Notes under the pieces: model-generated
What the model saw: the letters and a program-made list of their open reading frames with translations, nothing else
What the model was told of the DNA's origin: nothing
The model's database searches: none
Shown: positions 1 through 64,000 of the stretch, in pieces
Numbering within the stretch: the first letter of the stretch is position 1
How the letters are laid out: each line of letters begins with the position of its first letter
Source of the DNA: Candidatus Methanomethylophilaceae archaeon
GTDB lineage: Archaea; Thermoplasmatota; Thermoplasmata; Methanomassiliicoccales; Methanomethylophilaceae
NCBI GenBank assembly: GCA_944320495.1
Contig: CALUHR010000005.1
Coordinates: 32,001 to 96,000, forward strand
DNA: 64,000 nt
Reading direction: 5' to 3'
Position numbers and translations under genes: made by a program

Positions 1-2332
1 GGTCTGCCATCCTCATGGCCCCCTTGAGATCACCCGCCTCCAGCAGCGAGGCGGACATCGCCATCAGGGCGCCCACGTCCTCCTTAGGCCTCTCGGGCTC
101 CGGCTCCGGGACCTCCTCCCGAGGGCCGACGGCCCCGGAGGCCATCCTCTCCCTCTCCTCTGATATCATCCTGGAATCCGGGAGCCTCGCGGCGGCCTCG
201 TCGAGCGATGCGATCGCCGCCTCCCTGTCCCCCTTGGACAGGAGCATGCGCGCGAGCCTCACAGCCGCGGTCTCGGAGGCCTCCACGGCCTGACGGGCCC
301 TGAGCACCTCGGCCGCGACCGCGGTGTCACCGGATGCGGCGAGTATGTCAGCCTCGATGTCCATGATGCGCACCTCGGCCGGCAAGGCTATCCTGGCCTG
401 ATCGATGAAATACAGCGCCTCGGCGTTCCTGCCCGCCGATGCAAGTATCTTCGACTTGCGGACGAGGGCCGCGGTGCACGACGGGTCCAGCTCCAGCGCC
501 CTGTTGAGCGACTCTATGGCCCCGTAACGGTCCCCCATCCTCTCCTGAACGGCGGATTTCGATATCCAGAACTGGGACTCCCCCTGATCCAGGAGGAGGG
601 CCCTGTTGTAGGCCGCCTCCGCCGACTCCAGGTCCTCGCGGGCCTCGTCCGCCATCCCCTTGGAATGCCAGAGAACGGGGTTGTGCGGGTCCATCGCGGC
701 CGCCTCGGAGAACGTCACGGACGCCCTCAGGTACTCGCCTGTCTGATATTCGGCGTTGCCCCTCAGCCTCCTGAGCATCGGATCCCTCGGATACTGCCTG
801 CAGATGGGGTCCGCCATGGACACCGCCTCGCGGGACATCCCGCAGGACAGCATCTCGGACAGGACCACGATGGCCCTCTCGCGGGAGCCGTCGTCCCTCA
901 GGACGCCCGCGAACATGTCCGCCGCTTTCTGGCGGTCCCCCTGCCCGCAGGTGGCGACGGCCAGGACCGTCCTCGTCGCCAGGTCCGACGGATCGGCCTG
1001 CAGGAGCGAGCGGCACGCGTCGGCCGCCCCGGCGTAGTCCCCAGTTGACATGTGCAGGTCGCGCATCAGCCCCAGGGCGTCCGAGTTGGTCGGATCGGCC
1101 TGCAGGATGCGGGAGCATTCGCGCTCCGCCGACTCCGGACGGTCCATCAGGTACAGGACACGGGCCAGCTGGGCACGGGCGGTATTGCTCTCCCCGTCCC
1201 TGCGGACTGCCCTGACGGCCGCGCTGCGCGCAGAGAGGTAGTCCCCGGAGCGCATCAGCATGATCGATCTCATCGTCAGGGTGACCGAGTCGTCGCCCAC
1301 GTACATCGAGTATCTGTCGAGTATCGTCTCGGCCTCCCCGTCCATGCCCCTCTGGAGCAGGAACCTGACGGCCGACACGTGATCCTCCGAATCGCTGAAC
1401 TCGCTGTCGAGCATCGCGCGGAGCGCGTTCATCATCTCGATGCGGTCCCCGGCGAGCGTCCTGGCCTTCACCGTGTCCGACAGGACGCGCCTGGAATGCC
1501 CGTCCGCCCTGGACAGCAGGTCGAGCGCACGGGTCGGGTCTCCCAGGCCGATGGCGGCCTCCGCGGCCTCTACGAACACGAATGGCGGTGGCTCCATGGA
1601 GGCCAGCTCCGAGTACACCATGGAGGCCGAGTGCCAGTCCTTCTCGTCCATGGATATGCGCGCCGATGCCAGCAGGAACTCGGGATCCCTCTCCTCGTAC
1701 CACCTGCTGCCCACCAGGGTGCGGGTGGCGGAGTCCCTCCTGCCGGAGAACCAGTCGCGGTAGATCCCGAACAGCTCCTGTACCCTGCCATCCCCCGGCG
1801 GGTTGGACGGGCGCTCGCCCTCCAGCACCGCCTGGATGTTCTCGCGTATCGACCAGTCGCCCTCTGGATCGGCCTCCCTCAGTATGGCATAGGCATCCCT
1901 GCACTCCGGCCCGTATCCGTACGCACGGCCGGCGGCGACGGCGGCACCCTTGGTGTCCCCGCGGGCCATGCATATCGTGGCCTCCGCCAGGGATCTCATG
2001 ACCATCTCCCCCGAGTCGGCCGACATGGCGAGGACCTCCTCCGCCCCGTCTGGATCGCCGGCCTCGAGGAGCACCTCCGATGCGCGAACAGACGGCATGC
2101 AGTCCGTGGCGCGGGAGCGGGAGACAATCCCCTTCATGATCTCCTTGTCGGTGATGCCCTCCTCCGCCAGCGCATCGATGAGCATGACCAGGACCTGTGA
2201 GTTGACCGTGTCCTCGTAGTTCGCCACCTCCGCCGCGAGGGCCGCCGGCCCGCCCTTCGAGAACGTCCTGCCCTCCAGGGACTTCCAGACGCGATAATCG
2301 AACGGGCTCTGTAGGACGGGGTGGCCTGACAT
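1..2332 (-). CDS. Tetratricopeptide-repeat (TPR) protein, 3' end runs off the window
   Basis: Manual translation from ATG at 2332 (MSGHPVLQSPFDYRVW...) is open to position 1, with helical TPR-like repeats (e.g. AYNRALLLDQGESQFWISKS, SLNRALELDPSCTAALVRKS). It is missing from the ORF track because there is no stop in the window. Confidence 0.85.
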   Translation of the reverse strand, partial: MSGHPVLQSPFDYRVWKSLEGRTFSKGGPAALAAEVANYEDTVNSQVLVMLIDALAEEGITDKEIMKGIVSRSRATDCMPSVRASEVLLEAGDPDGAEEVLAMSADSGEMVMRSLAEATICMARGDTKGAAVAAGRAYGYGPECRDAYAILREADPEGDWSIRENIQAVLEGERPSNPPGDGRVQELFGIYRDWFSGRRDSATRTLVGSRWYEERDPEFLLASARISMDEKDWHSASMVYSELASMEPPPFVFVEAAEAAIGLGDPTRALDLLSRADGHSRRVLSDTVKARTLAGDRIEMMNALRAMLDSEFSDSEDHVSAVRFLLQRGMDGEAETILDRYSMYVGDDSVTLTMRSIMLMRSGDYLSARSAAVRAVRRDGESNTARAQLARVLYLMDRPESAERECSRILQADPTNSDALGLMRDLHMSTGDYAGAADACRSLLQADPSDLATRTVLAVATCGQGDRQKAADMFAGVLRDDGSRERAIVVLSEMLSCGMSREAVSMADPICRQYPRDPMLRRLRGNAEYQTGEYLRASVTFSEAAAMDPHNPVLWHSKGMADEAREDLESAEAAYNRALLLDQGESQFWISKSAVQERMGDRYGAIESLNRALELDPSCTAALVRKSKILASAGRNAEALYFIDQARIALPAEVRIMDIEADILAASGDTAVAAEVLRARQAVEASETAAVRLARMLLSKGDREAAIASLDEAAARLPDSRMISEERERMASGAVGPREEVPEPEPERPKEDVGALMAMSASLLEAGDLKGAMRMAD

Positions 2333-2426
2333 GATGGCCGTATGCTGGTGTGTCTATGTAAAAGGTTTCAAGTGGTCTCCGGAGGACCACTATTGTTATA
2401 TATGACGACTAAATTGGGGATTTCAG

Positions 2427-2499
2427 GCAGCTGTGATCTAGCTGGTTAGGATCTGAGCCTTCCAAGCTCATTGCCCGGGTTCGAATCCCGGCGGCTGCA
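2427..2499 (+). tRNA. tRNA-Gly (anticodon TCC), CCA not encoded
   Basis: Acceptor stem GCAGCTG/CGGCTGC, anticodon arm TGAGC-CT TCC AA-GCTCA (anticodon 2461-2463), T-arm CCGGG-TTCGAAT-CCCGG. Confidence 0.95.
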
Positions 2500-2676
2500 C
2501 TCATCCCTTCTATCATCGATTTCTTGAAAACGCAAGCTCCGAATCCCCTCGCGTATCATCGGATCTTCATAGCTTTCGCCACCGCAACCCGAATTTCCGG
2601 ACGTTTCCGGCACCGTTCCTTGATCTTCGTTATCGTTGCCAATGAGGGATACATAGAGACAATCCGGAATCATCCG

Positions 2677-2696
2677 ATCCTCTTCATGAAGAGGAT
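2677..2696. repeat. Perfect 20-bp palindrome ATCCTCTTCATGAAGAGGAT
   Basis: Self-reverse-complementary, read directly from the sequence. Confidence 0.85.
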
Positions 2697-2821
2697 GATG
2701 AAGAGGATTAGGACCTGACGGCATACGGTTACAGACATTCGCCCCGAAGGCTATTGAAGGCAGAATCAGCCGTTCCTCTGATGCTCACCCATCTGGATGG
2801 GAGAGGTTCAATGAAATTTCG

Positions 2822-2878
2822 ACTTATCCTGAATTCCCGGCATGTGGAAGTAAAACATGCCGGGAATTCAGGTTAAGT
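2822..2878. repeat. Long inverted repeat (18-bp perfect arms, 24 bp with one mismatch, 9-nt loop)
   Basis: CCTGAATTCCCGGCATGT (2828-2845), loop GGAAGTAAA, ACATGCCGGGAATTCAGG (2855-2872), flanked by ACTTA/TAAGT. Confidence 0.9.
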
Positions 2879-3156
2879 TAATTCAGAAACCTTGTACTAG
2901 GATGGATCGGACCACCAGGATCCTTATCCACGGGAGGGGGTGGGATGCAGCATCAGACGATCCCGAACATCATGGCGTTCGATGCCCGTATCGGGATGTA
3001 TTATTAGATTGCTATCTCCCGACACCCCGATTACAAACCGATTGTTCTGCCATTATTCCGTCTTTCTTTCCGTTACGGTACGGGACGGAGGCGTTCTGGC
3101 CTCCTCCTTAACCATCCTTAAATAATCACCAATCGTGGAAATCACGGTGACCGACT

Positions 3157-5916
3157 GTGTCCGCCCCCACGCCGAAGCGCATTGCTTTACTCGTTACCGC
3201 ACTCATGGTCGTCTCAGCCGTCGCTCTGATCCTATCTGCCTCCGACTACGAGGGACAGGACGGAGCGGAGACCACGGAAGATCCGGTGACTGAGGTATGG
3301 ACGGATGCCAAAGCCGTGATATTCGATTCCTCGAACTCTTCAGCTACCAAGACATACTATACCTCGATACAGGGGGCAATCGACACAGTCATCGAAGCCG
3401 TCGAAACGGATGCCGAGACGACCTGGAAATGGACGATCTACGTCAAGGCCCAGACCATCGATACGACCGTCAATGTGCCTTACCAAAGCAGCACCTCATC
3501 ACACCCTGCCAACAGCCCCGGCCTCGTGGAGATCACTCTGAAGGGGATATCGGGCGATATCGAACCTGCAGAGGAACCGACAAACTCTGAAACTGTAACA
3601 TTGTCCAAATCGCAGCATCTCGAAAGCCCGATGTTCCATGTCGAAGGCAGATTGATAATAGAGGGCATCGAGATAGTAGGTGATGATCAATCCACCGATT
3701 CTAGCTGCGCCATAGAGGTCGTCGGCACCAATCCGCATATTCGCAACGCCGAACTCTTCCTTGCAGGGACATCGATCACCGGATACAACGGAGTGGCTAT
3801 CGATGTCAGTGGCGGCAACGTGACCGTGGATGCATCCAGCACCCTGGATTCCACCATTTCGTCTGAGGGCGAGGGCATCATCACCGCCAGGACCTCCAGC
3901 GTCAGTGTGTATGGAAGCGTCTTTGATCCAAAAGACGGAGACGGATATCACATCCTCGCAAAGTATGATGATGTGATTGGAAGCAACGGCGGAGCCGGAC
4001 TGATGGTGTATGTCAACGGTATGGAGCAGGCGGATCGGATCAACATCTGCCTCGAGGATCGGACGGACTTGAAGGAATACACGCATCTGACCATCGAATA
4101 CGAGGGCGACGTGCCCCAGGACTATGCTGGATCCGAACTCATCGACATCACATTGAACAATGATGATCTGGAAAGCGGATTCACACTGGGTCAACGGATA
4201 ATAGACGCCTCCGATCTGGGGATGGACGTCGTCAGTCCTCACGACAGCCTGGGTATGGATGGCCGTTATCAGTACTATCTAGTCACACCGATCGTAGGGG
4301 ATCTATCCACCTTCGTCGTCAAGAGTGATGGGGAGCCCGTCGCCAATGAGCTCGTAATCCTCTCAAGAACCACACAAGGCCCCGTCTTCGCCGGGATAAC
4401 CGATGAGAACGGCATCCTTGCCCATGACGTTCTGGACGGGATGTACAATCTGCAGATAGGGTATAGGTCGCGCGGTTCCATCGCGGTGTCCAGTGCTACC
4501 ACGGAGATAGAATCCGACAATAATGGTACACCACCCGTCACGGGAGACGTGAACCTGTATATCTGGAGCATAGATGCGACGGCCCTGATTGAGGAGGTTA
4601 ACATCTCTGCAAATGGAGTACACTCATCAGATAACCAGATAGAACAGTTCTACAGCCATCTGTCGACCGAACAGGACCTTCTCAGGTTTATTGACATAAC
4701 GGGGCTACCGGGTGGAACCTCCATGGTCTTCTCCCTGGAGTTCCCCTCGACAGACCTCGATGACAATCATATCATCGTATTCCGCGAGCACGATGGTCAG
4801 ATAACCCAGCTGCAGAACGGTGACCCGCACTCGTCCAGCGGGGAATGCTTCGTGGTAGAGACCGTCGGTGAGAATGTCTATGTCACGATAAGGGCCGAGC
4901 AGTTCTCCATATTCGCCCTGGGATCCGAATCGCCTGCACCGGAGCCCGAACCGGAACCAGAATACACGACGGTCACCGCCGCCCTCGAGAACAGGATGGT
5001 CCGTATATCCGTGGGCCCGGAGAGCTACAAGGAGTACTGCATCCGTGACACCGACGGGAACATCCTCCTGGGATGGGCGTCCGGCGCTTCCGGCCTCATC
5101 ATACGGTTCGACCCCCTCCCACCCGGTGCGGAGTACAGGGTCATGGGACGCCACATCGGCACGACCGCCGAGATACTCGAGGCGACGATTGTAGCGCCGA
5201 AGGATCCTGCGATTGATGTGGTCTCGGCCGGCGTGGACAGTGTCACGCTCGCATCGGAGGAGATGGTCGAGTACAGACTGCTCCTGGGGGACGGCACCCC
5301 GGTAGGGGACTGGATCTCCGGCGACGGGGCCGCCAAGACATGGGCGGACCTCGACCCCACACTGGACTACTACGCCGAGGCCACCTCCACGTCGGACGGC
5401 ATGACGCTGTCCGCCGGACCCGTGCTCGTCAAGAACGGGACCATCGGCGAGATATCCGGCCTCATTAGGCACGGCGGCATGTATCTGGTCGTGACGGGCC
5501 TGGAGCAGGGATGGATCTGCGAGACGGACGCCACCATATACTGCTCCACAGGGTCGTCCCTGACCATCGGACCGCTCTCCCCCGGCACCGTGACCGTCAC
5601 GTTCGTCAGCCCGGACGGGGAGGAGGGGCGCAGCGTGGAGGTCATCGTCCCGTCGATCCCGCAGGACGCGACGGACGATGCAGACACAGTCACCATCGCA
5701 GCCGAGGACGGCGTGATGTACATGCTGCGGGACCACACGGGCGCGACCGTGTCCGAGGGATGGATCGACGGCGAAGGGGAGCTCTCCTGGTCCGTGGACC
5801 CGTCCAGGGGGTACTTCGTCACAATGATCACCGGGAACAAGGACGGGACCGTGATGTTCCCGATGACCGAGATCAAGCGTCCGGCGGAGATGATCCCGCC
5901 GTCGGAGGGGACATGA
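3157..5916 (+). CDS. Large acidic secreted/surface (adhesin-like) protein
   Basis: 919 aa with an N-terminal hydrophobic segment, beta-rich acidic body and a PEPEPEPE linker after an FSIFAL motif; GTG start. Confidence 0.7.
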   Translation: MSAPTPKRIALLVTALMVVSAVALILSASDYEGQDGAETTEDPVTEVWTDAKAVIFDSSNSSATKTYYTSIQGAIDTVIEAVETDAETTWKWTIYVKAQTIDTTVNVPYQSSTSSHPANSPGLVEITLKGISGDIEPAEEPTNSETVTLSKSQHLESPMFHVEGRLIIEGIEIVGDDQSTDSSCAIEVVGTNPHIRNAELFLAGTSITGYNGVAIDVSGGNVTVDASSTLDSTISSEGEGIITARTSSVSVYGSVFDPKDGDGYHILAKYDDVIGSNGGAGLMVYVNGMEQADRINICLEDRTDLKEYTHLTIEYEGDVPQDYAGSELIDITLNNDDLESGFTLGQRIIDASDLGMDVVSPHDSLGMDGRYQYYLVTPIVGDLSTFVVKSDGEPVANELVILSRTTQGPVFAGITDENGILAHDVLDGMYNLQIGYRSRGSIAVSSATTEIESDNNGTPPVTGDVNLYIWSIDATALIEEVNISANGVHSSDNQIEQFYSHLSTEQDLLRFIDITGLPGGTSMVFSLEFPSTDLDDNHIIVFREHDGQITQLQNGDPHSSSGECFVVETVGENVYVTIRAEQFSIFALGSESPAPEPEPEPEYTTVTAALENRMVRISVGPESYKEYCIRDTDGNILLGWASGASGLIIRFDPLPPGAEYRVMGRHIGTTAEILEATIVAPKDPAIDVVSAGVDSVTLASEEMVEYRLLLGDGTPVGDWISGDGAAKTWADLDPTLDYYAEATSTSDGMTLSAGPVLVKNGTIGEISGLIRHGGMYLVVTGLEQGWICETDATIYCSTGSSLTIGPLSPGTVTVTFVSPDGEEGRSVEVIVPSIPQDATDDADTVTIAAEDGVMYMLRDHTGATVSEGWIDGEGELSWSVDPSRGYFVTMITGNKDGTVMFPMTEIKRPAEMIPPSEGT

Positions 5917-6839
5917 GGATCAAGGACGGCATCAACCCCATCGACCGTGTGAACACCGTCGCGGCCGAGAGCGAGTCCAGTTCCGAGGAGAACGAGACCG
6001 CGGAGGAGATCCAGCAGACGACCGAGATGCAGAGGTTCGAGGAGTTCAACAGAGGGTCCGGGGGCGGGACCTCCTTCAAGCGGGAGAAGAAGTCCTCCAA
6101 GAACGCCCAGAAGGCCGTGCTCAGGACCATGATGGCGGTATCCGCCGTGGTCGTGCTGACGGTTTCGCCGATCTCCATCTTCGAACCTATATTCGGACCG
6201 GTACTCGACCCCGTCTTCGACCCCATCTTCGAATCGGACGCGGAATCGTCCGACGGAGACTTGGGGGAGCCGCCCTACGAAGGGGGCCTGACGGGGAGCT
6301 TCTCCGAGGTCGTCGCATCGGAGGACACGATATGGTACACCGTCAGCGTCGACGGTCTCCAGGGGGACGAGACGCTGACCGTGGACCTGACGAACAAGTT
6401 CACGGACCGGTCGTCGACGATCGGAGGGGACGGCTCCTCCGGCTCGCAGACCGGCCTCAAACCGGGGATGACCTACACGCTCACGCTCAGGGACGGCGGA
6501 CACACACTGGCGTCCGTCACCGTGAAGACGGAGCGCGAGATCGTCACGTTCTTCCACCTGGAGGATGCGGGATGCACCTGCCTCCTCGACGGGATGTTCC
6601 ACTTCTCCGCCGAGATAATCGACGGAGGGGTGCAGCACGACTTCACCGCGACGCTCACCGACTGGTACGGCAACGTCTCGACGGTCTCGATCGATCCGGA
6701 GGCCGGGGAATACTCCATACCGGTCACCGGGACCGCCCTCCTAGGGGACTCCGCGATACTCACCATATCCTGCATACGGGACCTCGAGGACGGCGGCACT
6801 GAGCTCGTGGTGCTCCACGAGTCGGAGTACATGATATGA
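5913..6839 (+). CDS. Membrane-anchored hypothetical protein with beta-sandwich (FN3-like) C-terminal part
   Basis: ATGA overlap with the upstream gene; MRIKDGINPID..., one TM segment (AVLRTMMAVSAVVVLTVSPISIF), ...GLKPGMTYTLTL... Confidence 0.7.
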   Translation: MRIKDGINPIDRVNTVAAESESSSEENETAEEIQQTTEMQRFEEFNRGSGGGTSFKREKKSSKNAQKAVLRTMMAVSAVVVLTVSPISIFEPIFGPVLDPVFDPIFESDAESSDGDLGEPPYEGGLTGSFSEVVASEDTIWYTVSVDGLQGDETLTVDLTNKFTDRSSTIGGDGSSGSQTGLKPGMTYTLTLRDGGHTLASVTVKTEREIVTFFHLEDAGCTCLLDGMFHFSAEIIDGGVQHDFTATLTDWYGNVSTVSIDPEAGEYSIPVTGTALLGDSAILTISCIRDLEDGGTELVVLHESEYMI

Positions 6840-6856
6840 TAGGAGGGGATTGAAGG

Positions 6857-7882
6857 ATGCAAAATAACGGAAGGAAGAGGTTCCCGATTGTCAAGGCGAT
6901 CGTGCTGGTGTTCATGCTGGCGGTCACCCTGGTCTCGTGGTTCCTCGCCGACAGGATCTACGGGGAGGGGTCGGTCTTCAACGCCGCCCCCACGGGGGTG
7001 GACAGCGTCGACGCAATCTACCAGTCCATGCCCGAGGCCATCGACTGCATAAGGCTGGTCTTCCTGCTCTATGTGTTCACGAAGGTCGTCCAGTTCATCG
7101 TGACCAGGACGATGAGCAGCAACAAGAAGAGCATGACCGCCGCCAAGATGATCTGCAGCTTCGTCAAGTACGTCGTGGCGATCCTCGCCATACTGTCCGT
7201 GCTCTCGGTGCTCGGCGTAGACACTGCGACGCTGGTCGCCAGCGCCGGACTCGTCACGCTGGTGGTCGGTCTCGGCGCCCAGAGCCTCATAGCGGACGTG
7301 GTGGCGGGGCTGTTCACCGTGTTCGAGGGCGAGTACGGCGTCGGGGACATCGTCGTCATCGACGGATGGAGGGGCGAGATCGAGGAGATCGGCATCCGCT
7401 CCACCAGACTGGTGGATGCCGGAGGTAACGTGAAGATAATCAACAACAGCGAGATCGTCTCCGTGGTCAACCAGACCCAGAACTACTCCGTCGTCACCAC
7501 GATCGTGCCCATAGAGTACGAGGAGTCCCTCATCAGGGTCGAGGGCGTCATCGAAGCGAACCTCGACCGCATCAAGGCGGCCATCCCCGAGATCGTCAAC
7601 GGCCCGTACTACAAGGGCGTCAACGCGCTGGGCCCGTCCAGCGTCGACCTCATGTTCATAAGCGACTGCGACGAGAACGACTACTTCATCGTCCAGAGGG
7701 CGATGAACAGGGAGCTGAAGCTACTCTTCGACGAGAACGGCATCAACATCCCCTACCAGCAGGTGGTCGTCCACCAGGCGGTTCCGCAGGACGCCTCCTC
7801 GGGGCCGGTGGACCGCTCCTCAGACGGGTTCGTGGCGGAGCAGAGCAGGATCTCCAAGGACCTGGAGGCCAACCAGACCTGA
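6857..7882 (+). CDS. mscS: Small-conductance mechanosensitive channel (MscS family)
   Basis: GLGAQSLIADVVAGLF...EGEYGVGDIVVIDGWRGEIEEIGIRSTRL...IINNS, typical of MscS. Confidence 0.9.
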   Translation: MQNNGRKRFPIVKAIVLVFMLAVTLVSWFLADRIYGEGSVFNAAPTGVDSVDAIYQSMPEAIDCIRLVFLLYVFTKVVQFIVTRTMSSNKKSMTAAKMICSFVKYVVAILAILSVLSVLGVDTATLVASAGLVTLVVGLGAQSLIADVVAGLFTVFEGEYGVGDIVVIDGWRGEIEEIGIRSTRLVDAGGNVKIINNSEIVSVVNQTQNYSVVTTIVPIEYEESLIRVEGVIEANLDRIKAAIPEIVNGPYYKGVNALGPSSVDLMFISDCDENDYFIVQRAMNRELKLLFDENGINIPYQQVVVHQAVPQDASSGPVDRSSDGFVAEQSRISKDLEANQT

Positions 7883-8051
7883 CGGGATGCCTCCGCATCC
7901 CTCGAAACCCTTCCGCCCTGATCCAGGGGACCGTCCGCACGGTCTCCCGGATGGGGCGCCACACATCCTCCGGGAATCACCCCGATGACGGTCGATGCCC
8001 GACCGCACACCGTGAGACCCTCCGGATGCGGAGTGCACGATACAGTGATAG

Positions 8052-8644
8052 TCACAGAAAGAGCCAGAGAATCAGGCCCGTGGCGACGACCCCGCAGACT
8101 GCGCCGCCCACGAGCTGGCGGGGGTGTGCTTGCGCCTGACGTAGCGGCTCCATATCACCGGCGGGAGAAGCAGGAACGCCACCGTCCCCCATGGCCAGAA
8201 CGCCAGCGACAGGGGCATGGAGGGACCCGTCACGCCGGTCGCATGGATAATGATCTTCCACCTTGTGCTTATGAGCGCGACAAGCGCGGTGCTGATCGCG
8301 TAGCTGAGCATCATAACGGTCATGATGTGCGGGGCGTCGACGACCGAAAGCAGCGCCATGCCGAGGATGTATGAGAGTATCCCTACGACGAAGATCTGGC
8401 ACGGTCCTCTCTCTCCTGACCGCGTCGCCGTCGGTGTTGCCGAACTTGACCGAGTGGTGATGGACGGCGGCCACCGGGATCACCGTCGCTGTGAGGAGGA
8501 ATATGACGACCGGGACGAAGGCATCCTCGGCGCCCAGACCCAGCAGGACGAACATCATCGCCGAGAGAAACGGGACAGGAGTCGCCGCCGAAATCAGGCG
8601 GGACAGCCTGTCCGCCCCCCCCCCCGGCGATAGCTCCCCTTCAT
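8052..8644 (-). pseudogene. Frameshifted integral membrane protein (PAP2-like/phosphoesterase-type), pseudogene or sequencing-error region
   Basis: Coherent membrane-protein text is split over frames (...ADRLSRLIS...RRERTVP / IFVVGILSYILGMALL...WKIIIHATGV...RKHTPA / QLVGGAVCGVVATGLILWLFL). The ATG at 8644 is out of frame across a G11 tract, with further indels near 8397 and 8117. Confidence 0.55.
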
Positions 8645-8668
8645 AAAGACTGGTCAAATCGCGGACCC

Positions 8669-9244
8669 TCAATCCCCGGCCTCCAGCACCTTTCCTATCA
8701 TGTCCTTCAGCTCCGAGGTGCCAGACGTGTTCTCGATGACGATCCATCCCTCCGACAGCCCCAGCATCCTCCTGCGGACCATCTCCAGCCTCTCGCGGGT
8801 CTCGAATACCTCATGTTCCTCCCCGCGGCCCTCTATGCGTGCGAGCGCGATACCGGGATCGACGTCCACCAGGATCGCAGTGTCCGGTGTGGGGAGCACC
8901 GCGACTATGATGCGATAGGCGACACTGCACAGGCGATCTGGCAGGTACGCCGCGGCCATGCTGTACCTCACGAAGACGAAGTCGTCGTATCCGCGCCCCC
9001 TCCTGCCGCGCATGACGCGGATGGAGCGCAGGATGTCGAGGATGAACAGCGATGTCGAGCACAGCATCGCGGCCTTCCCCTCCCTCTGCAGGAAGCGGAG
9101 CTCCAACCTCCCCATGCGGGTTTCCCTGCTCGGATGCGTCAGCACCAGGACCCTGCGGCCGCGGGACTCCAGCCCCGAGCGGAGCATCTCCGCAACGGTG
9201 CTCTTGCCGGAGCCGTCCATCCCGTCCACGACGTACCATGCCAT
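8669..9244 (-). CDS. tmk: Thymidylate kinase family protein
   Basis: MAWYVVDGMDGSGKST P-loop, VRYSMAAAY, ILVDVDPGIALARIEGRG. Confidence 0.8.
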   Translation of the reverse strand: MAWYVVDGMDGSGKSTVAEMLRSGLESRGRRVLVLTHPSRETRMGRLELRFLQREGKAAMLCSTSLFILDILRSIRVMRGRRGRGYDDFVFVRYSMAAAYLPDRLCSVAYRIIVAVLPTPDTAILVDVDPGIALARIEGRGEEHEVFETRERLEMVRRRMLGLSEGWIVIENTSGTSELKDMIGKVLEAGD

Positions 9245-9249
9245 CGATA

Positions 9250-9951
9250 TCACAGCCCCAGGGCGACCATCGCGAGCGCCACGACCAGAGGGGTGACGAT
9301 GTTGTCGTACTGACCGGGGCACACGGCCTCCAGCACCATGGCGATCAGGCCGGCGATCACGGCCGCCGCCCAGAACGGGACGATCGCGGCGCTGTCCCCG
9401 GCGGGATAGAATCCCGAGGATGTGAGCCATCCGTAGTACAGGATGATGAACGCAGCCGCCAGAGCTGTGGCGGCGAACACCGCCAGGGATCCCTCCAGCG
9501 ACTTGCCGTTGAGGATGCGGTGCCTCCCGTACCTCCTGCCGACGATGCTGCCGAACCCGTCCCCGAAGGTCATCGCCACCACTCCGATGGTGGCCGCCGT
9601 CCAGTGGTCCCAGAAGAACGCCACCAGGATGGTTATCGTCACGGTGTATAGGAACAGGCCGGTCCGGTGGCCCTTGTTGTTGGCGAGGTCCCCCAGCTTC
9701 GATTCGGAGACGGCGTTCCCCCGGAACATCGCTATGAAGAGCAACACGGCGAACGGGACCGTGAAGAACACCAGCATGATCCAGTTCTCGGAGAACATCC
9801 ACCACACGAGGACGAAGAACCCGACCCCCACGTGGACGACCTTGCGCGCGTCCCCGCCGGTGCCCCGCCTCTCCATGACCAGCGCGACGGCTAGGGACGA
9901 GGCGATGATGGCGTACACGAGTGCCAGACCGACGAGATCCTGAGGGGTCAC
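9250..9951 (-). CDS. Dolichol/phytol (polyprenol) kinase family membrane protein
   Basis: RKVVHVGVG, MTFGDGFGSIVGRRYG, KSLEGSLA and DNIVTP motifs. Confidence 0.8.
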   Translation of the reverse strand: MTPQDLVGLALVYAIIASSLAVALVMERRGTGGDARKVVHVGVGFFVLVWWMFSENWIMLVFFTVPFAVLLFIAMFRGNAVSESKLGDLANNKGHRTGLFLYTVTITILVAFFWDHWTAATIGVVAMTFGDGFGSIVGRRYGRHRILNGKSLEGSLAVFAATALAAAFIILYYGWLTSSGFYPAGDSAAIVPFWAAAVIAGLIAMVLEAVCPGQYDNIVTPLVVALAMVALGL

Positions 9952-10047
9952 CGGATATCGTCATGGGTCACGTGTTCCATTTCAAAAAACCCTGCGCGTC
10001 CCGGGACCGGTCTAAAGGTCAAATACACCCTGGTACATGGTCGGGGC

Positions 10048-10866
10048 GTGAACAGATTCCTCCAGCTCTTCAGGACCGGGAACGCGGTGATGGGGATCGT
10101 CGGCGTCGTGGTCGCATCGTTCATGGCGGCCGGACTGGACATAGTCGACGGATGGGTGAATCTGATCATATCGACCGTCGTCGTGTTCATGTTCATCTGC
10201 GGCGGCAACGCGCTGAACGACTACATCGACCACGACATAGACAGGACCGCCCATCCCGAGCGTCCGATCCCCTCGGGCAGGATGGAGAGGAGGACCGCGC
10301 TGCACGCGGCCATAGTCATGCTCGGAGGAGCAGTGGTGGTATCGTTCCTGACCTTCGACCTCGAATGCATCGCCATAGTCGTTATCGCCGCGGTCCTGAT
10401 GGTCGCCTACGAGGTCGCCCTGAAGCAGAGGGGATTCGTCGGCAACGTGACCATCGCCGTGCTCACTGGCATGATGTTCCTGCTCGGAGGGGCCGTGGTC
10501 GGCGATGCGCAGGACAACGTCGTCGTCGCGCTGATGGCCCTGCTCGTATCGGTCGGCAGGGAGATCTCCAAGGACATCGAGGACATGGACTCCGACGAGG
10601 GCAGGCTCACGCTGCCGATGAGGATCGGCACCCGCAACGCCGCGGCACTGGCCTGCGTGTTCTTCGTGGCCGGCCCGGTCCTGAGCGTGCTCCCGATGGT
10701 CTGGCACAGCTACGGCCCCCTGTACTACACCGTGGTCGTCGCCGATGCGATATTCCTGTACTGCGCAGCCGTGGTCTTCAACGACCCCCACAGGGCGCAG
10801 AAGTCCGCGAAGATCGCCATGGTCGTGGCGCTCGTCTCGTTCATCCTCGGCGTGTTCAGGTTCTGA
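10048..10866 (+). CDS. UbiA-family prenyltransferase, probable digeranylgeranylglyceryl phosphate synthase
   Basis: GGNALNDYIDHDIDRTAHPERPIPSG and REISKDIEDMDSD motifs. Confidence 0.85.
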   Translation: MNRFLQLFRTGNAVMGIVGVVVASFMAAGLDIVDGWVNLIISTVVVFMFICGGNALNDYIDHDIDRTAHPERPIPSGRMERRTALHAAIVMLGGAVVVSFLTFDLECIAIVVIAAVLMVAYEVALKQRGFVGNVTIAVLTGMMFLLGGAVVGDAQDNVVVALMALLVSVGREISKDIEDMDSDEGRLTLPMRIGTRNAAALACVFFVAGPVLSVLPMVWHSYGPLYYTVVVADAIFLYCAAVVFNDPHRAQKSAKIAMVVALVSFILGVFRF

Positions 10867-10911
10867 ACCCGGTTGGGAGATGTCTCTGTACCCTTGGGTA
10901 CCGCATCGTAC

Positions 10912-10961
10912 ATAGTTTCCGAAATTCAATTGATGAAAATCAATTAATAAACGGAAACTAT
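10912..10961. promoter_or_regulatory. Nested palindromic operator upstream of the MFS-MarR-MFS operon (candidate MarR site)
   Basis: Outer arms ATAGTTTCCG/CGGAAACTAT and inner arms AATTGAT-GAAA-ATCAATT share the same centre (10936/10937). Confidence 0.65.
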
Positions 10962-10971
10962 CGCGCCGGAC

Positions 10972-12375
10972 ATGGCAGAGGACGCCAACTTCGGATACAA
11001 GGGCCACATGCTGCTCCTGGCAACCATCGCGCTGGGGATGTTCCTGGACGGACTGGACGGGACCATCGTCAACGTCGCGCTGCCGGACATATCGGAATCG
11101 TTCGGCATCGATTCCAGCGTGTCGTCCTGGATAGTCACCATCTACTTCCTGGTCCTGGCCGGACTGGTCCTGATATTCGGGAAGCTGTGCGACAGCGGTG
11201 CGATCAAGAAAATCGTCATCGCGGGATTCGTCGTGTTCAGCCTGGCGTCCCTCGCATGCGGGCTGTCCGACAGCATCACGCTGCTGCTGGCGTTCAGGGC
11301 GGTGCAGGGTGTCGGAGCATCGATGCTCGCCGCGTCGTCCATCATGCTGAGCGTGAAGTTCCTGCCGTCCAACATGACCAGCTTCGGGCTCGGCGTGGGA
11401 CTGCTCGGATCCTCCGTCGGAGCGGCCATCGGACCCGCCCTCGGAGGCGTCCTCGCAGAGACGATCTCCTGGCACTGGATATTCTTCATCAACGTCCCGA
11501 TCGGCCTCGTCGCCGCGTTCATCGCCTTGAAGGCCCTGCCCAGGGACTCCGGGTTCGACAGGAGCGCCTTCGACTACAAGGGCTCCGTCCTGCTGTTCCT
11601 CTCCCTGATATTCGGGCTCTACGCGCTGGAGTCCATGCCCTCCCACGGCGTGACGACCATGACGGTCGCATCCCTCGCGCTGTTCGCGGTCCTGTTCTCG
11701 GCGTTCCTGCTCTACGAGCGCAGGCAGACCGTACAGGTCCTCAGGCTGAGGCTGTTCAGGAGCGGCAGGTTCGTAGCCGTGTCGGTATCGTTCCTGATCC
11801 TGAACGCCTGCTACATGGGATGCCTGTACCTGCTGCCGTACTTCATGAGGGTGGAGCTGGGATTCGACACGATCATGTGCGGCATCATGCTGCTCATCGC
11901 TGCCGTAATGACCCTGATCTTCTGCCTCAAGGTGGGCAGGATGGCGGACCTCAGGGGCAACAGGCCCTTCGTCATAGCCGGATGCTTCCTGATGGTCGTC
12001 GCCATGACGATATTCGCGATGATGAGCGCGGACGTGCCGCTGTGGGTCCTGGTCGTCGGCGTGGCCGTGCTCGGTACCGTTTGGGGGGTCGCCGGAGGAC
12101 CCGTCGGGAGCAGGCTCATCGAGAACGTGCCCTCCGACGAGAGGGGATCCGGATCCTCCGTGCTGTCGTTCTTCATCTACTTCGGGAGCGCGCTGGGCAC
12201 TGCTCTGTTCTCCGGTCTGTTCGGATTCGGCTCCGCGTCCGCGGGACAGCCGATAGCCGACCTCGACCCCGCCGTGTTCATGGACGGGTTCGCCTTCGCC
12301 ATGGCGTTCGGAGTAGCATTGGCGGTGATCGGGCTCATAACGGCGGTGGCCGTCAACGAGAGGCGGTCCGCATGA
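10972..12375 (+). CDS. MFS drug:H+ antiporter (DHA2, EmrB/QacA-like)
   Basis: 14-TM pattern, LDGLDGTIVNVALPDI, GKLCDSGAIKK. Confidence 0.9.
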   Translation: MAEDANFGYKGHMLLLATIALGMFLDGLDGTIVNVALPDISESFGIDSSVSSWIVTIYFLVLAGLVLIFGKLCDSGAIKKIVIAGFVVFSLASLACGLSDSITLLLAFRAVQGVGASMLAASSIMLSVKFLPSNMTSFGLGVGLLGSSVGAAIGPALGGVLAETISWHWIFFINVPIGLVAAFIALKALPRDSGFDRSAFDYKGSVLLFLSLIFGLYALESMPSHGVTTMTVASLALFAVLFSAFLLYERRQTVQVLRLRLFRSGRFVAVSVSFLILNACYMGCLYLLPYFMRVELGFDTIMCGIMLLIAAVMTLIFCLKVGRMADLRGNRPFVIAGCFLMVVAMTIFAMMSADVPLWVLVVGVAVLGTVWGVAGGPVGSRLIENVPSDERGSGSSVLSFFIYFGSALGTALFSGLFGFGSASAGQPIADLDPAVFMDGFAFAMAFGVALAVIGLITAVAVNERRSA

Positions 12376-12821
12376 ACGCCAGGGACGAGTTCAGGAACCT
12401 CATGCTCTCCATGAAGATGCTCGAGGGAGGGTTCACCGAGGGCGACGGCATCTCCGAGATGTCGTACAAGAGCTCGATCTACCTCGACCTCATCGCCCTC
12501 GGGGGCGAGATGAACGTCTCGTCCCTCGCCGGGATCATGAGGGTGTCCCCGTCGGCGGTGACCAGGAGGCTGAACATCCTCGAGGATCTGGGACTTGTGG
12601 TCCGCAGGAGGAGCGAGGGCGATTCCAGGTTCAAGACCGTGTCCCTCTCGGAGCGCGGGGAGGAGGTCCTGGGGGAGTGGAACGACGCCATAGACTCGCC
12701 CTGGGGCGACCTGCGCGACGAGTTCTCCGACGAGGAGATCGACCTCTTCTGCAGGATGCTCAGAAGAGCGTCCGAGAGATACGCCGGATACTGGGACTCC
12801 CGCTCCGGAGAGGAAGACCGA
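12372..12821 (+). CDS. MarR-family transcriptional regulator (149 aa, ends at CGA)
   Basis: ATGA overlap with the upstream MFS; HTH text SPSAVTRRLNILEDLGLVVRRRSEGDSRFKTVSLSERG. First in-frame CGA at 12819-12821 overlaps the next ATG (CGATG). Standard-code end would be 12839. Confidence 0.85.
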
Positions 12822-14227
12822 TGGCGGACGACGTGCTGACGGACAGGAGGAGCCAGATACTGCTCCTCTCGGTGGCCGCCGTCGCCCTCTTCCTCGACGG
12901 TCTGGACGGGACCATCGTCAACGTGGTCCTGCCGGACATGGCGGGGGACTTCGGCACCGACACCTCCGCGACCTCGTGGGTGGTGACCGCCTACTACGTG
13001 ATGATGGCCGGGCTGATCCTGATATTCGGGAAGGTCTGCGACGCGGGCGCCCTGAAGAGGGTGTTCACGGTCGGACTGGTGGTGTTCGCCGTCGGCTCGC
13101 TCGCCTGCGGGCTCTCCGCGACCCTGCCGGTCATGCTCGTGTCCAGGGTGGTCCAGGGGATCGGCGCCGCCATGCTGGCGTCCTCGGCGTTCATGGTCGG
13201 GATAAGGTACCTGCCGAAGTCCATGTCGGGATTCGTGCTCTCGGTGAGCGTCCTCGGCATAGCCGTCGGGTCCGCCGCAGGCCCGCTCCTGGGAGCGGTC
13301 CTTGCCGAGTTCAGCTCCTGGCACATGGTGTTCCTCATCAACGTGCCCATAGCCGCCGTCGCTGCGGTCGTCGCCGTGAGGGTCGTGCCTCCGGACGCCG
13401 GATTCTCCGGGAGGGGGTTCGACATCAGGGGCGCGGCGCTGCTGTTCGTCGCCCTGGTCTGCGGCCTCTATGTGCTGGAATCGTCGCCCTCCCACGGGTT
13501 AGACACGGTGTCCGCGGTCTGCACCGCGCTGTTCTTGGTCTGCATATCGCTCTTCGTGGTGACCGAGAGGAGAGCCGCCGACCCCGTGATCAAGCTCCGT
13601 CTCTTCAGGAGCCGCGGGCTGCTGTCCGCCATGTTCCTGCTCACGATCGTGAACATGTGCTACCTGGGCTGCCTCTACCTGCTCCCGTACTACATGTCCA
13701 CCGTCATGGGCCTGGACTCCCTGGGGACCGGGCTGTACCTCGCCATCCCCGCCGTCGCGACGCTCCTGCTGTGCGTCTGGGTGGGCAGGGCGGCGGACAG
13801 GATCGGCAACCGCCCGTTCACCATCGCCGCCTCGGCGCTCATGGTCGCATCCATGGTGGCCTACGTGTTCGCCGACGCCGACCATGTGATGCCGCTGATC
13901 GCCGGCCTCGTGCTCATGGGCGTCATGTGGGGGCTCGGCGGAGGGACGATCTCCAACAGGATGCTGGACAACATGCCGGACGAGGACAGGCCCGCGGGGG
14001 CGTCGATGTCCTCGTTCCTGATCTACCTCGGATGCGCCGCCGGGACCGCCATGTTCGCGGGGCTGTTCGGATTCGGGTCCGGATCCTCCGGGACGGCGAT
14101 CGGGGACTTTGACGCGGCGACCTTCCTGGACGGGTTCGCCCTGGCCTGCATCGCAGGGGCGGTGCTCTCCGCGATAGGTCTGATCCTGTCCGTATCGAGG
14201 GACGAGAGACGCGGCGAATGTGAATAA
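12821..14227 (+). CDS. MFS drug:H+ antiporter (DHA2), paralog of 10972-12375
   Basis: MADDVLTDRRSQ..., FLDGLDGTIVNVVLPDM; the only TAA-terminated gene found. Confidence 0.9.
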   Translation: MADDVLTDRRSQILLLSVAAVALFLDGLDGTIVNVVLPDMAGDFGTDTSATSWVVTAYYVMMAGLILIFGKVCDAGALKRVFTVGLVVFAVGSLACGLSATLPVMLVSRVVQGIGAAMLASSAFMVGIRYLPKSMSGFVLSVSVLGIAVGSAAGPLLGAVLAEFSSWHMVFLINVPIAAVAAVVAVRVVPPDAGFSGRGFDIRGAALLFVALVCGLYVLESSPSHGLDTVSAVCTALFLVCISLFVVTERRAADPVIKLRLFRSRGLLSAMFLLTIVNMCYLGCLYLLPYYMSTVMGLDSLGTGLYLAIPAVATLLLCVWVGRAADRIGNRPFTIAASALMVASMVAYVFADADHVMPLIAGLVLMGVMWGLGGGTISNRMLDNMPDEDRPAGASMSSFLIYLGCAAGTAMFAGLFGFGSGSSGTAIGDFDAATFLDGFALACIAGAVLSAIGLILSVSRDERRGECE

Positions 14228-14250
14228 GCGAAGGATGCCATCAGGGTCGC

Positions 14251-14664
14251 ATGAGGATGGAGAACGACCCCGGACTGAGGGGTATGTACCAGGCCCTGAG
14301 GAGATACGATGTCGGCGTGCTGAGGACGGTCTCGGCCAGGAAGGCCCTGAAGATCGCCGCCCTGGACGCGTCCCTGGCAGGATCCGAGCCGGACAGGAAC
14401 AAGAGGCTGCTGCGCACGTACCTGGACGAGGACCGCATCGCCTACGAGACGGTGGCGTACGTCCTGTCCCTGCCCGAGGAGGGGTTCGAGGAGGCGATAG
14501 CCGAGATCGGACCCGCCATGAGGCCGGAGTACACAGACATACCGCGCTCGGTAATGGACTCCTACAGGCGCGGGCTCACGGACCTCGAGCTCAGGATGGA
14601 GCAGAAGGCCGCCGAGTATGCCGACGACGTGATAGGCATCGTGAGCGGCCACTGCGAGTACCGA
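14251..14664 (+). CDS. Hypothetical protein (137 aa, ends at CGA)
   Basis: Coding-like codon usage up to GAG TAC CGA (14662-14664), 4 bp from the convergent stop at 14669. Standard-code ORF would run about 280 bp into cbiO. Confidence 0.65.
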
Positions 14665-14668
14665 CGGC

Positions 14669-15811
14669 TCACAGGACCTTCGTCTCGACGACGGTCCCGA
14701 AGTCCTCCAGCCTGCGGATCTTGGACGCCACGATGTCGACGCAGCCCTCGTCGCACAGCAGCACGACGTCGCGGCCCATCAGACACTGGGACATGCACGA
14801 TTCGAACCCGTCGAACACGTAGTCCACGGGGACGCCGCTGTCCGGCAGGAGACGGCGGCAGGTGGTCCCGTAGAGCCCCAGCCTTATCTCGGTCCCTCCG
14901 AGCCATGAGACGGCGGAGTCGACCATGGAGGGGGACATGGCGTCCCTGACGGGAAGTATGACAAACCTCCCCTTGGGGCCGGACGCCATCTTCGACACGA
15001 GCTGCGTCTCGGTCCTCGGGAAGGGCACCTCCGGCAGCCCGCGCATGTCGCACAGGCTCTTGTTGATCAGGAACATCGACGGCTGGATCAGCCCGGTGAG
15101 GTAGACCTGCACCGGGTCGGAGTAGAAGCCCTCGGACTCGCCCGAGTAGATCAGACGGCCCTTCCTGAGTACATGTATCTCGTCCGCCCACGCGTACGCG
15201 AGGTCGACGTCGTGTGTGGAGATCACCACGGTGGTGCCCGAGTGGTGCAGCTGCTCGGCGAGCTCCATGAGTTCCAGGGACATCTGCGGGTCCAGACCGG
15301 CGGTGGGCTCGTCCATAACTAGGACCTCCGGCTCCATGGCGATGGCGCCGGCTATCGAGAGCCTCTTCCTCTGACCGTAGGAGAGCTTCATGGTGTTCCT
15401 GTCCCTCATGCCGGACATGCCGACCAGGGCCAGGGCGCGCTCCACCCTCGCCTCGACCTCCCTCTCGTCCAGACCGAGGTTGCGGGGCCCGTAGGCGACG
15501 TCGTCTTCCACGGTCTGCCCGAAGATCTGGTCGTCGGGGTTCTGAAGGACCACGGCGACCCTGGACCTCAGCTCCCTGAGGCCTCTGCGCCTGTACCCGA
15601 CCGGCTGCCCGTCGAAGAGGACGCGGCCGGAGCTCGGCCTGAACAGGCCGTTGAAATGGTAGAACAGCGTGGACTTCCCGGCACCGTTGGCTCCGAGGAT
15701 GACAGTCCTGACGCCCCTGCCTATCCTGAGGGAAACGCCGTCAAGCGAGGGGCTGTCGTTGCCCGAGTATCTGAATGTCAGGTCCTGCGTCTCTATGATC
15801 GGATCGCCCAT
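14669..15811 (-). CDS. cbiO: ECF transporter ATPase (CbiO-like) with C-terminal extension
   Basis: GANGAGKST, QNPDDQIF, LSYGQRKRLSIAG, DEPTAGLDP; start coupled by TGATG. Confidence 0.85.
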   Translation of the reverse strand: MGDPIIETQDLTFRYSGNDSPSLDGVSLRIGRGVRTVILGANGAGKSTLFYHFNGLFRPSSGRVLFDGQPVGYRRRGLRELRSRVAVVLQNPDDQIFGQTVEDDVAYGPRNLGLDEREVEARVERALALVGMSGMRDRNTMKLSYGQRKRLSIAGAIAMEPEVLVMDEPTAGLDPQMSLELMELAEQLHHSGTTVVISTHDVDLAYAWADEIHVLRKGRLIYSGESEGFYSDPVQVYLTGLIQPSMFLINKSLCDMRGLPEVPFPRTETQLVSKMASGPKGRFVILPVRDAMSPSMVDSAVSWLGGTEIRLGLYGTTCRRLLPDSGVPVDYVFDGFESCMSQCLMGRDVVLLCDEGCVDIVASKIRRLEDFGTVVETKVL

Positions 15812-16929
15812 CAGACCACCTCCGGCGCCCTTCCGAATGCCGAGAGGCCTCTGATGCGCTCCCTGACGACATCCACGAGCTCGGGGTCGCAGTAGAGTAC
15901 GGCATCGCGGCCCTGCATCGCCCCGAGACAGCATCCCTCTATCGCGTCGAAGTAGACGTCCGCCCTGGACCCGGTCTCGTCGAAGAGCCTCCTGGTGCGG
16001 AACCCGTAGATGCCCACCAGCTCGCCGCCGTCATCGGGGACCGCACCGTCCTCTGGCACCGCCCTTACGGATATCCTCCCGAACCTCGCCTCCGGGGGCG
16101 ACATCTTCGCCAGCAGCTGGCTCTCCGTCCTCGGGTAGGGGGACTCGGACCTGCCGCGGATGCCCTCGACGGAGCGGTTCACGGAGAACGTGTGGGGGAC
16201 GGTCAGCCCGGCGAGCGACACGGCGTCGCGGTCGCCGAAGAAGGGCTCCGGCGGTCCGGAGTAGACCAGACGGCCCATCCTGAGGACATGTATCTCCTCG
16301 GCCCAGGAGTACGCCAGGTCGACGTCGTGGGTGGATATCACCACGGTGGTGCCCGCCAGGCACATCTGGTCGACCAGCTCCATGACCTCCTGGGACATCT
16401 GGGGATCGAGACCGGCCGTCGGCTCGTCGAGGATCAGAACCTTCGGCTCCATGGCCAGCGCCCCGGCGATGGCGACCCTCTTCTTCTGCCCGTAGGACAG
16501 CTGGGTTGTCGGGCGGTACCTGTACTCCTCCATGCCGACCTTGAACAGCGAGTCCCTGATCCTGCCCTCGACGATGTCCGGGTGCAGGTTCATGTTCATC
16601 GGGCCGAAGGCCACGTCCTCCTCCACGGTGGAGGAGAATATCTGCTCGTCGGGATTCTGGACGACGACCGCCACATCCTCCCTCAGCTGGTAGAGGTGCT
16701 CCCTCTCGTAGCTCATGGGGATGTCCCTGTAGAACATCTCCCCCTCGCTGGGACGGTAGACGCCGTTGAAATGGTAGAACAGTGTGGACTTCCCGGCCCC
16801 GTTGGCGCCGAGGATCACCGTGCGGACCCCCTCGCGTATCCCCACCGATACATGGTGGAGCGAATACGGGGAGTCCTCCCCCCTGCCGTACCTGTGGGAC
16901 ACGTCCCTGGCCTCGAGTATGTATTCCAT
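15811..16929 (-). CDS. cbiO: ECF transporter ATPase (CbiO-like) with C-terminal extension, paralog
   Basis: GANGAGKST, QNPDEQIF, LSYGQKKRVAIAG, DEPTAGLDP. Confidence 0.85.
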   Translation of the reverse strand: MEYILEARDVSHRYGRGEDSPYSLHHVSVGIREGVRTVILGANGAGKSTLFYHFNGVYRPSEGEMFYRDIPMSYEREHLYQLREDVAVVVQNPDEQIFSSTVEEDVAFGPMNMNLHPDIVEGRIRDSLFKVGMEEYRYRPTTQLSYGQKKRVAIAGALAMEPKVLILDEPTAGLDPQMSQEVMELVDQMCLAGTTVVISTHDVDLAYSWAEEIHVLRMGRLVYSGPPEPFFGDRDAVSLAGLTVPHTFSVNRSVEGIRGRSESPYPRTESQLLAKMSPPEARFGRISVRAVPEDGAVPDDGGELVGIYGFRTRRLFDETGSRADVYFDAIEGCCLGAMQGRDAVLYCDPELVDVVRERIRGLSAFGRAPEVV

Positions 16930-16933
16930 GATC

Positions 16934-17779
16934 TCACGCTCCGAACGCCAGTCCGGCGAAGTCCACGACGCCCTCGGTGTGGATCCCGAGGATGTAGAGC
17001 AGTGCGAACGCTATGACCGCCACCGAGATCCAGCCGATGCCGGCCCTCTGCGGACGGTTGTATATCGGGAAGTAGCCGCGATATCCCCTGCACTCCAGGG
17101 AGACCTGCGCCTTGTCGGCGAGGTTCATCGACGATGTGAAGATGCCCACGGCGATGGATGCGACCGTGCTGATGGACCTCCTGATCCCGGAGAATCCCAG
17201 CCTGCTGCCCGCCGCGCTCCACATGGTGTCCATCCTCTCCAGGAGGAGGAACGCGTAGCGGTAGATCAGCACGACGATCTCGCAGATCTCGTCGGGTATG
17301 CGGATCTGCCTCAGCGCCTGTGCGAGATGCGGGATGGGGGTGGACGTGGCGAAGGCCATCATCATCGTGATGCCGGCCACCGACCTCAGCAGTACGAGCC
17401 ACGCCTGGTTGAAGCTGTCCGCGGTCATGTAGAAGTCGAGCCACAGGAAGTCCGCGGACCAGATGCAGGGCTGCGAGTGGTCCCCGTTGATGGAGATGAT
17501 CCCGCAAGCCACTATGAGTATGAGGAGGGCCTCGGCGATGGCCACCCCGAGCATGAAGGGTATCCTCATGTTCGTGGAGTAGGCCATCAGGGCGAGGCCC
17601 AGGGCGAGGACCGCGAAGGCGGTGATCACCGAGTCGGTCATCACGTTGACGACCAGCACGGCGATGACGAGGATCAGCTTCCCCAGCGGCGCCCAGATCA
17701 GCATGCGCGAGCTGTACGCCAGCGCGTCCATCCTGATGTGCTCCGACGTCCCGGAGTCGCTGGTCCTCCCCCCGCCCAT
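16934..17779 (-). CDS. cbiQ: ECF transporter T component (CbiQ)
   Basis: MDALAYSS...APLGKL, LIYRYAFLL, ECRGY motif; operon context. The start may be at 17731. Confidence 0.85.
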   Translation of the reverse strand: MGGGRTSDSGTSEHIRMDALAYSSRMLIWAPLGKLILVIAVLVVNVMTDSVITAFAVLALGLALMAYSTNMRIPFMLGVAIAEALLILIVACGIISINGDHSQPCIWSADFLWLDFYMTADSFNQAWLVLLRSVAGITMMMAFATSTPIPHLAQALRQIRIPDEICEIVVLIYRYAFLLLERMDTMWSAAGSRLGFSGIRRSISTVASIAVGIFTSSMNLADKAQVSLECRGYRGYFPIYNRPQRAGIGWISVAVIAFALLYILGIHTEGVVDFAGLAFGA

Positions 17780-17785
17780 CCGAGA

Positions 17786-18829
17786 TCACCTGTAGTAGTA
17801 CCTCTCGGTGCTGCCGGCGGACTCGGAGGACGCTCCGGCGACGGGCTTGGGGCCGTCCCCGCCGGACTGCTGCCTCTCCTCCTTGTTCTTGGTGTACCTT
17901 CCGATGAAGAAGCCGATGATGATCGCTCCGATGGCGGCCTGCAGGGCGAAGAGCATGCTCTCGGTCTCGCCGGGCAGCTCGTAGTCGCCGAAGATGCCGG
18001 TGAACCACGGGACGTAGTCGTCGCCGATCACGCTGCCGGCGGCGTCGTCTGCTCCTCCGAACCCGAATCCGTTGACGGACCCGTACCAGAGGATGGCGAT
18101 GACGGCGGCCGCGATTATGACGAACCCGGCGATGTAGATGCTCCTGGACCTGCCGGAGCCGGTCTCCTCGACCTTCTGGGCGTTCTTGCTGGGGAACAGG
18201 ATGCCCCCGGCGGTCTCGAACACCTCGGGCTTGTTGTTGAGCAGGTAGTTGGCGAACATGTAGAACAGGATACCCTCCATGATGGACAGGGGGATCTGCG
18301 TGATGGCGAATGTGGTGAGGAACTCGGAGTACCCTCCCCAGTTGAGGCCCATCTGGACCGAGGTGCAGACATAGGTGCAGAGATCCGCGAAGACGGCGGC
18401 ACCGAGCATGCTGACGGCGATGCCCGCCCCGGCCCTCCTCATGACGTTCCAAACGAGGATCCCGCAGAGGGGTCCGAAGATACCCATGGAGAACACATTG
18501 GCTCCGAGGGTGGTGATTCCGCCGTGGGCGAGGAGGATCGCCTGGAAGATCAGGACGATGAGCGCCAGGAAAGAGGTGGCGCTGACCCCGTAGAGGACGG
18601 CGGAGAGCCCCGTACCCGTGGGGTGGGAGCTCGAACCCGTCATGGACGGGAGCTTCATCGACGAGAGCAGGAATATGAACGCCCCGGAAAGGGCGACGGT
18701 CATCTTCTGTTCGGGATGCTCGCGCATCAGCTTCACTACCGCCCTCGCTCCCAATACCACGAACGGGATGGCCAGTATGAACCAGACGGCGCACCATATA
18801 GGATCCAGATATCCTTCCATTATGTGCAT
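17786..18829 (-). CDS. cbiM: Cobalt ECF substrate component, CbiM-CbiN fusion
   Basis: N-terminal MHIMEGYL and GSSSHPTGTGL (CbiM); C-terminal FGGADD...YVPWF...ETESMLFALQAAIGA (CbiN). Confidence 0.9.
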   Translation of the reverse strand: MHIMEGYLDPIWCAVWFILAIPFVVLGARAVVKLMREHPEQKMTVALSGAFIFLLSSMKLPSMTGSSSHPTGTGLSAVLYGVSATSFLALIVLIFQAILLAHGGITTLGANVFSMGIFGPLCGILVWNVMRRAGAGIAVSMLGAAVFADLCTYVCTSVQMGLNWGGYSEFLTTFAITQIPLSIMEGILFYMFANYLLNNKPEVFETAGGILFPSKNAQKVEETGSGRSRSIYIAGFVIIAAAVIAILWYGSVNGFGFGGADDAAGSVIGDDYVPWFTGIFGDYELPGETESMLFALQAAIGAIIIGFFIGRYTKNKEERQQSGGDGPKPVAGASSESAGSTERYYYR

Positions 18830-18906
18830 GTTGGATCACCAGTGTGATTGGACCCCTCCCGGTCCCGGGACAGGTCGGACCGCGGTCATACCGCTACCAA
18901 TAGGAA

Positions 18907-18923
18907 TTGGATGATGTAACCAA
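18907..18923. promoter_or_regulatory. TTGGAT-N5-ATCCAA operator copy (cbiM upstream)
   Basis: TTGGATGATGTAACCAA. Confidence 0.7.
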
Positions 18924-18938
18924 CTCGTTCTATTTAGA

Positions 18939-18955
18939 TTGAACCATACATCCAA
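18939..18955. promoter_or_regulatory. TTGGAT-N5-ATCCAA operator copy (cbiM upstream, 32 bp from the first)
   Basis: TTGAACCATACATCCAA. Confidence 0.6.
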
Positions 18956-19309
18956 CTCGTTATCTGGTAGATATTGTCAATCCTACCAATCGGAGAAAGT
19001 ATCCCGCGAGCGGAGCCAGAATCCGGTTCGGATGCGTCGGAAACCCGTCGATCATGACGATTTCCGGCATCATCAGACCTACCCATACCCTACCGGAGTA
19101 TGGTTATATGGATGTTTTTTGATAGCGACCGCGGGCATCCGCCATCACCCCGCGGATCCCCCGCCAGGGTGCCGAGGACGTCTGGCTCCCGTCCCGAACG
19201 ATGTCTGAATATTCATATACGAATTTTTTAGTGGACAACTATTATCTATCAATAGTCGCAGTACACGCAGTTAACCCCGTTGACATCGGGGCGATAGAGG
19301 GGCTTCGAC

Positions 19310-20461
19310 GTGACAAAGACCTACGAAGAGATCAACGAGAGGATCCGTTCAGGCAAAGCTGTCGTGATGACCGCCGAGGAGGTCGTGGACCTCGTCAGGG
19401 AGAAAGGCGCTGAGCGCGCCGCCGAGGAGGTCGACGTCGTCACCACCGGCACCTTCGGGGCCATGTGCTCATCCGGCGCGTTCGTCAACTTCGGCCATGC
19501 CGACCCGCCCATCAGGATGACGGACATCCGCCTCAACGGGGTCGAGGCCTACGGAGGCCTCGCTGCCGTCGACACCTACATCGGCGCGACCTCCCTCATC
19601 GACCCGCCCGGCACCGGTTACGGCGGGGCGCACGTCATCGAGGACCTCATCGCGGGCAAGAAGGTCCACCTCCAGGCATGGGGGCCCGGCACCGACTGCT
19701 ATGTCCGCAAGAGCATCGACACCTACATCACGCTCGACGACGTGAACGAAGCCTACCTCTACAACCCCCGCAACATGTACCAGAACTACGGCGTCGCCAC
19801 CAACACGTCGGACAGGACGCTGTACACCTACATGGGCAAGCTCATGCCCCGCATGAAGAACGCCACGTACAGCTCCGCGGGCGAGCTCTCGCCCCTGCTG
19901 AACGACCCCCACCTGGACACCATCGGCATGGGCACCAGGATCTTCCTCGCCGGCGGCGAGGGATACGTGGCGTGGCAGGGCACCCAGTTCAGCACCACGG
20001 CCCCGGAGGTCAACGGAGTCCCCACGCAGGGATCCAGGACCCTGGCCGTCATCGGCGACATGAAGCAGATGGACGCGAAGTACGTCAGGGGGCTGGACAT
20101 CACCGGTTACGGGATATCCCTCGCCATAGGCATCGGCGTCCCGATACCCGTGCTGAACAAGGACGTCATGCAGAGGTGCGCCATCTCCAACGAGGAGATC
20201 TTCGCGGAGATGGTGGACTACAGCATCCCGTCCAAGAGGCCCTGCATGCAGCGCTACTCCTACGCCCAGCTCCGCTCCGGGCAGATCGAGTACCAGGGCA
20301 AGACGGTCAGGACCTCGGCAATGTCCTCCCTGCACGGGGCCAGGGACGTGGCGAACACCCTGAAGGACTGGATCGAGCACGGGGAGTTACTGCTCAACGA
20401 GCCCTGCCTGCCGATGCCGCGCGAAGGCAAGCTCAAATCCCTGATGGAGAGAGGTGTCTGA
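19310..20461 (+). CDS. DUF39-family homocysteine biosynthesis protein (L-aspartate semialdehyde sulfurtransferase, MA1821-like, no CBS domains)
   Basis: KTYEEINERIRSGKAVVMTAEE...VDVVTTGTFGAMCSSGA...YGGAHVIEDLIAGK signature. Confidence 0.85.
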   Translation: MTKTYEEINERIRSGKAVVMTAEEVVDLVREKGAERAAEEVDVVTTGTFGAMCSSGAFVNFGHADPPIRMTDIRLNGVEAYGGLAAVDTYIGATSLIDPPGTGYGGAHVIEDLIAGKKVHLQAWGPGTDCYVRKSIDTYITLDDVNEAYLYNPRNMYQNYGVATNTSDRTLYTYMGKLMPRMKNATYSSAGELSPLLNDPHLDTIGMGTRIFLAGGEGYVAWQGTQFSTTAPEVNGVPTQGSRTLAVIGDMKQMDAKYVRGLDITGYGISLAIGIGVPIPVLNKDVMQRCAISNEEIFAEMVDYSIPSKRPCMQRYSYAQLRSGQIEYQGKTVRTSAMSSLHGARDVANTLKDWIEHGELLLNEPCLPMPREGKLKSLMERGV

Positions 20462-20462
20462 G

Positions 20463-20864
20463 ATGGAGAAGAAGTTCAGGATCGACTTCAACGAGAGCAA
20501 CGTCCTCGAGTCCGTCACCTACACGCTGGTCTCGGAGTTCGACCTCAAGCCCAACGTACTGAGGGCCGACATCGGAGGGGACGGCCACGGGTTCATGCTC
20601 GTGAGCATCGTCGGCGAGAAGGAGAACATGGTCAAGGGGATGACCCACCTCCGCGACCTCGGATACGGGGTCAGGGAGCTCAGCGGCCACATCTTCCACG
20701 ACTACGACAGGTGCTGGAACTGCGGCGCCTGCGTGTCGCTCTGCCCGACCAGGTCCATCTACTACACCGAGGACGACGAGATCAAGCTGAACACGGACAC
20801 CTGCATCGCCTGCGGGTCCTGCATCAACGCCTGCTCGGTGAAGGCCATCCAGCTCGAGCTATGA
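20463..20864 (+). CDS. NIL-domain/2x[4Fe-4S] ferredoxin (MA1822-like)
   Basis: N-terminal NIL-like domain plus CWNCGACVSLCP and CIACGSCINACS. Confidence 0.85.
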   Translation: MEKKFRIDFNESNVLESVTYTLVSEFDLKPNVLRADIGGDGHGFMLVSIVGEKENMVKGMTHLRDLGYGVRELSGHIFHDYDRCWNCGACVSLCPTRSIYYTEDDEIKLNTDTCIACGSCINACSVKAIQLEL

Positions 20865-21565
20865 GGTTCCGCCTCGAATACAGGGAGAGCATCCTGTCGG
20901 TCCTCTGCGACGACGGCCTGGAGGGCGTCGCCTACGACGCCATGTTCGAGGCCAGGTCGGCCATAGAGTCGAAGATCGCGGAGGACCCGTTCTTCGGGAT
21001 GACCTACGACCCCTATCCGGCATCCCCCCGGGATCCGGAGATAGTCAGGCGCATGTGCGACGCGTCCGTCATCGCGGGCGTGGGACCGATGGCCGGCGTC
21101 GCCGGCGCGGTGGCCGTGAGCATCGCCGAGAGGCTCGTGCGGGAAGGCTCGTCATTCGCGATAGCCGAGAACGGCGGGGACATAGCGTTCTACTCGAGGG
21201 AGCCGAGACTCATCGGCATCTACGCCGCGCACCCTGTGCTCAGAGACATGGCGTTCTCAGTCTCTTCGGACCATATCATCGGGATATGCTCGTCGTCGAG
21301 GGTGGTGGGACCGTCCGTCTCACTGGGGAACAGCAGCATCAGCACCGTGTTCGCGGACGATGTGATACTAGCGGACTGTTGCGCCACCGCGTTAGGGAAC
21401 CTCGTGAAGGACGAAGGGTCCCTCCAATCCGCCGTGGAGACGGTGGGTTCGATGGAGGGCGTCTCCGGATGCCTCGCGTGCTGCGGGGACAAGGTCGCGA
21501 TGTACGGGGACCTGCCGGAGATCGTGCCGGCAGACTGCTCGGACGTCGCTCCGATGGATGGGTGA
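20861..21565 (+). CDS. UPF0280/ApbE-like protein (COG2122)
   Basis: GVGPMAGVAGA, ENGGDIA, GICSSS...GPSVSLG, ADCCATALGN. Confidence 0.8.
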   Translation: MRFRLEYRESILSVLCDDGLEGVAYDAMFEARSAIESKIAEDPFFGMTYDPYPASPRDPEIVRRMCDASVIAGVGPMAGVAGAVAVSIAERLVREGSSFAIAENGGDIAFYSREPRLIGIYAAHPVLRDMAFSVSSDHIIGICSSSRVVGPSVSLGNSSISTVFADDVILADCCATALGNLVKDEGSLQSAVETVGSMEGVSGCLACCGDKVAMYGDLPEIVPADCSDVAPMDG

Positions 21566-21616
21566 ATCAGAAGGATGGGAAGGCCCGTGCCGCGATGATA
21601 CGGCACGGTGGTTTGC

Positions 21617-23344
21617 TCATGCGGTTCCTGTGGACCCGCTGTCGTCCTCTTCCCCGTCCTCGGTCGGGTCGGCAGGCGTCTCCGGTTCATCCGACGTGTC
21701 GGGTTCCTCGGTCACAGGCTCGTATTCGTGCTCGACGCCATCGGCATCGGTGAACGTCACGACGAGCTTTCCTGCTCCGAGCTTGGAGATTATCCCGTTG
21801 ACATCCATGCTGACCTTCTGGTTGAAGAAGCTGTGAGAAGAACCGGTCATGGTGATGGCATCCTGTCCCTCGCCCCAGGTGAACGTGTAGACGATCGTAC
21901 CGGGCTCGGTGGTGCTGAAGGTGATGTTCGAACCGTCCTCTGGAATGATCTCCTTAACATCAGCTGCGGCCCCATAGGATACGGAGACCTGCTCGGGGGA
22001 TTCGACCGTGATCTTGGCGGTGTCGGCGGAACCCAGCTCGTAGACGGGGATGATGCTGATGGTCGCATCTCCCTTGCCCCAGGCAAGGCCATTGATGGTC
22101 GTGCTGAACGTTCCTGACAGGGAGGACCCTATGTTCACGGCGTAGATCGTAGATGGTGCGTACTCCCAGGATACATAGATGTATAGCGCCTTGAGGATCC
22201 CGTCCTCAGCGGTGGTTATGTTCAGGGTCAGATCAGTAGACTTGTTGAAGGGTTTGGTCAGATCGGCCTCCGCGCCCCCCACATAATACTTCACGTCCAC
22301 ATTGCTGGAAGCATCCGTCACCAAGAACTCGGGCATATCCGCGTTCTCGGCCACCTTGCCGACATACAGGGTTCCCAGGTTGGTGTCGTCCGGGATCGTG
22401 ATCTGAACTGTGGTGCCCTCTGTGACCTTTCCGGCCACGGATCCCCAAGACAGGACGTACTGGGTCTCTACGCCCTCTCCGGCATCGATGGTGAGTGTTG
22501 CTCCGTCCTCGGGGGTGATGATGGCACCATCTCCGAACTGGGCCTCGCCGTAGGTCACCTTGACGCCCTCGTCCGCGATTATTCCTATGTATGCTTTAGG
22601 CTCGGAACTCCCCTTGTCAACCACAGGGGTGACGCCCAGGGTGACATCCTGTCCGGCCTTGACGTTCACAGTGATTGTGGCCTCAAAATCGGTATCGCCC
22701 TTGGTGAGAACGATATCGCCGACCTGGGATACGGAACCAGCAGGGGTCGCATTAATCTTTACATCCTCAATGAAGTCCTTGCAGGTAACCTTCACGACAA
22801 CTGTGACGTCCTCGGTGAGCTCCAACTCCCCGGTTACGGGATCCTCTCCGATGATATACTCGACCTTCGCCCCGGTCTTGTCAGGGTCGGCGAAGGGCGT
22901 GAGCGTCAGGGTGTTCTTCTTCGCGACCTCGCCGAAGGTTATGTTGAATCCCACGGTCACGTCCTTCCCGTCGGAGACGGAGAACTTGGCCTCGTAGACG
23001 AGACCGTCATCGGTCTCGCCGGTCCTCTCCAGGCTGATCAGCTTGGCGCGATCCGCTGGGGACATGGTGAATCCCGTGATCTCGTGGCTTGTGGTGATCT
23101 TGGCTCCGAACTCGACATCGCCGTCGACGGCGGCCTTGCCGTCAGCGATGGCTTTGCCCTCGGAGTCCGTTATCTCTATCTTCACATCGGGGTGCGCCGC
23201 GTCCTCGAAGTCCTCGAACGTGACTGCATACCCCTGGGCTTCGTCGCCCCCATCCCTTGTTAGGAGGTAAGCTGCGGCCGCCGCGACGATCACCACGATC
23301 GCGACGATCAGGACCAGCATCCTCCTGTCCATCTGTAGAGCCAT
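21617..23344 (-). CDS. Membrane-anchored acidic surface protein
   Basis: N-terminal TM (MLVLIVAIVVIVAAAAAYLL), Thr/Val/Gly-rich beta body and an acidic Pro-rich tail. Confidence 0.75.
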   Translation of the reverse strand: MALQMDRRMLVLIVAIVVIVAAAAAYLLTRDGGDEAQGYAVTFEDFEDAAHPDVKIEITDSEGKAIADGKAAVDGDVEFGAKITTSHEITGFTMSPADRAKLISLERTGETDDGLVYEAKFSVSDGKDVTVGFNITFGEVAKKNTLTLTPFADPDKTGAKVEYIIGEDPVTGELELTEDVTVVVKVTCKDFIEDVKINATPAGSVSQVGDIVLTKGDTDFEATITVNVKAGQDVTLGVTPVVDKGSSEPKAYIGIIADEGVKVTYGEAQFGDGAIITPEDGATLTIDAGEGVETQYVLSWGSVAGKVTEGTTVQITIPDDTNLGTLYVGKVAENADMPEFLVTDASSNVDVKYYVGGAEADLTKPFNKSTDLTLNITTAEDGILKALYIYVSWEYAPSTIYAVNIGSSLSGTFSTTINGLAWGKGDATISIIPVYELGSADTAKITVESPEQVSVSYGAAADVKEIIPEDGSNITFSTTEPGTIVYTFTWGEGQDAITMTGSSHSFFNQKVSMDVNGIISKLGAGKLVVTFTDADGVEHEYEPVTEEPDTSDEPETPADPTEDGEEDDSGSTGTA

Positions 23345-23383
23345 ATCGGTCGGCTACGTATCGTAATGACGGATATATACCGG

Positions 23384-24139
23384 TCAGCACCGGTTGGTCT
23401 TGATCATCCACCAGCAGGCCGCGAAGAAGACAGCGAGATACACAGCCAGGATGGCCACCGAGTCCATCGGGATGCATGTGTCCAGCATTATGCCCCTCAT
23501 GAGCTCGCTCACATGGGTGAGCGGGAGCGCGTAGACGACCCATGACGCCACCGACGGAAGGGCTTCGACGTTGAACAGCGTCCCGCACAGGAACGTCATG
23601 GGTATTATCACCAGCGACGTGAACAGGTTCAGATGCTGGCTCTTCTCCATGAACATGCCCACGAGCATCCCCATCAGCGAGAACGTCAGGGCGGCCATGA
23701 CGACCACCAGGATCGCCAGAGGCTGGAGGCTGACCTCCGGGGATATCAGATGCCCGACGACGATGAGCAGCGTGCAGCTCAGCAGCGCGCGGACGATCCC
23801 GGTGGCGCACTTCCCCAGGACGATGGCGGAGATGTGCACAGGGCAGAGCAGCAGCTCGTCGAAGCTCATGTAGAACAGACGCTGTACCAGCACCTTCATC
23901 GCCACCGTCGAGAATGTGGCGGACAGCGTGGTCAGAGCTACTATGCCGGGCACGATGAACGCCAGGTACGCATCGGGGTCGCTGGAGACGCTCCCACCTA
24001 TGCCGAACCCGAACGCCAGCAGATAGAGCAGAGGTCCCACCAGGGATGTGATCAGCACCTCCGCGATGTTGTCCCTGATGTACACGAGGTCGCCCCAGGC
24101 GACCCTGTAGGCCTCGTCGATTATCGAGAGGAGCCTCAT
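23384..24139 (-). CDS. ABC-2 type transporter permease
   Basis: FIVPGIVALTTLS...SFDELLLCP...IIPMTFLCGTLF...LPLTH. Confidence 0.85.
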   Translation of the reverse strand: MRLLSIIDEAYRVAWGDLVYIRDNIAEVLITSLVGPLLYLLAFGFGIGGSVSSDPDAYLAFIVPGIVALTTLSATFSTVAMKVLVQRLFYMSFDELLLCPVHISAIVLGKCATGIVRALLSCTLLIVVGHLISPEVSLQPLAILVVVMAALTFSLMGMLVGMFMEKSQHLNLFTSLVIIPMTFLCGTLFNVEALPSVASWVVYALPLTHVSELMRGIMLDTCIPMDSVAILAVYLAVFFAACWWMIKTNRC

Positions 24140-25044
24140 TCGAACCGCCCCCTGCCCTCGCCTGTCAACTCCAGGAAGACGTCCTCCAGGGTGGTCCTGC
24201 GGATGCTGACGTACGCGTCCCCCAGGGAGGAGGCGTACGCCCTGGCGTCATCCATTCCGCGGAAGTACCTCGTCTCGGTCCTCCCGTCCGGGTTCGAGTC
24301 CACCGCGACGCCGCCGATCATGTCCCTGAGCTCGTCCACTGTTCCGATGGCCACCATCCTGCCGTGGTCGATGATCGCGACCCTGTCGCACAGGGACTCG
24401 GCCTCCTCGATGTAGTGGGTGGTGAGGAATATCGTGGTCCCGCGGGCGTTGAGGTCGCGGACCAGGTCCCAGAGTATGTGCCTGGACCTCGTGTCGAGGC
24501 CGGCGGTCGGCTCGTCCAGGAGCAGGAGCTCCGGCTCGTGGACTATCGCGCAGACTATCGCCGCACGGCGCTTCCATCCGCCGGAGAGACTGCCCACGGT
24601 GCGGTCCATGTAGTCCTCCAGTCCGAGGAGGTGCGCGGCCGAGTCGATGCGGGAGTCCAACTCGGACCTGGGTATCTTGTGCAGGATGGCGCGGTGCCTG
24701 ATGTTCTGGCGCACCGTGAGGTCCTTGTCCAGTGAGATGTGCTGCTGCGCTATGCCGATGCGCTTGCGGGCCTCGATGTAGTCGGACGATGCATCGTGAC
24801 CGTCGATCAGCACCGTCCCGGACGTCGGGCGCTGGATGGTCGTTATGGCGCGCATAGTTGTCGTCTTCCCGGCGCCGTTAGGGCCCAGGAAGCCGAATAT
24901 CTCGCCTCTGCGGACCTCGAAGGTCAGGCCGTCGACGGCGGTGAAATCGCCGAACCTGATAACGAGGCCCCTCACATCGGCGATGGTGGCGTCGGAGCAT
25001 CCTCCGGAGGCCGCTGAGAACTGGTTTTCCGTATCCCGGCACAT
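24136..25044 (-). CDS. ABC-2 type transporter ATPase (DrrA/NodI-like)
   Basis: GPNGAGKTT, LSGGWKRR, DEPTAGLD, TTHYIEEAE. Confidence 0.9.
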   Translation of the reverse strand: MCRDTENQFSAASGGCSDATIADVRGLVIRFGDFTAVDGLTFEVRRGEIFGFLGPNGAGKTTTMRAITTIQRPTSGTVLIDGHDASSDYIEARKRIGIAQQHISLDKDLTVRQNIRHRAILHKIPRSELDSRIDSAAHLLGLEDYMDRTVGSLSGGWKRRAAIVCAIVHEPELLLLDEPTAGLDTRSRHILWDLVRDLNARGTTIFLTTHYIEEAESLCDRVAIIDHGRMVAIGTVDELRDMIGGVAVDSNPDGRTETRYFRGMDDARAYASSLGDAYVSIRRTTLEDVFLELTGEGRGRFE

Positions 25045-25079
25045 CTCTTGATCGAACCGTGGAGGTTGTTCCTAGTATA

Positions 25080-25096
25080 TTGGATGATAGGTCCAT
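25080..25096. promoter_or_regulatory. TTGGAT-N5-ATCCAA operator copy (ABC-2 operon upstream)
   Basis: TTGGATGATAGGTCCAT. Confidence 0.6.
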
Positions 25097-25339
25097 CTCA
25101 TGCGGGCCCTCTGTGTTCGGGCACGGAAGACGGACATTCCGCATCGCAGAACGATGGAATCCGAGACTGTCGTCGGTCTCTTGCCGTCGAAGGCCACACT
25201 GCAAAGCAGCGCCTCCCCTTATCATGGCATCCATCGGTTGGAACGGATGGGACCTATTCGGGACAAACGACCGAACGGACCTATAACGTTGCGGAAACAA
25301 CGGAACCAATCATAATCTCCTCCGACCCTCTCCATCCCC

Positions 25340-25963
25340 ATGCTGGGAAAGGACATCGTCATCGACCGCGAGAAGTGCGACGGGTGCGGACTGTGCGTCC
25401 AGGCGTGCCACGAGGGCGCCCTGGCCATCGTCGACGGCAAGGCCGCTCTCGTCAGGAAGGACTTCTGCGACGGGCTGGGGGACTGCCTGCCGGCCTGCCC
25501 CCAGGGTGCGATATCCTTCGCCGACCGCCGGTCATCGAGCACCGAGTGCGGATCCGGGTTCGACTCCGGATACCAGTGGCCCATCCAGCTCGCCCTCGTG
25601 CCCCCGAGATGGGACTTCTACCGCGGCACGATCGTCATCGCGGCGGACTGCACCGCGTTCGTCATGGACCGCTTCAGGTCGGTGATGGCCAGGGGCGACC
25701 CCGTGATCATCGGATGCCCCAAGCTGGACGACCGCGCCAGGTTCGACAAGGTCCTGGCCATCCTGAGGGACAACCCCGTCGACGAGGTCCGCGTCATACG
25801 CATGGAGGTCCCCTGCTGCCGCGCGCTCACAAACATCGTCAGGGCCGCGGCGGAGCAGTGCGGCAGGGATGTTCGCGTGACCGAGACCATAGTCTCCCGC
25901 GGCGGGTCAGTGCTGTCCGCGGAGCCTCCGCAGGCGCCCGCCGGGTTCGTCGGGCTGAGGCGA
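25340..25963 (+). CDS. 4Fe-4S dicluster domain protein (207 aa, ends at CGA)
   Basis: CDGCGLCVQACH...CDGLGDCLPACP, QWPIQL, ADCTAF, GCPKLDD, MEVPCC. First CGA at 25961; standard-code ORF would extend to 26614 over the convergent gene. Confidence 0.8.
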
Positions 25964-25966
25964 TCG

Positions 25967-26587
25967 TCGCCTCTTTACCGCCAGGTACAGGACCCCGGGC
26001 TCCCCCGGGATCGCCCTCGCGTCCATGCCGACGGAATCGAGGAGCGAGAGGATCTCATCGTCGGGGATCATCCTCGCCCCGTAGTCCCTGTTGATCTTCT
26101 CGACGATCTCGTCCCTTCCGGCGCCGAACCTCTCCTCGGCGCCGATGGCGAGGATGCCCCCGGGTGCGAGGACCCTGGCGATCTCGACCAGACCGGCCCT
26201 CAGGTCGGGCCAGAAGAAGTAGGTCTCGATGGCCGTGACCATCGCGAAGGACCCGTCGCCGAAGGGGAGGTCGTCCACCGAAGCCAGTTGGAGGTCGAAC
26301 CTTCTGGAACCCATGAGATTCTCGTTCATCTCGCGGGTGACCGCGAGCGAGTCCTCGGAGATGTCCACGCCCGCAAATCCAGCGTCGGGATACCTTGCGG
26401 AGAGCCTTCTGAGGAATCCGCCCCCGCCGCATCCGACGTCGAGGATGCGGCCGTCGACCGTCGCGGGGAGCCTCTCGAGGCAGAACTCCCAGAGGGGGAC
26501 GTGGTGCTCGTTCATCCTGGCGAGGACCTTCCTGCCGTCCTCGCCGATGGGCTTCCTGCACTGGGATCTGAGATGCTCTTCGGCCAT
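25967..26587 (-). CDS. Class I SAM-dependent methyltransferase (ends at CGA CGA)
   Basis: ILDVGCGGG, GVDIS, LPFGDGSFAMVTAIETYFFWPD, RVLAPGG; ends LYLAVKR-CGA-CGA. Confidence 0.85.
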
Positions 26588-26635
26588 GGAAGAAGGGATG
26601 GCCTGCTGGGATAAGGATTCGATGATTGGTCAGAC

Positions 26636-27568
26636 TCGCTGATCGGCGTCCGGTCCGACGTACCTGGAGCGGAACGACGCCTTCCCGACCTCGTACAGCA
26701 TGAGGTCGTCGGCGACGTACGATTCGGGGAAGATCCCCCTGGCCTCGGCCTCGAGGACGCTCCTGTCGTCGTAGCGGTGGCTCACATGCGTCATGATGAG
26801 ATGCCCGACCCCGGCCTCCCTCGCGAGGCGCGCGGCCTGTGCCGCAGTGGTGTGGTTGTGCTTTCCGGCGTTCTCCGCCTCGGCGTCCATGTAGGTGGCC
26901 TCGTGGATCAGCACGTCCACCCCATGGGCGGCCTCGACGGTGCTGTCCGCCGGTTTCGTATCCCCGGTGTACGCGACGCTGATGCCCGGAACGGGAGGTC
27001 CTATGACCATGTCCGGCGTGATGTCCCTCACCGGCTCACCGCGCTTCAGCCTCGCCATGTCCGGGCCGTCCCTGGCGCCCAGTGCGAGCGCCCTCTCATG
27101 ATCGAGCTTCCCGGGCCTGTCCGGTCCGCGGAGGACGTAGCCTATCGAGAACATGCCATGGTCCGTCCTGAAGCAGGACGCCCCGAAGCCGCAGGCCTGG
27201 AACGTCTCGCCTCCGGACAGCTCCCTCACGTCTATCGGATAGCTCAGCTCGCCCCCGGTGGCCTCCATGGCCGTGTCGATGAGCGCGCGTATGCCGGGCG
27301 GGCCGCATATCAGAAGGGGATCCCTGCGGTCCGACAGGCTCATGGTCTGGAGCAGACCGGGCAGACCGAACACGTGGTCCCCGTGCAGGTGCGTGACGAG
27401 GATCGCGCCTATCTTCATGAACGAATAGGGGGACTCCATCAGCCTGCGCTGGGTCCCCTCGCCGCAGTCGAGGAGGACTATCCCGCGGCCCTCCTTCACT
27501 GCGATGCAGGAAGTCGAACGGTCCTTGGAGGGGACGGCCGCGGACGTCCCCAGGAACAGGATCTCCAT
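26636..27568 (-). CDS. rnz: Ribonuclease Z
   Basis: MEILFLGTSAAVP, DCGEGTQ, THLHGDHVFGL, YTGDT, LIHEATY, HTT, THVSHRY; ends CAG-CGA-GTC-TGA (TGA at 26630). Confidence 0.92.
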
Positions 27569-27780
27569 CGGTAGACCTGGTCGATCTCCCTGTCCTGCTT
27601 GGTCTGCTTCTTGTACTCCTTGTAGTGCTCCTTGCAGAGGTGGACGCTGCGGAGCCCCTGGGACTTGTAGGAGAGACCGCATCTGGAGGCCTGCTTGATG
27701 TTGATCGAGCGCTCCGCGGGCTTGTCGCAGCCAGCGACGTCGCAGACTTCCTCGGCGGTTCCATGCTTTGCCAGTGCCAT
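27568..27780 (-). CDS. Small Zn-finger-like protein (70 aa, ends at CGA)
   Basis: CDVAGC...LCKEHYKEYKK (C,C,C,H). CGA at 27568-27570 overlaps the rnz ATG (CGATG). Confidence 0.7.
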
Positions 27781-28056
27781 GCCACCCGGATAGACCTAAT
27801 CAATAGATAAGGGTGCCAGACGGAACGACGATCTGGCGATGCTTCCGGCTCGAGCCACCATACCGCGTCCCTTCCCCGAGCAGGACCCGACGGGGCCCCG
27901 GAGAAGTGGGGATGGGATGGCTTGGGACTCCGCCATCGCCGCGGTCGCGAAGGCCCCGGCCTGCACGGTCTCGCGCAGGCGAACGGTCTGAAACGGGGGC
28001 ATCCAGGACCCCCTTTCCCCACCGGTGCCTACGAATCCATTTAATCGGACACGCCG

Positions 28057-28725
28057 ATGGCCCCCACCATGACTCTCGTATCCCCGTCCATCCTCTCCGC
28101 AGACTTCTCCAGACTCGGCGACGAGGTCGCCCGTGTGGACCGCTCTGGCGCGGACTGGGTCCATCTGGACGTCATGGACGGGATGTTCGTCCCGAACATC
28201 ACATTCGGACCGCCAGTCATCAAGGCTGTCAGGCCCTGCTCCGACAGGCCCTTCGACGCCCATCTCATGATACAGGACCCGGCGAGGTACATCGACGCCT
28301 TCGCCGACGCGGGATGCGATTCGATCACCGTCCACGTGGAGGCCGACGGGGACGTCAGGGACGCCGTCAGGCGCATCTCCGACCATGGGCTGGGCGTGGG
28401 GATCTCCATCAACCCCGAGACCCCCTTCGAGAGGATCGAGCCGTTCCTCCCCGATGCGGACATCGTCCTCGTCATGACCGTCCATCCCGGGTTCGGGGGC
28501 CAGTCGTTCATCGGGGACTGCGTGCCCAAGATCTCCATGGCAAGGCAGTGGGCCGAGGACCACAACCCCGGGCTGCACGTCTCCGTGGACGGCGGCATCA
28601 ATGACGTCACCGCGCGCACCTGCGTCGAGGCGGGCGCGGACGTGCTCGTGGCCGGATCCTTCCTCTTCAAGAAGGAGGACATGGCGCCCACCATCGAGGC
28701 GTGGCACGGCATGAGGGTGAGGCGA
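28057..28725 (+). CDS. rpe: Ribulose-phosphate 3-epimerase (222 aa, ends at CGA)
   Basis: SPSILSADF, HLDVMDGMFVPNITFG, MTVHPGFGGQSF, VDGGIN, VAGSF; ends AGG-CGA-G-ATG(fen). Confidence 0.92.
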
Positions 28726-28726
28726 G

Positions 28727-29755
28727 ATGGGAGTAAACCTCTCGCCCATCGTGGAGTCGGCGCCGATAGAGCTGTCCGACCTCCGCGGGAAGACCGTCGC
28801 CATCGACGCGTACAACACCATCTTCCAGTTCCTCTCGATCATCAGGCAGCCCGACGGGAAGCCGCTCATGGACGACGACGGAATGGTCACGTCCCATCTC
28901 TCGGGACTGCTGTATAGGACCGCGAATCTGATCGAGAACGGCATCGAGCCGGCGTTCGTCTTCGACGGGAAGCCCAGCGAGCTCAAGGCCGGGACCATCG
29001 AGGAGCGCATCGCCAGGCGCGAGAAGGCCAGGGAGGAGTACGAGCAGGCGCTGAGGGAGGGCGACATGCAGAAGGCGTTCTCCAAGGCGCAGCAGACCTC
29101 CAGGATCACGCCGGACATCCTGTCCACCTCGAAGGAGCTGCTGACGCTGATGGGCATACCCGTGATCCAGGCGCCGAGCGACGGGGAGGCCCAGGGGGCG
29201 TACATGTGCCTCAAGGGCGACGTCCATGCCGCCGCCTCCCAGGACTTCGATTCGATTCTCTTCGGCGCGCCCACGCTGGTGCGCAACATCACCATCTCCG
29301 GCAGGCGCAAGGTCCCCGGCAAGAACCTCTACAAGACCGTCCAGCCCGAGATCATAGACACCGGGAGGATGCTCTCGGACCTCGGGGTCACGAGGGAGCA
29401 GCTGGTGGACGTCTGCATCATGATCGGCACCGACTTCAACCCCGGGGTGTCCGGCATCGGGCCGAAGAAGGGATTGAAGCTGATCCAGCAGTACGGCGAC
29501 CTGGAGCACGTGATCGCCGCCAAGGGCTACGACATCCCCGGCTACGAGGAGGTCCGCGAGATCTTCCTGGACGGGCCCAAATCGGACGATTACTCGGTGA
29601 AGCCCGGCCAGGTGGACGCCGACGGAGTGCTGGCCATGATGTCCTCCCACGGGTTCTCGGAGGATCGCGTCAGGACGGTGCTAGGCAAAATGACTGCCGC
29701 CCGCAAGGCGGAGTCTGACAGAAGGAAGCAGAGGTCTCTGGACAGCTGGTTCCGA
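28727..29755 (+). CDS. fen: Flap endonuclease 1 (342 aa, ends at CGA)
   Basis: MGVNLS, AIDAYNTIFQFL, FVFDGKP, APSDGEAQ, SQDFD, GTDFNPG; the C-terminal PIP box KQRSLDSWF is followed directly by CGA. Confidence 0.95.
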
Positions 29756-30427
29756 TCGCGCCCTCACGGCCAGCCTCACCAGGTCATGCCCCTGGGAGAA
29801 CAGCCTGCAGTAGACGTCCCTGCACCTCTTGTAAGACCGGAAGGTCCTCTCGGCGGCCTCTACGTCGCCGTACACCTTCCAGCATCCGATGCAGCGGCAG
29901 CACCTGCCCTCGTTCTCGATGTACCCGCGGACGTCCTCCATGGGATAGTCCAGGAACACGCCGACCTCAGGGGGCATCCTGGGACAGAGCACGAACCTGC
30001 GGCAGAGCTGGTCCACCATGTGCTCCGCGTTCCCGCTGTCGTAGCCGTAGTCCTCGAGGAAGGACATGACCTCGCGGTCTGCGATCCTCGCGCAGAGCAT
30101 CGACGGGCGGTACACGTACACGAGCGAGCCCTCGCCGTCGAAGCTTATGATGCGCACGCGGACGCCGCGGTCGCGGAGCATGCCCTCGATCTCCCTGGTC
30201 TGATGGAGAATACCATGGGGGTCGGACTCCACCCTGAACATGCTTCCGCACTTCAGGCCCGCCAAGGTCGGCGAACAGTGGCGGACGACGCGCTCGCGCA
30301 GGTCGGGAACGGAGGTTCCCACCCGTCCGGGGCATGTCTCTAATATTGGACGGGCTGGCTCATGGATCTCTGCTATGTCGGAAAGTCCCTTCCCGCAGAC
30401 CGAGTCGCCGTGTATGTCCGACCTCAT
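29756..30427 (-). CDS. DUF3793-family protein (ends at CGA)
   Basis: HCSPTLAGLKCGSMF, VYVYRP, PPEVGVFLDYPMEDVRGYI, GCWKVY; ends LVRLAVRA-CGA abutting fen. The start is uncertain. Confidence 0.8.
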
Positions 30428-30432
30428 GGTGA

Positions 30433-30497
30433 TTAGGACATCCTAAACTGCGTATATAAGATTTAGGCTCAACTAATAAAATCAAATCGAGCCTAAA
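30433..30497. promoter_or_regulatory. TTAGG/CCTAA palindromes in the divergent DUF3793/TatD promoter (DtxR/IdeR-like boxes)
   Basis: TTAGGACATCCTAA (30433-30446), TTTAGGCTC (30462-30470) and GAGCCTAAA (30489-30497) around TATATAAG. Confidence 0.5.
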
Positions 30498-30538
30498 ACA
30501 TCGCAAAGGAAATGTCCGGGACGATGCATGCGGGTGCC

Positions 30539-31237
30539 ATGGGATTCGCCGACGCGCACCTCCACCCGCTCGAGATCGCGGACAGCGGAGCGTATCCGGA
30601 CCTCGGGGAGGCGGAGGTCCTCTTCGGGTGCGTGTCATCGTCATCGCAGTGGGACGCCATGTCCTCCTTCGAGGACAGCAGGATCAGGCGCTTCTACGGC
30701 GTGCATCCGTGGAACGCGTCGGAATGGTCCGCGGACGCGTGCGCGAGGCTGGAATCCATCCTCGAGGATGATGAGAGAGCGGGTATCGGCGAGATAGGTC
30801 TCGACTCGAAGCACGGGACGACGGAAGAGCAGGCGGAGGCCTTCGACGCCCAGCTCGCGCTGGCCGAGAGGTTCGGAAGGCTGGTGAACATCCACTGCGT
30901 CGGATGCGAGAGGGAGGTCCTGGAGCATCTGGAGCGCCACAGACGCATACCCGGAATCGTGATCCATTCCTTCTCGAACGAGAGCTACACGGTCCCGTTC
31001 GTCAGGCTGGGATGCCATCTGTCGGTGAACCCGCGCATATTGGCGCGGTCCGAGGTACGCATCAGGAAGCTGATGGATTCCATCCCAGGGGACAGGCTCC
31101 TCCTGGAGTCGGATGCTCCTTTCACCCCGCGCTTCACCGGAATGATGGATTTCGCCGAGAGACTAGCCGGAGCAATCGGAAGCGACGCGGGGACCCTTCT
31201 GGGCGCGGCGCTGGACAACGCGAGGTCGATTTCATGA
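30539..31237 (+). CDS. TatD-family metal-dependent hydrolase
   Basis: FADAHLH, YGVHPW, IGEIGLD, NIHCVG, VIHSF, LLLESDAP. Confidence 0.88.
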   Translation: MGFADAHLHPLEIADSGAYPDLGEAEVLFGCVSSSSQWDAMSSFEDSRIRRFYGVHPWNASEWSADACARLESILEDDERAGIGEIGLDSKHGTTEEQAEAFDAQLALAERFGRLVNIHCVGCEREVLEHLERHRRIPGIVIHSFSNESYTVPFVRLGCHLSVNPRILARSEVRIRKLMDSIPGDRLLLESDAPFTPRFTGMMDFAERLAGAIGSDAGTLLGAALDNARSIS

Positions 31238-31938
31238 ACGGGATGAACGACAGGACCGGGCTGATACTCGGAGAGGATGGACTCGAGAGGCTGAGGGACG
31301 CGCATGTCGTCCTCGCGGGTGCCGGAGCCGTCGGAGGATACGCGCTGGAGGGGCTCGTCAGGGCCGGCGTCGGGCACATCCGCGTGGTGGACGCCGACGT
31401 GTTCTCTGAGAGCAACCTCAACCGCCAGATCCTCGCCACCGTTGACACCATCGGGAGGCCCAAGTCGGAGGTGGCCTGCGAGCGCGCCAGGTCGATCAAT
31501 CCCGATGTGGACATCGAGGGGCTCCCGCTACTGGTCTCCGAGGAGACGATCCCCGAGATCCTGGATGGCTGCGAGGTCCTCGTGGACGCCATCGACACCG
31601 TCCGCCACAAGACGGCGCTCATACGCGCCGCGGTGGAGATGGGGATCCACGTCTACTCGTCGATGGGCGCGGCGCTGCACACCGACCCGCTGGCGGTGCG
31701 CATCGACACGCTGAAGAGGACGTCCGTGTGCCCGGTGGCCTCCGCGGTCAGGAAGGCACTGAGGGACATGGACACGTCCGACGTGACGTGCGTGTACTCG
31801 GTGGAGCCGCCGGTGACAGTCCCCACGGAGAGGGACGGGCACGGGAAGAGCGTGCTCGGCTCCCTGCCCACAATCCCGGCGGTGTTCGGGATGACGCTGG
31901 CGAACTGCGCCGTGATGAGGATCGCCATCGACAGTCGA
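31234..31938 (+). CDS. ThiF/TcdA-family (tRNA threonylcarbamoyladenosine dehydratase-like) protein (ends at CGA)
   Basis: GAGAVGG, VVDADVFSESNLNRQ, GRPKSEV, VDAID, SSMGA, PAVFG. CGA at 31936 is followed by non-coding-like codons (ACG ATA TCT TTC GCT CCA) to TGA at 31965. Confidence 0.85.
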
Positions 31939-32103
31939 ACGATATCTTTCGCTCCAAAGTCATGAGTCCGTCTCACGGACATATTCATCAAAGGTCATCC
32001 CCCGGCCCATAGCCAGTACAGATGTTCGACGTTATACGAGGATTTCAGGACTCGTCGAATCTACAATCCTCGAACACGATTCATGATTAGGTAAATTTAT
32101 ATA

Positions 32104-32120
32104 TTGGATGATACATCCAA
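32104..32120. promoter_or_regulatory. TTGGAT-N5-ATCCAA operator, perfect copy, directly after a TTTATATA box
   Basis: TTGGATGATACATCCAA, 6 bp before the ATG at 32127. Confidence 0.8.
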
Positions 32121-32126
32121 CCAATA

Positions 32127-32549
32127 ATGACAACAGTCGATGCAGCCAGAGAGCTTACCGAGGCGGAGATCGAGGAGATCTCCGAGAGCGACTACGTGTC
32201 CAACGACCGCAGGGACCTCTATGCAGCGATTCGCGACATGAAAGCGGCGAAGATCCTCGCCTACGACAAAGCCATCAAGGAGGGCAGCGTCGACGCCGAT
32301 GTCGGAAGACCCATCATATCGGTCCTGAAGACAGACATGATGATATTCGACCTGCTGGCCGTGACCGACCTGGAGGACAGGAAGGACACCTCCGCCACCC
32401 TCGAAATGATCAGAAAGATGATCGTCAGCTCCCCCAGGCCCGAGCACCAGGAGGACTACTTCAAGACGCTGACGGACAACGAGGCATCGATGGAGTACAT
32501 CTACTCCAAGACCCTCGAGAGGCTCCTGGAGATGGCCAAGGCAGCCTGA
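32127..32549 (+). CDS. Hypothetical acidic helical protein (140 aa)
   Basis: Strongly coding codon usage, own TATA box/operator and downstream hairpin; no family recognised. Confidence 0.75.
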   Translation: MTTVDAARELTEAEIEEISESDYVSNDRRDLYAAIRDMKAAKILAYDKAIKEGSVDADVGRPIISVLKTDMMIFDLLAVTDLEDRKDTSATLEMIRKMIVSSPRPEHQEDYFKTLTDNEASMEYIYSKTLERLLEMAKAA

Positions 32550-32588
32550 CAGTTTCAGTTTCCTCCTTTCCATCGTGGTGACACCACG

Positions 32589-32620
32589 GGAGGGGGCCGT
32601 CTGACAGAACGGCCCCCTCC
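32589..32620. terminator. Hairpin between convergent genes
   Basis: GGAGGGGGCCGT-CTGACAGA-ACGGCCCCCTCC, a 12-bp perfect stem. Confidence 0.7.
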
Positions 32621-32677
32621 TACACCGGATCCCCCGGACCCGGCATCTTCCCCATCCTTCTGCTTCTCGGACCGGAA

Positions 32678-34573
32678 TCATCCGATGACGGACCGGACGC
32701 TGTCTGCCAGCCTGTCGGCGTTCAGATCCTCGAGCCTGAAGTACGTACCCTCGAGCTCCTCGGCGAGGCGCTCTGCGTTGTCGAACCTTATGTAGCCGGT
32801 ACTGGCGTCGACGACTATCCACCTGACCTGCGGGATCCTGAGGTCCGCGGCCAGCTCCCTCGACTCCTCATTCGCGTCGGCCCCCTCGCGCAGGGGGACG
32901 TTGGCGCGTCCGTCGGTGATGAGTACGATGTAGCACGATTCGCCGGGATGCGACCTCGAATACGAGGTCATGAACTCGCCGACGGTGACGAGGGCCTGCC
33001 CCAGGGGCGTCTTCCCGCCCGTGGGGAGCTCCTCCAGCTTGCGGTAGCTGTACTCGACCGACCTGGTCGGCGGGAGCACCAGCTCGGCCGAGTCCCTGCG
33101 GAACGCCATCATCCCTATGCGGTCCCTCTTGACGTAGCTGTCGCGGAGCATCGACAGCACCGCGCCCTTGACTGCTGCCATCCTCCTGCGCACCCCGAGC
33201 GAGCCGCTGGCGTCCACCAGGAACAGTATGGTGCAGCCGGAGCGGCGCTCCCTGACCTTGCGCCTGATGTCCTGCTTCTCGATGGATACTGCGAGGCCGC
33301 CGTGCCGCCTCCCCTTCTGATAAGGCGCGGCGGCGCGGATGGTGGCGTCGAACGCCACGTCGGATACGCGGCCCTCCGGGATCCTGGAGCGGGCGTACCT
33401 GCCCGTGGAATCGCTGCTCTCGGCCATGGCGCGCCTGCCCTTGCGGCTCGACGTGGTGCGTATCATCCTCCGGCCGTCCTGGAGATAGTCTATGACCCTG
33501 AACTGCTCCCCGATCTCGAACATCATCTCGTCGAGCATGTCCCGCAGATCCTGGGGGAGGTCGGGGGGCTCGCCCTCAGGGGGCTCCGGAGGTTCAGAGG
33601 AGTCGTCGCGATCGTCCTGACGGTCGTCCTGCGGCTGCTCCGGCGGCTCCCGGTCCGGCTCCCCCTCCTGGTCCTGCGCCTCCTGCTGCTGGGGCGGCTC
33701 GGGTGGCGGTGGCGGCTGCGAATAGTTCCTGCGGTGGGCCAGGCAGATCATCGCCGCCTCCTCCACGTCCTTCCGCAGAACCTCGTCCCTGCCGTTGAGA
33801 GCGGCGAGCGCGGAGGCGGTCTCAGCCATGGCGATGTCCCCGCGGAACCCGTCGGCCGACACCCTGGCGGCCAGTTCCACGGCGACCCCGAGCAGGTCGT
33901 CCGATATTGTCACCAGCGGGAGGATCCTCTTCGCGCGGTCGATGCCGGCGCGGAGCTCGGACTCCTCGTCCGCGTACATGGCGGCGAACCCCTCCGGATC
34001 ATCGGCGAAGGCCGAGTTCCTGCGGAGGATCTCCTCCCTCCCGCGGACGTCGTCCTGCGGGAAATCGGAATAGGCGCAGAGGTCGAACCTGTCCAGCAGA
34101 TGGGGGCTGACGTCCGTGTCCTGGGGGTTCATGGTGGCGATCATCAGCGTGTCGCAGGCGTACTCCCCCGAGACGCCCTCCCTCTCGACCACCACGCGGC
34201 CGGTGGCGACGCAGTCCAGGAGCGAAGCGAGCATGCGCTGGTCCATGAGGTTCGCGTCGTCCACGTAGAGTATGTTGCCGTCGGCCTCCGACAGGAGGCC
34301 TCTCTGCATGACGGCGCGGCCCTCCCTGATGGTGGCCTCGGCGTCCATCCCGCCGAAGAGCATCTCCTCGGTGACGTTCAGCGGGACGTTGACCACGCGC
34401 CTGCCCGTCAGGTCGCCGGCCGCCCTGGAGAGGACTGTCTTGGCGGACCCGGGTCCGCCGCGTATCAGCACGGTGCGGATGCGGGGGCAGACGGCGGCGC
34501 ACATTATCGCGCGCTTGGAATCGTCCATGCCGAAGACGGCAGAGAACGGGAAGCTCAGATTCCCTTGAGGCAT
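32678..34573 (-). CDS. Chelatase D-type subunit (AAA+, Pro-rich linker, vWA; ChlD/BchD-like)
   Basis: ADGNILYVDDANL, ATMNP, DRFDL, PPPPPEPPQQ linker, FLVDASGS, GGKTPL, ITDGRAN. Confidence 0.9.
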   Translation of the reverse strand: MPQGNLSFPFSAVFGMDDSKRAIMCAAVCPRIRTVLIRGGPGSAKTVLSRAAGDLTGRRVVNVPLNVTEEMLFGGMDAEATIREGRAVMQRGLLSEADGNILYVDDANLMDQRMLASLLDCVATGRVVVEREGVSGEYACDTLMIATMNPQDTDVSPHLLDRFDLCAYSDFPQDDVRGREEILRRNSAFADDPEGFAAMYADEESELRAGIDRAKRILPLVTISDDLLGVAVELAARVSADGFRGDIAMAETASALAALNGRDEVLRKDVEEAAMICLAHRRNYSQPPPPPEPPQQQEAQDQEGEPDREPPEQPQDDRQDDRDDSSEPPEPPEGEPPDLPQDLRDMLDEMMFEIGEQFRVIDYLQDGRRMIRTTSSRKGRRAMAESSDSTGRYARSRIPEGRVSDVAFDATIRAAAPYQKGRRHGGLAVSIEKQDIRRKVRERRSGCTILFLVDASGSLGVRRRMAAVKGAVLSMLRDSYVKRDRIGMMAFRRDSAELVLPPTRSVEYSYRKLEELPTGGKTPLGQALVTVGEFMTSYSRSHPGESCYIVLITDGRANVPLREGADANEESRELAADLRIPQVRWIVVDASTGYIRFDNAERLAEELEGTYFRLEDLNADRLADSVRSVIG

Positions 34574-35580
34574 GTCTCCAGCTCCTCGGGGTCGAAGGCC
34601 TCCTCCTCGAACGGCCTGCGCCTCATGCGGTGCGAGAGGACCGGGGTCGCCACGGCCCGGATGTCGTCCGCGATGACGGCAGGACGGCCCTCGAGGGCGG
34701 CGTTGGCCCTGGCGGCCTTGAGCATGGTGATGTCCGCGCGGTGCCCGTCGACGCCGAAGTGCGTGGTGATGTTCACGACAGCCTCAAGGACAGGGTCCGG
34801 TATCGAGACCTTGGACAGGGCGGCCCTGGCGTCGGAGATCCTGCGGCGCATGGATTCCGTCTCCTCCCTCAAGGATGCCGTGTACCCCTCCGGGTCGGAG
34901 TCGAAGGCGAGCCTTCTGCGGACGACCTCCATCCTCTTGGCGGTGTCCCTGTCCCCGCGCACGTCCACAGACAGGCCGAACCTGTCCAGGAGCTGGGGCC
35001 TGAGCTCGCCCTCCTCCGGGTTCATGGTGCCGACCAGGACGAACCTCGACGGATGCGAGAACGACACGCCCTCCCTCTCCACGTAGTTCACGCCCATGGC
35101 GGCGGAATCCAGCAGGGGGTCGACAATGTGGTCGTCCAGAAGATTGACCTCGTCCACGTAGAGCAGGTTGCCGTTGGCCTGCGCCAGGACGCCTGGCTCG
35201 AACCTCTTCTCGCCGGTCTTGAGGACGTGCTCTATGTCCAGCGTCCCGGACACGCGGTCCTCGGTGGCGCTGAGCGGGAGCTCGACGACCCTCATCGGGA
35301 CCTCCTCCGAGGGGAGCGGGCCCTCGGAAGCGAATCTCTCCGCGCAGTAGGGGCAGAGCCTGTCGGTCCTCGACGGATCGCATCCGAAAGGGCATCCCGG
35401 CACGGCGGTCCTAGACGGGAGGATCTGGGACAGCGACCTGACCGTGGTCGATTTGGCGGTGCCCTTCTCCCCCTTGATGAGGGCCCCGCCGATGCCCGGG
35501 TCGACGATGTTGAGGAGCAGGGCCCTCTTCATGTCCTCCTGGCCGACAATCGAAACGAAAGGGAATAGCAGCTTATCCAT
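34555..35580 (-). CDS. Chelatase I-type AAA+ subunit (ChlI/BchI-like)
   Basis: FPFVSIVGQEDMK, GEKGTAKST, LYVDEVNLLDDH, GTMNPEEGELRPQLLDRFG. Confidence 0.92.
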   Translation of the reverse strand: MDKLLFPFVSIVGQEDMKRALLLNIVDPGIGGALIKGEKGTAKSTTVRSLSQILPSRTAVPGCPFGCDPSRTDRLCPYCAERFASEGPLPSEEVPMRVVELPLSATEDRVSGTLDIEHVLKTGEKRFEPGVLAQANGNLLYVDEVNLLDDHIVDPLLDSAAMGVNYVEREGVSFSHPSRFVLVGTMNPEEGELRPQLLDRFGLSVDVRGDRDTAKRMEVVRRRLAFDSDPEGYTASLREETESMRRRISDARAALSKVSIPDPVLEAVVNITTHFGVDGHRADITMLKAARANAALEGRPAVIADDIRAVATPVLSHRMRRRPFEEEAFDPEELETCLKGI

Positions 35581-35593
35581 GGGTCTCACTAAG

Positions 35594-35610
35594 TTGGATG
35601 ATATATCCAT
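35594..35610. promoter_or_regulatory. TTGGAT-N5-ATCCAA operator copy (chlI-like upstream)
   Basis: TTGGATGATATATCCAT. Confidence 0.7.
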
Positions 35611-35746
35611 CTATTTGATATAAACCAGACGTATGGATTATTATTGACATATTCCAGAATGTCCCCCGAGAGGATTGGAACAATCATTCAAAATCAGAGC
35701 CAGCATATCCAGAATCACAATCGCGAGAGGGTAGGATTTATATCAA

Positions 35747-35763
35747 TCGGATAATACATCCAA
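35747..35763. promoter_or_regulatory. TTGGAT-N5-ATCCAA operator copy (cobN upstream, between TATA box and ATG)
   Basis: TCGGATAATACATCCAA, preceded by TTTATATC and 1 bp before the ATG. Confidence 0.7.
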
Positions 35764-35764
35764 T

Positions 35765-38700
35765 ATGCCCCTCAGAATAGTCTATGTCACGATACAGAGC
35801 GTCGATGCATCCTTATTCCGCGAACCGGCGGAGGAGGTGTGCCGTGAGAACGGCTGGGATCTGGACCTGTTCTGCGCGAACGATTCCGACGTAGACGAGG
35901 ACCCGCTGCTGTACCACGAACTGTCACTCAGGACGAAGACGGCCGACCTCGTGCTGGTGAGGGTCATGGCCGATCCGACGAGGATGCGCCGCTTCGAGCA
36001 GTGGGAGAAGGTACTGAGGGAGTGCCCCGGGTACGTGCACGTGTACTCCGGGAACCTGGAGGTCTCCCTGGTCTACCGCGACCTGTTCAAGGGCGACGAC
36101 AGGGAGTACATGAGGCTCCGCGAGTTCGTGAGAGGACGCGGGGCGGAGAACGACCGCGCCATCGTGCAGTGGGTGCACCATGCGGTCACCGGCGAGGGGG
36201 ACGTGCCGGACCCGGTGGAGCATCGCCCCAACGGCATCTACCACCCGGACTTCGATAGGGACGTTACGCTGGACGAGTATCTGGCACATCTGGACCCCTC
36301 CAAGCCCACCATCGGCCTGATGTTCACCGCCAACCTCTGGATCTACGGGAACCTGGAGCACATCGACGCGTTCATCCGCGAGACGGAGTCCCAGGGCATG
36401 AACATCATCCCGGTTTTCTTCTCGTCGGTGGCCAGCAGGACCGACGGGAACGAGGGGAGCGTCGCCATCGTCCGCGAGTACTTCACCGAGGGCGGGAGGG
36501 GCAGGGTGGACGCCCTCGTCATGGCGACCCCGTTCTCCCAGCTCAACAACTCCAGGGACTGCTCCGGCGTCTACACGCCGGACTGGCAGAACTACTTCCA
36601 CACGCTCACCGACGTGCCCGTGTTCCAGGCGATGTCCGTGTCCGCGCACTTCGCCGACTACGAGGAGAGCGCCGAGGGGCTATCCAAGGGCGACTTCGGC
36701 ATGAACGTCATCTGGCCCGAGGTGGACGGGCAGATAATCACCGTGCCCTTCGCCAGCAACGAGAGGGGCAGGGGCGGACCGAAGGTCTACACACCGCTCC
36801 CGGACAGGATAAGACGCCTCGTGTCCACCGTCGGCGCCTGGGCGAGGCTCAGGCACAAGCCCGCATCCGAGAGGAGGATAGCCATCCTGATGTACCAGTC
36901 CAGGCCGGACTCCGGTAGGATCGGAGGGGCCGCAGGCCTTGACACGATGCAGAGCATCAGGGACATGCTCGAGCGCATGTCGTCGCTCGGCTACACGGTG
37001 TACCACGTCCCGGAGACCTCCAGGGCTCTGACCGACGAGATCCTCGACAACATCACCAACGACCTGGAGTGGTCGTCGGAGGAGAGGGTCCGCGAGAAGG
37101 CCGCCGCCATGGTGCCCATGTCCGACTACGAGCCGGAGTACGGGAGGTTATCCGAGTTCAACCGCAGGCGCATGGAGGAGAGCTGGGGGAAGGCCCCCGG
37201 CACCGTTTCCGTCCAGGACGGCAGGTTCGTCATCCCCGGGATCGTCAACGGGAACGTCTACATCGGCTACCAGCCCCTGAGGTCCTGGGCCGACCAGATG
37301 GAGTCCGTCTACCACGACCCGGTGGTGCCGATGCCCCACCAGTACCTGGCGTTCTACCGCTGGCTCAAGTACGTGTTCAAGGCGGACGCCGTGGTGCATG
37401 TGGGCACACACGGGACGCTGGAATGGCTCCCGGGCAGGAGCCTGGGACTGTCGGGGAAGTGCTTCCCGGACCTGGTCCTGGACTCGATCCCCAACATCTA
37501 CCCCTATGTGATCGACGACCCCGGCGAGGGGATACAGTGCAAGCGCAGGTCCGAGGCGGTGCTCATAGGGCACATGTGCCCCACGATGGCCCGCGCCGGT
37601 TCGTATGAGACGCTGGAGGCGGTCGACGGTCCGCTCCAGGAGGTCTTCAAGAACACCGCCGCCAAGGGCGAGCAGAGGAGGGCGATGGTGTCCGAGGTCC
37701 TGGACGCCGCCAGGGAGGCGGACCTGCTGAGGGAGCTCGGGATACCCGACGGCATATCGCCGGAGGACTTCGAGGGCGAGCTTGGCAGGATCCACGACTA
37801 CATCACGGACATCAAGGACACGATAATCCGCGACGGGCTGCACGTGCTCGGCAGGGCCCCGGAGGGGGAGCTGCTGACGGAGAGCGTCTACTCGCTCACC
37901 CGCGTCAGGAACGGCGACGTGCCGTCGCTCCGCTCCGCCGTGGCGTCAGCCATGGGCTTCGACCTTGACGCCCTGCTGGACGACAGCTCCGACATGACGG
38001 ACGGGGAGCTGAACAGCGTCATCCTGGACAGGGTCGATGACAGGGTCATGTCGCTCATCGCCGACATGCAGGCGGCGGGATACGCGAAGGATGGGTGCCT
38101 CGCCCTGGCCGCGGATGTCGGCGATTCGGACGGCCTGACGAAGGCCGTCGTGTACATCTGCGACACCCTGGTGCCGAACCTCGCCCGCATGACGGACGAG
38201 ATGGGGAACATGATGCACGCCTTCGAGGGCGGATACGTTCTCCCGGGGCCGTCCGGCGCGCCGACCCGCGGGAACGCGGACATCCTGCCGATGGGGAGGA
38301 ACTTCTACGGCATCGACCCGGACATCGTCCCCACGAAGGCGGCCTGGGAGATCGGCCGGCGCATGGCGGACCAGATGGTGGAGCGCTACACGAGGGAGAG
38401 GGGATCCTACCCCACGGAGGTGGGATTCATCATCTGGGCCACGGACACCATGAAGACCAACGGCGACGACGTGGCCTACATCCTGTGGCTCATGGGCGTG
38501 AGGCCCGTGTGGTCCTCCAACGGCGGGCAGGTCGTCGGCCTGGAGCCGGTGCCTCTTGAGGAGCTCGGCCGCCCCAGGATAGACGTGACCGTGAGGATAA
38601 CGGGACTGTTCAGGGACGCGTTCCCCAACCTCATCGACCTCATCGACGATGCCGTCCAGCTCATCGCCGGATTGGACGAGGGCGACGAGGACAACGCCCT

Positions 38701-39505
38701 CGCCGCCAACCTCAGGAGGGACATAGTGGACGGGATGGCCGACGGCCTGACGGTGGACGAGGCGCGGAGGCGCGCATCGGCCCGCGTGTTCGGCTGCCCT
38801 CCCGGGGCGTACGGCCCCGGCGTGAACCATGCGATCGAGACGAGCGACTGGGAGACGGTGAGGGACCTGGCGGACATCTACATCACCTGGGGCAGCTGCG
38901 CATACGGGCGCGGGCTGCACGGCGAGAGCATGAGGGACGAGTTCGTCCGGAGGTTCTCGAAGGTGCAGGCCACGGTGAAGAACATGCCCGACAGGGAGAT
39001 CGACCTGCTGGACATCGACGACGTCTACGGCTACCTCGGGGGCATGAACTCCTTCGTCCGCGCCTACGGGAACAAGGACGCGTTGTCGTTCATGGGCGAC
39101 GGCTCGAACCCGGACAGGGTGCGCGTGAGGGACACAAAGGAGGAGCTCCAATTCGTCTACAGGAGCAAGATCCTCAACCCGAAGTTCGTGGACGGGCTGA
39201 AGCGCCATGGGTACCGCGGCGTGGCGGAGGTGGCGAACCTCACCGAGTACACCTTCGGATGGGACGCCACGTCGGACATCGTGGACGACTGGATGTACGA
39301 GAGGCTGGCCGACACGTACCTCTTCGACGAGGACACCCGCGATTGGATGGAGGACGAGAACCCCCATGCCATGGCCGACATGATGGACCGCCTGTTCGAG
39401 GCGATAGACCGCGGGATGTGGGACGTTAAGCCGGAGACCCTTGAAAAGCTCAAAGAGGTCTACTTGGAGCTGGAGGAAAGGATCGAGGAGGTCCAGGACA
39501 GGTGA
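35765..39505 (+). CDS. cobN: CobN/ChlH-family class I chelatase large subunit
   Basis: 1246 aa; PEVDG, HVGTHGTLEWLPG, DDPGEGIQCKRR, GPSGAPTRG, LPMGRNFY, GRPRIDV, RITGLFRDAFP, LNPKF. Confidence 0.9.
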   Translation: MPLRIVYVTIQSVDASLFREPAEEVCRENGWDLDLFCANDSDVDEDPLLYHELSLRTKTADLVLVRVMADPTRMRRFEQWEKVLRECPGYVHVYSGNLEVSLVYRDLFKGDDREYMRLREFVRGRGAENDRAIVQWVHHAVTGEGDVPDPVEHRPNGIYHPDFDRDVTLDEYLAHLDPSKPTIGLMFTANLWIYGNLEHIDAFIRETESQGMNIIPVFFSSVASRTDGNEGSVAIVREYFTEGGRGRVDALVMATPFSQLNNSRDCSGVYTPDWQNYFHTLTDVPVFQAMSVSAHFADYEESAEGLSKGDFGMNVIWPEVDGQIITVPFASNERGRGGPKVYTPLPDRIRRLVSTVGAWARLRHKPASERRIAILMYQSRPDSGRIGGAAGLDTMQSIRDMLERMSSLGYTVYHVPETSRALTDEILDNITNDLEWSSEERVREKAAAMVPMSDYEPEYGRLSEFNRRRMEESWGKAPGTVSVQDGRFVIPGIVNGNVYIGYQPLRSWADQMESVYHDPVVPMPHQYLAFYRWLKYVFKADAVVHVGTHGTLEWLPGRSLGLSGKCFPDLVLDSIPNIYPYVIDDPGEGIQCKRRSEAVLIGHMCPTMARAGSYETLEAVDGPLQEVFKNTAAKGEQRRAMVSEVLDAAREADLLRELGIPDGISPEDFEGELGRIHDYITDIKDTIIRDGLHVLGRAPEGELLTESVYSLTRVRNGDVPSLRSAVASAMGFDLDALLDDSSDMTDGELNSVILDRVDDRVMSLIADMQAAGYAKDGCLALAADVGDSDGLTKAVVYICDTLVPNLARMTDEMGNMMHAFEGGYVLPGPSGAPTRGNADILPMGRNFYGIDPDIVPTKAAWEIGRRMADQMVERYTRERGSYPTEVGFIIWATDTMKTNGDDVAYILWLMGVRPVWSSNGGQVVGLEPVPLEELGRPRIDVTVRITGLFRDAFPNLIDLIDDAVQLIAGLDEGDEDNALAANLRRDIVDGMADGLTVDEARRRASARVFGCPPGAYGPGVNHAIETSDWETVRDLADIYITWGSCAYGRGLHGESMRDEFVRRFSKVQATVKNMPDREIDLLDIDDVYGYLGGMNSFVRAYGNKDALSFMGDGSNPDRVRVRDTKEELQFVYRSKILNPKFVDGLKRHGYRGVAEVANLTEYTFGWDATSDIVDDWMYERLADTYLFDEDTRDWMEDENPHAMADMMDRLFEAIDRGMWDVKPETLEKLKEVYLELEERIEEVQDR

Positions 39506-39528
39506 GCCCCCGGGTCCCGCCGGCCGGA

Positions 39529-40596
39529 TCACATCCAGGCGCTCTTACGCTGCCTGACGAGGATCCAGATGAAGAGCGGGCCGCCGATCATCGAGCAGAT
39601 CACTCCTACGGGCAGCCCGTTGGGCCCGCTCACCTTGGCCACGGTATCGGCGAGTATCACGAACGCCGCCCCGAAGGCCGCCGACGCGGGGATGAGATAG
39701 CGGTTGTTCGATCCCACGAATATCCTGGCCACGTGCGGGCCCACGAGGCCGATGAATCCAATCGTGCCTGTGAAGCATATCAGGACGGCGGTCATGATCG
39801 AGACCAGCACGAGAGTCGAGACGCGGATGTTCTCCGCATTCTCCCCGAAGGTCTGGGCAGCCCTGTCTCCGGCGTACATCACATTGAGCTTGCTGGATGA
39901 GAACCAGAGGATGACCGTGATCAGCAAGGTGACGACCAGCATCACGGGGATGTATTCCCACTGCATGCTGCTCAGGGATCCGACCCTCCATTCGTATGCA
40001 TCCGCCATCGTCTCGGACGGCGCGGTGACCATCATGATCTGCGTGATGGAGCTGAACAGGAACATGACAGCGATCCCTGTGAGGATCATGGCGGTTGGAG
40101 TCAGCCTACGATACTTCGCCACCAGAACGATGATGGCTGTCGGAATCAACGAACATATGAACGAATTCACGACTGTCGTAGCGGTTCCGCTGATGAACGG
40201 GACGATGGAGATCCCCAGGATTATGTTAAGGGTCGCACCCAGGAACGCTCCAGAAGATATCCCCATCGTGTACGGCTCCGCCAGGGGGTTCTTGAAATCA
40301 TTCTGCATGATCGCTCCGGCCACCGACAGCCCCGCACCGATGAGCAGAGCCCCCAGCGCCCTGGGGACACGGACATCCCAGACGTAGTAGTCATCGCTCG
40401 GATCCACGGGGTTGCCCGCAAGATGGTCGAAGAAGGTGCCCACCGCATCCGATATTCCGATCCTGTAAACCCCGAAACCCAGCGTCAGGAAGAACGCCCC
40501 TGCGGCAAGCAGTATGAAAGCCAGTATGAACAGGACCTTCCTCCTGTTCATCGCCCTGTACTCCTCGCGGAATTCCTCGTTGGTCTCCTCGATCAA
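39529..40596 (-). CDS. FecCD/BtuC-type ABC permease
   Basis: VRVPRALGA, NPLAEPYTMGISSGA, GTIGFIGLVGPH, PVGVI; probable TTG start overlapping the upstream TGA. Confidence 0.85.
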   Translation of the reverse strand: MIEETNEEFREEYRAMNRRKVLFILAFILLAAGAFFLTLGFGVYRIGISDAVGTFFDHLAGNPVDPSDDYYVWDVRVPRALGALLIGAGLSVAGAIMQNDFKNPLAEPYTMGISSGAFLGATLNIILGISIVPFISGTATTVVNSFICSLIPTAIIVLVAKYRRLTPTAMILTGIAVMFLFSSITQIMMVTAPSETMADAYEWRVGSLSSMQWEYIPVMLVVTLLITVILWFSSSKLNVMYAGDRAAQTFGENAENIRVSTLVLVSIMTAVLICFTGTIGFIGLVGPHVARIFVGSNNRYLIPASAAFGAAFVILADTVAKVSGPNGLPVGVICSMIGGPLFIWILVRQRKSAWM

Positions 40597-41684
40597 TATA
40601 TCGCCCCCGCCTTTTTCGTCTGCCACAGGATGATCAGGAAGAACACCGGGCTCCCAATGACGCTCATCACCACACCTACGGGTATGTCCGAGAACTGGAA
40701 CGCGATGTAATCCGCGGCCAGGAGCAGCAACGCCCCGGCAGCCATGGATATGGGTGCGACGAACCTGTTGTCGGACCCTATCACCAGCCTGACCATGTGC
40801 GGAGCCACCAATCCGATGAATCCGATGATCCCCGTGAACGACACGATGGCGGCCGTCATCACCGCCATCAGAACCAGACAGAACAGACGGAACTTCTCGA
40901 CGTCCACCCCGAGACTGATGGCACTGTTCTCCCCAAGGGACATGACGTTCAACTTGGATGAGAGGAGCATCACTATCACGGAGCCTGCGACCGTCACGAC
41001 GACCATTATCGGAAGCGAATCCCACGACATCCCGTCGAGACTGCCGACCTGCCACATGTAGGCGCTCTGCAGCGTATCGGCGTCCGTGGTGACCATCAGG
41101 TACGTGATCATCGAGTTGAAGAAGTAGGAGATCGCGGTTCCCAGGAGGATCAGGGTGGCCGGGGTCATGTGGATGCGCTGGGCCAGGAACACTATCAGCA
41201 GTGCCGGCACCATCGCTCCGATGAATGCATTGGTCACTATCCCCATCTCGCCGGTCACCGACGAGAACGATATCCCCACGACTATGGCGCAAATCGCCCC
41301 GAAGCAGGCTCCCGAAGATATCCCCGTGCTGTAGGGATCCGCGAGCGGGTTCACCATCATGGACTGCATCATGGTGCCACAGATCGCCAGGGCGGCTCCG
41401 GCCACTATCGCCGCGAGGGCATGTGGGAATGCCGTGTTCCAGATGTAGCGGTCCGCCCACCAGAACAGGGACTTGGAAGGGTACTCGTTGCCGAGTATGT
41501 GGTTCCAGATGATCTCGTAGGTCTCCTTCAGACCCACACCCTCGTAATTCGATAGGGAGAGCAACCCTACGAAGAGGACTATCCCCAGTACGCAGACTGT
41601 CAGAAGGATGATCTTCCGGGCGATGGCATGATGGTACTCCTCCTTCAGCCCGTCTCTTGTGAGCTCCTCCTCTTCGTATTCCAT
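40593..41684 (-). CDS. FecCD/BtuC-type ABC permease
   Basis: NPLADPYSTGISSGA, GIIGFIGLVAPH, IPVGVV. Confidence 0.88.
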   Translation of the reverse strand: MEYEEEELTRDGLKEEYHHAIARKIILLTVCVLGIVLFVGLLSLSNYEGVGLKETYEIIWNHILGNEYPSKSLFWWADRYIWNTAFPHALAAIVAGAALAICGTMMQSMMVNPLADPYSTGISSGACFGAICAIVVGISFSSVTGEMGIVTNAFIGAMVPALLIVFLAQRIHMTPATLILLGTAISYFFNSMITYLMVTTDADTLQSAYMWQVGSLDGMSWDSLPIMVVVTVAGSVIVMLLSSKLNVMSLGENSAISLGVDVEKFRLFCLVLMAVMTAAIVSFTGIIGFIGLVAPHMVRLVIGSDNRFVAPISMAAGALLLLAADYIAFQFSDIPVGVVMSVIGSPVFFLIILWQTKKAGAIY

Positions 41685-41699
41685 GGTATCTCTGGGAAT

Positions 41700-41719
41700 C
41701 GGGGGGATGGGACCCCCCG
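41700..41719. terminator. Intercistronic GC hairpin after the binding-protein gene
   Basis: CGGGGGG-ATGGGA-CCCCCCG. Confidence 0.45.
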
Positions 41720-41725
41720 GTTTGT

Positions 41726-43105
41726 TCAGGCGGTCACTTCCCTGTAGAGGTCGTAATCAATGTAGGCGAGGACGGTGTCGAGGGTCTGTCCCTCGAGAGG
41801 CGCGGTGCCCATGTCTATGAAGTCCTGGAGGACCCCATCGGCCCACTCCCTGGAGAAATCGTCGCCGTACATCGCATGGGCCATGTAGGCGACCTTGACG
41901 GCCCCGGGCAGCAGGTTGTTGATGTAGACGAGCCTGTCCTCGAATCCCTTGAAGTACATGGTGGAAGACACACCCTTGTTGTCGTGGTCCCATGTGTCGA
42001 TGACGAGCTCCTCGATCCCGGCCTCGTCCAGACCCCAGTCCATCGAACGGTTGTTGAGGATGGCCCCGACATCCGTGTAATTTGACAACGCCTCGACGCT
42101 CTGCATCTTGGTGGATCCGTCTCCGGCATATGTCTCGGAGAAGTCGGAGTTGACGATGTAGTAGGGCAATCCGCCTGCGGTGGATGCGCTGCTGTTGAAC
42201 GTCGAATCGTTCTCGCAGATGTAGATGTACATCGTGCAGCAGATGTAGCTGCACTTCTCGTCATTGGACAGGGATCCGACCTTTTCTTCGATCAGATTGA
42301 TCACATCCCAGCTCTTCTGGGCGTACTCCACACCGATCTCCTCGCAGTCCCCTCCGAACAGGAACCCGAGGGTCAGGACGGTTGTGATCTCGGAGGTGGC
42401 ATCGGCCGAGGAATAGATGATCATGGGTATGTCGGCGGCCTCAAGATCGGCTGCACGGACATCGGTGATCTGCGCGATCCCGCTGTAATCCACCAGCAGC
42501 GCTCCGAGTCCTCCCTCGGTGTTTGCATCCAATGTGGTGAAGTTCTTCCATGCCGCATCACTGATCTGACGCTGAGTTCCACCGAGGTCGACAGCACTGT
42601 CGCTGATGGAGCTCTCGGCAGTCTCGTAGCTACTGACGAAATATCCAGCCACATACTGACCGCCGTTCGCATAGAGGGTGGGCAGCTGCATGTTGGTCCC
42701 GTAGGGGACCACATTCCTCAGAGGGTAGGTGCAGGAAACGGTCGTTGGTTTGCCGTTCACATCCAGACAGAGGACGTAAACGGTAGTTCCATCCTTCCTG
42801 TCGATAAGGTCCTGTAGAAGCTGTTTGTCCGTTTCATCCACATTTCCGTCGTTGTTGACGTCAGCCAGCGGGTAGTCGTCGATGGACTTGTCGCCGGAGA
42901 TGACATCGTCGAGAATCTCCATGTCCTTCTCATCGATGGTGTAGTCGTCGTTGGCATTGCCCCTTATCTGGAGCTGAGAGGCGATATCCGAATCACCGGA
43001 GGAATCGTTGCCCCCGTTACCACCGAACCCTATGAGTACGGCGGCAACGACGACAATGGCCACAACTACGACAGCCGCGATGATTGTCGTTGTCTTCTTT
43101 TCCAT
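41726..43105 (-). CDS. ABC substrate-binding protein (Fe3+/B12-type) with an N-terminal dockerin/EF-hand-like pair
   Basis: TM anchor; GNANDDYTIDEKD and ADVNNDGNVDETD loops; adjacent to FecCD permeases. Confidence 0.8.
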   Translation of the reverse strand: MEKKTTTIIAAVVVVAIVVVAAVLIGFGGNGGNDSSGDSDIASQLQIRGNANDDYTIDEKDMEILDDVISGDKSIDDYPLADVNNDGNVDETDKQLLQDLIDRKDGTTVYVLCLDVNGKPTTVSCTYPLRNVVPYGTNMQLPTLYANGGQYVAGYFVSSYETAESSISDSAVDLGGTQRQISDAAWKNFTTLDANTEGGLGALLVDYSGIAQITDVRAADLEAADIPMIIYSSADATSEITTVLTLGFLFGGDCEEIGVEYAQKSWDVINLIEEKVGSLSNDEKCSYICCTMYIYICENDSTFNSSASTAGGLPYYIVNSDFSETYAGDGSTKMQSVEALSNYTDVGAILNNRSMDWGLDEAGIEELVIDTWDHDNKGVSSTMYFKGFEDRLVYINNLLPGAVKVAYMAHAMYGDDFSREWADGVLQDFIDMGTAPLEGQTLDTVLAYIDYDLYREVTA

Positions 43106-43132
43106 GTTCTCACTTTCTGGGATCGCCGTTAG

Positions 43133-43149
43133 TTGGCATATACATCCAA
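43133..43149. promoter_or_regulatory. TTGGAT-N5-ATCCAA operator copy (binding-protein gene upstream)
   Basis: TTGGCATATACATCCAA. Confidence 0.65.
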
Positions 43150-43189
43150 TTCTCTCAATCGAAAAGTCCCAGTCACTCTCCCCCGAGGA

Positions 43190-44053
43190 TCAGGATTCGG
43201 CCGGCTGCGACTCGGCAGCGCCCTCCCGCTCCCTGCGCTCCCTAATACGGGCCATGACTGCGGACGGGTTGATCCTCTCGTCCATCGGCAGGGCGTCCCT
43301 GAGGATCACGTGCGGACGGCCCTCGTCGTCGATCACGCGGGATTCGACCCCGTAGACCGTCCTGAGGTTGTCCTCCGTGATGACCTCCCGCGGCGTCCCG
43401 ACGTCGAAGATCTTGCCCTGGAACATCAGGATCACGCTGTCCGCGTACTTCGCCGCGATGTTGATGTCGTGGCTGATCATGATGATCAGGATCCCCTTCT
43501 CGACGGACAGCCGCTTGAGCATCTTCGTGACATCCAGCTGATGCCGGATGTCCAGATTGGAGGTCGGCTCGTCCAGGAGGAGTATCTTCGGCTCCTGCAC
43601 GAGACCCCTGGCCAGCATGACCTTCTGGTGCTGGCCCGCCGAGAGCTCGTTGAACTGGCGCATGGCGAGATGCGAGATCCCGAGCATCTTCAGCGTGTCA
43701 TAAACCACGTCGAGGTCGTTGTCCAGGGACTTCCATTTGGAGTGCGGGTGCCTGCCCATCATCACCGTGTCCACCACGGTGAGCGGGAAGGTGTCGTTGG
43801 CCGAGTACGGCACGTATCCAATCTGCTTGGCCAGCTCCTTGATCGACGTCTCCCTGACGTCCTTGCCGTCGATGAAGACCGAACCGGAGGTTGGCTGCAG
43901 GATCTTGTTGATGCAGTGTATCAGCGTGGACTTGCCCACCCCGTTCGGCCCCAGGATGGAGACGAACGCGGGCCCGTCGATGTCGAGCGAGATGTCGTTG
44001 AGGACGGGCGCGCTGCTGTAGGAGAACTCCACGTTGTCGATTCTGATCTGCAT
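43190..44053 (-). CDS. FecE/BtuD-type ABC ATPase
   Basis: MQIRIDNVEF, GPNGVGKST, LSAGQHQKV, DEPTSNLD, SHDINIA. Confidence 0.9.
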   Translation of the reverse strand: MQIRIDNVEFSYSSAPVLNDISLDIDGPAFVSILGPNGVGKSTLIHCINKILQPTSGSVFIDGKDVRETSIKELAKQIGYVPYSANDTFPLTVVDTVMMGRHPHSKWKSLDNDLDVVYDTLKMLGISHLAMRQFNELSAGQHQKVMLARGLVQEPKILLLDEPTSNLDIRHQLDVTKMLKRLSVEKGILIIMISHDINIAAKYADSVILMFQGKIFDVGTPREVITEDNLRTVYGVESRVIDDEGRPHVILRDALPMDERINPSAVMARIRERREREGAAESQPAES

Positions 44054-44066
44054 GGGACCACTTCGA

Positions 44067-44083
44067 TTGGATGTATATGCCAA
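44067..44083. promoter_or_regulatory. TTGGAT-N5-ATCCAA operator copy (ATPase upstream)
   Basis: TTGGATGTATATGCCAA, the exact reverse complement of the 43133 copy. Confidence 0.65.
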
Positions 44084-44226
44084 TTATTTCCTAGCATTTA
44101 AGGATAATCAGAAAAATAACATTGCTGTTTCACATTTCTACTAAATTAATTGTTACTTTTAAATATAATCTCAGCAGGATTGGTCGATTAGGATTTAGAT
44201 ATACCTAATAAAAACCGATATAATAG

Positions 44227-44243
44227 TAGGACCCATCATCCAA
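44227..44243. promoter_or_regulatory. TTGGAT-N5-ATCCAA operator copy (second ABC-2 operon upstream)
   Basis: TAGGACCCATCATCCAA (reverse complement TTGGATGATGGGTCCTA). Confidence 0.55.
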
Positions 44244-44274
44244 CTCACCGCAGGCCGCAGCCTGGGGAGATACC

Positions 44275-45135
44275 ATGGGCGACATCATCGTGATAGAGGA
44301 CCTCGTCAAGACGTTCGACGGGAAGACAGCCGTCGACCGTCTGAACCTGAGGATCCGCGAGGGGGAGCTGTTCGGATTCCTCGGTCCGAACGGGGCCGGC
44401 AAGACCACCACCGTCAGGTGCGTGGCGACTCTCACGAACTTCGACTCCGGGACCATAACGGTCGACGGATACGACCTCGTGAAGAATCCGAGGGAGGCGA
44501 AGGAGAGGATGGGCGTCATCCAGCAGCAGGTGTCCCTGGACAAGGACCTTACCATCCGGGAGAACATGATCTCCCATGCGATGTACCACATGATGGGCAG
44601 AGCGGAGAGGGACGAGAAGATCCGGGAGCTCTCCGACTTCTTCGGCCTCGAGGAGTATCTCGACAGACCCGTGGACTCCCTCTCGGGAGGGTGGAAGAAG
44701 CGCGCGGCGATAGTGTGCGCGATGCTCCACAACCCCAAGGTCCTCTTCCTCGACGAGCCCACCTCGGGTCTCGACATCAACGCCCGCAGGCTGCTGTGGG
44801 ACGTGGTCAGGAGGCTGCACGCCGGCGGCACGACGATCGTGCTCACCACCCATTACATCGAGGAGGCCGAGGCTCTCTGCGACAGGGTGGGCATCATCGA
44901 CCACGGGAGGATCATCGCGCTTGACACCCCGCAGAGGCTCTGCGAGAGCGTCGGTTCGGTGGCGGTGGAGTACATGGAGGACGCCAGGACGCGGTATCGC
45001 TACTTCGGGACCCGCGAGGAGGCCAACGCCTTCGCCGCGGGCATCAACACCGGGGTCGACGTCACCATACGCAGGACGAACCTGGAGGACGTGTTCGTGG
45101 AACTCACCGGGAAATCCGTGGGGGGACAGAAATGA
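44275..45135 (+). CDS. ABC-2 type transporter ATPase, paralog of 24136-25044
   Basis: GPNGAGKTT, LSGGWKKR, DEPTSGLD, TTHYIEEAE. Confidence 0.9.
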   Translation: MGDIIVIEDLVKTFDGKTAVDRLNLRIREGELFGFLGPNGAGKTTTVRCVATLTNFDSGTITVDGYDLVKNPREAKERMGVIQQQVSLDKDLTIRENMISHAMYHMMGRAERDEKIRELSDFFGLEEYLDRPVDSLSGGWKKRAAIVCAMLHNPKVLFLDEPTSGLDINARRLLWDVVRRLHAGGTTIVLTTHYIEEAEALCDRVGIIDHGRIIALDTPQRLCESVGSVAVEYMEDARTRYRYFGTREEANAFAAGINTGVDVTIRRTNLEDVFVELTGKSVGGQK

Positions 45136-45905
45136 GTAATCTCCTCAGACAGATCTACTACGTCGCGTGGGGCGACATGATGTTCATGAGACACAACTTC
45201 CTGAACATCCTCATAATGAGCATCATGAGCCCGATACTGTACCTGATAGCGTTCGGGTTCGGGCTCAGGACCGGCACCACCGACATCGGCGTATCGTACG
45301 TGTCGTTCGTCATCCCCGGTATCGTGGCATTGTCATCGCTGAACTCGTCGTTCTCGTCCACATCCACGAGGATGAACGTGCAGAGGCTGTACTATCGGAG
45401 CTTCGACGAGATGATGATGTGCCCGCTGAGCCTCCATGCCATAGTCTGGGGCAAGTGCATGCTCGGACTCGTGCGCGGGCTCATAGCCTGCTTCATACTG
45501 TACGCGCTCGGACTGGGGCTCGGTGCGGCCAGGATCGGCGGGATGGAGCTGGAGCTCACGCCGATGTTCGTCGTGTGCACGGTGCTCTCCTGCATCGTGT
45601 TCTCGTTCCTCGGCATGGCCGCCGCTCTGCTGGCGAAGTCCCATCAGAGCATGGCGACCTTCAACAGCCTGATCATCCTGCCCATGACGTTCCTGTGCGG
45701 GACGTTCTTCTCCGTCTCCGCGCTCCACCCCGTGTTCCAGACAGTCCTGTACTGCCTCCCGCTGACGTACTCGAGCGAGTTGATCAGATCCGCGGCGCTG
45801 CCGGACTTCCTGGAGTTCGACTGGCTGTGCCTGGTGGGACTGATCCTCTGGGGCGTGGCGTTCTACGCGATCGACTACTGGCTGCTGAAGACCAGGAAGG
45901 TCTGA
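45132..45905 (+). CDS. ABC-2 type transporter permease, paralog of 23384-24139
   Basis: FVIPGIVALSSL, YRSFDEMMMCP, ILPMTFLCGTFF. Confidence 0.85.
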   Translation: MSNLLRQIYYVAWGDMMFMRHNFLNILIMSIMSPILYLIAFGFGLRTGTTDIGVSYVSFVIPGIVALSSLNSSFSSTSTRMNVQRLYYRSFDEMMMCPLSLHAIVWGKCMLGLVRGLIACFILYALGLGLGAARIGGMELELTPMFVVCTVLSCIVFSFLGMAAALLAKSHQSMATFNSLIILPMTFLCGTFFSVSALHPVFQTVLYCLPLTYSSELIRSAALPDFLEFDWLCLVGLILWGVAFYAIDYWLLKTRKV

Positions 45906-45922
45906 GATGATCCACCAGAGCC

Positions 45923-45945
45923 GGTCCCGCCTTCCGGGCGGGGCC
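45923..45945. terminator. Hairpin between convergent genes
   Basis: GGTCCCGCC-TTCCG-GGCGGGGCC; lies downstream of the CGA at 45977. Confidence 0.5.
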
Positions 45946-45976
45946 GACCCATGAATTCCGATGACCGCCGGTGCGA

Positions 45977-46525
45977 TCGCACCATGTCGGTCCCGACCAG
46001 CGTCACCTCTGTGACCTCGAACCCGTCCCAGCGGTCGCACTGCCTCACGAACCTGTGGACCAGGGAGTCCCCTCCGATGTAGAAGGTGTCCGTCTCCGTG
46101 CAGCCCTCGCGCTCCCTCCACACGGTGTACACGCTGCAGACGGCCTCGCCGTCGAAGGTGTCCAGCATCGCGTAGCCGGCGCTCCTCTCCGAGAGGCGCT
46201 CCAGCGCGTCGTCGGAGAGTATCAGGGAGCCGGGATCGAACCCCTCGAGGGATTCGTCGGATGGCTCCCCGTCTATGTAGATGTCCAAGGTGAAGCGACC
46301 GTCCGGGCGGACATCGGACACCACGCCGCGGACGGTGTGGCTCTCGACTGACGCGTCCCTCCCCTCGACGGTGCGGGTGACCTCCCACTCGATGTAGGAC
46401 CCCTCGGACACCTCGCAGGATGATGGCGCCTCCAGGGCATCGGTGCCGTATACGATGAGGACGGAGGTCGCGACGGCGAGGACGGAGATCATGATCGCGA
46501 CGGCGGCCCTGCTGACGGGGATCAT
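45977..46525 (-). CDS. Membrane-anchored hypothetical protein (182 aa, ends at CGA)
   Basis: ATGA overlap with the NifK-like gene; N-terminal TM, GSYIEWEV; ends LVGTDMV-CGA. In the standard code it would run through the terminator to a TAG at 45875. Confidence 0.7.
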
Positions 46526-47784
46526 GTGTTCCTCACCCCGTGGAGGATCTCGTCGAGGATGTACATGGCACCCCGGAGGCCGTAGACCGGCCTGGGGATG
46601 ATGTCGTCGATGCCCATCGACGAGTACCCGATCGGGATGCCGGCGCGGCATTCGCCCGCGACCTTCATCGTCAGGGCGGTGATCCCCTCGCATAGAACGA
46701 CGCCGGACGGCACGGGCTCCCTGCCCCACGCCTCCGGGAATCCGATCCTCCCTAGGAACGACCCCAGCTCCTCCGATTCGGTCTCGTCGGCGCCGTCGTC
46801 GACTGCTACCGCGGCGGGAGCCATCGCCAGATAGCCGTACAGCCACTCGGTCAGCGGTCTGATCACGGACGCCGTCCCGGCAGCCGAGAATGTGAGCCCG
46901 CGTATGCGGAGGGCGTTGTAGCGCATGCCGATGAACCTGCGGCGGACCTCCCGCCTGCAGGCATCCACCCTGGCGAGGGCCTTCGACGGGTCCCTGCCGG
47001 TCGCCTCCGCGACCGCCCTGACCCACGCCTCCGTCGCATCGAAGCCGACGGGCGCCCCCTTCGGGGAGCGGATGCTCGACACGCCGCGGGATTCGTACCA
47101 CTCCGTCAGCCCGTAGCACATCTCCGGGCAGACGATGACGTTGAACTCGGAGTCGACGGAGCGGACCATCCCCTCTACTGAGGAGCCTGCGCCGGGGCAG
47201 CAGGCGACCTCCAGACCCATGTCCCCCAGAAGGGAGACCAGCTCGTCCCTGGCGGCCATCCAGTCCTTGTCCATCAGCGACATGCCGAGGAGGTTCACAG
47301 TCCCCTCGCGGACGTCCCTCCTCTCCGGGTCCAGGAATTCCATCACATGTGCCAGCGTGCGCCCGCAGGCCCACGTTGCGGGGACCGAGGCCATGGACTC
47401 GGGGATGTGCATGGCCACGTCCTCCAGCCCGTTCTCCCTGATGGCGCGCCAGTGGTCGTCACCGATAAGGCTGGCGCCGGGCGAGTCTATCACCACCGCG
47501 AGCGCCGGATGCCTGAGCGACACCTCGCCGAGGCCCTCCGCGGACTTGTAGTAGGCGCCGTTGATGAAGTCGTACTCGTCGAGATAGGACGACGGCACCC
47601 TAGGATACCCGTAGTAGTACGGCGCAGAGAAGGACTCCTCGCCGTCCCTCGGAAGCACCGCCGAGGACACCACGGTGTGGCGTATCCTGCAGCCTCCCGG
47701 CCCGTGCAGGAACACCGCCGCATCGGATATCCCTTCGACAGCCATGATCGAACCCGTGAGCCCGTCGGGCAGCTGCCTCATCAT
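46522..47784 (-). CDS. Nitrogenase component-1-like oxidoreductase subunit (NifK/BchZ-like, single conserved Cys)
   Basis: [45 protein letters not shown]. Confidence 0.75.
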   Translation of the reverse strand: MMRQLPDGLTGSIMAVEGISDAAVFLHGPGGCRIRHTVVSSAVLPRDGEESFSAPYYYGYPRVPSSYLDEYDFINGAYYKSAEGLGEVSLRHPALAVVIDSPGASLIGDDHWRAIRENGLEDVAMHIPESMASVPATWACGRTLAHVMEFLDPERRDVREGTVNLLGMSLMDKDWMAARDELVSLLGDMGLEVACCPGAGSSVEGMVRSVDSEFNVIVCPEMCYGLTEWYESRGVSSIRSPKGAPVGFDATEAWVRAVAEATGRDPSKALARVDACRREVRRRFIGMRYNALRIRGLTFSAAGTASVIRPLTEWLYGYLAMAPAAVAVDDGADETESEELGSFLGRIGFPEAWGREPVPSGVVLCEGITALTMKVAGECRAGIPIGYSSMGIDDIIPRPVYGLRGAMYILDEILHGVRNT

Positions 47785-49910
47785 GGCATCCTCCATCCCT
47801 CGACCGCCGGGAGGCGGGAGGTGTTCTCCAGATACCGGATGTAGTCGAACACGGGGCGGTAGCCCACGCCCATCCTGCTGAGCTTGGCGAACGTGGTGCC
47901 CTCCGGAACGGGTCTGGCTATGTCTCCGATGAGGTAGTCTGGCCTCATATCGTGAAGATCCCTCGCGAGGTCCTCCTCCGTGTAGTCCTCTGTGACCTTG
48001 TACCTCGAATCCGCCCTGCCTCCGGCCTTGCGGGGGCTCGGCGCGACCCCGACCCTGAGGATGTCGACGCCCAGATTGTCCAGAGCGTCTATGAGCCAGT
48101 CGGGGTTGGAGCCGATCTTCCAGGCCACGATGACGCGCTTCCCCTCCATCTTCGGGCGGTGCGATTCCAGGAACGCTTCGTACTCCGCTCTGGCACGTTC
48201 GGTTTCTTTCAAGGCCATCTCCTCCCTGCCGGTCCGGCGCCCCATCTCGGACACCCAGTCCAGGTACCCGCGCATGCCCATGGGCATCGGCGCCGGGAAC
48301 GGCTCCCTGCCAGTCCTCTCCGTTATTAGCGACATCGTGCGCCTCGCGGCCCGGGTGTCGCTCATCAGCATGTCGAACTCCGCGCGGCACACCTCCTCAG
48401 GGGGAGCCGGCGAGCCGTCGTCGATGAACCTGCAGTTCACCTTCAATCCGAAGGATGCCAGCATCCTGTCCAGCTCCCGGCGGTGGTCGGGGGACTGTAT
48501 GTCGAAGAACGAGTTGGAAACCAGGTTCACCAGGCCCCTCTCCGGCTCCAGCGAAGGGTCGATGCGGTCCGCGATGGCCTCGGCGGCCATCTCGAAGCCG
48601 TCGTTGTACTCGCCGGCGATGTCTCCGTCCGCAGATACGAGATCTATGCGAACGTCGGGATGTGCCAGACGCGCCGATTGGACGACGGACTGGCAGTCGT
48701 CGCCGATGATCCCGGGCATGCAGGTGGTGACCACGGCCACCTTGCGGTAGCCCTCGGATATCGCGTTCTCCAGGGACCATCTCAGGAACCCGTCGCCGCC
48801 GAATATGGCGGCGGAGTCGTCCATCATCGACGAGCGTATGTCGCAGGTCGGGGGACGGGAGTACAGACCCTGCTCGTAGAGTCCGAGCACGGCCTTGGCG
48901 CGGGTGGTGGCCATGAGGTACGAGCAGGACATGGGGCCGTGGACCACCACGGCCGTGTCACCGAGCCTGGAGAAAGCGGCCACGGCGCCGTAGGCGGCGC
49001 AGGAGCTCATGACCCTGGCATCCTTGATCGATGATCTGCGGCAGGCGCCGCATCCGGTTCGTTGGGGCAGATTACCCGATGAAGGGCGTATCTCCCTGCC
49101 GGCCGCCAGGTCGGAGAGCTGGTCGTCGTCCAGGGGGTGCGGGAAGGACATCACATCCTCGCCGTCGGATGCGACGGCGATGCGGTCCGCAATCCCGCGG
49201 ACCTGGTCCGCTATCGCGCTGTCCGGGTAGAGTTCCATGACCGTGTGGCCCTTCGATTCGGCGTCGGCAAAGAGGCGATCCCTCGGAATGACGGCGATGA
49301 CCTCGGTGCCGGTGGCGCGGGCGAACCTCTCCACGGTCTCCCTCTCCCCCTCCACCCCGCGGCAGTTGAGCACGATGCCCAGCAGTCTGGGCCTCCCGTT
49401 GTCGAAGTTCAGCAGGCCGCGCATGATGTTGTTGGCCGCGTACATCGCCATGAACTCACCGGATGTCACCAGTATGACGGCGTCAGCGTACTCGTTCCTC
49501 AGCGGGACGGCGAACCCTCCGCACACGACGTCCCCGAGGACGTCGTAGATCCTAACGTCCGTGTCGACGGAGTCGGCGCCGAGCCTCTTCAGAGTGTCGA
49601 AGGTTGTGAGGATCCCACGGCCGGCGCATCCTATGCCCGGCTCGGGGCCGCCGGCCTCGGTGCAGAGCACCCCAGCGGTGCCCTCCTCGATCACATCCTC
49701 GAGCCTCCTCCGGCCGATCGGCGTGTCCCTCACGTAGTCGAGGACGGTGCGCTGGGCCCTCCCTCCCAGGAGGAGGCGGGTGGAGTCGTGCTTCGGGTCG
49801 CAGCCGACCTGCATGACCCTCATACCCCTCTCCGCCAGGGCCACGGAGATGTTGGCGGACATCGTCGACTTCCCGATGCCGCCCTTGCCGTACACCGCCA
49901 CTTGGAACAT
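47781..49910 (-). CDS. NifH-like reductase fused to a NifD/E-like component-1 domain
   Basis: [43 protein letters not shown]; then SSCAAYGA, HGPMSC, TTCMPGIIGDD. Confidence 0.88.
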   Translation of the reverse strand: MFQVAVYGKGGIGKSTMSANISVALAERGMRVMQVGCDPKHDSTRLLLGGRAQRTVLDYVRDTPIGRRRLEDVIEEGTAGVLCTEAGGPEPGIGCAGRGILTTFDTLKRLGADSVDTDVRIYDVLGDVVCGGFAVPLRNEYADAVILVTSGEFMAMYAANNIMRGLLNFDNGRPRLLGIVLNCRGVEGERETVERFARATGTEVIAVIPRDRLFADAESKGHTVMELYPDSAIADQVRGIADRIAVASDGEDVMSFPHPLDDDQLSDLAAGREIRPSSGNLPQRTGCGACRRSSIKDARVMSSCAAYGAVAAFSRLGDTAVVVHGPMSCSYLMATTRAKAVLGLYEQGLYSRPPTCDIRSSMMDDSAAIFGGDGFLRWSLENAISEGYRKVAVVTTCMPGIIGDDCQSVVQSARLAHPDVRIDLVSADGDIAGEYNDGFEMAAEAIADRIDPSLEPERGLVNLVSNSFFDIQSPDHRRELDRMLASFGLKVNCRFIDDGSPAPPEEVCRAEFDMLMSDTRAARRTMSLITERTGREPFPAPMPMGMRGYLDWVSEMGRRTGREEMALKETERARAEYEAFLESHRPKMEGKRVIVAWKIGSNPDWLIDALDNLGVDILRVGVAPSPRKAGGRADSRYKVTEDYTEEDLARDLHDMRPDYLIGDIARPVPEGTTFAKLSRMGVGYRPVFDYIRYLENTSRLPAVEGWRMP

Positions 49911-49918
49911 ACATCCAG
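49902..49918. promoter_or_regulatory. TTGGAT-N5-ATCCAA operator copy overlapping the start codon of the NifH-fusion gene
   Basis: TTGGAACATACATCCAG. Confidence 0.55.
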
Positions 49919-50016
49919 GAATAACGGACGGGATGATAACATGTTCGACGGACCGTGCCACCCTTCATGTACGTCCTCGGGATTCCCCTCGCAACATCAC
50001 GGAGAATGTGAGGGAC

Positions 50017-50733
50017 ATGGGAATCAACATCGGCATCATGGAGATGGAGGCGCCCAGCGCGCCGTGCAGGGCGCTCCGCTCGGAGACCGTCAGGGTGCAC
50101 ATGGCGGACGTGTCCGGATTCGAGGACGCGGCGGTCTACGACGAGTTCGTGCCGTACGAGAAGGCGAGGGCGGCGCTCCCGGACTGGGAGGCGTTCGTGA
50201 AGAGGAACAGGCTCAACGAGGACGCCGATGCCGTCTATCTGGAGAAGATCAAGAAGGAGGACGACCTGGAGATGCTCCGCCCCCTCGCCGAGAGGAGATG
50301 CACCGGATGGGTCGTCATGGAGAGGGTTCCGGAGGACCGCAGGGAGGAGGCGAGACAGCGCGCCGACGATGCGGTGACCGGATGGGACTGCCTGGACTTC
50401 GACGAGATGAATGCGATGTGCGGGTCCTGCCCCCTGTCCTGGGACAAGGGCCGCGGCTGCATCGGGGCCTTCGGCCCGGACAACAGCCTGCTGCCGGAGA
50501 TCGCCGGCAGGCACGGATGCCCTATCGTCGCTTCGGTGCCCCAGGCTGTGGCCGAGGGCAAGAGATTCACGTCGGGGGACGCGGACGAGCTTCTGCGCGA
50601 GGTCGCGGTGCTGAGGGAGGCGCTGCCCGTCGAGGGGAAGATGATGGTCCGCCGCTATTCCGGGCCGGTGGACAGGATGGAGGCCGTGGCGAAGATCTCG
50701 AAATCGGAGGGCTGCGGCTTCTATTTCTTCTGA
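50017..50733 (+). CDS. Conserved-looking hypothetical protein with a Cys cluster
   Basis: MGINIGIMEMEAPSAPC..., WDCLDFDEMNAMCGSCPLSWDKGRGCIG; strongly coding codon usage. Confidence 0.75.
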   Translation: MGINIGIMEMEAPSAPCRALRSETVRVHMADVSGFEDAAVYDEFVPYEKARAALPDWEAFVKRNRLNEDADAVYLEKIKKEDDLEMLRPLAERRCTGWVVMERVPEDRREEARQRADDAVTGWDCLDFDEMNAMCGSCPLSWDKGRGCIGAFGPDNSLLPEIAGRHGCPIVASVPQAVAEGKRFTSGDADELLREVAVLREALPVEGKMMVRRYSGPVDRMEAVAKISKSEGCGFYFF

Positions 50734-51097
50734 ACCTTCTTACTCAGGGGGCCTCCAGGCTCCCGTCTATCATTGACCGACGGGCAACCGATGCCCGTCC
50801 GTCCAATCCCTGACCCGCGTGGTCAACCGATTGCCGTCGGGGTTGCGAAGCGGTATATCCCGTCCAGCTTTCTCGAGGCCCATGACCTGTCCCTTCTGCC
50901 ACTGCGAGGTTTCGGATCTATGCCCCTTCTCCATCTGCCCCACCTGCGGGCAGCCGATAGAGGACAGGCAGGCATGATTGTCTCGGTATTTGGGGCAATG
51001 TTCTCCTTATCCCTGGTCGGTCCTCCATAGATTCACACCATGTGAAGTTAAGACCATTGATGGCATTCATACTTGCAAGTGCAACGAGATTGCACGC

Positions 51098-51108
51098 GGG
51101 GGGGGGGG
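51098..51108 (+). repeat. G11 homopolymer in the leader of a surface-protein gene
   Basis: tgcacgc-GGGGGGGGGGG-ccgccc, 47 bp upstream of the ATG at 51156. Confidence 0.8.
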
Positions 51109-51155
51109 CCGCCCGTTATTGGTCGTCCCTCCCGTCTTCCGTACGGAGGGAAATC

Positions 51156-53741
51156 ATGAACAATCTGACCAAGATGGCTGCAGTCATTGCTGTCATCGTC
51201 GCCGTATTCGGATGCACGGCCATAGCATCTGACAACTCAGAAGCCGCATCTACGATCTATGTCGATACGAATGCGACTGATGATCAGACGACGAATACAT
51301 ACTCCACCCTAGCAGGTGCGATTGCAGCAGCAACAGATGGCGATATAATCACGCTGAAAAGCGACATTACGAACTGTCCCAAGATAGAGCTTGACAACGG
51401 AAAAGAATTCACCATAGACCTGAACAGTTTTGATATAACGTTCGCCCAAAATGCCTACTTCCATGTGGTGAACGCATCCCTGGTAATCACCGGAAACGGT
51501 ACAGTGAAGGAGGGGTCCCCCTATTACGGCCCATTCCTCATCAACACTCCGATAGATGCCGTTAAAGGACAGGAATATGTCTCCCTTACCGTCGGTGAGA
51601 ACGTCACAGTCGAGGGTTGGGCCCCAATTTTTATCGATTTCAACGACGAATCTGTGGTGAAAAACGCCTACGGAGTAACCATCGACGTCTACGGCACGCT
51701 CAACAGCGTCAACGATTACACCGGAGCCGCCGGACATGGTATCTATCTGAACGGAACCATAACAGCCACCGACGACTATGCCACCATCAACGTACATGAG
51801 GGCGCCACCATCACATCCAATGGGAACGGCGCCTACATTGCAGGATACGCCGCCCTCAACGTGTACGGCGGAAACATCTCTGGAGACACGGGAATCGAAA
51901 TCCGCGCCGGCATCCTGAACATCAAAGGCGGCACCATCACCGCAACCGGAACCGAATTCAACTCCGCACCGAACGGTAACGGCTCCACTACCAGTGGAGT
52001 GGCCATCGTCGTCTCCCAGCACACCACGGACCTGCCCATCGATGTCAGCATCTCTGGCGGCTCCATGAGCGGGCTCTACGCCCTCTATCAGGCAACCACC
52101 GACGCTGGCAACAAACCCGAACTGATCAAGATCGACATCAAGGGCGGAAACTTCTCCACAACCGACACCACCGGCGAATACGGGTCCGTCTGGGCCGAGG
52201 ACTCCAGGAACTTCGTCTCCGGCGGCTCGTACAACACCGATCCCTCCGCCTATCTCGCCGATGAGCTCGTAGCCGTCCAATACGCCGATTCCGGCATGTT
52301 CCTGATCCAGAACCAAGATGCATTCTTCTCCGTGGACATCGTCTCCGATACGGAGAATCCGTTCATGGGCGAAGAGGTGAACCTCACGGCAGTGGTTACC
52401 GGCGCCCCCTCCGGCGCCGACCTGACATACAAGTGGTACGTGGACGAGAAGGCCGTCGAAGGCAATGGAAACACAATCACCGTGAACGCTGGTAGAGTAA
52501 CGTACAATGTGGAGGTATACGCCGACGGCGTGTACCTGGGCCAGACCTATGCGGAGCCGTTCACGTTCATGCTCAGGATCGACTACACCCTGGATGGGGC
52601 CCTCATCGATTCCCAGACGGTCCTCCAGGGCAGTCTACCGGAGCTCCCCGACCTTCCGGAGCTCCCGACCGGATACGAATACCAGGTGGATGGAATCCCC
52701 GTGATCGATTGGACGCCGTTCGAGCTGTATGAGGATTGGACGGTTCCTATAACCACGGGAATCGCCGATGTGTCCATCTCGGTCACGGCAGGGATCGATT
52801 CGGCAGGCAACCCCATGCTCACCGCGAGCGTCAGCGCGCCTGTGAACTACGTGGACGGCCTCTGCATATGGTCATTGGATAATGAGGAAGTCGAAGCCAC
52901 GGGATGGACCATGCCCCTGACTGTTTCCGGATGGTATTATGTGGCTGCTTACGTCGAAGACGCCGACGGACATTTCGGATTCGACTACATGGCATTCTAT
53001 TTCGAGGTTCCCGATGACGGGGAGACGGACATAAGCGGTTCCGGAGGGGTCGTGAACACCTCCACGGCGACCAACACGGCTATAATCACGACTGGAACCG
53101 GAGCCAATGATGCCACTCTGAACCTGGCCTACACCGATGAGAACGACAACAAGGTCGCGGACATCGCCATAACAGGAAACGTGGGGCAGGGGGTCGCGGC
53201 GGTCACCGTCAATCCCATGGGAAGCAACACGGCTAAAAATGCCGTCTCCAACGTCGTCTCCGAGGAGCAGGCGTCCAAGGCGGTCGGAGTGGATGTCAAG
53301 GTCAGCAACGTCACTGACTACCGCATGACCATCAAGGTCCCGATGACCCTCGACGAGGGACAGTACGCCGGCTCCGCCGTGGCCTACTTCATCGAGGAGG
53401 ACGGGTCTCTGACCCCGGTGGACTGCATCGTCAGGGGCACCGAGGTGTGGATCTACACCACCCACAACACCGAGTACGTCGCGGTGCCGACGTCCATCGT
53501 CTCCGCCCCTGTGGAGCAGGAGGAGCCGGTGTTCGAGGATGATGATTCTGGCTCAGACCTGCCTCCGTTCATCCCGTTCCCGCCGCAGGACGACGGGGAC
53601 CCGATCGAGGTCTACCCGAGCCAGGACGGCGGATCCTCCAGCGGCAGGGACGACACCATGAAGGTCGTCGCCGTCGCGGCGGCAGCCGTGATCGCCGCGA
53701 TCCTTGCGATCATCCTCGCGTCCACATACCGCAAGAACTGA
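51156..53741 (+). CDS. Adhesin-like surface protein with N-terminal signal and C-terminal TM anchor
   Basis: MNNLTKMAAVIAVIVAVFGC..., YSTLAGAIAAATDGDIITL (pectin-lyase-like start), GTGIEIRAG beta-helix text, IYTTHNTEY, C-terminal VVAVAAAAVIAAILAIILASTYRKN. Confidence 0.85.
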   Translation: MNNLTKMAAVIAVIVAVFGCTAIASDNSEAASTIYVDTNATDDQTTNTYSTLAGAIAAATDGDIITLKSDITNCPKIELDNGKEFTIDLNSFDITFAQNAYFHVVNASLVITGNGTVKEGSPYYGPFLINTPIDAVKGQEYVSLTVGENVTVEGWAPIFIDFNDESVVKNAYGVTIDVYGTLNSVNDYTGAAGHGIYLNGTITATDDYATINVHEGATITSNGNGAYIAGYAALNVYGGNISGDTGIEIRAGILNIKGGTITATGTEFNSAPNGNGSTTSGVAIVVSQHTTDLPIDVSISGGSMSGLYALYQATTDAGNKPELIKIDIKGGNFSTTDTTGEYGSVWAEDSRNFVSGGSYNTDPSAYLADELVAVQYADSGMFLIQNQDAFFSVDIVSDTENPFMGEEVNLTAVVTGAPSGADLTYKWYVDEKAVEGNGNTITVNAGRVTYNVEVYADGVYLGQTYAEPFTFMLRIDYTLDGALIDSQTVLQGSLPELPDLPELPTGYEYQVDGIPVIDWTPFELYEDWTVPITTGIADVSISVTAGIDSAGNPMLTASVSAPVNYVDGLCIWSLDNEEVEATGWTMPLTVSGWYYVAAYVEDADGHFGFDYMAFYFEVPDDGETDISGSGGVVNTSTATNTAIITTGTGANDATLNLAYTDENDNKVADIAITGNVGQGVAAVTVNPMGSNTAKNAVSNVVSEEQASKAVGVDVKVSNVTDYRMTIKVPMTLDEGQYAGSAVAYFIEEDGSLTPVDCIVRGTEVWIYTTHNTEYVAVPTSIVSAPVEQEEPVFEDDDSGSDLPPFIPFPPQDDGDPIEVYPSQDGGSSSGRDDTMKVVAVAAAAVIAAILAIILASTYRKN

Positions 53742-53748
53742 TTGAAAC

Positions 53749-53790
53749 GAGGTCCTTCGACCTCCCCTTACCGCCCTCTCACGGGGGCGG
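53749..53790 (+). terminator. Tandem hairpins after the adhesin gene
   Basis: GAGGTC-CTTC-GACCTC and CCGCCC-TCTCACGG-GGGCGG. Confidence 0.5.
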
Positions 53791-54138
53791 ATACCTCGCC
53801 CCGATGAATCCGGGTTCACCCCTTTGACGGACTTCCTCCCGCAGGGGGTGATGCGCATCCCGATGTCGTCATCGTAATCCGTCATGCCCATATTGGTCAG
53901 AAAGCGGACGCCCTCCACGGGCTCCGGTTCCCCGCGATATCTAAGAGATCCCTCCCCTCGTAGGGGAGGATCGTCATCTGGAAGGCGGCCGGACTGCGGG
54001 ATTCTGCCAGTCCACTCCGCTTCGATTCCCGGGAGATGCCATGTCCTCTCGCCTCGGGTTCGACGTCCATATTCATGGAGCCGTCGTGTATGCGATGACG
54101 ATTTCAAATAGCCCATCGGCCATCCGCCATCGATATCC

Positions 54139-54570
54139 GTGCACCACGACCCCTCCGATCTCCTCGCCGCCGTATCCGAGGCCTGCGGACGCACGCCGGA
54201 CATCTCCTCGATGGAGGGCCGCCTGACCCTGCAGAGGGGATGCTACATCCTCAACTCCAGGGGATGCGGGCCGTTCTACGACTACGACGTCTACATCCGC
54301 GGGCCCTACTCGAGGGAGCTGGCCGACGACATATGGGGGCTGGGGGCAGTCCCCTCCGGGGGCACGGGGCTTCCGGAGGCGGAGGTCTCCGTGCTCATGG
54401 GGCTGTTCCGCAGGGGGCCGTCGTACGTGGAGGCGTATGCGACGACGCTCCTGCTGGTCCGGATGAACCCGGGGGTCGCGAGGCATAAGATCGCGGAGAG
54501 GGCGACGGAGCTGAAGCCTGATCTGGAAAGGGAGGTCCGGGAGGCTTTCGACGAGATTCTGGAACAGTGA
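54139..54570 (+). CDS. YwgA-like/Panacea-like small protein
   Basis: [11 protein letters not shown]...[17 protein letters not shown] resembles the QK-x-x-Y...GPYS signature; GTG start is uncertain. Confidence 0.55.
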
Positions 54571-54613
54571 ATCCCTGTGGATTTTCGCAACGGTTCTAAT
54601 CGCCACCCAGATA

Positions 54614-54630
54614 TTGGATTATACATCCAA
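54614..54630. promoter_or_regulatory. TTGGAT-N5-ATCCAA operator, perfect copy (second NifH-fusion operon)
   Basis: TTGGATTATACATCCAA, 13 bp before the ATG at 54644. Confidence 0.8.
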
Positions 54631-54643
54631 TAGGTGTTCTCCC

Positions 54644-56770
54644 ATGACCAAGGTGGCGATCTACGGCAAAGGCGGGATAGGCAAATCCACGACGGCGTCC
54701 AACATCTCGCTGGCCCTCTCGCGGAAGGGGGCAAGGGTGCTCCAGGTGGGCTGCGACCCCAAGAGCGACTCCACCCGCTCCCTCCTCGGAGGCCGCCCGC
54801 CGGCCACCGTCCTCGGCTACGTCAGAGGAACGCCTCCGCTGGAGAGGAAGCTGGAGGATGTCGTGATGCCGGGAACCAACGGCGTCATGTGCGTCGAGGC
54901 CGGAGGGCCGGAGCCCGGCATAGGATGCGCCGGGCGCGGAATCATCACCACATTCGAGACCCTCTGGAGCCTCGGCATCGACGACCTCGACGCGGACGTC
55001 ACGGTCTTCGACGTCCTCGGCGACGTGGTCTGCGGAGGGTTCGCCGTCCCCCTCCGCAGGGAGAACGCCGACGCCGTGTTCATCGTGACCTCGGGGGAAT
55101 TCATGTCGGTGTACGCGGCGAACAACATCATGAGGGGAATCGTCAACTTCGGGACCGACCGCGGGAGGGTCGCCGGCATCATCCTCAACCGCAGGGGGGT
55201 GGAGGGCGAGGACCGCATCGTCAGGACCCTGTCGGAATGCACCGGGATCCCGATTGTCGCCGATGTGCCCAGATCGGAGCTGTTCAGACGGGCCGAATCC
55301 GGAGCAATGACTGTATCGGAGATGTTCCCGGACTCGCTGGAGGCCTCGATCTACTCGAAGATGGCGGATATGATACTCGGCATCGCGGATGGGACCACGA
55401 GGCTGTACGTCCCGCATCCGCTGGACGACGCCCAGCTCGAAGCCCTGGCCTCCGGCCGCGCCGACATGGGGCCGGGCCGTTTCGCCAGCCGCCGCCCCTG
55501 CTCCGAGAGGGGTTATGTGGGCATCGGCTCCTGCGCCTCCCGCGGGGCTGTCTTCGAAGCCGGGAGGGTCTGCGACATCCCGATCGTGGTCCACGGACCG
55601 GACAGCTGCGGTTACGTCATGTCCCACACCCAGGACGGACACTACCTGGAGGCCCTGGCGTCGAACAGGTTCCTGCGGGCCCATATGCGCAACAACATCT
55701 CCTGCACCGGGATGACCGAGCGGGACTGCATCTTCGGCGGACGGAAGCCGCTGAAGAGGGAGCTGCTCCGCCTCGCATCGGAGGGGCGCCGCACCGCCAT
55801 GGTGGTCACAACCTGCGTCTCCGGTATGATCGGGGACGACGTGGACTCCGTCGTGAGGGAGGTGGAGATGGAGATCCCGGGGATGCGTGTCATCCCGGTG
55901 AAGGCTGACGGGAACCTCACCGGGGAGAGCGAGGAGGGGCGCCTGATGGTCATCGGGGAGTTCATGAACATGATAGAGCCTCATGAGGGGCCAAAAAGGA
56001 ACAGAATCAACATCGTGGACGACACGTTCATGTGGTTCGATTCGGGGAACAACCTGCTGTGGACCGAGAAGCTGCTGAGGATGGTGGGCTCCGAGCCCGG
56101 CGTCCGCCTGTTCGACGACTGCACCCTGGAGGAGCTCCGCTCCTCCGCATCCAGCATCCTTTCGGTACTGGCGGACGATTCGCCAGTGAACGTTCGCATG
56201 GCGAAGATGCTGGAGGCGAAGGGCATGGACGCCCTGCCGGCCCCGCTCCCGCGCGGGTACGGAGAGACCATGGCGTGGATCCCCATGTGCTGCGAGCGTC
56301 TCGGGACCGACCCCGGGCCGGCCCTCGCCAGGGCGGAGTCCGAATACCAGAGCGCGCTGAGAAGGCTCTCGCCGAGACTGTCAGGCAGGAGGGTGGCCGT
56401 CGTGTCGCGTTCGTCCTCCGATCCGGACTGGATGATCGAATGCCTGCAGGACGCGGGCGCGGACGTTGTGTGCTCCGTGTCGTTCCGTGTGGGCGCGGGA
56501 TCCGTGAGGGGGATGCGCTCCAGGTTCGCGGACCACGTCGAATGTAGGAGCGACGTGCCGGTATCGGAACTCGAGATGTTCCTGCTGGACAGGTCCCCGG
56601 ACATCGTGGTCGGACCGGGCAACCTGCTTTCCAATCTGGGAATCAGACACATATCGCCTCCCTCGGAGACGGTGTCGCACAGGGCGTCTGAGGCGTTCCT
56701 TGAGAGGGTGGCGGACGGGCTTGTCCGCAAACCCTCTCCGGGATGGATATCGTGGGGGGAGGAGGCATGA
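54644..56770 (+). CDS. Second NifH-like/NifD-like fusion protein
   Basis: [43 protein letters not shown]; [25 protein letters not shown]. Confidence 0.88.
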
Positions 56771-58008
56771 ACCCGAAGCCCGACGGATTCATCGGAGCGG
56801 TGATGGCCGCGGAGGGGGTCTCCAACATGACCACCCTGCTCCACGGGCCGGACGGATGCAGGAAGAACCTTGCCGCGCTGTCCCGCAGCCTGCTCCCGAA
56901 GGGCGGGAGATGCGACCTCAGCACCCCGTTCTATAGGGGATTCCCGGTGGTCCCGTGCACTGGCATCGGACCGTCCGACTACATCTTCGGTTCCGGAGGG
57001 AGGCTGACCGAGGCGCTCGGGTTCGTGGGCGGAAGGACGGAGGGTCCGGTGGCCGTCGTGTGCTCCCCCGGAGCGTCCCTCATCGGGGACGACTGCTCCA
57101 AGGCGATCGCGGACAGCGGGATGGAGGGCAGGGCCGTCGTCATCGGCGAGGACACGATGTCCAGTCCGCTCTGCGAGGCATACGACGCAGCGATAGAAAG
57201 AATCCTCAGATCGCTTGCGCCCCGGGATGGCGAGACGATCCCGGGGACCGTGAGCCTCGTCGGCCTGAGCGTGCTGACCAAGGACTGGCACACCGTGACC
57301 TCCGAGTTCTCAGCCATGTTCGGCATGATGGGACTCGATGTGCTGGCATCGCCCGGGGCCGGTAGCCCCTCGGAAGACCTGCGCCGGTCGGCTCAGGCCG
57401 AGTTCTGCGTGATCATGTGCCCCGAATACGCTCGTCTCACGTCATCATTCTACAAAGAGCGCGGATCGGAGATTGTTTCGCTGGGCCACGCGCCGGTCGG
57501 CTTCGCGGCGACCAGGGAGCTGATCCTCAAAGTGGCCGACGCCTCCGGCAGAGACCGGTCGGCGGCGCTGGAGTACATCAGGGGATTCGAGAGACGCGCC
57601 CGCACATGCATGCTCACCACACAGGAGAACGTGTCCGGAAGGACCTTCAGGCTGGAGGCCGACGCATCGGTCGCGCTCCCCCTGACCAGATGGCTATGCG
57701 ACGACCTTGGCCTGGTCCCGGCGTCCGTAATCTGCCAGACAGGCCTCAGGGCGGCGGACGAGCTGATCGGATATCTTGATGGGATGGGGCTGGGCGACGT
57801 CTTCGGCGTCCCGCCTCGGTCCGAACCGTATTACGCGTTCTGCGACGGGAACACCGCCCGCCTGGAGGAGCTGTCCGGGGTCTGCCGCAGGGGCGTGGAT
57901 ATCGTGTTCCCGTCGAAGCTCAACACGGACTTCCGCCCGTCGCCTGTGATGGGGCCGTCCGGGGCGATGTACCTGCTGGACCGCGTGGTCAATCCGTTCC
58001 CGAACCGA
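56767..58008 (+). CDS. Second NifK/BchZ-like component-1 subunit (ends at CGA CGA)
   Basis: [45 protein letters not shown]; CGA at 58006 matches the end point of the paralog. Confidence 0.75.
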
Positions 58009-58792
58009 CGACCTGGAGGCCGTCCTCGGGATTGTCCATCAGCATGATGTGGGGACGGCCCTCGAACGTGACGATCTCGCATCCGATTCCGTACACGTCG
58101 CGGATGTTGGCCTCGGTGAGGACCTCCTCTGGCGTACCGTCGGAATGGACCGTCCCCTCGCTCAGAAGGATTATCCTGTCGGAGTAGCGGGAGGCGATGT
58201 TCAGGTCGTGGCATATCATCAGCACTATCATCCCCCTGCTGTGGGCCAGGTCCCTGAGGAGATGCGCCACCCCCATCTGGTGCCTGATGTCCAGATTGGC
58301 CGTCGGCTCGTCGAGCAGGAGTATCCTCGACTCCTGGGCCAGCCCGCGGGCGAGCATCACCTTCTGATGCTGTCCGGCCGAGAGCTCGTTGAAGGAACGC
58401 AGTGCCAGATCATCTATCGACATGAGACAGAGGGTGGAATGTACGATGCGCAGGTCCTCCTCCGTGCGGCGGTTGCCGCTGTGCGGATACCTGCCCATCA
58501 TAACCGTGTCGGCTACGGACATGGGAAACGACGTTCCGGATGAGCACGGCACGTAGCCCATGATCTTCGCCAGCTCACGGCCGGGTATCTCGGAAACGTC
58601 CCTCCCGTCGACCCTGACGGATCCCGATCTAGGCGTCAGGATGCGGTCGATGCAGTGTATTAGCGTGGACTTCCCCACGCCGTTGGGTCCGAGGACAGAC
58701 ACGAACTGAGGGGATTCCACCGAGAACGTCACATCCCTCAGAACATCCGCGTCGCCGTATCCGAACGTGATGCCTTCTACTTCCAATCTCAT
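57989..58792 (-). CDS. FecE/BtuD-type ABC ATPase
   Basis: GPNGVGKST, LSAGQHQKV, DEPTANLD, CHDLNIA. Confidence 0.9.
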   Translation of the reverse strand: MRLEVEGITFGYGDADVLRDVTFSVESPQFVSVLGPNGVGKSTLIHCIDRILTPRSGSVRVDGRDVSEIPGRELAKIMGYVPCSSGTSFPMSVADTVMMGRYPHSGNRRTEEDLRIVHSTLCLMSIDDLALRSFNELSAGQHQKVMLARGLAQESRILLLDEPTANLDIRHQMGVAHLLRDLAHSRGMIVLMICHDLNIASRYSDRIILLSEGTVHSDGTPEEVLTEANIRDVYGIGCEIVTFEGRPHIMLMDNPEDGLQVVGSGTD

Positions 58793-58802
58793 GATATCTC
58801 CC

Positions 58803-59867
58803 TCGGTTCCAGACCTTCCTGTGCTGGGTCACGAGTATGTAGATGAACAGAGGACCGCCGATTATGGACGTGATCACTCCCACGGGCAGACCCGTGGCGG
58901 TTATCTCCACGGCGAGGCAGTCCGCGGCGGCGAGGACGAACGCCCCGCACGCCGCCGAGGCGGGGAGCAGATACCTGTTGTCCGAATCGATGAAGATCCT
59001 CATCACATGGGGTGCGACCAGTCCGACGAACCCGATCGTGCCTGTGAAGCAGACCAGGGTGGCAGTGACCAGAGACACCACGGCTATGGTCACCAGGCGG
59101 ACCGTCTTGGGCCTTATGCCGGAGGATACGGCCAGGTTCTCGTCGCAGGAGAGGATGTTCAGCCTGGCGCTGAGCATGGACAGGAGGGCCACCCCCGCCA
59201 GGGTGGCGCATATCAGGTACGGCAGGGTGTCCCAGGAGACGCTCCCCAGGGTCCCCAGGCCCCACATGTAAACGGAGGCGAAGGTCTCCGAGGAGGCCGC
59301 CAGATTCAGCATGGTGGTAAACGACGAGAACACATACATCACGGCGATGCCCACCAGTATCATCGTGGTGGGATTGGAGCTGCTTCTGAATCCGGATGCG
59401 AGCATGATAACCGCCGCCGGGATGAGGGACAGCACGAACGCGTTGCCTATGGACCCCATGCTCCCGGTAAGGAACGGCAATATCACCACGCCGGCCACCG
59501 ACGCGAGGGCGATACCGAAGTTGGCCCCAGACGATATGCCGGTCATGTACGGGTCGGCCAGGGGATTGCGCAGAGCGCTCTGCATGGCGGCGCCGCAGAT
59601 CCCCAGCCCGGCACCGACGAAGAATACCGCCAGCCCCCGGGGAGCGTTCTTCTCCCAGACCACATACTCATCTGTGGCATTGTCTATCGGGACACCCGTC
59701 AGATGGTCGAAGAACACGCGATACGCCTCGCCGAAGCCTATTTCGTAGGGCCCCAGGGCGATCTCCAGCAACGCCGCGACGGCCGCCAGCACGAGCATGA
59801 TGGCGATCACCAGCCTCTTGCGGCGGATACGCCTGCGGTACGACTCCTCGAAACCCTCGAAGCTCAT
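58803..59867 (-). CDS. FecCD/BtuC-type ABC permease (ends at CGA)
   Basis: NPLADPYMTGISSGA, GTIGFVGLVAPH, LPVGVI; ends QHRKVWN-CGA, 10 bp before the ATPase ATG. Confidence 0.85.
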
Positions 59868-61156
59868 CGCTGCCACGCCTCCCTGCGCGTACGCATGACC
59901 AGGAGCAGGAACAGCGGAGCGCCGATGAATGAGAGGACCACGCCGACCGGCATCGTACTCGTGGCCAGGATCCGGCTCAGCACGTCGGCGAGCAGGATCA
60001 GCACCACCCCGAGCATCGCCGAGGCGGGTATCACCAGGCGGGTGTCACTGCCGAGTATGAGGCGCACCATGTGCGGGGCTATCAGACCCAGGAACCCGAT
60101 CATCCCCACGAAGCTGACGATGGATGCTGTCACGAACGATACGATTATGAGGCAGATCATGCGGAAGTTGTCGACGTTCAGGCCCAGGGCCTTGGCGTCA
60201 TTGTCGCCCATCATCAGCAGATTCAGCCTGCCGGACATAGCGTAGAGGGCGACGCACCCGACCAGCGTCACCGTGAACATCATCGGCAGGTACGACCAGG
60301 ACGCCCCGCTCAGAGAGCCCACCTGCCACTCATAGGCCTCCTGCATGGCGTCGTCGTCTGCCACCATCATTATGAGCGTGCTGAACGCCGAGAAGATGTA
60401 CGACACGGCCGTCCCGACCAGGATAATCGTGGCTGGGGACCCGCTGCTGATTCTGGAGACGAATATCATCACGCCCGCGGGAATCAGGCTGAAGAGGAAG
60501 GCGTTCAGCACCAGACCGTACTGCCCGATCCCGACCACGGCGAGACCGAGCACGATCGCTATGTTCGCACCCAGCACCGCCCCGGACGATATGCCGGTGG
60601 TGTACGGGTCGGCCAGGGGATTCTTGAGGACACTCTGCATAACGGCTCCTCCCACGGCCAGCCCCGCCCCGGCGACCATGGCCACGAGGGTCTTCGGGAG
60701 CTGGGAGTTCCAGATCAGGATGTCGTGGAACCAGTCGTCCGACCCGGTCTCGTATACTACCCCGCGGACATGCCCGATGACGAGACCGAACGCCTCCGAC
60801 ACGGACAGACCGCTTATGCCGGCGGTAAGCGAGTATCCCGCCAGGACCACAGCGACCGCAGCCAGGGCGGCGATGAACACCGCCTTCACGGTGTTGCCGG
60901 CGCGGTAGTTCCTGACGAACTGATCCTCGGTCCCGCTCTCTGTGAAGGAACGGATGTATCTAGACACCACCCCGGTCCTGTCCGCGTACACGATGCACGC
61001 GAGCACGATGGCGACGAGGGACACGACCGACGCGGTGGCGCATGCCAACACGACGTCGTCGGCCCCGGACTTGGCTAGGGCGGCGACGGCCAGAGCCCCC
61101 GCTGTCCCGATGACGACCACGGAGGCCACCGCGTTCTGGACTGAGCGGGGGTTCAT
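59867..61156 (-). CDS. FecCD/BtuC-type ABC permease with an extra N-terminal hydrophobic region (ends CGA then TGA)
   Basis: NPLADPYTTGISSGA, GMIGFLGLIAPH; ends REAWQ-CGA-TGA, with the CGA overlapping the next ATG. Confidence 0.85.
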
Positions 61157-61171
61157 GCCTATAGCGAAAAG

Positions 61172-61190
61172 ATGGGGGCCGCGCCCCCGT
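61172..61190 (-). terminator. Intercistronic GC hairpin after the binding-protein gene
   Basis: On the minus strand ACGGGGGC-GCG-GCCCCCAT, followed by CTTTT. Confidence 0.45.
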
Positions 61191-61196
61191 TTACCC

Positions 61197-62450
61197 TCAC
61201 TTCACGTCCTCGGCCGTGAAGATGAACTGCCCGTCCACATCGTAATCCAGGCCGTAGATGTCGACGAGCCTCTGGTGCCACTGATCGGCGTATCCCTCCC
61301 CGAAGATCTCAGGATAGAGGAACTCGGCCATGTACGCAATCCTCAGGGTCTGGGGCAGGGTGAAATCTATGACACAGAAGTTGCCGTTCTTGTAGGCGTC
61401 CATGCCCTCGATGATGGACCCGTACTTCTCGTAGAGCGCCTGGCGGCTGTCCTCCGTGGAGCTGTAGCCCATGGTGAAGATCCTAATCATATACTCGGGG
61501 TGGTAGTTGAGGACCCAGGTGCTCCTGTCGGCGTCCAGGGGCTGATATCCGGTCCAGTCCGCGACGGTCTTCCCACCGGCGAGCTCAAGGGCCGCAGTGT
61601 ACTGGTCGTCGTATCCGGCGCAGGCGAATCCGCCGTACCACACGAGGGCAGTCTTGCGCTCGGAATCGGGAACAGCGGACAGCTTCTGCTCGATTTCCGC
61701 GAGCATGTTGGTGCACCATTTCGAGTACTCCTGGGACTGCTCGACGCAGTCCACGAGGAATCCGAGAGTCAGGGCGCTGGAGGCGCTCTCGGCGCCGTCC
61801 ATACCGGCAACGCTGATGATGTCCGTGCCCATCTGGGCGTAGAGGTCCCTAGTCTCCTTGGTGATAGCCGTGGTATAGCTGGACTGAGTGATGATGGCGT
61901 CGGGTATCCCGTTGCTCGTCATGACGGTGATGTCGTCCAGGCTGCTGCTGGACAGAAGAGCAGCACCCTCGAAGCTCTGGAAAAGGACGGAGTCGGCCTT
62001 GGTGTAGCCGATGATCCTTGTGTCGTCCAGCCCGACGGCGAGGGCCATGAGCTGGGGCGAGTTGCTGAGGACCACGAATGTGTCCAGGGGCCAGGTCACG
62101 CTCTGAATCTCGTCGATGCCGTCGACGTACCAGACGACGGTCCCGTCCCTGCGGTCGATCAGGTCCTGCACGTATTCGGCGTCGGCGACGTCGACCTTGC
62201 CGTCGCGGTTGGCGTCGCAGAACTCGGTGAGCTCCACGTCGCCGTTGAGGTAGTCATTGATGTAGTCTATGTCCGCCTGGTCGATGGCGCTGTCCATATT
62301 GGCGTTGCCGAAGACCTTCAGATCGCTGCCGTAGTCCACAGTCCCTCCGCCCTCGCCGCCGCCGTCGCGCGTCAGTGTATAGGCTGCGACGACTCCGGCG
62401 ATGACGAGGATGACAACGGCGGCCACTGCGATCAGTTGCTTGCTGTTCAT
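61197..62450 (-). CDS. ABC substrate-binding protein with an N-terminal dockerin/EF-hand-like pair
   Basis: TM anchor; GNANMDSAIDQAD and CDANRDGKVDVAD loops; paralog of 41726-43105. Confidence 0.8.
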   Translation of the reverse strand: MNSKQLIAVAAVVILVIAGVVAAYTLTRDGGGEGGGTVDYGSDLKVFGNANMDSAIDQADIDYINDYLNGDVELTEFCDANRDGKVDVADAEYVQDLIDRRDGTVVWYVDGIDEIQSVTWPLDTFVVLSNSPQLMALAVGLDDTRIIGYTKADSVLFQSFEGAALLSSSSLDDITVMTSNGIPDAIITQSSYTTAITKETRDLYAQMGTDIISVAGMDGAESASSALTLGFLVDCVEQSQEYSKWCTNMLAEIEQKLSAVPDSERKTALVWYGGFACAGYDDQYTAALELAGGKTVADWTGYQPLDADRSTWVLNYHPEYMIRIFTMGYSSTEDSRQALYEKYGSIIEGMDAYKNGNFCVIDFTLPQTLRIAYMAEFLYPEIFGEGYADQWHQRLVDIYGLDYDVDGQFIFTAEDVK

Positions 62451-62516
62451 CTGCTCTCTCCGAATTTGGGTTTCCAGCGGACCGGACGATGACCTCCGGA
62501 TTCTCCGGCCCGTTAG

Positions 62517-62533
62517 TTGGATGTATAATCCAA
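62517..62533. promoter_or_regulatory. TTGGAT-N5-ATCCAA operator, perfect copy (binding-protein gene upstream)
   Basis: TTGGATGTATAATCCAA; a TTATATA box lies about 25 bp upstream on the minus strand. Confidence 0.8.
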
Positions 62534-62679
62534 TATATCTTGGAATCCTGAAGCTTGTATATAACGCCTGTCTGGGCGCCCGTCCGCCCTACCTGTAGGG
62601 GATGCGCCTCGGATGCCCGTTTCAGGGCAGTGTCCGGTGATAACGCCGGTATCCGGAGCTCAACGGAGCAAATGTATCT

Positions 62680-64000
62680 ATGATAACTGATTGCACAAAA
62701 TCGAGCAACGGCAAACTGCTCGCCGCCGTCATCGGCATGCTGATGGTCGTGTGCGCTGTTGCCGTGGTAGCGATGCCTGCCGATGCCGACGGTACCACCA
62801 AACCCACCGTCAACTTCGCCGGCGTCGATGCCGTTGACATCGCCGATGTCGAGGACCTCACCGCAGACATCGGATTCGATGCCAAAACCGGCGTCCTCAC
62901 CGTCACCGAGGACACCGTCCTGAACATCACCGGAACCCTCGGTTCCGCCACCGCCCCCGCCATCGAGCAGATTATCCTGAAGGCCGACCTGCAGATCCAG
63001 GGAAGCGGAAGCCTCTACGTCGCCAACTCCGGCGCTGGAGTGAGCACCGTCATCTTCGCCGCCGATGGAGCCATCCTCAGCATCACCGACGGAGTCATCG
63101 TCAACCTCGATGCCGACGGAGACCAGTCCTTCGTCATCAACAACGGTGTCAGCAAAGAGGTCACCGACGTCAAGAACGTCACCGCCCTCCTCAGCGTCAC
63201 CGACAAGGCGACCCTGAACATCACCCACACTCTCGGAAAGTCCACCTGGTACAACGCCGACGGCAACACCGCCAGCGAGACCTACATGGACGTCGACAAC
63301 GCCACCGTCAACTTCAACGAGAGCCACTCCGTCCAGGGAGTCGTCCTGACCGCCACCAACAAGGCGGCCATCAACCTCAACGACACCGATGCCACCGGAA
63401 TGGTCCTGAAGGACGGATCCGTCATCTCCGACTCCACCGTCGCCCTCGACGGAGCCAAGTACGCCGGACTCTACCTGAAGGGAACCGTCACCGTCGAGAA
63501 CGGATCCTCAGTCACTGTGAAGAACGCCGACCAGGGCGAGGCCTCCTATCCCGGAATCAACGTCGAGAACGTCTCTGGAGAGACCTCCGAGCTGAAGATC
63601 GACGCTACCTCCAGCGTGGCCACCACCGACGTCGGATTCGCCACCGCGACCTCCAAGAGCTTCACCATCTCCGGATCCGGATCCTTCTCTGGAGACCTCA
63701 CCGCCGGAAAGAGCACCGAGACCACCAAGACCTACACCCTGAACGGAGTCACCGTCGGCGACATGGCTGTCGATGAGAACATAACCGTCGCAGCTGGAAC
63801 CGCTGGAGTCGTTCTGGATGGTACTGTCGACCTCTCCAAGGCCACCGTTTCCAGCTACAGCGGAATGATCATCGGAGCCGATGCCAAAGCCACTCTGAAA
63901 TCCGATGCCACCGGATACAATGTGCTTCCCGGAGCCACCGTCAGCGGACCTACCACTGCAGTTACCCCTAGCTCCACTATCGAGGCCACCACTACCAACT
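62680..64000 (+). CDS. Large S-layer/adhesin-like secreted protein, 3' end beyond the window
   Basis: MITDCTKSSNGKLLAAVIGMLMVVCAVAVVAMPADADG... signal peptide, then an open Thr/Val/Gly/Asp-rich frame to the window end with strongly biased codons. Confidence 0.85.
   Translation, partial: MITDCTKSSNGKLLAAVIGMLMVVCAVAVVAMPADADGTTKPTVNFAGVDAVDIADVEDLTADIGFDAKTGVLTVTEDTVLNITGTLGSATAPAIEQIILKADLQIQGSGSLYVANSGAGVSTVIFAADGAILSITDGVIVNLDADGDQSFVINNGVSKEVTDVKNVTALLSVTDKATLNITHTLGKSTWYNADGNTASETYMDVDNATVNFNESHSVQGVVLTATNKAAINLNDTDATGMVLKDGSVISDSTVALDGAKYAGLYLKGTVTVENGSSVTVKNADQGEASYPGINVENVSGETSELKIDATSSVATTDVGFATATSKSFTISGSGSFSGDLTAGKSTETTKTYTLNGVTVGDMAVDENITVAAGTAGVVLDGTVDLSKATVSSYSGMIIGADAKATLKSDATGYNVLPGATVSGPTTAVTPSSTIEATTTN

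Follow-up and report, generated by a model that had tools for sequence, protein, structure and literature searches.

In the chicken-gut methanogen G000, which has a ~1.8 Mb genome, carries a full set of tRNAs and is placed in the genus Candidatus Methanoprimaticola/UBA71 (g1) within the family Methanomethylophilaceae, the arginine codon CGA appears to serve as a fourth stop codon, as it seems to in part of the genus. Most likely, with a probability of about 0.8, aRF1, the only release factor of archaea, ends translation at CGA and has a weakened tRNA-Arg(UCG) as its competitor. Sense-to-stop changes are otherwise known, as far as we have found, only from a few mitochondria, and no earlier case from the genome of a free-living, cellular organism would precede this one; a full-text literature search turned up no account of CGA stops for the Methanomassiliicoccales. 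The stretch of this genome from which the observation came, 64 kb long, is referred to below as the window.

A preliminary description of the window had proposed that CGA behaves as a stop codon, and this is borne out by the places at which ORFs, coding signal and the homologous genes of relatives come to an end. Among 1733 ORF ends genome-wide, with genes called by our own ORF and GC-pattern heuristics, 466 (~27%) fall on CGA, alongside 1134 on TGA, 72 on TAG and 61 on TAA. Coding signal persists beyond only 3.9% of the in-frame CGAs that have a clear coding signal before them (n=665), the corresponding values in the same test being 5.8% for TGA, 8.5% for TAA, 10.9% for TAG and at least 26% for each sense codon. 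The depletion of CGA is strictly reading-frame-specific, out-of-frame CGA trinucleotides being plentiful inside ORFs (9,812 + 36,204 = 46,016). When CGA-ended genes were compared with their orthologs (142 pairs), the relative's stop lay no more than three codons away in 84%, as against 89% for TGA-ended genes, and the standard stops predominated opposite the CGA ends, with TGA in 108 pairs, TAA in 23, TAG in six and CGA in five. Stop/start overlaps of the form CGATG occur at 88 of the 466 CGA ends, and a search for backup stops after these ends revealed no enrichment. A sense meaning for TAG, or a CGA–TAG swap, was hinted at by a first GC3-drop test and vanished under a sense-frame filter; the apparent signal came from the antisense frame with high GC3, in which sense NNC-TAN reads TAG on the opposite strand, and window genes contain no in-frame TAG. 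Sequence comparison strongly supports the view that CGA acts as a stop codon and that this is a natural trait shared across the lineage.

Within the window, all 14 gene ends originally listed are indeed in-frame CGAs (TCG on the plus strand for minus-strand genes), but the list was incomplete, an end at 49059 and, tentatively, another at 8337 having been missed (Table 1). The CGA at 49059-49061, codon 301 of a table-11 ORF, marks the boundary between a NifH-like gene and its downstream neighbour, such that the "NifH fusion" previously cited as a gene without internal CGA contains a CGA stop and is itself a product of reading CGA as Arg. The cobN gene, with its 1246 codons, and other long genes hold no in-frame CGA, as had been stated, and the tight operon spacing expected of CGA as a stop is evident in the close abutment of ORFs 10972-12375, 12372-12821, 12821-14227 and 14251-14664. 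Complete Pfam domains extend right up to the CGA ends, with coverage of profile positions 2-198 of 198 for Ribul_P_3_epim, 2-166 of 167 for DUF3793, 3-397 of 399 for Oxidored_nitro and 3-311 of 311 for FecCD.

Table 1. Genes and ORFs of the window that end on CGA; G018 is a relative, 93% identical, and X1 and X3 denote the sources of independent metagenome contigs
Gene or ORF	Position	CGA end	Strand	Remarks
Small ORF, 111 aa, no Pfam match	8337-8672	8337..8339	-	Tentative
MarR-family regulator ORF	12372-12821	12819..12821	+	A of CGA doubles as A of next gene's ATG (CGATG overlap)
ORF, 137 aa, no Pfam match	14251-14664	14662..14664	+	X1 contig over 13528-15068, spanning this end, identical
4Fe-4S ferredoxin-domain ORF	25340-25963	25961..25963	+	TGA in G018
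Methyltransferase ORF	25967-26587	25967..25969 (TCG on +)	-	TGA in G018
Metallo-beta-lactamase/RNase Z-like ORF	26636-27568	26636..26638	-	TGA in G018 and other relatives
ORF, 150 aa, no Pfam match	27568-28022	27568..27570	-	Overlaps start of downstream gene as CGATG; TGATG in relatives
Ribulose-phosphate 3-epimerase gene	28057-28725	28723..28725	+	X1 and X3 contigs identical here
FEN-1 gene	28727-29755	29753..29755	+	Right behind C-terminal ...LDSWF; exact position in relative loci: TGA 43, CGA 9, TAA 8, TAG 3
DUF3793 gene, convergent	29756-30427	29756..29758	-	Relative loci at offset 0: TGA 19, CGA 6, TAA 1
ThiF-family gene	31234-31938	31936..31938	+	
ORF, 182 aa, no Pfam match	45977-46525	45977..45979	-	
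NifH/frxC-family gene	49059-49961	49059..49061	-	Absent from earlier list
Nitrogenase-component-1-type oxidoreductase gene	56743-58008	58006..58008	+	
FecCD permease gene	58803-59876	58803..58805	-	
FecCD permease gene	59867-61156	59867..59869	-	

Sense CGA declines stepwise through the family, to about zero in several genera. Per 1000 aligned codons, most relatives being sampled over 34-105 kb only, it amounts to 1-4.7 in other families and, among the genera of this family, to 4.1 in g20, about 1.1 in g11, g12 and g18, 0.2-0.3 in g15 and g23, and 0-0.22 in g16, g17 and g1. In-frame CGA at conserved arginine positions, which had been suggested as a check, is near-absent in the 13 sampled g1 genomes, 12 of which have 0-3 sense CGAs per 8,000-26,000 homology-aligned codons; the exception, G018, has six in 26,742 codons, two of them aligned to Arg. 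The share of genes that end on CGA within g1 ranges from 47% in G010 (16/34) and 27% in G000, through 9/78 in G018 and 7/80 in G004, to 5% or less in the remaining species, four of which have none. GC content alone was rejected as a predictor of this usage, as G154, with a GC content of 0.62, has no CGA end among 49, and the GC content of G010 is 0.63.

The suggestion that tRNA-Arg(UCG) had been lost proved wrong, the gene being present in G000 and in every complete relative tested (5/5 complete genomes, by covariance model). Its apparent absence from M. alvus, G008 and G015, as judged by BLAST and two DNA patterns, was overturned by the covariance model, an initial version of which (R1) had been dropped since its consensus structure was not a cloverleaf. 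The anticodon arm is abnormal in 26/26 g1 genes versus 0/14 non-g1 genes, making the change genus-specific; all 14 of the latter have a 31-39 pair and a CUUCGGA-type anticodon loop, whereas, among the 26 from g1, 24 combine a 31·39 mismatch with compensated pairs at 27-30/40-43 and the other two have C33. These features suggest that the tRNA of g1 has been weakened. It keeps A20 and C35 and is apparently chargeable, and with such a tRNA still present, CGA may not be a clean stop but an ambiguous or leaky one.

Against a background of about 1 sense CGA per 20,000 codons or fewer in CGA-poor genomes, every aRF1 gene of the CGA-poor genera carries a single in-frame CGA, located where Arg is conserved. 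In g1, it is found at R78, aligned to human eRF1 R81, in 13/13 genomes and is always followed by C; in g17, it lies at R25 (9/9 genomes), and in g23 and g16 at R11. The aRF1 ORF is unbroken through this codon and shows no sign of a programmed frameshift there, the frame being continuous. An early in-frame stop-like codon that is conserved between species is thus present in the release-factor ORF, as in prfB-like autoregulation, and the retained CGA looks like a putative autoregulatory sensor.

The aRF1 protein offers clues to how CGA might be recognized, bearing in mind that residue equivalences are alignment-derived and that the cited effects come from yeast and human eRF1, not aRF1. Inspection of the aRF1 motifs, as recommended in the preliminary description, revealed that YxCxxxF reads Y-R-C throughout the order, a form that is UGA-biased in yeast, but no motif tracks the frequency of CGA ends. 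Wild-type yeast eRF1 already reads CGA as a stop to some extent, and the UGA-biased L123R/F/Y substitutions raise termination at CGA (PMC7379694). The residue equivalent to eRF1 Arg68 is R in G096, G097 and G041, genomes in which CGA accounts for 13-28% of CGN codons, and M, Q or N where it accounts for 0-9%; CGA depletion thus tracks loss of the Arg68-equivalent, a correlation that comprises two or three independent losses only. In simulations of human eRF1 R68A, the predicted penalty for C at the first position drops from about 6 to 1-2 kcal/mol (PMC5681627). Genera in which some sense CGA persists, at about 1 per 1000 codons, can likewise have Met here. Since the NIKS, YxCxxxF and GTS motifs show no difference between species with 0% and those with 47% CGA ends, aRF1 sequence alone does not explain the share of CGA ends; a G-to-S change in the GTS loop was discarded as a requirement, for it is present in G000 and G018, but G010, with 47% CGA ends, has GTE.

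From these observations we infer that aRF1 is the reader of CGA, accepting C besides U as the first base of a stop codon when GA follows, and a history in four steps can be envisaged. The order-wide Arg at x of YxCxxxF would have supplied a UGA-biased background favouring CGA termination, upon which most of the family would have lost the Arg68-equivalent, the predicted enforcer of U over C at position 1, with the consequence that sense CGA was purged, to about zero in several genera. Each aRF1 gene would have retained one such codon, encoding a conserved Arg and followed by C, setting up a negative feedback between the aRF1 level and read-through by tRNA-Arg(UCG). In g1, the anticodon arm of that tRNA would then have turned abnormal, after which TGA-to-CGA changes may have spread in some species. 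The most complete form of this proposal is a four-stop code (UAA, UGA and CGA, with UAG largely pyrrolysine) that arose when loss of the Arg68-equivalent, on the UGA-biased Y-R-C background, left aRF1 unable to tell U from C at the first base, aRF1 setting its own level through a conserved in-frame CGA read through by a deliberately weakened tRNA-Arg(UCG); we offer it tentatively, giving it a little under an even chance.

That CGA might be effectively unassigned, with ribosomes stalled by a crippled tRNA-Arg(UCG) and then rescued by aPelota/ABCE1 and peptidyl-tRNA hydrolase instead of released by aRF1, would be in keeping with the abnormal anticodon arm in each g1 genome examined, the presence of a Pelota gene and the finding that no aRF1 change divides species with many CGA ends from those with none. 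We nonetheless consider it unlikely, as rescue would be implausibly costly for 27-47% of gene ends, those of FEN-1 and Pelota itself among them, and would leave unexplained why it is the aRF1 gene, of all genes, that harbours the conserved sense CGA, while the CGATG stop/start coupling resembles TGATG coupling. Another mechanism raised at the outset, site-specific C-to-U mRNA editing of the terminal CGA into UGA, has the attraction that a single transition yields a standard stop, and it would accord with the alternation of CGA and TGA between relatives. Yet an editing enzyme is blind to frame, whereas the depletion is frame-specific and out-of-frame CGA abounds within ORFs; editing also gives no account of why sense CGA was purged across the family, even from genera with zero CGA ends, or of the CGA kept as Arg in aRF1. 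We know of no such C-to-U editing in archaea and regard this route as very improbable. Among the pieces listed for RNA runs X16 and X17, none covered a CGA site.

The possibilities that CGA is still Arg, with long C-terminal tails, or that the pattern stems from assembly, consensus or in-silico artefact are largely refuted, and we give them hardly any credence, even though tRNA-Arg(UCG) is present. Coding signal collapses past CGA just as it does past TGA, the tails would reach hundreds of bases into the genes next to them, and homologs stop at the same residue with standard stops. As to the DNA itself, run X1 provides 19.3 kb of identical contig sequence, two differences (A>G and C>A) being among those listed for it, the X3 contig, from a separate study, is identical at 28723, and CGA and TGA replace each other at homologous stops across many independent assemblies. 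The recurrence of the same CGA sites and the same pattern in independent runs and in dozens of assemblies from different projects disfavours sequencing error, as had been argued beforehand, and leads us to reject in-silico alteration or assembly artefact. Termination by aRF1 at CGA remains the preferred reading.

Several implications follow for g1, a genus of gut methanogens with human-associated species among its members. Between a quarter and half of the genes in such genomes are fused or made too long by standard gene callers, the "NifH fusion" being an example, and because such programs misjudge CGA ends, the public protein sets for g1 are partly wrong. As one family holds normal CGA use, its purge and its use as a stop, both the course of its evolution and the features by which eRF1/aRF1 recognize the first base of a stop codon become directly testable. 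The CGA retained in aRF1 points to a novel type of feedback on a release factor; the lineage as a whole is a natural example of, and a model for, codon and stop engineering.

Among known systems, the closest parallels are the sense-to-stop codes of organelles, namely AGA/AGG in vertebrate mitochondria (NCBI table 2), UCA in Scenedesmus mitochondria (table 22) and UUA in Thraustochytrium mitochondria (table 23). As in those codes, the sense codon is gone from coding positions and present at gene ends, and, as in the vertebrate case, an arginine codon is involved. Unlike organelles, with their tiny genomes and reduced tRNA sets, G000 is a free-living archaeon with ~1.8 Mb and a full tRNA set, and g1 keeps both the cognate tRNA gene and one CGA as Arg in its release-factor gene. 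The latter recalls bacterial RF2 (prfB), which is autoregulated through an in-frame UGA that requires a +1 frameshift; in both, a codon early in the release-factor ORF is one that the factor itself would read as a stop, so that synthesis of the factor would depend on its own abundance. In contrast to prfB, the aRF1 frame of g1 is continuous, and read-through would be achieved by the cognate tRNA at a conserved Arg.

Bacterial reassignments of CGA or CGG occur in low-GC genomes and confer an amino-acid meaning (Codetta, PMC8629427). The present case shares with them, and with codon capture (Osawa-Jukes), an arginine CGN codon that is very rare before acquiring its new meaning, and, as codon capture would have it, intermediate states are seen in related genera; it differs in its GC content of 44-66% and in that the codon has come to signify stop. 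The misdecoding of CGA by yeast eRF1/eRF3 (Wada & Ito 2018, PMC7379694) is alike in that it is enhanced by UGA-biased L123R/F/Y and the order's aRF1 has R there, but what occurs in yeast is only a side reaction of minor extent, at a codon that is decoded poorly, whereas in part of g1 CGA is apparently the normal end of a quarter to half of genes. Finally, two hydrothermal-vent archaeal assemblies with CGG=Trp, in which CGA is possibly a stop, have been described in a preprint that does not mention methanogens (Melnykov 2026, bioRxiv 10.64898/2026.04.02.715157). In those archaea too, CGA is missing from recognisable domains, and a stop meaning was raised by the author; they differ from g1 in habitat, in that tRNA-Arg(UCG) was not found and in lacking evidence from stop positions, which in g1 are demonstrated by homology.

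In the genome under study (G000; 1.77 Mb in 14 contigs, 62 % GC), the arginine codon CGA behaves at many gene ends as a stop, and the favoured explanation is that aRF1 terminates at CGA in competition with a weakened tRNA-Arg(UCG). All 14 gene ends that the preliminary description assigned to in-frame CGA do carry that codon (TCG on the plus strand where the gene lies on the minus strand). Its arguments from gene layout also hold: under translation table 11, genes run implausibly far into their neighbours, by hundreds of bases; once CGA is taken as a stop, ORFs tile closely, with CGATG stop/start overlaps; and cobN and other long genes have no in-frame CGA. The supposed NifH fusion needed revision, as it proved to be two genes split by an additional CGA; a further CGA end is tentative (see table). 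Pfam domains are complete to the very end of CGA-ended ORFs encoding a ribulose-phosphate 3-epimerase, a DUF3793 protein, a nitrogenase-component-1-type oxidoreductase, two FecCD permeases and a NifH-family protein. Public annotations of the genus (Candidatus Methanoprimaticola/UBA71, family Methanomethylophilaceae of the Methanomassiliicoccales, here g1) are likely to hold many false fusions and extensions of the type seen at the NifH locus.

Coordinates of additional CGA ends and of aRF1 and related genes
Feature	Location	Strand	Remark
Extra CGA end	window:49059-49061	minus	codon 301 of table-11 ORF; between NifH/frxC-family gene and downstream gene
Joined ORF	window:47781-49961	minus	CGA read as Arg joins NifH/frxC-family gene to downstream gene
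Tentative extra CGA end	window:8337		
aRF1 gene	G000:C2:85933-87165 (L082:679-1911:-)	minus	outside the window
aPelota (ribosome rescue) gene	G000:C1, L081		ends on CGA
Divergent aRF1-like gene	G116:C47:15586-16497		one in-frame TAG
Divergent aRF1-like gene	G127:C15:78-989		one in-frame TAG
Divergent aRF1-like gene	G123:C1:374153-375064		one in-frame TAG

Genome-wide coding statistics agree with the window. Every codon preceded by a 60-codon stretch of sense-frame coding signal (high GC3, GC1 > GC2) was scored for how often that signal persists beyond it. The fraction with persisting signal is 0.039 for CGA (n=665), 0.058 for TGA (n=1019), 0.085 for TAA (n=117) and 0.109 for TAG (n=129), and at least 0.26 for any sense codon; an apparent sense use of TAG in an earlier test was spurious and came from the antisense frame. 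With heuristic gene calls and CGA counted as a fourth stop, 1733 ORFs end on TGA (1134), CGA (466, 27 %), TAG (72) or TAA (61). Since the same ORFs contain 46,016 out-of-frame CGA trinucleotides, the depletion of CGA depends on the reading frame, and this implicates decoding at the ribosome. A terminal CGA is followed by T in 48 % and by A in 9 % of cases, CGATG overlaps account for 88 of the 466 CGA ends, and backup stops are not enriched downstream of these 466 ends. The TAG-ended ORFs, just 4 % of the pool, are short, with a median length of 145 aa, and probably include many spurious ones; no convincing TAG stop occurs in the window, and the scarcity of TAG ends would fit a lineage that uses pyrrolysine.

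The CGA sites recur in independently assembled DNA and are hence no artefact. The window, at G000:C5:32001-96000, is represented in metagenomes of chicken gut and other guts from several studies. Logan contigs from sequencing run X1 match 19.3 kb of it, and the two differences listed are A>G and C>A, neither able to make TGA out of a CGA site; a contig from run X3, a separate study, is identical across position 28723, and CGA stands at the FEN-1 end in assemblies by different groups. Relative G018, with 93 % DNA identity, has TGA at three of seven comparable stops and shares CGA at the other four (window:25961-26638 versus loci L002/L011), and hence CGA and TGA interchange fast, like synonymous sites. 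At the exact position of the FEN-1 end (...LDSWF), relative loci carry TGA (43), CGA (9), TAA (8) or TAG (3). Ortholog pairs, obtained by tblastn of G000 ORFs against 16 relative genomes, confirm that CGA ends coincide with relatives' stops: in 84 % of the 142 pairs with a CGA-ended gene the relative's stop lies no more than three codons away, the value for TGA-ended genes being 89 %.

Loss of sense CGA extends well beyond the genus. Codon counts come from 25 genomes, over homology-aligned stretches of 34-105 kb, the relatives being sampled in part and mutually non-independent. Per 1000 aligned codons, sense CGA amounts to 1.0-4.7 in other families of the order and, within the family, to 4.1 in genus g20, about 1.1 in g11, g12 and g18, 0.2-0.3 in g15 and g23, 0.04 in g17 (the genus of a complete 1,666,795-bp genome, taken here to be Ca. 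M. alvus), 0 in g16, and 0-0.22 in 13 genomes of g1, whose members include Ca. Methanoprimaticola hominis Mx06, Ca. Methanoprimaticola sp. MG2 and UBA71. Neither GGA nor CCA is depleted, so the loss does not reflect avoidance of A-ending codons in general. Gene ends on CGA are confined to g1, except for five ambiguous cases, spread over three genomes, that have a standard stop no more than 10 codons further on. Their share ranges from 16/34 genes in G010 and 27 % in G000, through 9/78 (G018), 7/80 (G004), 3/65 (G143), 2/50 (G013), 2/75 (G144), 2/70 (G072), 1/72 (G166) and 1/57 (G151), to none in G008, G015, G012 and G154; GC content alone fails to account for these differences. The gradient has the shape of codon capture, in which CGA vanishes first and then, in one genus, comes back in a different role. 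In G012, G037, G065, G024 and most g1 genomes, CAA makes up a far smaller share of Gln codons than GAA does of Glu codons or AAA of Lys codons (in G012, one CAA, or 0.5 % of Gln codons, versus 41 % GAA and 51 % AAA). This rarity, found mostly where aRF1 lacks the Arg68-equivalent discussed below, could reflect partial avoidance of a UAA look-alike or ordinary codon preference.

tRNA-Arg(UCG) is not lost, contrary to one of the mechanisms first proposed: ARAGORN finds the gene in G000, with A20 and C35 intact, and a covariance model built in this analysis finds it in five of five complete genomes tested. Its apparent absence from some genomes by BLAST and simple patterns reflected missed genes, which the model recovered. 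The anticodon arm splits cleanly along genus lines. Outside g1 (14 genomes, 10 genera) positions 31 and 39 pair normally and the loop reads CUUCGGA (CUUCGAA in two). Within g1, 24 of 26 genomes have a 31·39 mismatch (C·A, A·A or U·C); in these, compensatory changes preserve pairs 27-30/40-43, so the gene is maintained. The remaining two, G008 and G015, carry C33 where U33 is almost universal. G000 and G018 show U32 and C38 in addition. The abnormal arm probably weakens decoding of CGA.

G000 encodes aRF1 and Pelota once each. Its aRF1 contains a single in-frame CGA, codon 78, aligned to conserved Arg81 of human eRF1 (context GCU CGA CUC); this codon is CGA in 13 of 13 g1 genomes and CUN always follows, giving C at +4. 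CGA also occurs in aRF1 at Arg25 in nine of nine g17 genomes, at Arg11 in g23 and g16, and at Arg50 or Arg9 in g24. Among the remaining sense codons of these genera CGA appears at a rate of about one in 5,000-25,000 or lower, so that only 0.02-0.1 would be expected in a 410-codon gene; its presence in every aRF1, at a site that shifts between genera, implies selection for it there. The simplest reading is feedback on aRF1 level: when plentiful, aRF1 would cut short its own synthesis at CGA, and when it is scarce the tRNA would read through the codon. Three genomes of family f3 carry a divergent second aRF1-like gene (36-38 % identity) containing a single in-frame TAG, and similar copies without TAG occur in G107 (f3) and G124 (f7); this gene may be tied to pyrrolysine decoding.

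These observations bear unequally on other accounts of the CGA ends. Reading CGA through as Arg is contradicted by coding statistics, gene overlaps and homologous ends alike. Conversion of terminal CGA to UGA by mRNA editing is highly improbable, given the frame-specific depletion, the purging of sense CGA also in genera that lack CGA ends, and the retention of CGA as Arg in aRF1; among the pieces listed from RNA runs X16 and X17, none spans a CGA site. Ribosome stalling at CGA, resolved by rescue, is unlikely though less so; terminating between a quarter and a half of all genes in this manner would be costly, and the location of the sensor codon in aRF1 is left unexplained.

For termination by aRF1 itself, the NIKS, GTS-like and YxCxxxF motifs do not differ between species with 0 % and 47 % CGA ends. 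Throughout the order aRF1 has Y-R-C-D-S-x-F, which by alignment puts Arg at the position of yeast eRF1 L123. The equivalent of Arg68 is Arg in human eRF1, in Halobacterium and Aeropyrum aRF1, in families f2-f6 and in g20; it is Met in 14 other genera of the family examined, Lys in g27, and Gln or Asn in f7. CGA makes up 13-28 % of CGN codons in genomes that keep this Arg and 0-9 % where it is lost. In free-energy simulations of human eRF1, Arg68 is predicted to hold the NIKS loop in place, and R68A to reduce the cost of C at the first position from about 6 kcal/mol to 1-2 kcal/mol (PMC5681627). Loss of Arg68 together with Y-R-C is a lead to the determinants of CGA termination, based on alignment, two or three independent losses and work on eukaryotic factors.

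A full-text literature search found no description of CGA as a stop of this kind, and the Codetta survey reported no archaeal CGA change (PMC8629427); a 2026 preprint raises CGA as a possible stop in two hydrothermal-vent archaea, as speculation only (bioRxiv 10.64898/2026.04.02.715157). In yeast eRF1, L123R/F/Y are UGA-biased and raise termination at CGA, and the wild-type factor too reads CGA as a stop to some extent (PMC7379694).

Follow-up and report, generated by a model that had tools for sequence, protein, structure and literature searches.

Gene organization at the fen locus

The window analyzed here is a 64,000-nucleotide stretch of DNA (contig C5:32001-96000) from a gut methanogen of the genus Candidatus Methanoprimaticola (Methanomethylophilaceae), whose genome measures 1.77 Mb with a GC content of 62%. 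Within it, rpe is followed by fen, which converges on a gene of the DUF3793 family encoded on the opposite strand (Table 1). The rpe product matches TIGR01163 from profile positions 2 to 209 out of 211 (residues 8-215), and the CGA taken as its stop lies one base before the fen ATG; read with translation table 11, rpe would reach position 28917 and overlap fen by 191 bp. The fen product matches NCBIfam TIGR03674 (fen_arch) along its full length, residues 1-342 corresponding to profile positions 1-338 out of 338, with a score of 445.5 bits above the curated cut-off of 351.95, and thus fits the archaeal FEN-1 family. Pfam domains XPG_N (PF00752) and XPG_I (PF00867) were located at residues 13-100 and 143-236, respectively.

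Table 1. Features of the rpe-fen-DUF3793 region, in window positions
Feature	Positions	Strand	Basis or remark
rpe, ribulose-phosphate 3-epimerase, 222 aa	28057..28725	+	ended by CGA 28723-28725
fen CDS, flap endonuclease-1, 342 aa	28727..29752	+	TIGR03674, Pfam, coding score
PIP box QRSLDSWF (QxxLxxWF), fen codons 335-342 (final 8)	29729..29752	+	conserved in orthologs
CGA as putative fen terminator	29753..29755	+	standard stops at same codon in orthologs
Apparent 196-codon fen extension (table 11)	29756..30343	+	non-coding in fen frame
Apparent 25-codon DUF3793 extension (table 11), antisense to fen PIP-box region	29681..29755	-	
CGA (TCG on + strand) as putative DUF3793 terminator	29756..29758	-	ortholog stops, Pfam end
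DUF3793 family gene, 223 aa	29759..30427	-	PF12672

On the + strand, the 3′ end of fen reads AAG CAG AGG TCT CTG GAC AGC TGG TTC CGA, with its last base at position 29755. The first-pass annotation, made from the sequence alone, had placed a CGA directly after a QxxLxxWF motif, and both the sequence and the coordinates hold. It had also stated that archaeal FEN-1 proteins end in a PIP box; the motif indeed lies at the extreme C-terminus of the 63 orthologs described below. The PIP box also occupies the C-terminus of P. furiosus and P. horikoshii FEN-1, and archaeal FEN-1 chains in solved structures are 326-363 aa long and carry WF plus 0-3 residues at their end, those of Pyrococcus terminating in ...LESWF and two or three further residues. 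Under table 11, the fen frame extends from 28727 to 30343 and encodes 538 aa, 196 more than the 342-aa form obtained with CGA as a stop, and of these two forms the PIP box is terminal only in the one that requires CGA to halt translation. Residues 343-538 of the table-11 protein gave no family match with Pfam or NCBIfam profiles, and the coding score per codon falls from +0.41 in the fen core to −0.16 in the extension. Out-of-frame CGA trinucleotides number 32 in the core, with none in frame; codon 343 is the first in-frame CGA, and the extension contains three more. Inspection by eye of the other two forward frames revealed no nearby standard stop that a frameshift after WF could reach.

PF12672 matches the DUF3793 product with an E-value of 2e-50 and 171.5 bits (gathering score 25.1), profile positions 2-166 out of 167 covering residues 48-219 of the 223-aa protein. 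The sole in-frame CGA of this gene is codon 224, and 19 other CGAs are out of frame. Under table 11 the DUF3793 frame would run from 30427 to 29681 and encode 248 aa in place of 223, and the coding score per codon, +0.25 in the core, is −0.53 in the added 25 codons. The opposite-strand CGA (29758-29756), described beforehand as following ...RLAVRA and adjoining the fen CGA, was confirmed in the sequence: fen and DUF3793 meet without any spacer in the palindrome CGATCG. The overlap that the standard code would impose on the two genes, estimated in the first-pass annotation at about 660 bp with 196 extra FEN-1 residues, was computed as 663 bp (29681-30343) with the same 196 residues.

Stop positions in orthologs

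We assembled 63 fen loci from public genomes and examined the codon that follows WF or FF. The first-pass annotation had expected TGA or TAA at this position in relatives, and these were found in 42 and 9 orthologs, respectively, TAG occurring in 3 and CGA in 9. The terminator stands immediately 3′ of the PIP box in 62 of the 63 orthologs; in the remaining one, a single Gly codon precedes TAA. All nine CGA-ended orthologs belong to the genus Candidatus Methanoprimaticola, within a group with at least 74% identity whose members are named Candidatus Methanoprimaticola or UBA71 among others; Candidatus Methanoprimaticola sp. MG2 is one of those with WF-CGA. The fen nucleotide tree cannot be explained with fewer than four changes between CGA and a standard terminator.

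A long extension shared by orthologs had been named as an observation that would refute a stop at CGA. Superficially, such orthologs exist, as 16 clusters of FEN-1 predictions of 493-570 aa are found in public protein sets, but all of them are explained as read-through calls. In eight fen orthologs, the frame behind WF-TGA is open for 194-223 codons; given that the same frame is open behind TGA-ended orthologs, its openness belongs to the antisense strand of DUF3793 and not to fen. In fen orthologs of the CGA type, the next standard stop lies anywhere from 13 to 227 codons away. Among 12 orthologs, pairwise differences in the overlap are 0.251 at the first, 0.207 at the second and 0.383 at the third codon position of DUF3793, and this third position, where variation peaks, corresponds to position 1 of the fen frame. 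Because of these TGA controls, the spread of 13-227 codons and the substitutions that follow the DUF3793 frame, we interpret the 493-570-aa FEN-1 proteins as products of table-11 read-through calling. Judged from the substitution pattern, selection does not act on the extension as a continuation of fen; the extension evolves in the frame of DUF3793.

A similar picture is seen on the other strand, where DUF3793 orthologs end in ...LAVR(A/C) followed by TGA, TAA or CGA, with four others ending on CGA; the 25-codon extension is missing from the orthologs that end on TGA or TAA. Among relatives whose fen and DUF3793 genes adjoin in this same phase, the junctions TGATCA, TGATCG, CGATCA and CGATCG were all observed, and therefore the first base of each stop toggles between T and C independently on each strand. 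The view that CGATCG is the CGA counterpart of TGATCA is borne out by the existence of TGATCA and of both mixed forms. CGATCG is present 42 times among terminators genome-wide, indicating that tail-to-tail junctions of this kind are common in this genome. The two CGA terminators at the junction go beyond chance, since both coincide with full-length profile ends and with positions occupied by TGA, TAA or TAG in orthologs. The back-to-back ends of fen and its neighbor at CGATCG thereby provide clean single-site evidence for a sense-to-stop code change, and a compact diagnostic for it: two well-defined protein ends lie within six bases, with every combination of TGA and CGA represented in relatives.

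Behavior of CGA in the genome and in the genus

Coding potential on both sides of every in-frame codon was evaluated over 50 codons using a codon log-odds model, and only the cases with a strongly coding upstream side were kept. Coding sequence follows in 1.4% of the 281 in-frame CGA cases kept (median downstream score of −17.4) and in 3.6% of the 883 in-frame TGA cases (median of −20.0). For thirteen sense codons subjected to the same test, the proportion is 54-78%, with median downstream scores of +12 to +19. TAA and TAG are rare in this genome (34 and 21 cases, respectively), and CGG remains Arg-like by the same coding-score test. CGA itself ranks among the commonest trinucleotides of the genome.

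Of the 54 crude gene calls in the window, 14 terminate in CGA, among them 7 of the 8 located at 25340-31938. CGAs coincide with family profile ends for rpe, CfbC and a BtuC-type permease. The two in-frame continuations behind CGA that were checked both proved to be adjacent genes: table-11 read-through would join Pelota to the following gene, and NifH-like CfbC to a downstream NifD/NifE-like gene, the CfbC family profile stopping at the CGA. We found no enrichment of tandem back-up stops, a standard stop being present within 50 codons or fewer behind 59% of CGA terminators and 62% of TGA terminators. The base at position +4 is C for only 18% of CGA terminators, and TC follows 28% of them.

The same coding-score test was carried out on 40-100 kb from each of ten other genomes of the genus Candidatus Methanoprimaticola. 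At most one CGA per genome is followed by coding sequence in these ten; across the 11 genomes sampled, including the present one, CGA is terminator-like or unused and is a sense codon in none. Consistent figures come from the fen genes, in which CGA accounts for 0 of about 790 Arg codons in 36 genes of the genus and 18 of 593 in 26 outgroup genes. In outgroup G019, CGA does serve as a sense codon, 4 of 12 CGAs being followed by coding sequence, which resembles its other Arg codons, and outgroup G024 yielded too few CGA cases in this test for either a sense or a stop reading.

How often genes end on CGA differs greatly within the genus, from 0 CGA against 47 TGA in G008 to 26 against 21 in G010, with intermediate CGA:TGA counts of 15:29 (G001), 5:30, 5:43 and 3:34. 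Members with 51-54% GC have terminator-like CGA counts of 0 to 1. Usage does not simply track GC content, as G004, at 61% GC, has only 5 CGA against 43 TGA. We counted this unevenness, and its failure to follow GC simply, against the reading of CGA as a stop.

The release factor aRF1 and tRNA-Arg(UCG)

The archaeal release factor aRF1 is encoded by a single-copy gene in this genome, the other gene with an eRF1 domain being Pelota. Exactly one in-frame CGA occurs in aRF1, at codon 78, twenty codons after NIKS, in 14 of 15 genomes of the genus; the exception, G005, has AAG at this codon. It is the one conserved in-gene CGA that we found. This CGA is invariant even though flanking codons vary synonymously, and the base 3′ of it is always C. 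In 12 outgroup aRF1 genes, the position of codon 78 is occupied by an Arg codon other than CGA, and the CGAs of these genes, several apiece, lie elsewhere. Four residues on either side of NIKS, 53 (Q), 56 (A), 63 (T) and 65 (M), distinguish 14 aRF1 proteins of the genus from all 12 outgroup proteins, although these substitutions are only correlated with the code change. In the YxCxxxF motif, YRC is present in every aRF1 row inspected, whether from the genus or from outgroups, the sequence there being YRCDS.

A gene for tRNA-Arg(UCG) was found in 18 of the 19 genomes of the genus that were searched. Every copy inspected has an aberrant anticodon arm, with either a 31:39 mismatch or C33 together with a 27:43 mismatch. 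The 31:39 mismatch is present in 11 of 11 aligned genes, in which three other stem pairs show compensatory changes; the C33, which replaces the near-universal U33, and the accompanying 27:43 mismatch characterize four low-GC members. All seven outgroup tRNA-Arg(UCG) examined have a canonical 5-bp stem and U33. To judge from the genes compared, tRNA-Arg(UCG) persists in the genus under purifying selection. The tRNA with loop CCUCGAC is missed by BLAST, by an anticodon/T-loop pattern and by the top covariance-model hits; its loss from low-GC members was considered and ruled out when the second-best covariance-model hits yielded one.

Interpretation and alternative explanations

Within the limits of coding scores and comparative data, our results establish that coding ends at CGA both at the fen site and genome-wide, that stop positions of orthologous genes switch between TGA and CGA, and that sense CGA is absent from the genus. 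Termination at CGA itself is inferred from DNA only, without protein or ribosome data. The proposal of the first-pass annotation that CGA acts as a stop is supported by the profile end, the ortholog stops, the junction forms and the genome-wide loss of coding sequence. We consider it probable (about 0.85) that CGA joins TGA, TAA and TAG as a fourth stop codon in this genome and genus and is no ordinary Arg codon, jointly with FEN-1 being a normal 342-aa protein that ends in the PCNA-binding motif QRSLDSWF and with the DUF3793 protein having 223 aa. A point against this reading is that any read-through at the fen CGA would be costly, as the next standard stop is 196 codons on.

Mechanistically, the likeliest inference is that the single aRF1 recognizes CGA as well as UGA. 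Such recognition is plausible given the genus-specific substitutions around the NIKS codon-recognition loop and the fact that CGA and UGA differ in their first base only. The tRNA-Arg(UCG), with its aberrant anticodon arm, would probably decode CGA weakly and compete poorly with aRF1, a function that is untested, and its main job may be to decode the CGA at codon 78 of aRF1. Read-through of codon 78 could then exert a negative feedback on aRF1 synthesis in the manner of the in-frame UGA of bacterial RF2. The persistence of the tRNA gene counts against a full stop, in that CGA is possibly still read as Arg to some extent, with leaky or context-dependent termination. Combined into a four-stop code throughout the genus, in which a modified aRF1 reads CGA, a deliberately weakened tRNA-Arg(UCG) reads codon 78, termination is self-tuning, and the genus displays stages of reassignment in what would be the first sense-to-stop case in a free-living organism, this scheme has odds that we put only a little above even.

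CGA could instead be unassigned, or "hungry", ribosomes stalling on it and the peptide being freed by rescue (Pelota/ABCE1-type, or peptidyl-tRNA drop-off) without recognition by aRF1. The anticodon arm of tRNA-Arg(UCG) does look impaired, a Pelota gene is present, and several low-GC members hardly use CGA as either sense or stop, as codon capture would predict for a codon passing through an unassigned stage. Rescue would nevertheless be costly where a quarter to half of genes, fen and rpe included, end in CGA, and the fact that aRF1, of all genes, retains an in-frame CGA and has changed beside NIKS implicates the release factor; yeast eRF1, moreover, is able to read CGA. Stall-and-rescue therefore cannot be excluded, but it fits poorly with the quarter to half of genes ending in CGA and we regard it as unlikely. 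Less likely still is that FEN-1 follows the standard code as a 538-aa protein whose C-terminal domain, antisense to DUF3793, is shared with the long orthologs: although 196 open codons and the 16 public clusters of 493-570 aa invite this reading, TGA-ended orthologs are equally open, the extension varies from 13 to 227 codons, variation peaks at position 1 of the fen frame, the coding score is negative, and nothing past residue 342 matches a family. It would also make the PIP box internal, unlike in the 54 of 63 orthologs that end there on TGA, TAA or TAG, and we see next to no chance of it.

Because CGA is abundant out of frame and the pattern recurs in many independent assemblies, frame-blind processes, namely RNA editing and sequencing error, are excluded, with the reservation that DNA alone is unable to exclude a C-to-U editing that turns the terminal CGA of the mRNA into UGA. 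In plant organelles, C-to-U editing creates stops from CGA; we know of no mRNA editing in archaea. Avoidance here is limited to in-frame CGA (compare the 32 and 19 out-of-frame copies in the fen core and DUF3793, respectively), and a frame-blind edit of the 8 fen sites in frame +1 would convert Pro, Ser, Ala and Thr into Leu, Val and Met, while awareness of frame belongs to the ribosome only; editing thus seems very improbable. A sequencing or assembly artefact or a planted change, whereby TGA stops come out as CGA through a T read as C, for instance at methylated GATC, might be invoked for the CGATCG of the fen site and for the 28% of CGA terminators that precede TC. Most CGA terminators are outside a GATC context, however, and the pattern recurs in numerous public assemblies that are independent of one another and come from different species, some with SPAdes-pattern contig names and one a RefSeq record. 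Errors, moreover, can neither purge sense CGAs, nor retain one in aRF1, nor reshape a tRNA, and we give an artefact hardly any credence. GATC methylation or long-read error as the specific cause of CGATCG was rejected given that TC follows only 28% of CGA terminators, that sense CGAs are purged, and that the pattern is shared across unrelated short-read-style assemblies.

Relation to known genetic codes and release factors

Sense-to-stop codes include AGA/AGG in vertebrate mitochondria (NCBI table 2), UCA in the mitochondria of Scenedesmus (table 22) and UUA in those of Thraustochytrium (table 23). As in the present case, the former sense codon vanishes inside genes and marks gene ends. Unlike organelles, with their tiny genomes and handful of genes, the archaeon studied here is free-living, and its genome of about 1.8 Mb has hundreds of CGA-ended genes; the codon, CGA, also differs, the cognate tRNA gene is retained and the release factor is of the eRF1 type. 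To our knowledge, sense-to-stop codes are otherwise known only in organelles, and our literature search found no paper describing such a change in any free-living organism.

Bacterial RF2 (prfB) is autoregulated by an in-frame UGA that is escaped through +1 frameshifting. In aRF1, as in RF2, the stop codon that the factor recognizes, a role only inferred for aRF1 and CGA, stands near the start of the factor's own reading frame, and this in-frame copy is conserved, as RF2-like autoregulation would require. Here, however, escape would take the form of tRNA-Arg(UCG) reading through codon 78, where outgroups have Arg, and the feedback is untested. In Blastocrithidia and Condylostoma, a tRNA-Trp(CCA) with a 4-bp anticodon stem reads UGA. 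In both cases the tRNA that matches the reassigned codon lacks one pair of its anticodon stem, a feature that is conserved, but decoding was extended to a stop in those organisms, whereas here the tRNA's own codon would have become a stop, and the weakening of the tRNA is a guess.

In yeast, eRF1/eRF3 compete with tRNA-Arg at CGA and free the peptide there (Wada and Ito 2018, PMC7379694), and UGA-biased eRF1 variants inside YxCxxxF, e.g. L123R, favor release at CGA (PMC7379694). In yeast this reaction is weak and marginal, CGA being a rare sense codon there, while here termination would be what CGA normally means; both the genus and the outgroups carry Arg (YRC) at the x of YxCxxxF where L123R acts.

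Two assemblies of Njordarchaeales (Asgard) also lack CGA in conserved domains, and a stop function has been raised as a possibility for it there (KACI preprint, doi 10.64898/2026.04.02.715157). These resemble the present case in being archaea that lack CGA in conserved domains, but they belong to an unrelated lineage with about 50% GC, the change goes together with CGG->Trp, and no tRNA(UCG) was found, as opposed to the Arg-like CGG and the tRNA(UCG) present here. A CGA stop in Njordarchaeales remains a conjecture, the KACI method being unable to infer stops, whereas gene ends were tested directly in our analysis. Closer by phylogeny is the archaeal "code 34", in which all TAG codons are pyrrolysine and for which Methanomethylophilus is among the named genera (doi 10.1101/2024.09.30.615893). 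This code change lies within the same family, Methanomethylophilaceae, but is stop-to-sense for TAG in a paper without mention of CGA, as compared with sense-to-stop for CGA here. No report of a CGA stop in Methanoprimaticola or Methanomethylophilaceae was found in our literature search.

Consequences for annotation and for the evolution of stop recognition

If CGA is a stop, table-11 annotation is in error for about one in four genes of this genome and for up to half in one relative. The resulting wrong proteins include a 538-aa FEN-1 with a buried PCNA motif, CfbC and Pelota fusions and an extended rpe product, and read-through proteins of this kind are already in public databases. If our interpretation is true, the genus spans stages of the reassignment, from genomes in which CGA is simply unused to one in which half of the sampled genes end on CGA. 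A cellular case with living intermediates in one genus would make the evolution of eRF1-type stop recognition directly testable.

Genes ending in CGA and their reading under the standard code

CGA ends seven of eight successive gene calls between positions 25340 and 31938 of the window. Besides the flap endonuclease-1 gene fen and its DUF3793 neighbor, another convergent pair meets at 25963/25967 in the sequence CGA TCG TCG, with one CGA on each strand and three bases between them, and an additional CGATCG terminator is located at 45977. With CGA read as arginine (table 11), rpe would encode 286 aa and overlap fen by 191 bp. The same reading joins CfbC in frame to the NifD/NifE-like gene behind it, which is probably CfbD, in a single frame of 726 aa, and, elsewhere in the source genome G000, joins Pelota to the next gene in a frame of 858 aa.

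Genes with a terminal CGA in the source genome
Gene	Location	Strand	3′ end
rpe	window 28057-28725	+	last codon CGA, one base ahead of the fen ATG (AGG CGA G ATG)
CfbC (NifH-like, 300 aa) and NifD/NifE-like gene behind	window 47781-49961	-	terminal CGA (CfbC)
Pelota gene	G000 contig C1:about 20900-23500 (locus L021)		...ILRYRL then CGA

Archaeal fen was also observed on several public contigs whose records bear bacterial titles, such as Lachnospiraceae, Bifidobacteriaceae, Bacteroides, Prevotella and Dialister, among others (loci L169, L171, L176, L188, L190, L192-L194, L199, L204, L208 and L222). These records are probably mis-binned or mislabelled MAGs.

Stop-codon context and decoding tRNAs

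Over the whole genome, the base following the terminator is T for 52% of CGA versus 30% of TGA, and TC comes next after 28% of CGA terminators and TG after 23%. This preference may reflect termination context, abutting convergent stops and/or overlapping ATG starts, candidate causes that were not separated. TAG behind coding sequence is very rare genome-wide (21 cases), and coding runs on past it in 29% of these, as expected for a member of the Methanomassiliicoccales that uses pyrrolysine; in the assembly, which is 90.6% complete, no tRNA-Pyl was reported by ARAGORN.

No tRNA-Arg(UCG) was found in G006, another genome of the genus (93% complete). Two distinct aberrant types of this tRNA occur within this one genus. 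In the first, from G000 (C13:413317-413390; L054:1501-1574), positions 31 and 39 are mismatched and the D-loop is shorter by two bases than in the four other Arg tRNAs of this genome. The second, in the congeneric genome G008 (C1:762581-762657; L236), combines C33 with a 27:43 mismatch.

Follow-up and report, generated by a model that had tools for sequence, protein, structure and literature searches.

Two predicted nitrogenase-like reductases beside FecCD-type importer and CobN chelatase genes in a Methanomassiliicoccales archaeon

Within a 64,000-nucleotide stretch of an archaeal genome (hereafter the window), two gene sets, HD1/K1 and HD2/K2, each pair NifH-like and NifD-like modules in one frame with a NifK-like partner. 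Their sequences are best read as those of two paralogues from an uncharacterised lineage of nitrogenase-like (NFL) reductases that is largely confined to Methanomassiliicoccales. With modest confidence, we hold that the best explanation of the whole, including a leaky-stop junction in copy 1, is a [4Fe-4S] reductase driven by ATP, with a tetrapyrrole of the cobalt or nickel economy as its substrate. The fusion itself is already in print without a function: a ‘fused nifH/nifE’ of Methanomassiliicoccales was listed in 2014 (PMC4153887) and a NifH-NifD/E fusion cluster 443 in 2024 (PMC11237513). Both are the same gene family as HD1 and HD2, and neither paper gives function, partner, context, ligand analysis or a linker CGA/TAG. 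New here are the synteny of the island, its shared operator and the linker CGA/TAG.

Gene pairs and cysteine ligands

Both HD proteins match the Pfam models Fer4_NifH (301 bits for HD1, 286 for HD2) and Oxidored_nitro (179 and 159 bits), and their D modules are 31% identical (Table 1). The NifH motifs and three D-module cysteines that the initial annotation ascribed to both fusions are all in place, with DVVCGGF in each NifH-like module and xSCAxxGA, HGPxSC and TTCxxGxIGDD in each D module. In both systems K is, judging by the genes’ layout, translationally coupled to HD: the K start overlaps the HD TGA (ATGA) and a Shine-Dalgarno sequence accompanies it (GGAGG 5′ of the K1 ATG, GGAGGAGG for K2). 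K2 probably ends at tandem CGA codons (58006-58011); the next standard stop lies at 58045-58047. The host of the pairs is a gut methanogen.

Table 1. Positions of the genes and sites discussed, in window coordinates
Feature	Position	Strand	Description	Basis
cbiMN-cbiQ-cbiO-cbiO	14669..18923	-	ECF metal transporter	
Operator, 1 mismatch	18907-18923		at the cbiMN-cbiQ-cbiO-cbiO transporter	
Class I chelatase genes	32678..39505	-/+	ChlD-like and ChlI-like (-), CobN (+)	
Operator sites, 1 mismatch	35594 and 35747		chelatase gene region	
FecCD-type ABC importer 1	39529..44083	-	two permeases, binding-protein-like gene, ATPase	
Operator-like site, 2 mismatches	43133-43149		within importer 1 region	
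ABC-2 type transporter	44275..45905	+	ATPase and permease; convergent with operon 1	Pfam
g3	45980-46525	-	182 aa; N-terminal hydrophobic stretch; terminal CGA 45977-45979	
K1	46522..47784	-	NifK-like partner; single canonical Cys (HGPGGC)	
HD1	47781..49910	-	NifH-like and NifD-like modules	Pfam, translation, codon view, conservation
HD1 NifH-like module	codons 1-~270			
HD1 linker	codons ~271-300		CGA, codon 284; CxxC, codons 287/290	
HD1 NifD-like module	after linker		cluster Cys, codons 304, 329, 397; family Cys, codon 493	
Linker CGA	49059..49061	-	in-frame, H-D linker; sole CGA within HD1	
Operator-like palindrome, 2 mismatches	49902..49918		overlaps HD1 start codon	
o238	50017..50733	+	conserved 238-aa Cys-rich protein, divergent from HD1	
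Exact operator TTGGATTATACATCCAA	54614..54630		13 nt upstream of HD2 ATG	
HD2	54644..56770	+	NifH-NifD-like fusion, uninterrupted	Pfam, translation, conservation
K2	56767..58008	+	NifK-like partner with HGPxGC	
FecCD-type ABC importer 2	57989..62450	-	ATPase, two FecCD permeases, membrane-anchored binding protein	Pfam
Exact operator	62517..62533		upstream of importer 2 binding-protein gene	

The operons run in opposite directions, as first described, but are not adjacent: 4.7 kb and three genes separate them, namely o238, an 899-aa surface-protein-like ORF and orf143. The boundary originally drawn at 45977 belongs to a third small gene, the CGA-ended g3, whose ATG overlaps the K1 stop and which is coupled to K1. 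GC3 in g3 is 0.92 ahead of the CGA and 0.64 beyond, and L009, the closest relative, alone yielded a homologue. The o238 protein has invariant cysteines (C17, C135, C138, C148, C168 and C233); searches with it gave no known family or fold.

Alignments of 69-76 relatives reveal invariant cysteines in H (Cys95 and Cys130), D (Cys27, Cys52 and Cys120) and K (the HGPxGC Cys). The 3+1 arrangement noted earlier is thus real, and the loss of ligand cysteines in orthologues that would have spoken against it was not found in these relatives. Three cysteines from D and one from K make up, at the level of sequence, the ligand pattern of COR. K lacks two of the three canonical P-cluster cysteines; the statement that it keeps only the HGPxGC residue holds for canonical positions, but a second, near-invariant cysteine (67/69) sits at a non-canonical one. 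The VNCRF cysteine of D is near-invariant (71 of 76 relatives) and is missing from HD2. Alignment to solved structures and the sequence itself place Ser at the NifD Cys275 position in HD1 and no Cys in HD2, bearing out the reported absence of FeMo-cofactor ligand motifs, and the scanned window ORFs yielded neither a radical-SAM/NifB nor a NifEN gene, as had been said of nifB/E/N. We infer just one inter-subunit [4Fe-4S] cluster and no cofactor of the FeMo-co or L-cluster type.

Placement among nitrogenase-like reductases

The HD and K proteins reach no curated family threshold (cut-offs: CfbC, 402 bits; CfbD, 268.4; nitrogenase-type models, 486-654). Like COR (BchXYZ) and DPOR (BchLNB/ChlLNB) of NFL group V, they combine an ATP-dependent Fe-protein with a D/K-type heteromer, lack FeMo-co ligands and lie in a tetrapyrrole gene context. 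They differ in having H in frame with D, in their non-phototrophic archaeal host, and in H modules that are closer to CfbC/NifH (326 and 308 bits on CfbC) than to BchL/BchX (183-194 bits). The D modules score 19-23 bits on the BchN model, and BchN is not among the best 50 matches of the predicted D fold (pLDDT 88). Rather, this fold matches NifD, VnfD, NifE and MarD at TM 0.62-0.70, and the nearest solved structures by sequence are NifEN, NifDK and MarDK (E 1e-16 to 1e-8). Sequence and predicted fold together put the D part nearer to NifE/NifD/MarD than to BchN/BchY; the likeness to DPOR/COR proposed at the outset therefore extends to the ligand pattern but not to kinship.

With NifEN, NifDK and MarDK (groups I-III and IV-C) the pairs also share an alpha/beta-type heteromer from coupled genes. 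That they are cryptic nitrogenases or NifEN-like cofactor-maturation scaffolds is nevertheless hardly credible: even with NifE and NifD among the best sequence and fold matches, scores on the Nif-type nitrogenase and scaffold models (51-68 bits) miss every curated cut-off, K has lost its two P-cluster cysteines, D has no Cys275 equivalent, and nifB/E/N were not found within the window.

The H modules score best on CfbC and are 49-52% identical to the genome’s own cfbC-like protein. Together with the methanogen host, this could suggest CfbCD isoenzymes, a back-up or alternative set for F430 synthesis, a reading we consider highly improbable. Further likenesses to CfbCD are the simple [4Fe-4S] cluster expected here and the proposed tetrapyrrole substrate. 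The H scores fall below the CfbC cut-off, and the D modules reach only 27-28 bits on CfbD in an alignment spanning about 130 residues. Of 151 Methanomassiliicoccales genomes, only 68 were found to carry the family, though F430 is, to our knowledge, required by all methanogens. In line with the initial view that the proteins are unlike CfbC/CfbD, the genome carries a true cfbD (398.6 bits) and the cfbC-like gene on another contig. CfbC and CfbD are separate genes, and CfbD acts as a homomer with no K partner (PMC11423573), yet K is always present here.

In its features, the family recalls the group VI NflHDK proteins of Elusimicrobia, which have at most four of six P-cluster cysteines, lack FeMo-co ligands and NifB, and have a proposed tetrapyrrole-related context (bioRxiv 10.1101/765248; PMC13474568). 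Both have an unassigned function, few P-cluster cysteines and neither FeMo-co ligands nor NifB. By contrast, group VI systems are bacterial, with separate H, D and K genes in radical-SAM surroundings, whereas the window family is archaeal, has H in frame with D and lies among FecCD/ABC-2/CobN genes.

A conserved gene island, its operator and the candidate substrate

The order o238 / HD-K / ABC-2 exporter / FecCD-type importer / CobN recurs across Methanomassiliicoccales, with ChlI/ChlD added in some loci. K lies directly 3′ of HD in 78 of 80 related loci, the position of the ABC-2 transporter relative to operon 1 is kept in most, and synteny with FecCD importers and CobN persists across dozens of species, although these counts overstate independence because the loci are kin. 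Around the more distant Methanosarcina homologues, searches with the window proteins turned up no such neighbours. The window CobN (start probably 35765) scores 678 bits on the CobN profile, 506 on ChlH and 388 on HmuS, and by this measure is closest to a true cobaltochelatase.

The island genes share an operator-like palindrome, TTGGAT-N5-ATCCAA. Five exact copies occur in 1.77 Mb, three of them within the window, compared with 0-1 in shuffled controls. The palindrome at the HD1 start recurs at the same place in L009, and related loci (1.15 Mb) hold 76 sites, including 27 just upstream of H, 15 at the binding-protein gene, 14 at the ABC-2 ATPase and 4 at CobN. Sites before cbiMN and before a sirC-like gene adjoining hemB, each with one mismatch and seen only in this genome, suggest that early steps of tetrapyrrole synthesis and the CbiMNQO transporter for Co or Ni are probably also under the putative repressor.

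Conserved synteny and the shared operator point to a tetrapyrrole or metallo-tetrapyrrole substrate, which would be handled together with the FecCD importer, the ABC-2 transporter and the CobN/ChlID chelatase. The ATP-binding, [4Fe-4S]-type NifH module, encoded in frame with the NifD-like one, would form an H dimer that, driven by ATP hydrolysis, relays low-potential electrons through the D/K cluster to the bound substrate in the usual NFL way; the chemistry is most likely reduction of a ring C=C bond or of a metal centre. As the initial annotation suggested, the two copies might differ in substrate. Because the organism encodes its own corrin-ring synthesis, simple precursor salvage is unlikely. 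This trims the original proposal of an imported tetrapyrrole or metal chelate, with which the FecCD/CobN synteny and the operator agree, and counts against the need for a tetrapyrrole-acting enzyme.

Also weighing against a tetrapyrrole are the nearness of D to NifE/NifD/MarD and the activity of the characterised group IV enzymes, Mar and Isr, which break C-S bonds of small molecules rather than act on tetrapyrroles. Siderophores and nickel complexes are further cargo of FecCD-family importers. An imported metallophore or small organic molecule might be reduced, or cleaved at a C-S, C-N or C-O bond as in Mar/Isr, or metal might be freed from a chelate; in that case CobN would be a mere neighbour within a metal-homeostasis island. 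The known partners of CobN-type proteins, though, are tetrapyrroles. A CobN-like protein of Methanothermobacter is produced only under Ni limitation (PMC12350162), so the island might serve as a regulon for acquiring nickel or cobalt. By contrast, P-cluster ligands and the Cys/His pair of an L-like cluster are retained in Mar and in most of the remaining group IV systems, which are accompanied by a NifB homologue (PMC13474568), whereas the window proteins have just 3+1 cysteines, Ser at the Cys275 position and no radical-SAM gene among the ORFs scanned. We consider a non-tetrapyrrole substrate unlikely.

Another gut-anaerobe system places a CobN-family protein beside metal-tetrapyrrole uptake genes: HmuS is a CobN-like de-chelatase of hmu-type heme-iron harvesting with many unexplained archaeal homologues (PMC12583661). 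The lower score of the window CobN on HmuS than on CobN sets the two apart, as do the missing hmuY/R here and the lack of an NFL enzyme in hmu.

A stop-like codon in the copy 1 linker

‘Fusion’ describes HD2, which has no CGA codon and no linker CxxC, but oversimplifies copy 1, since HD1 is a single open frame only when the CGA at 49059-49061 counts as sense. In this genome CGA is missing from gene interiors and otherwise marks gene ends: it terminates about one-fifth of coding-like ORFs (including those of importer 2), and GC3 drops from 0.88 to 0.61 past late CGAs (control codons, 0.78-0.86). The linker CGA is invariant in 44 copy-1-type loci, window included, and is the only CGA across their H, D and K alignments.

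CGA could accordingly be a full stop, with H ending at codon 283 and D starting separately at the conserved ATG of codon 301; the published ‘fusion’ would then be spurious, a product of assigning Arg to CGA. In two relatives (L023 and L045) CGA takes the place of TGA precisely where K1 stops, a Met stands three residues ahead of the first cluster cysteine in 44/44 copy-1-type loci and is missing in lineages without the CGA, and D-only database entries such as P0126 begin MYSC. We judge this reading quite unlikely in view of the stretch between the CGA and the ATG. This spacer of 13-20 codons is in frame without a standard stop in all 44 loci, the codons flanking the CGA change synonymously, CxxC is kept in 42 of 44, and a SIKDTR-like motif is conserved that also occurs in true fusions of Methanoplasma. 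No conserved Shine-Dalgarno sequence was found 5′ of the codon-301 ATG in these loci. The base 3′ of the CGA is A at 25 of 44 linker sites but at only 10 of 166 terminal sites, where it is the rarest context.

We favour a programmed leaky stop at the copy 1 junction, in the form of CGA for this lineage and of an in-frame TAG at the same place for two relatives (L053 and L057), through which a single gene would probably yield both free H and an H-D fusion. Since the genome has a tRNA-Arg(UCG) gene, the linker CGA may instead simply be decoded as Arg with no loss of efficiency, and since HD2 and the fusions of normal-CGA lineages have no linker stop, not every system needs free H. The only stand-alone H gene found in the genome is the cfbC-like one; free H from copy 1 could provide the second H of the H2 dimer on each D/K half.

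Gene arrangement, cluster ligands and family placement

HD1 and HD2, the two genes in which a NifH-like part (H) and a NifD-like part (D) stand in frame, are each followed by a NifK-like partner, K1 or K2, and Oxidored_nitro (PF00148) is recognised across the D and K parts at 179, 159, 117 and 99 bits (see the table). All motifs listed by the initial annotation are found in the translated HD1, K1, HD2 and K2. Three genes separate the operons, namely o238 (a conserved Cys-rich protein of 238 amino acids), a surface-protein-like ORF of 899 amino acids and an ORF of 143 amino acids. With identities of 62% (H1/H2), 31% (D1/D2) and 38% (K1/K2), the two copies are, as judged from their sequences, old paralogues. 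We left orf899, orf143 and orf440 outside the system, as tblastn found no relatives of them in related loci. Two further candidates were discarded: orf227, seemingly conserved, is the antisense shadow of a second FecCD permease gene, and the initial 90 codons of 'orf328' shadow the NifH P-loop region on the opposite strand, the true gene start being that of o238. The window holds two large Thr/Gly/Asn-rich surface-protein-like ORFs with no Pfam families and no relatives in related loci, the first of which has an 11-G tract in its leader. The window spans C5:32001-96000 of a source genome that measures 1.77 Mb at 63% G+C, and the closest protein matches of the window are named Methanomethylophilaceae or Methanomassiliicoccales.

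Coordinates of features in the window and elsewhere in the source and related genomes
Feature	Position	Strand	Remarks
HD1	47781-49910	-	operon 1; Fer4_NifH (PF00142) 301 bits and PF00148 179 bits, one frame
K1	46522-47784	-	ATG overlaps HD1 TGA (ATGA); GGAGG upstream
Third gene of operon 1	45980-46525	-	small; ATGA overlap with K1; shared by the closest relative only
HD2	54644-56770	+	operon 2; PF00142 286 bits and PF00148 159 bits
K2	start 56767	+	ATGA arrangement as in K1; end probably at the tandem CGA CGA
o238	50017-50733	+	between the operons
Stop-like CGA	58006-58011		tandem, K2
Stop-like CGA	45977-45979		end of third gene of operon 1
Stop-like CGA	about 58803-58805		
Exact operator	54614-54630		before HD2
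Exact operator	62517-62533		before importer 2 binding-protein gene
Exact operator	32104-32120		
One-mismatch operators	35594, 35747		flank the chlI/cobN gap on both sides
One-mismatch operator	18907		before cbiMN-cbiQ-cbiO
Operator sites elsewhere in genome	C3:46081, C3:178660, C9:84741		contigs C3 and C9
Importer binding proteins	41726-43105 and 61197-62450 (-)		membrane anchor, Asp-rich repeat
140-aa acidic protein	32127-32546	+	no Pfam family
HcyBio gene, then NIL-ferredoxin gene	19298-20864	+	HcyBio 497 bits
orf227	39704-40387	+	discarded
Surface-protein-like ORFs	51042-53741, 62680-63999	+	11-G tract at ~51097-51107
tRNA-Arg(UCG)	413317-413390		the only one in the genome (aragorn)
Homologues with in-frame TAG	G106:C1:1531306-1532553, G061:C1:1373464-1374699		other genomes

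To follow the cluster ligands, we aligned 69-76 relatives from species-representative genomes. The P-loop and Cys95/Cys130 of H are invariant (69 sequences), as are C27, C52 and C120 of D. K retains, also invariantly, the HGPxGC cysteine as its sole canonical one; the other two P-cluster cysteines are lost, and the third canonical position reads SPG in place of SCP. The proposed pattern of three cysteines from D and one from K is thus real, and loss of the ligand cysteines in orthologs, which was looked for in these relatives, was not seen. Further cysteines had escaped the initial annotation: a second one in K (67/69), one in the VNCRF motif of D (71/76, missing from HD2) and a CxxC in the H-D linker (54-58 of 76). 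When aligned to solved chains, the NifD Cys275 position is Ser in HD1, and no conserved His equivalent to NifD His442 was found in the C-terminal part of D among the relatives. The 3+1 pattern is that of COR, from which we infer cluster type and ligation.

By its NifH-type P-loop ATPase with two cluster cysteines and its NifD/K-type component 1 subunits, the system belongs to the nitrogenase-like (NFL) superfamily. No NCBIfam model is reached by the H, D or K parts. H scores 326/308 bits against CfbC (cut-off 402), 316/296 against NifH (394.35), 188-194 against BchL (345.15) and 183-184 against BchX (331.2); D scores 67/66 against NifE (505), 51/55 against NifD (653.55), 26.6/27.8 against CfbD (TIGR03282; 268.4) and 23/19.5 against BchN (NF002768; 324); K scores 42-45 against BchB (490.35) and 36-37 (K2, 37) against NifK (427.3). 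Besides these curated models, the placement of D rests on PDB sequence matches, which reach solved NifE, NifD, MarD and BchB chains only at E values of 1e-16 to 1e-8, and on fold matches. The AlphaFold model of D (pLDDT 88) lies nearest to VnfD, NifD, NifE and MarD (TM 0.62-0.70), with BchN not among its first 50 fold matches. Outside the family, D is closest to NifEN and to further unnamed NFL D-type proteins.

These properties set the family apart from each characterised system. NifHDK, VnfHDGK and AnfHDGK hold six P-cluster cysteines, three each in D and K, and the cofactor ligands Cys275 and His442, whereas here K keeps only the middle cysteine, HD1 has Ser at Cys275, the C-terminal His is not conserved and the curated nifD, nifK and nifH equivalog scores are not reached. 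CfbCD has a homomeric catalytic subunit without a NifK-like partner; here K lies directly downstream of D in 78/80 loci. In line with the initial annotation, the proteins are not CfbCD, since D falls far below the CfbD cut-off and the genome carries on contig C9, adjoining corrin genes, a cfbD of its own (398.6 bits) together with a cfbC-like gene. The parallel to DPOR/COR (group V) that it drew stands in part: these enzymes take three cysteines from the N/Y-type and one ligand from the B/Z-type subunit, an arrangement that D and K appear to match, but the fold of D points to the nitrogenase and MarD side, and H, D and K miss the curated BchL/X, BchN and BchB scores. MarHDK (IV-C) has P-cluster ligands and a Cys270/His429 pair for its mar2 cluster and is associated with MarB/NifB (PMC13474568). 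The present family is without those ligands, and the window ORFs scanned yielded no radical-SAM gene, which bears out the earlier statement that no nifB lies nearby. Isethionate reductase IsrHDK (IV-F) carries one cysteine in D and three in K (PMC11423573), the reverse of the pattern here. Group VI NflHDK of Elusimicrobia has a radical-SAM neighbourhood that differs from the one here.

A stop-like CGA in the H-D linker

Among 19 window genes, CGA is confined to leaders and gene ends, codon 284 of HD1, in the H-D linker, being the sole exception. Across 913 coding-like ORFs of the genome, CGA appears 7-10 times per decile in mid-ORF, as against 65-137 for CGG and CGT, and about 185 of these ORFs end at CGA. 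GC3 drops from 0.88 to 0.61 past the first late CGA, compared with 0.78-0.86 past control codons. K1 orthologues that share the same final residue end with TGA in most loci and with CGA in two (L023 and L045). By these sequence patterns, CGA behaves as a stop codon in the source genome; our literature search yielded no paper describing such a role of CGA in Methanomassiliicoccales. In the single tRNA-Arg(UCG), an A·A mismatch occupies the loop-proximal pair of the anticodon stem and leaves 4 bp, which might weaken CGA decoding without abolishing it.

The linker CGA is invariant in all 44 copy-1-type loci (43-100% identity, window included), amid synonymous variation in the surrounding codons. 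Almost without exception the CxxC follows three codons later, and this motif is kept in 42 of the 44 spacers. No frameshift or standard stop precedes the D part in any of the 44, and, barring an adjacent second CGA in one locus (L043), it is the sole CGA in their H, D and K alignments. Lineages with normal CGA use have Gly at this position and no stop. CGA is present in the linker of four HD2-type orthologues and absent from HD2 of the window. In two related loci, L053 (6808 region) and L057 (10001 region), an in-frame TAG takes its place. TAG is the pyrrolysine (amber) codon in Methanomassiliicoccales. An in-frame TAG also occurs in homologues from two other genomes (see the table).

The base that follows differs between the two kinds of CGA: terminal CGA is followed by T in 104/166 cases (63%) and by A in 10/166, linker CGA by A in 25/44 and by T in 5/44 (Fisher p 5e-13, among loci that are kin). 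No stand-alone H gene was found in the genome besides the cfbC-like one. The simplest reading of these sequences is that the linker CGA is a leaky stop kept by selection. The fusion described by the initial annotation is then to be qualified: HD2 is one uninterrupted open frame, and HD1 is one only with its stop-like linker CGA read as sense.

Conserved neighbourhood and a probable shared operator

We rebuilt the neighbourhoods by tblastn of the window proteins against the 80 best related loci. The gene order that recurs among them runs from o238 (divergent) through HD-K, then a convergent ABC-2 permease and ATPase and a FecCD-type importer made up of ATPase, binding protein and two permeases, to CobN, with ChlI/ChlD in some loci; the window itself has two FecCD-type importers, the ABC-2 pair, CobN and ChlI/ChlD. 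In the binding proteins of both importers, an N-terminal membrane anchor precedes an Asp-rich repeat of dockerin/EF-hand-like type with weak Dockerin_1 matches, an arrangement unusual among Peripla_BP_2-type proteins. The o238 protein has six invariant cysteines (CxxC-x9-C and others) and a confident model (pLDDT 92.8); it belongs to no Pfam family and no named Atlas cluster, and its fold gave no Foldseek match at E<=0.001 and a best VIA Z of 6.0, below the tool's stated noise range.

A 17-bp palindrome with a TATA-like centre, TTGGAT-N5-ATCCAA, occurs in five exact copies genome-wide, three of them in the window; shuffled-sequence controls gave 0-1 copies. One-mismatch copies include one before a sirC-like gene adjoining hemB. 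Of 76 sites in 1.15 Mb of related loci, 27 precede the H module by ~60 nt, and 15, 14 and 4 adjoin the binding-protein gene, the ABC-2 ATPase and CobN, respectively. Such phylogenetic footprinting points to the palindrome as the putative operator of a Co/Ni-tetrapyrrole regulon, with one repressor probably acting over the whole gene set. CbiM-type transporters carry cobalt or nickel, and for this reason the metal could be either. The same latitude follows from Methanothermobacter, where a CobN-like protein is produced only under nickel limitation (PMC12350162). The remaining exact copies precede a Na+/H+ exchanger gene and lie between PLD-like and zinc-ribbon genes. The 140-aa acidic protein, encoded right behind the exact copy at 32104-32120, may be a regulon member or the regulator. 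Divergent from cbiMN, beyond the operator there, lie a HcyBio homocysteine-biosynthesis gene and a NIL-ferredoxin gene.

The suggestion that the enzyme acts on an imported tetrapyrrole or metal chelate gains from the synteny with the FecCD importer, ABC-2 pair and CobN, a neighbourhood conserved across related loci, and from the shared operator. Its simplest form does not fare as well. A role as stand-in for a missing Co-precorrin-6A reductase was abandoned in view of cbiJ, cbiD and cbiC, and obligatory import of tetrapyrrole precursors was dropped given hemB and cobA; because all five genes are present, precursor salvage or replacement of a missing ring reductase is unlikely as the enzyme's purpose. 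Harvesting of heme iron, as in hmu systems, is possible but less likely, as CobN matches true cobaltochelatase best (7c6o, 678 bits; ChlH 506; heme de-chelatase HmuS 388), and the operator also precedes cbiMN. According to a 2025 paper on HmuS (PMC12583661), the purpose of the numerous CobN/HmuS homologues in archaea is unclear.

Proposed mechanism and distribution

Given the established domain set, conserved ligands, D-K translational coupling, synteny, operator and codon pattern, the electron-transfer steps can be modelled on the biochemistry of NifH, DPOR, COR and CfbCD (PMC13474568). By family analogy, an H2 dimer bridged by a [4Fe-4S] cluster would dock at the D/K interface, and ATP hydrolysis would drive single electrons to the 3Cys+1Cys [4Fe-4S] cluster and on to a substrate bound between D and K. 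Gene context suggests as substrate a (metallo)tetrapyrrole, imported or metal-exchanged by the neighbouring gene products. The leaky stop would let one gene yield free H and the H-D fusion; speculatively, partial termination at CGA would bring H:HD near 1:1, a free partner for each tethered H, in a (H + H-D + K)2 assembly in which every H2 dimer has one H covalently tethered to the core. The linker CxxC and o238 might, again speculatively, provide further metal sites or deliver electrons. That all of this holds jointly, that is a selected, context-tuned leaky stop (CGA; TAG in two relatives) setting the ratio of free to tethered H, the (H + H-D + K)2 enzyme and a Co/Ni tetrapyrrole substrate in a novel pathway, is a tentative proposal, and we consider it rather doubtful in its entirety.

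If correct, natural nitrogenase-type systems would here have their first example of a tethered reductase with a stoichiometry set by recoding. The locus joins the uncharacterised NFL clades, the field's main open problem according to a 2026 review (PMC13474568), to the role of archaeal CobN/HmuS homologues. It offers a conserved, co-regulated set in abundant gut methanogens (importer, chelatase, two ATP-driven reductases, exporter and a Cys-rich protein of unknown fold) as a candidate list for cobalt, nickel and tetrapyrrole metabolism, the basis of methane formation through corrinoid methyltransferases and F430. The linker CGA, a rare internal instance of a codon that elsewhere in the lineage terminates genes, provides a concrete protein for studying how the codon is read.

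Earlier lists give a 'fused nifH/nifE' (Borrel et al. 2014; PMC4153887) and a high-confidence NifH-NifD/E fusion (2024 survey; PMC11237513), each with no function; the 2026 review does not mention the H-D form, the words 'fused', 'fusion' and 'Methanomassiliicoccus' being absent from it. A search with the D part matched 594 clusters (50% identity) at E<=1e-3; most are ~700 amino acids long and align from about residue 300 onwards. Confirmed loci among GTDB species representatives number 449; the best 80 come almost entirely from Methanomassiliicoccales, then Methanosarcina. A homologue is present in 68 of 151 sampled genomes of the order, including 50 of the 63 that belong to the family of the source organism, with 1-5 copies each, and HD2-type orthologues (39-44% identity) in only four other genomes of this sample; all counts across related genomes or loci are of kin, not independent cases. 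Ten of the related loci (L010, L011, L012, L017, L026, L035, L036, L042, L047 and L078) place the archaeal cluster on contigs labelled as gut bacteria (Lachnospiraceae, Ruminococcus, Bifidobacteriaceae, Bacteroides, Dialister and Prevotella 'cleanbin' MAGs); since their proteins are mostly 50-68% identical to HD1, these are probably mis-binned archaeal contigs.
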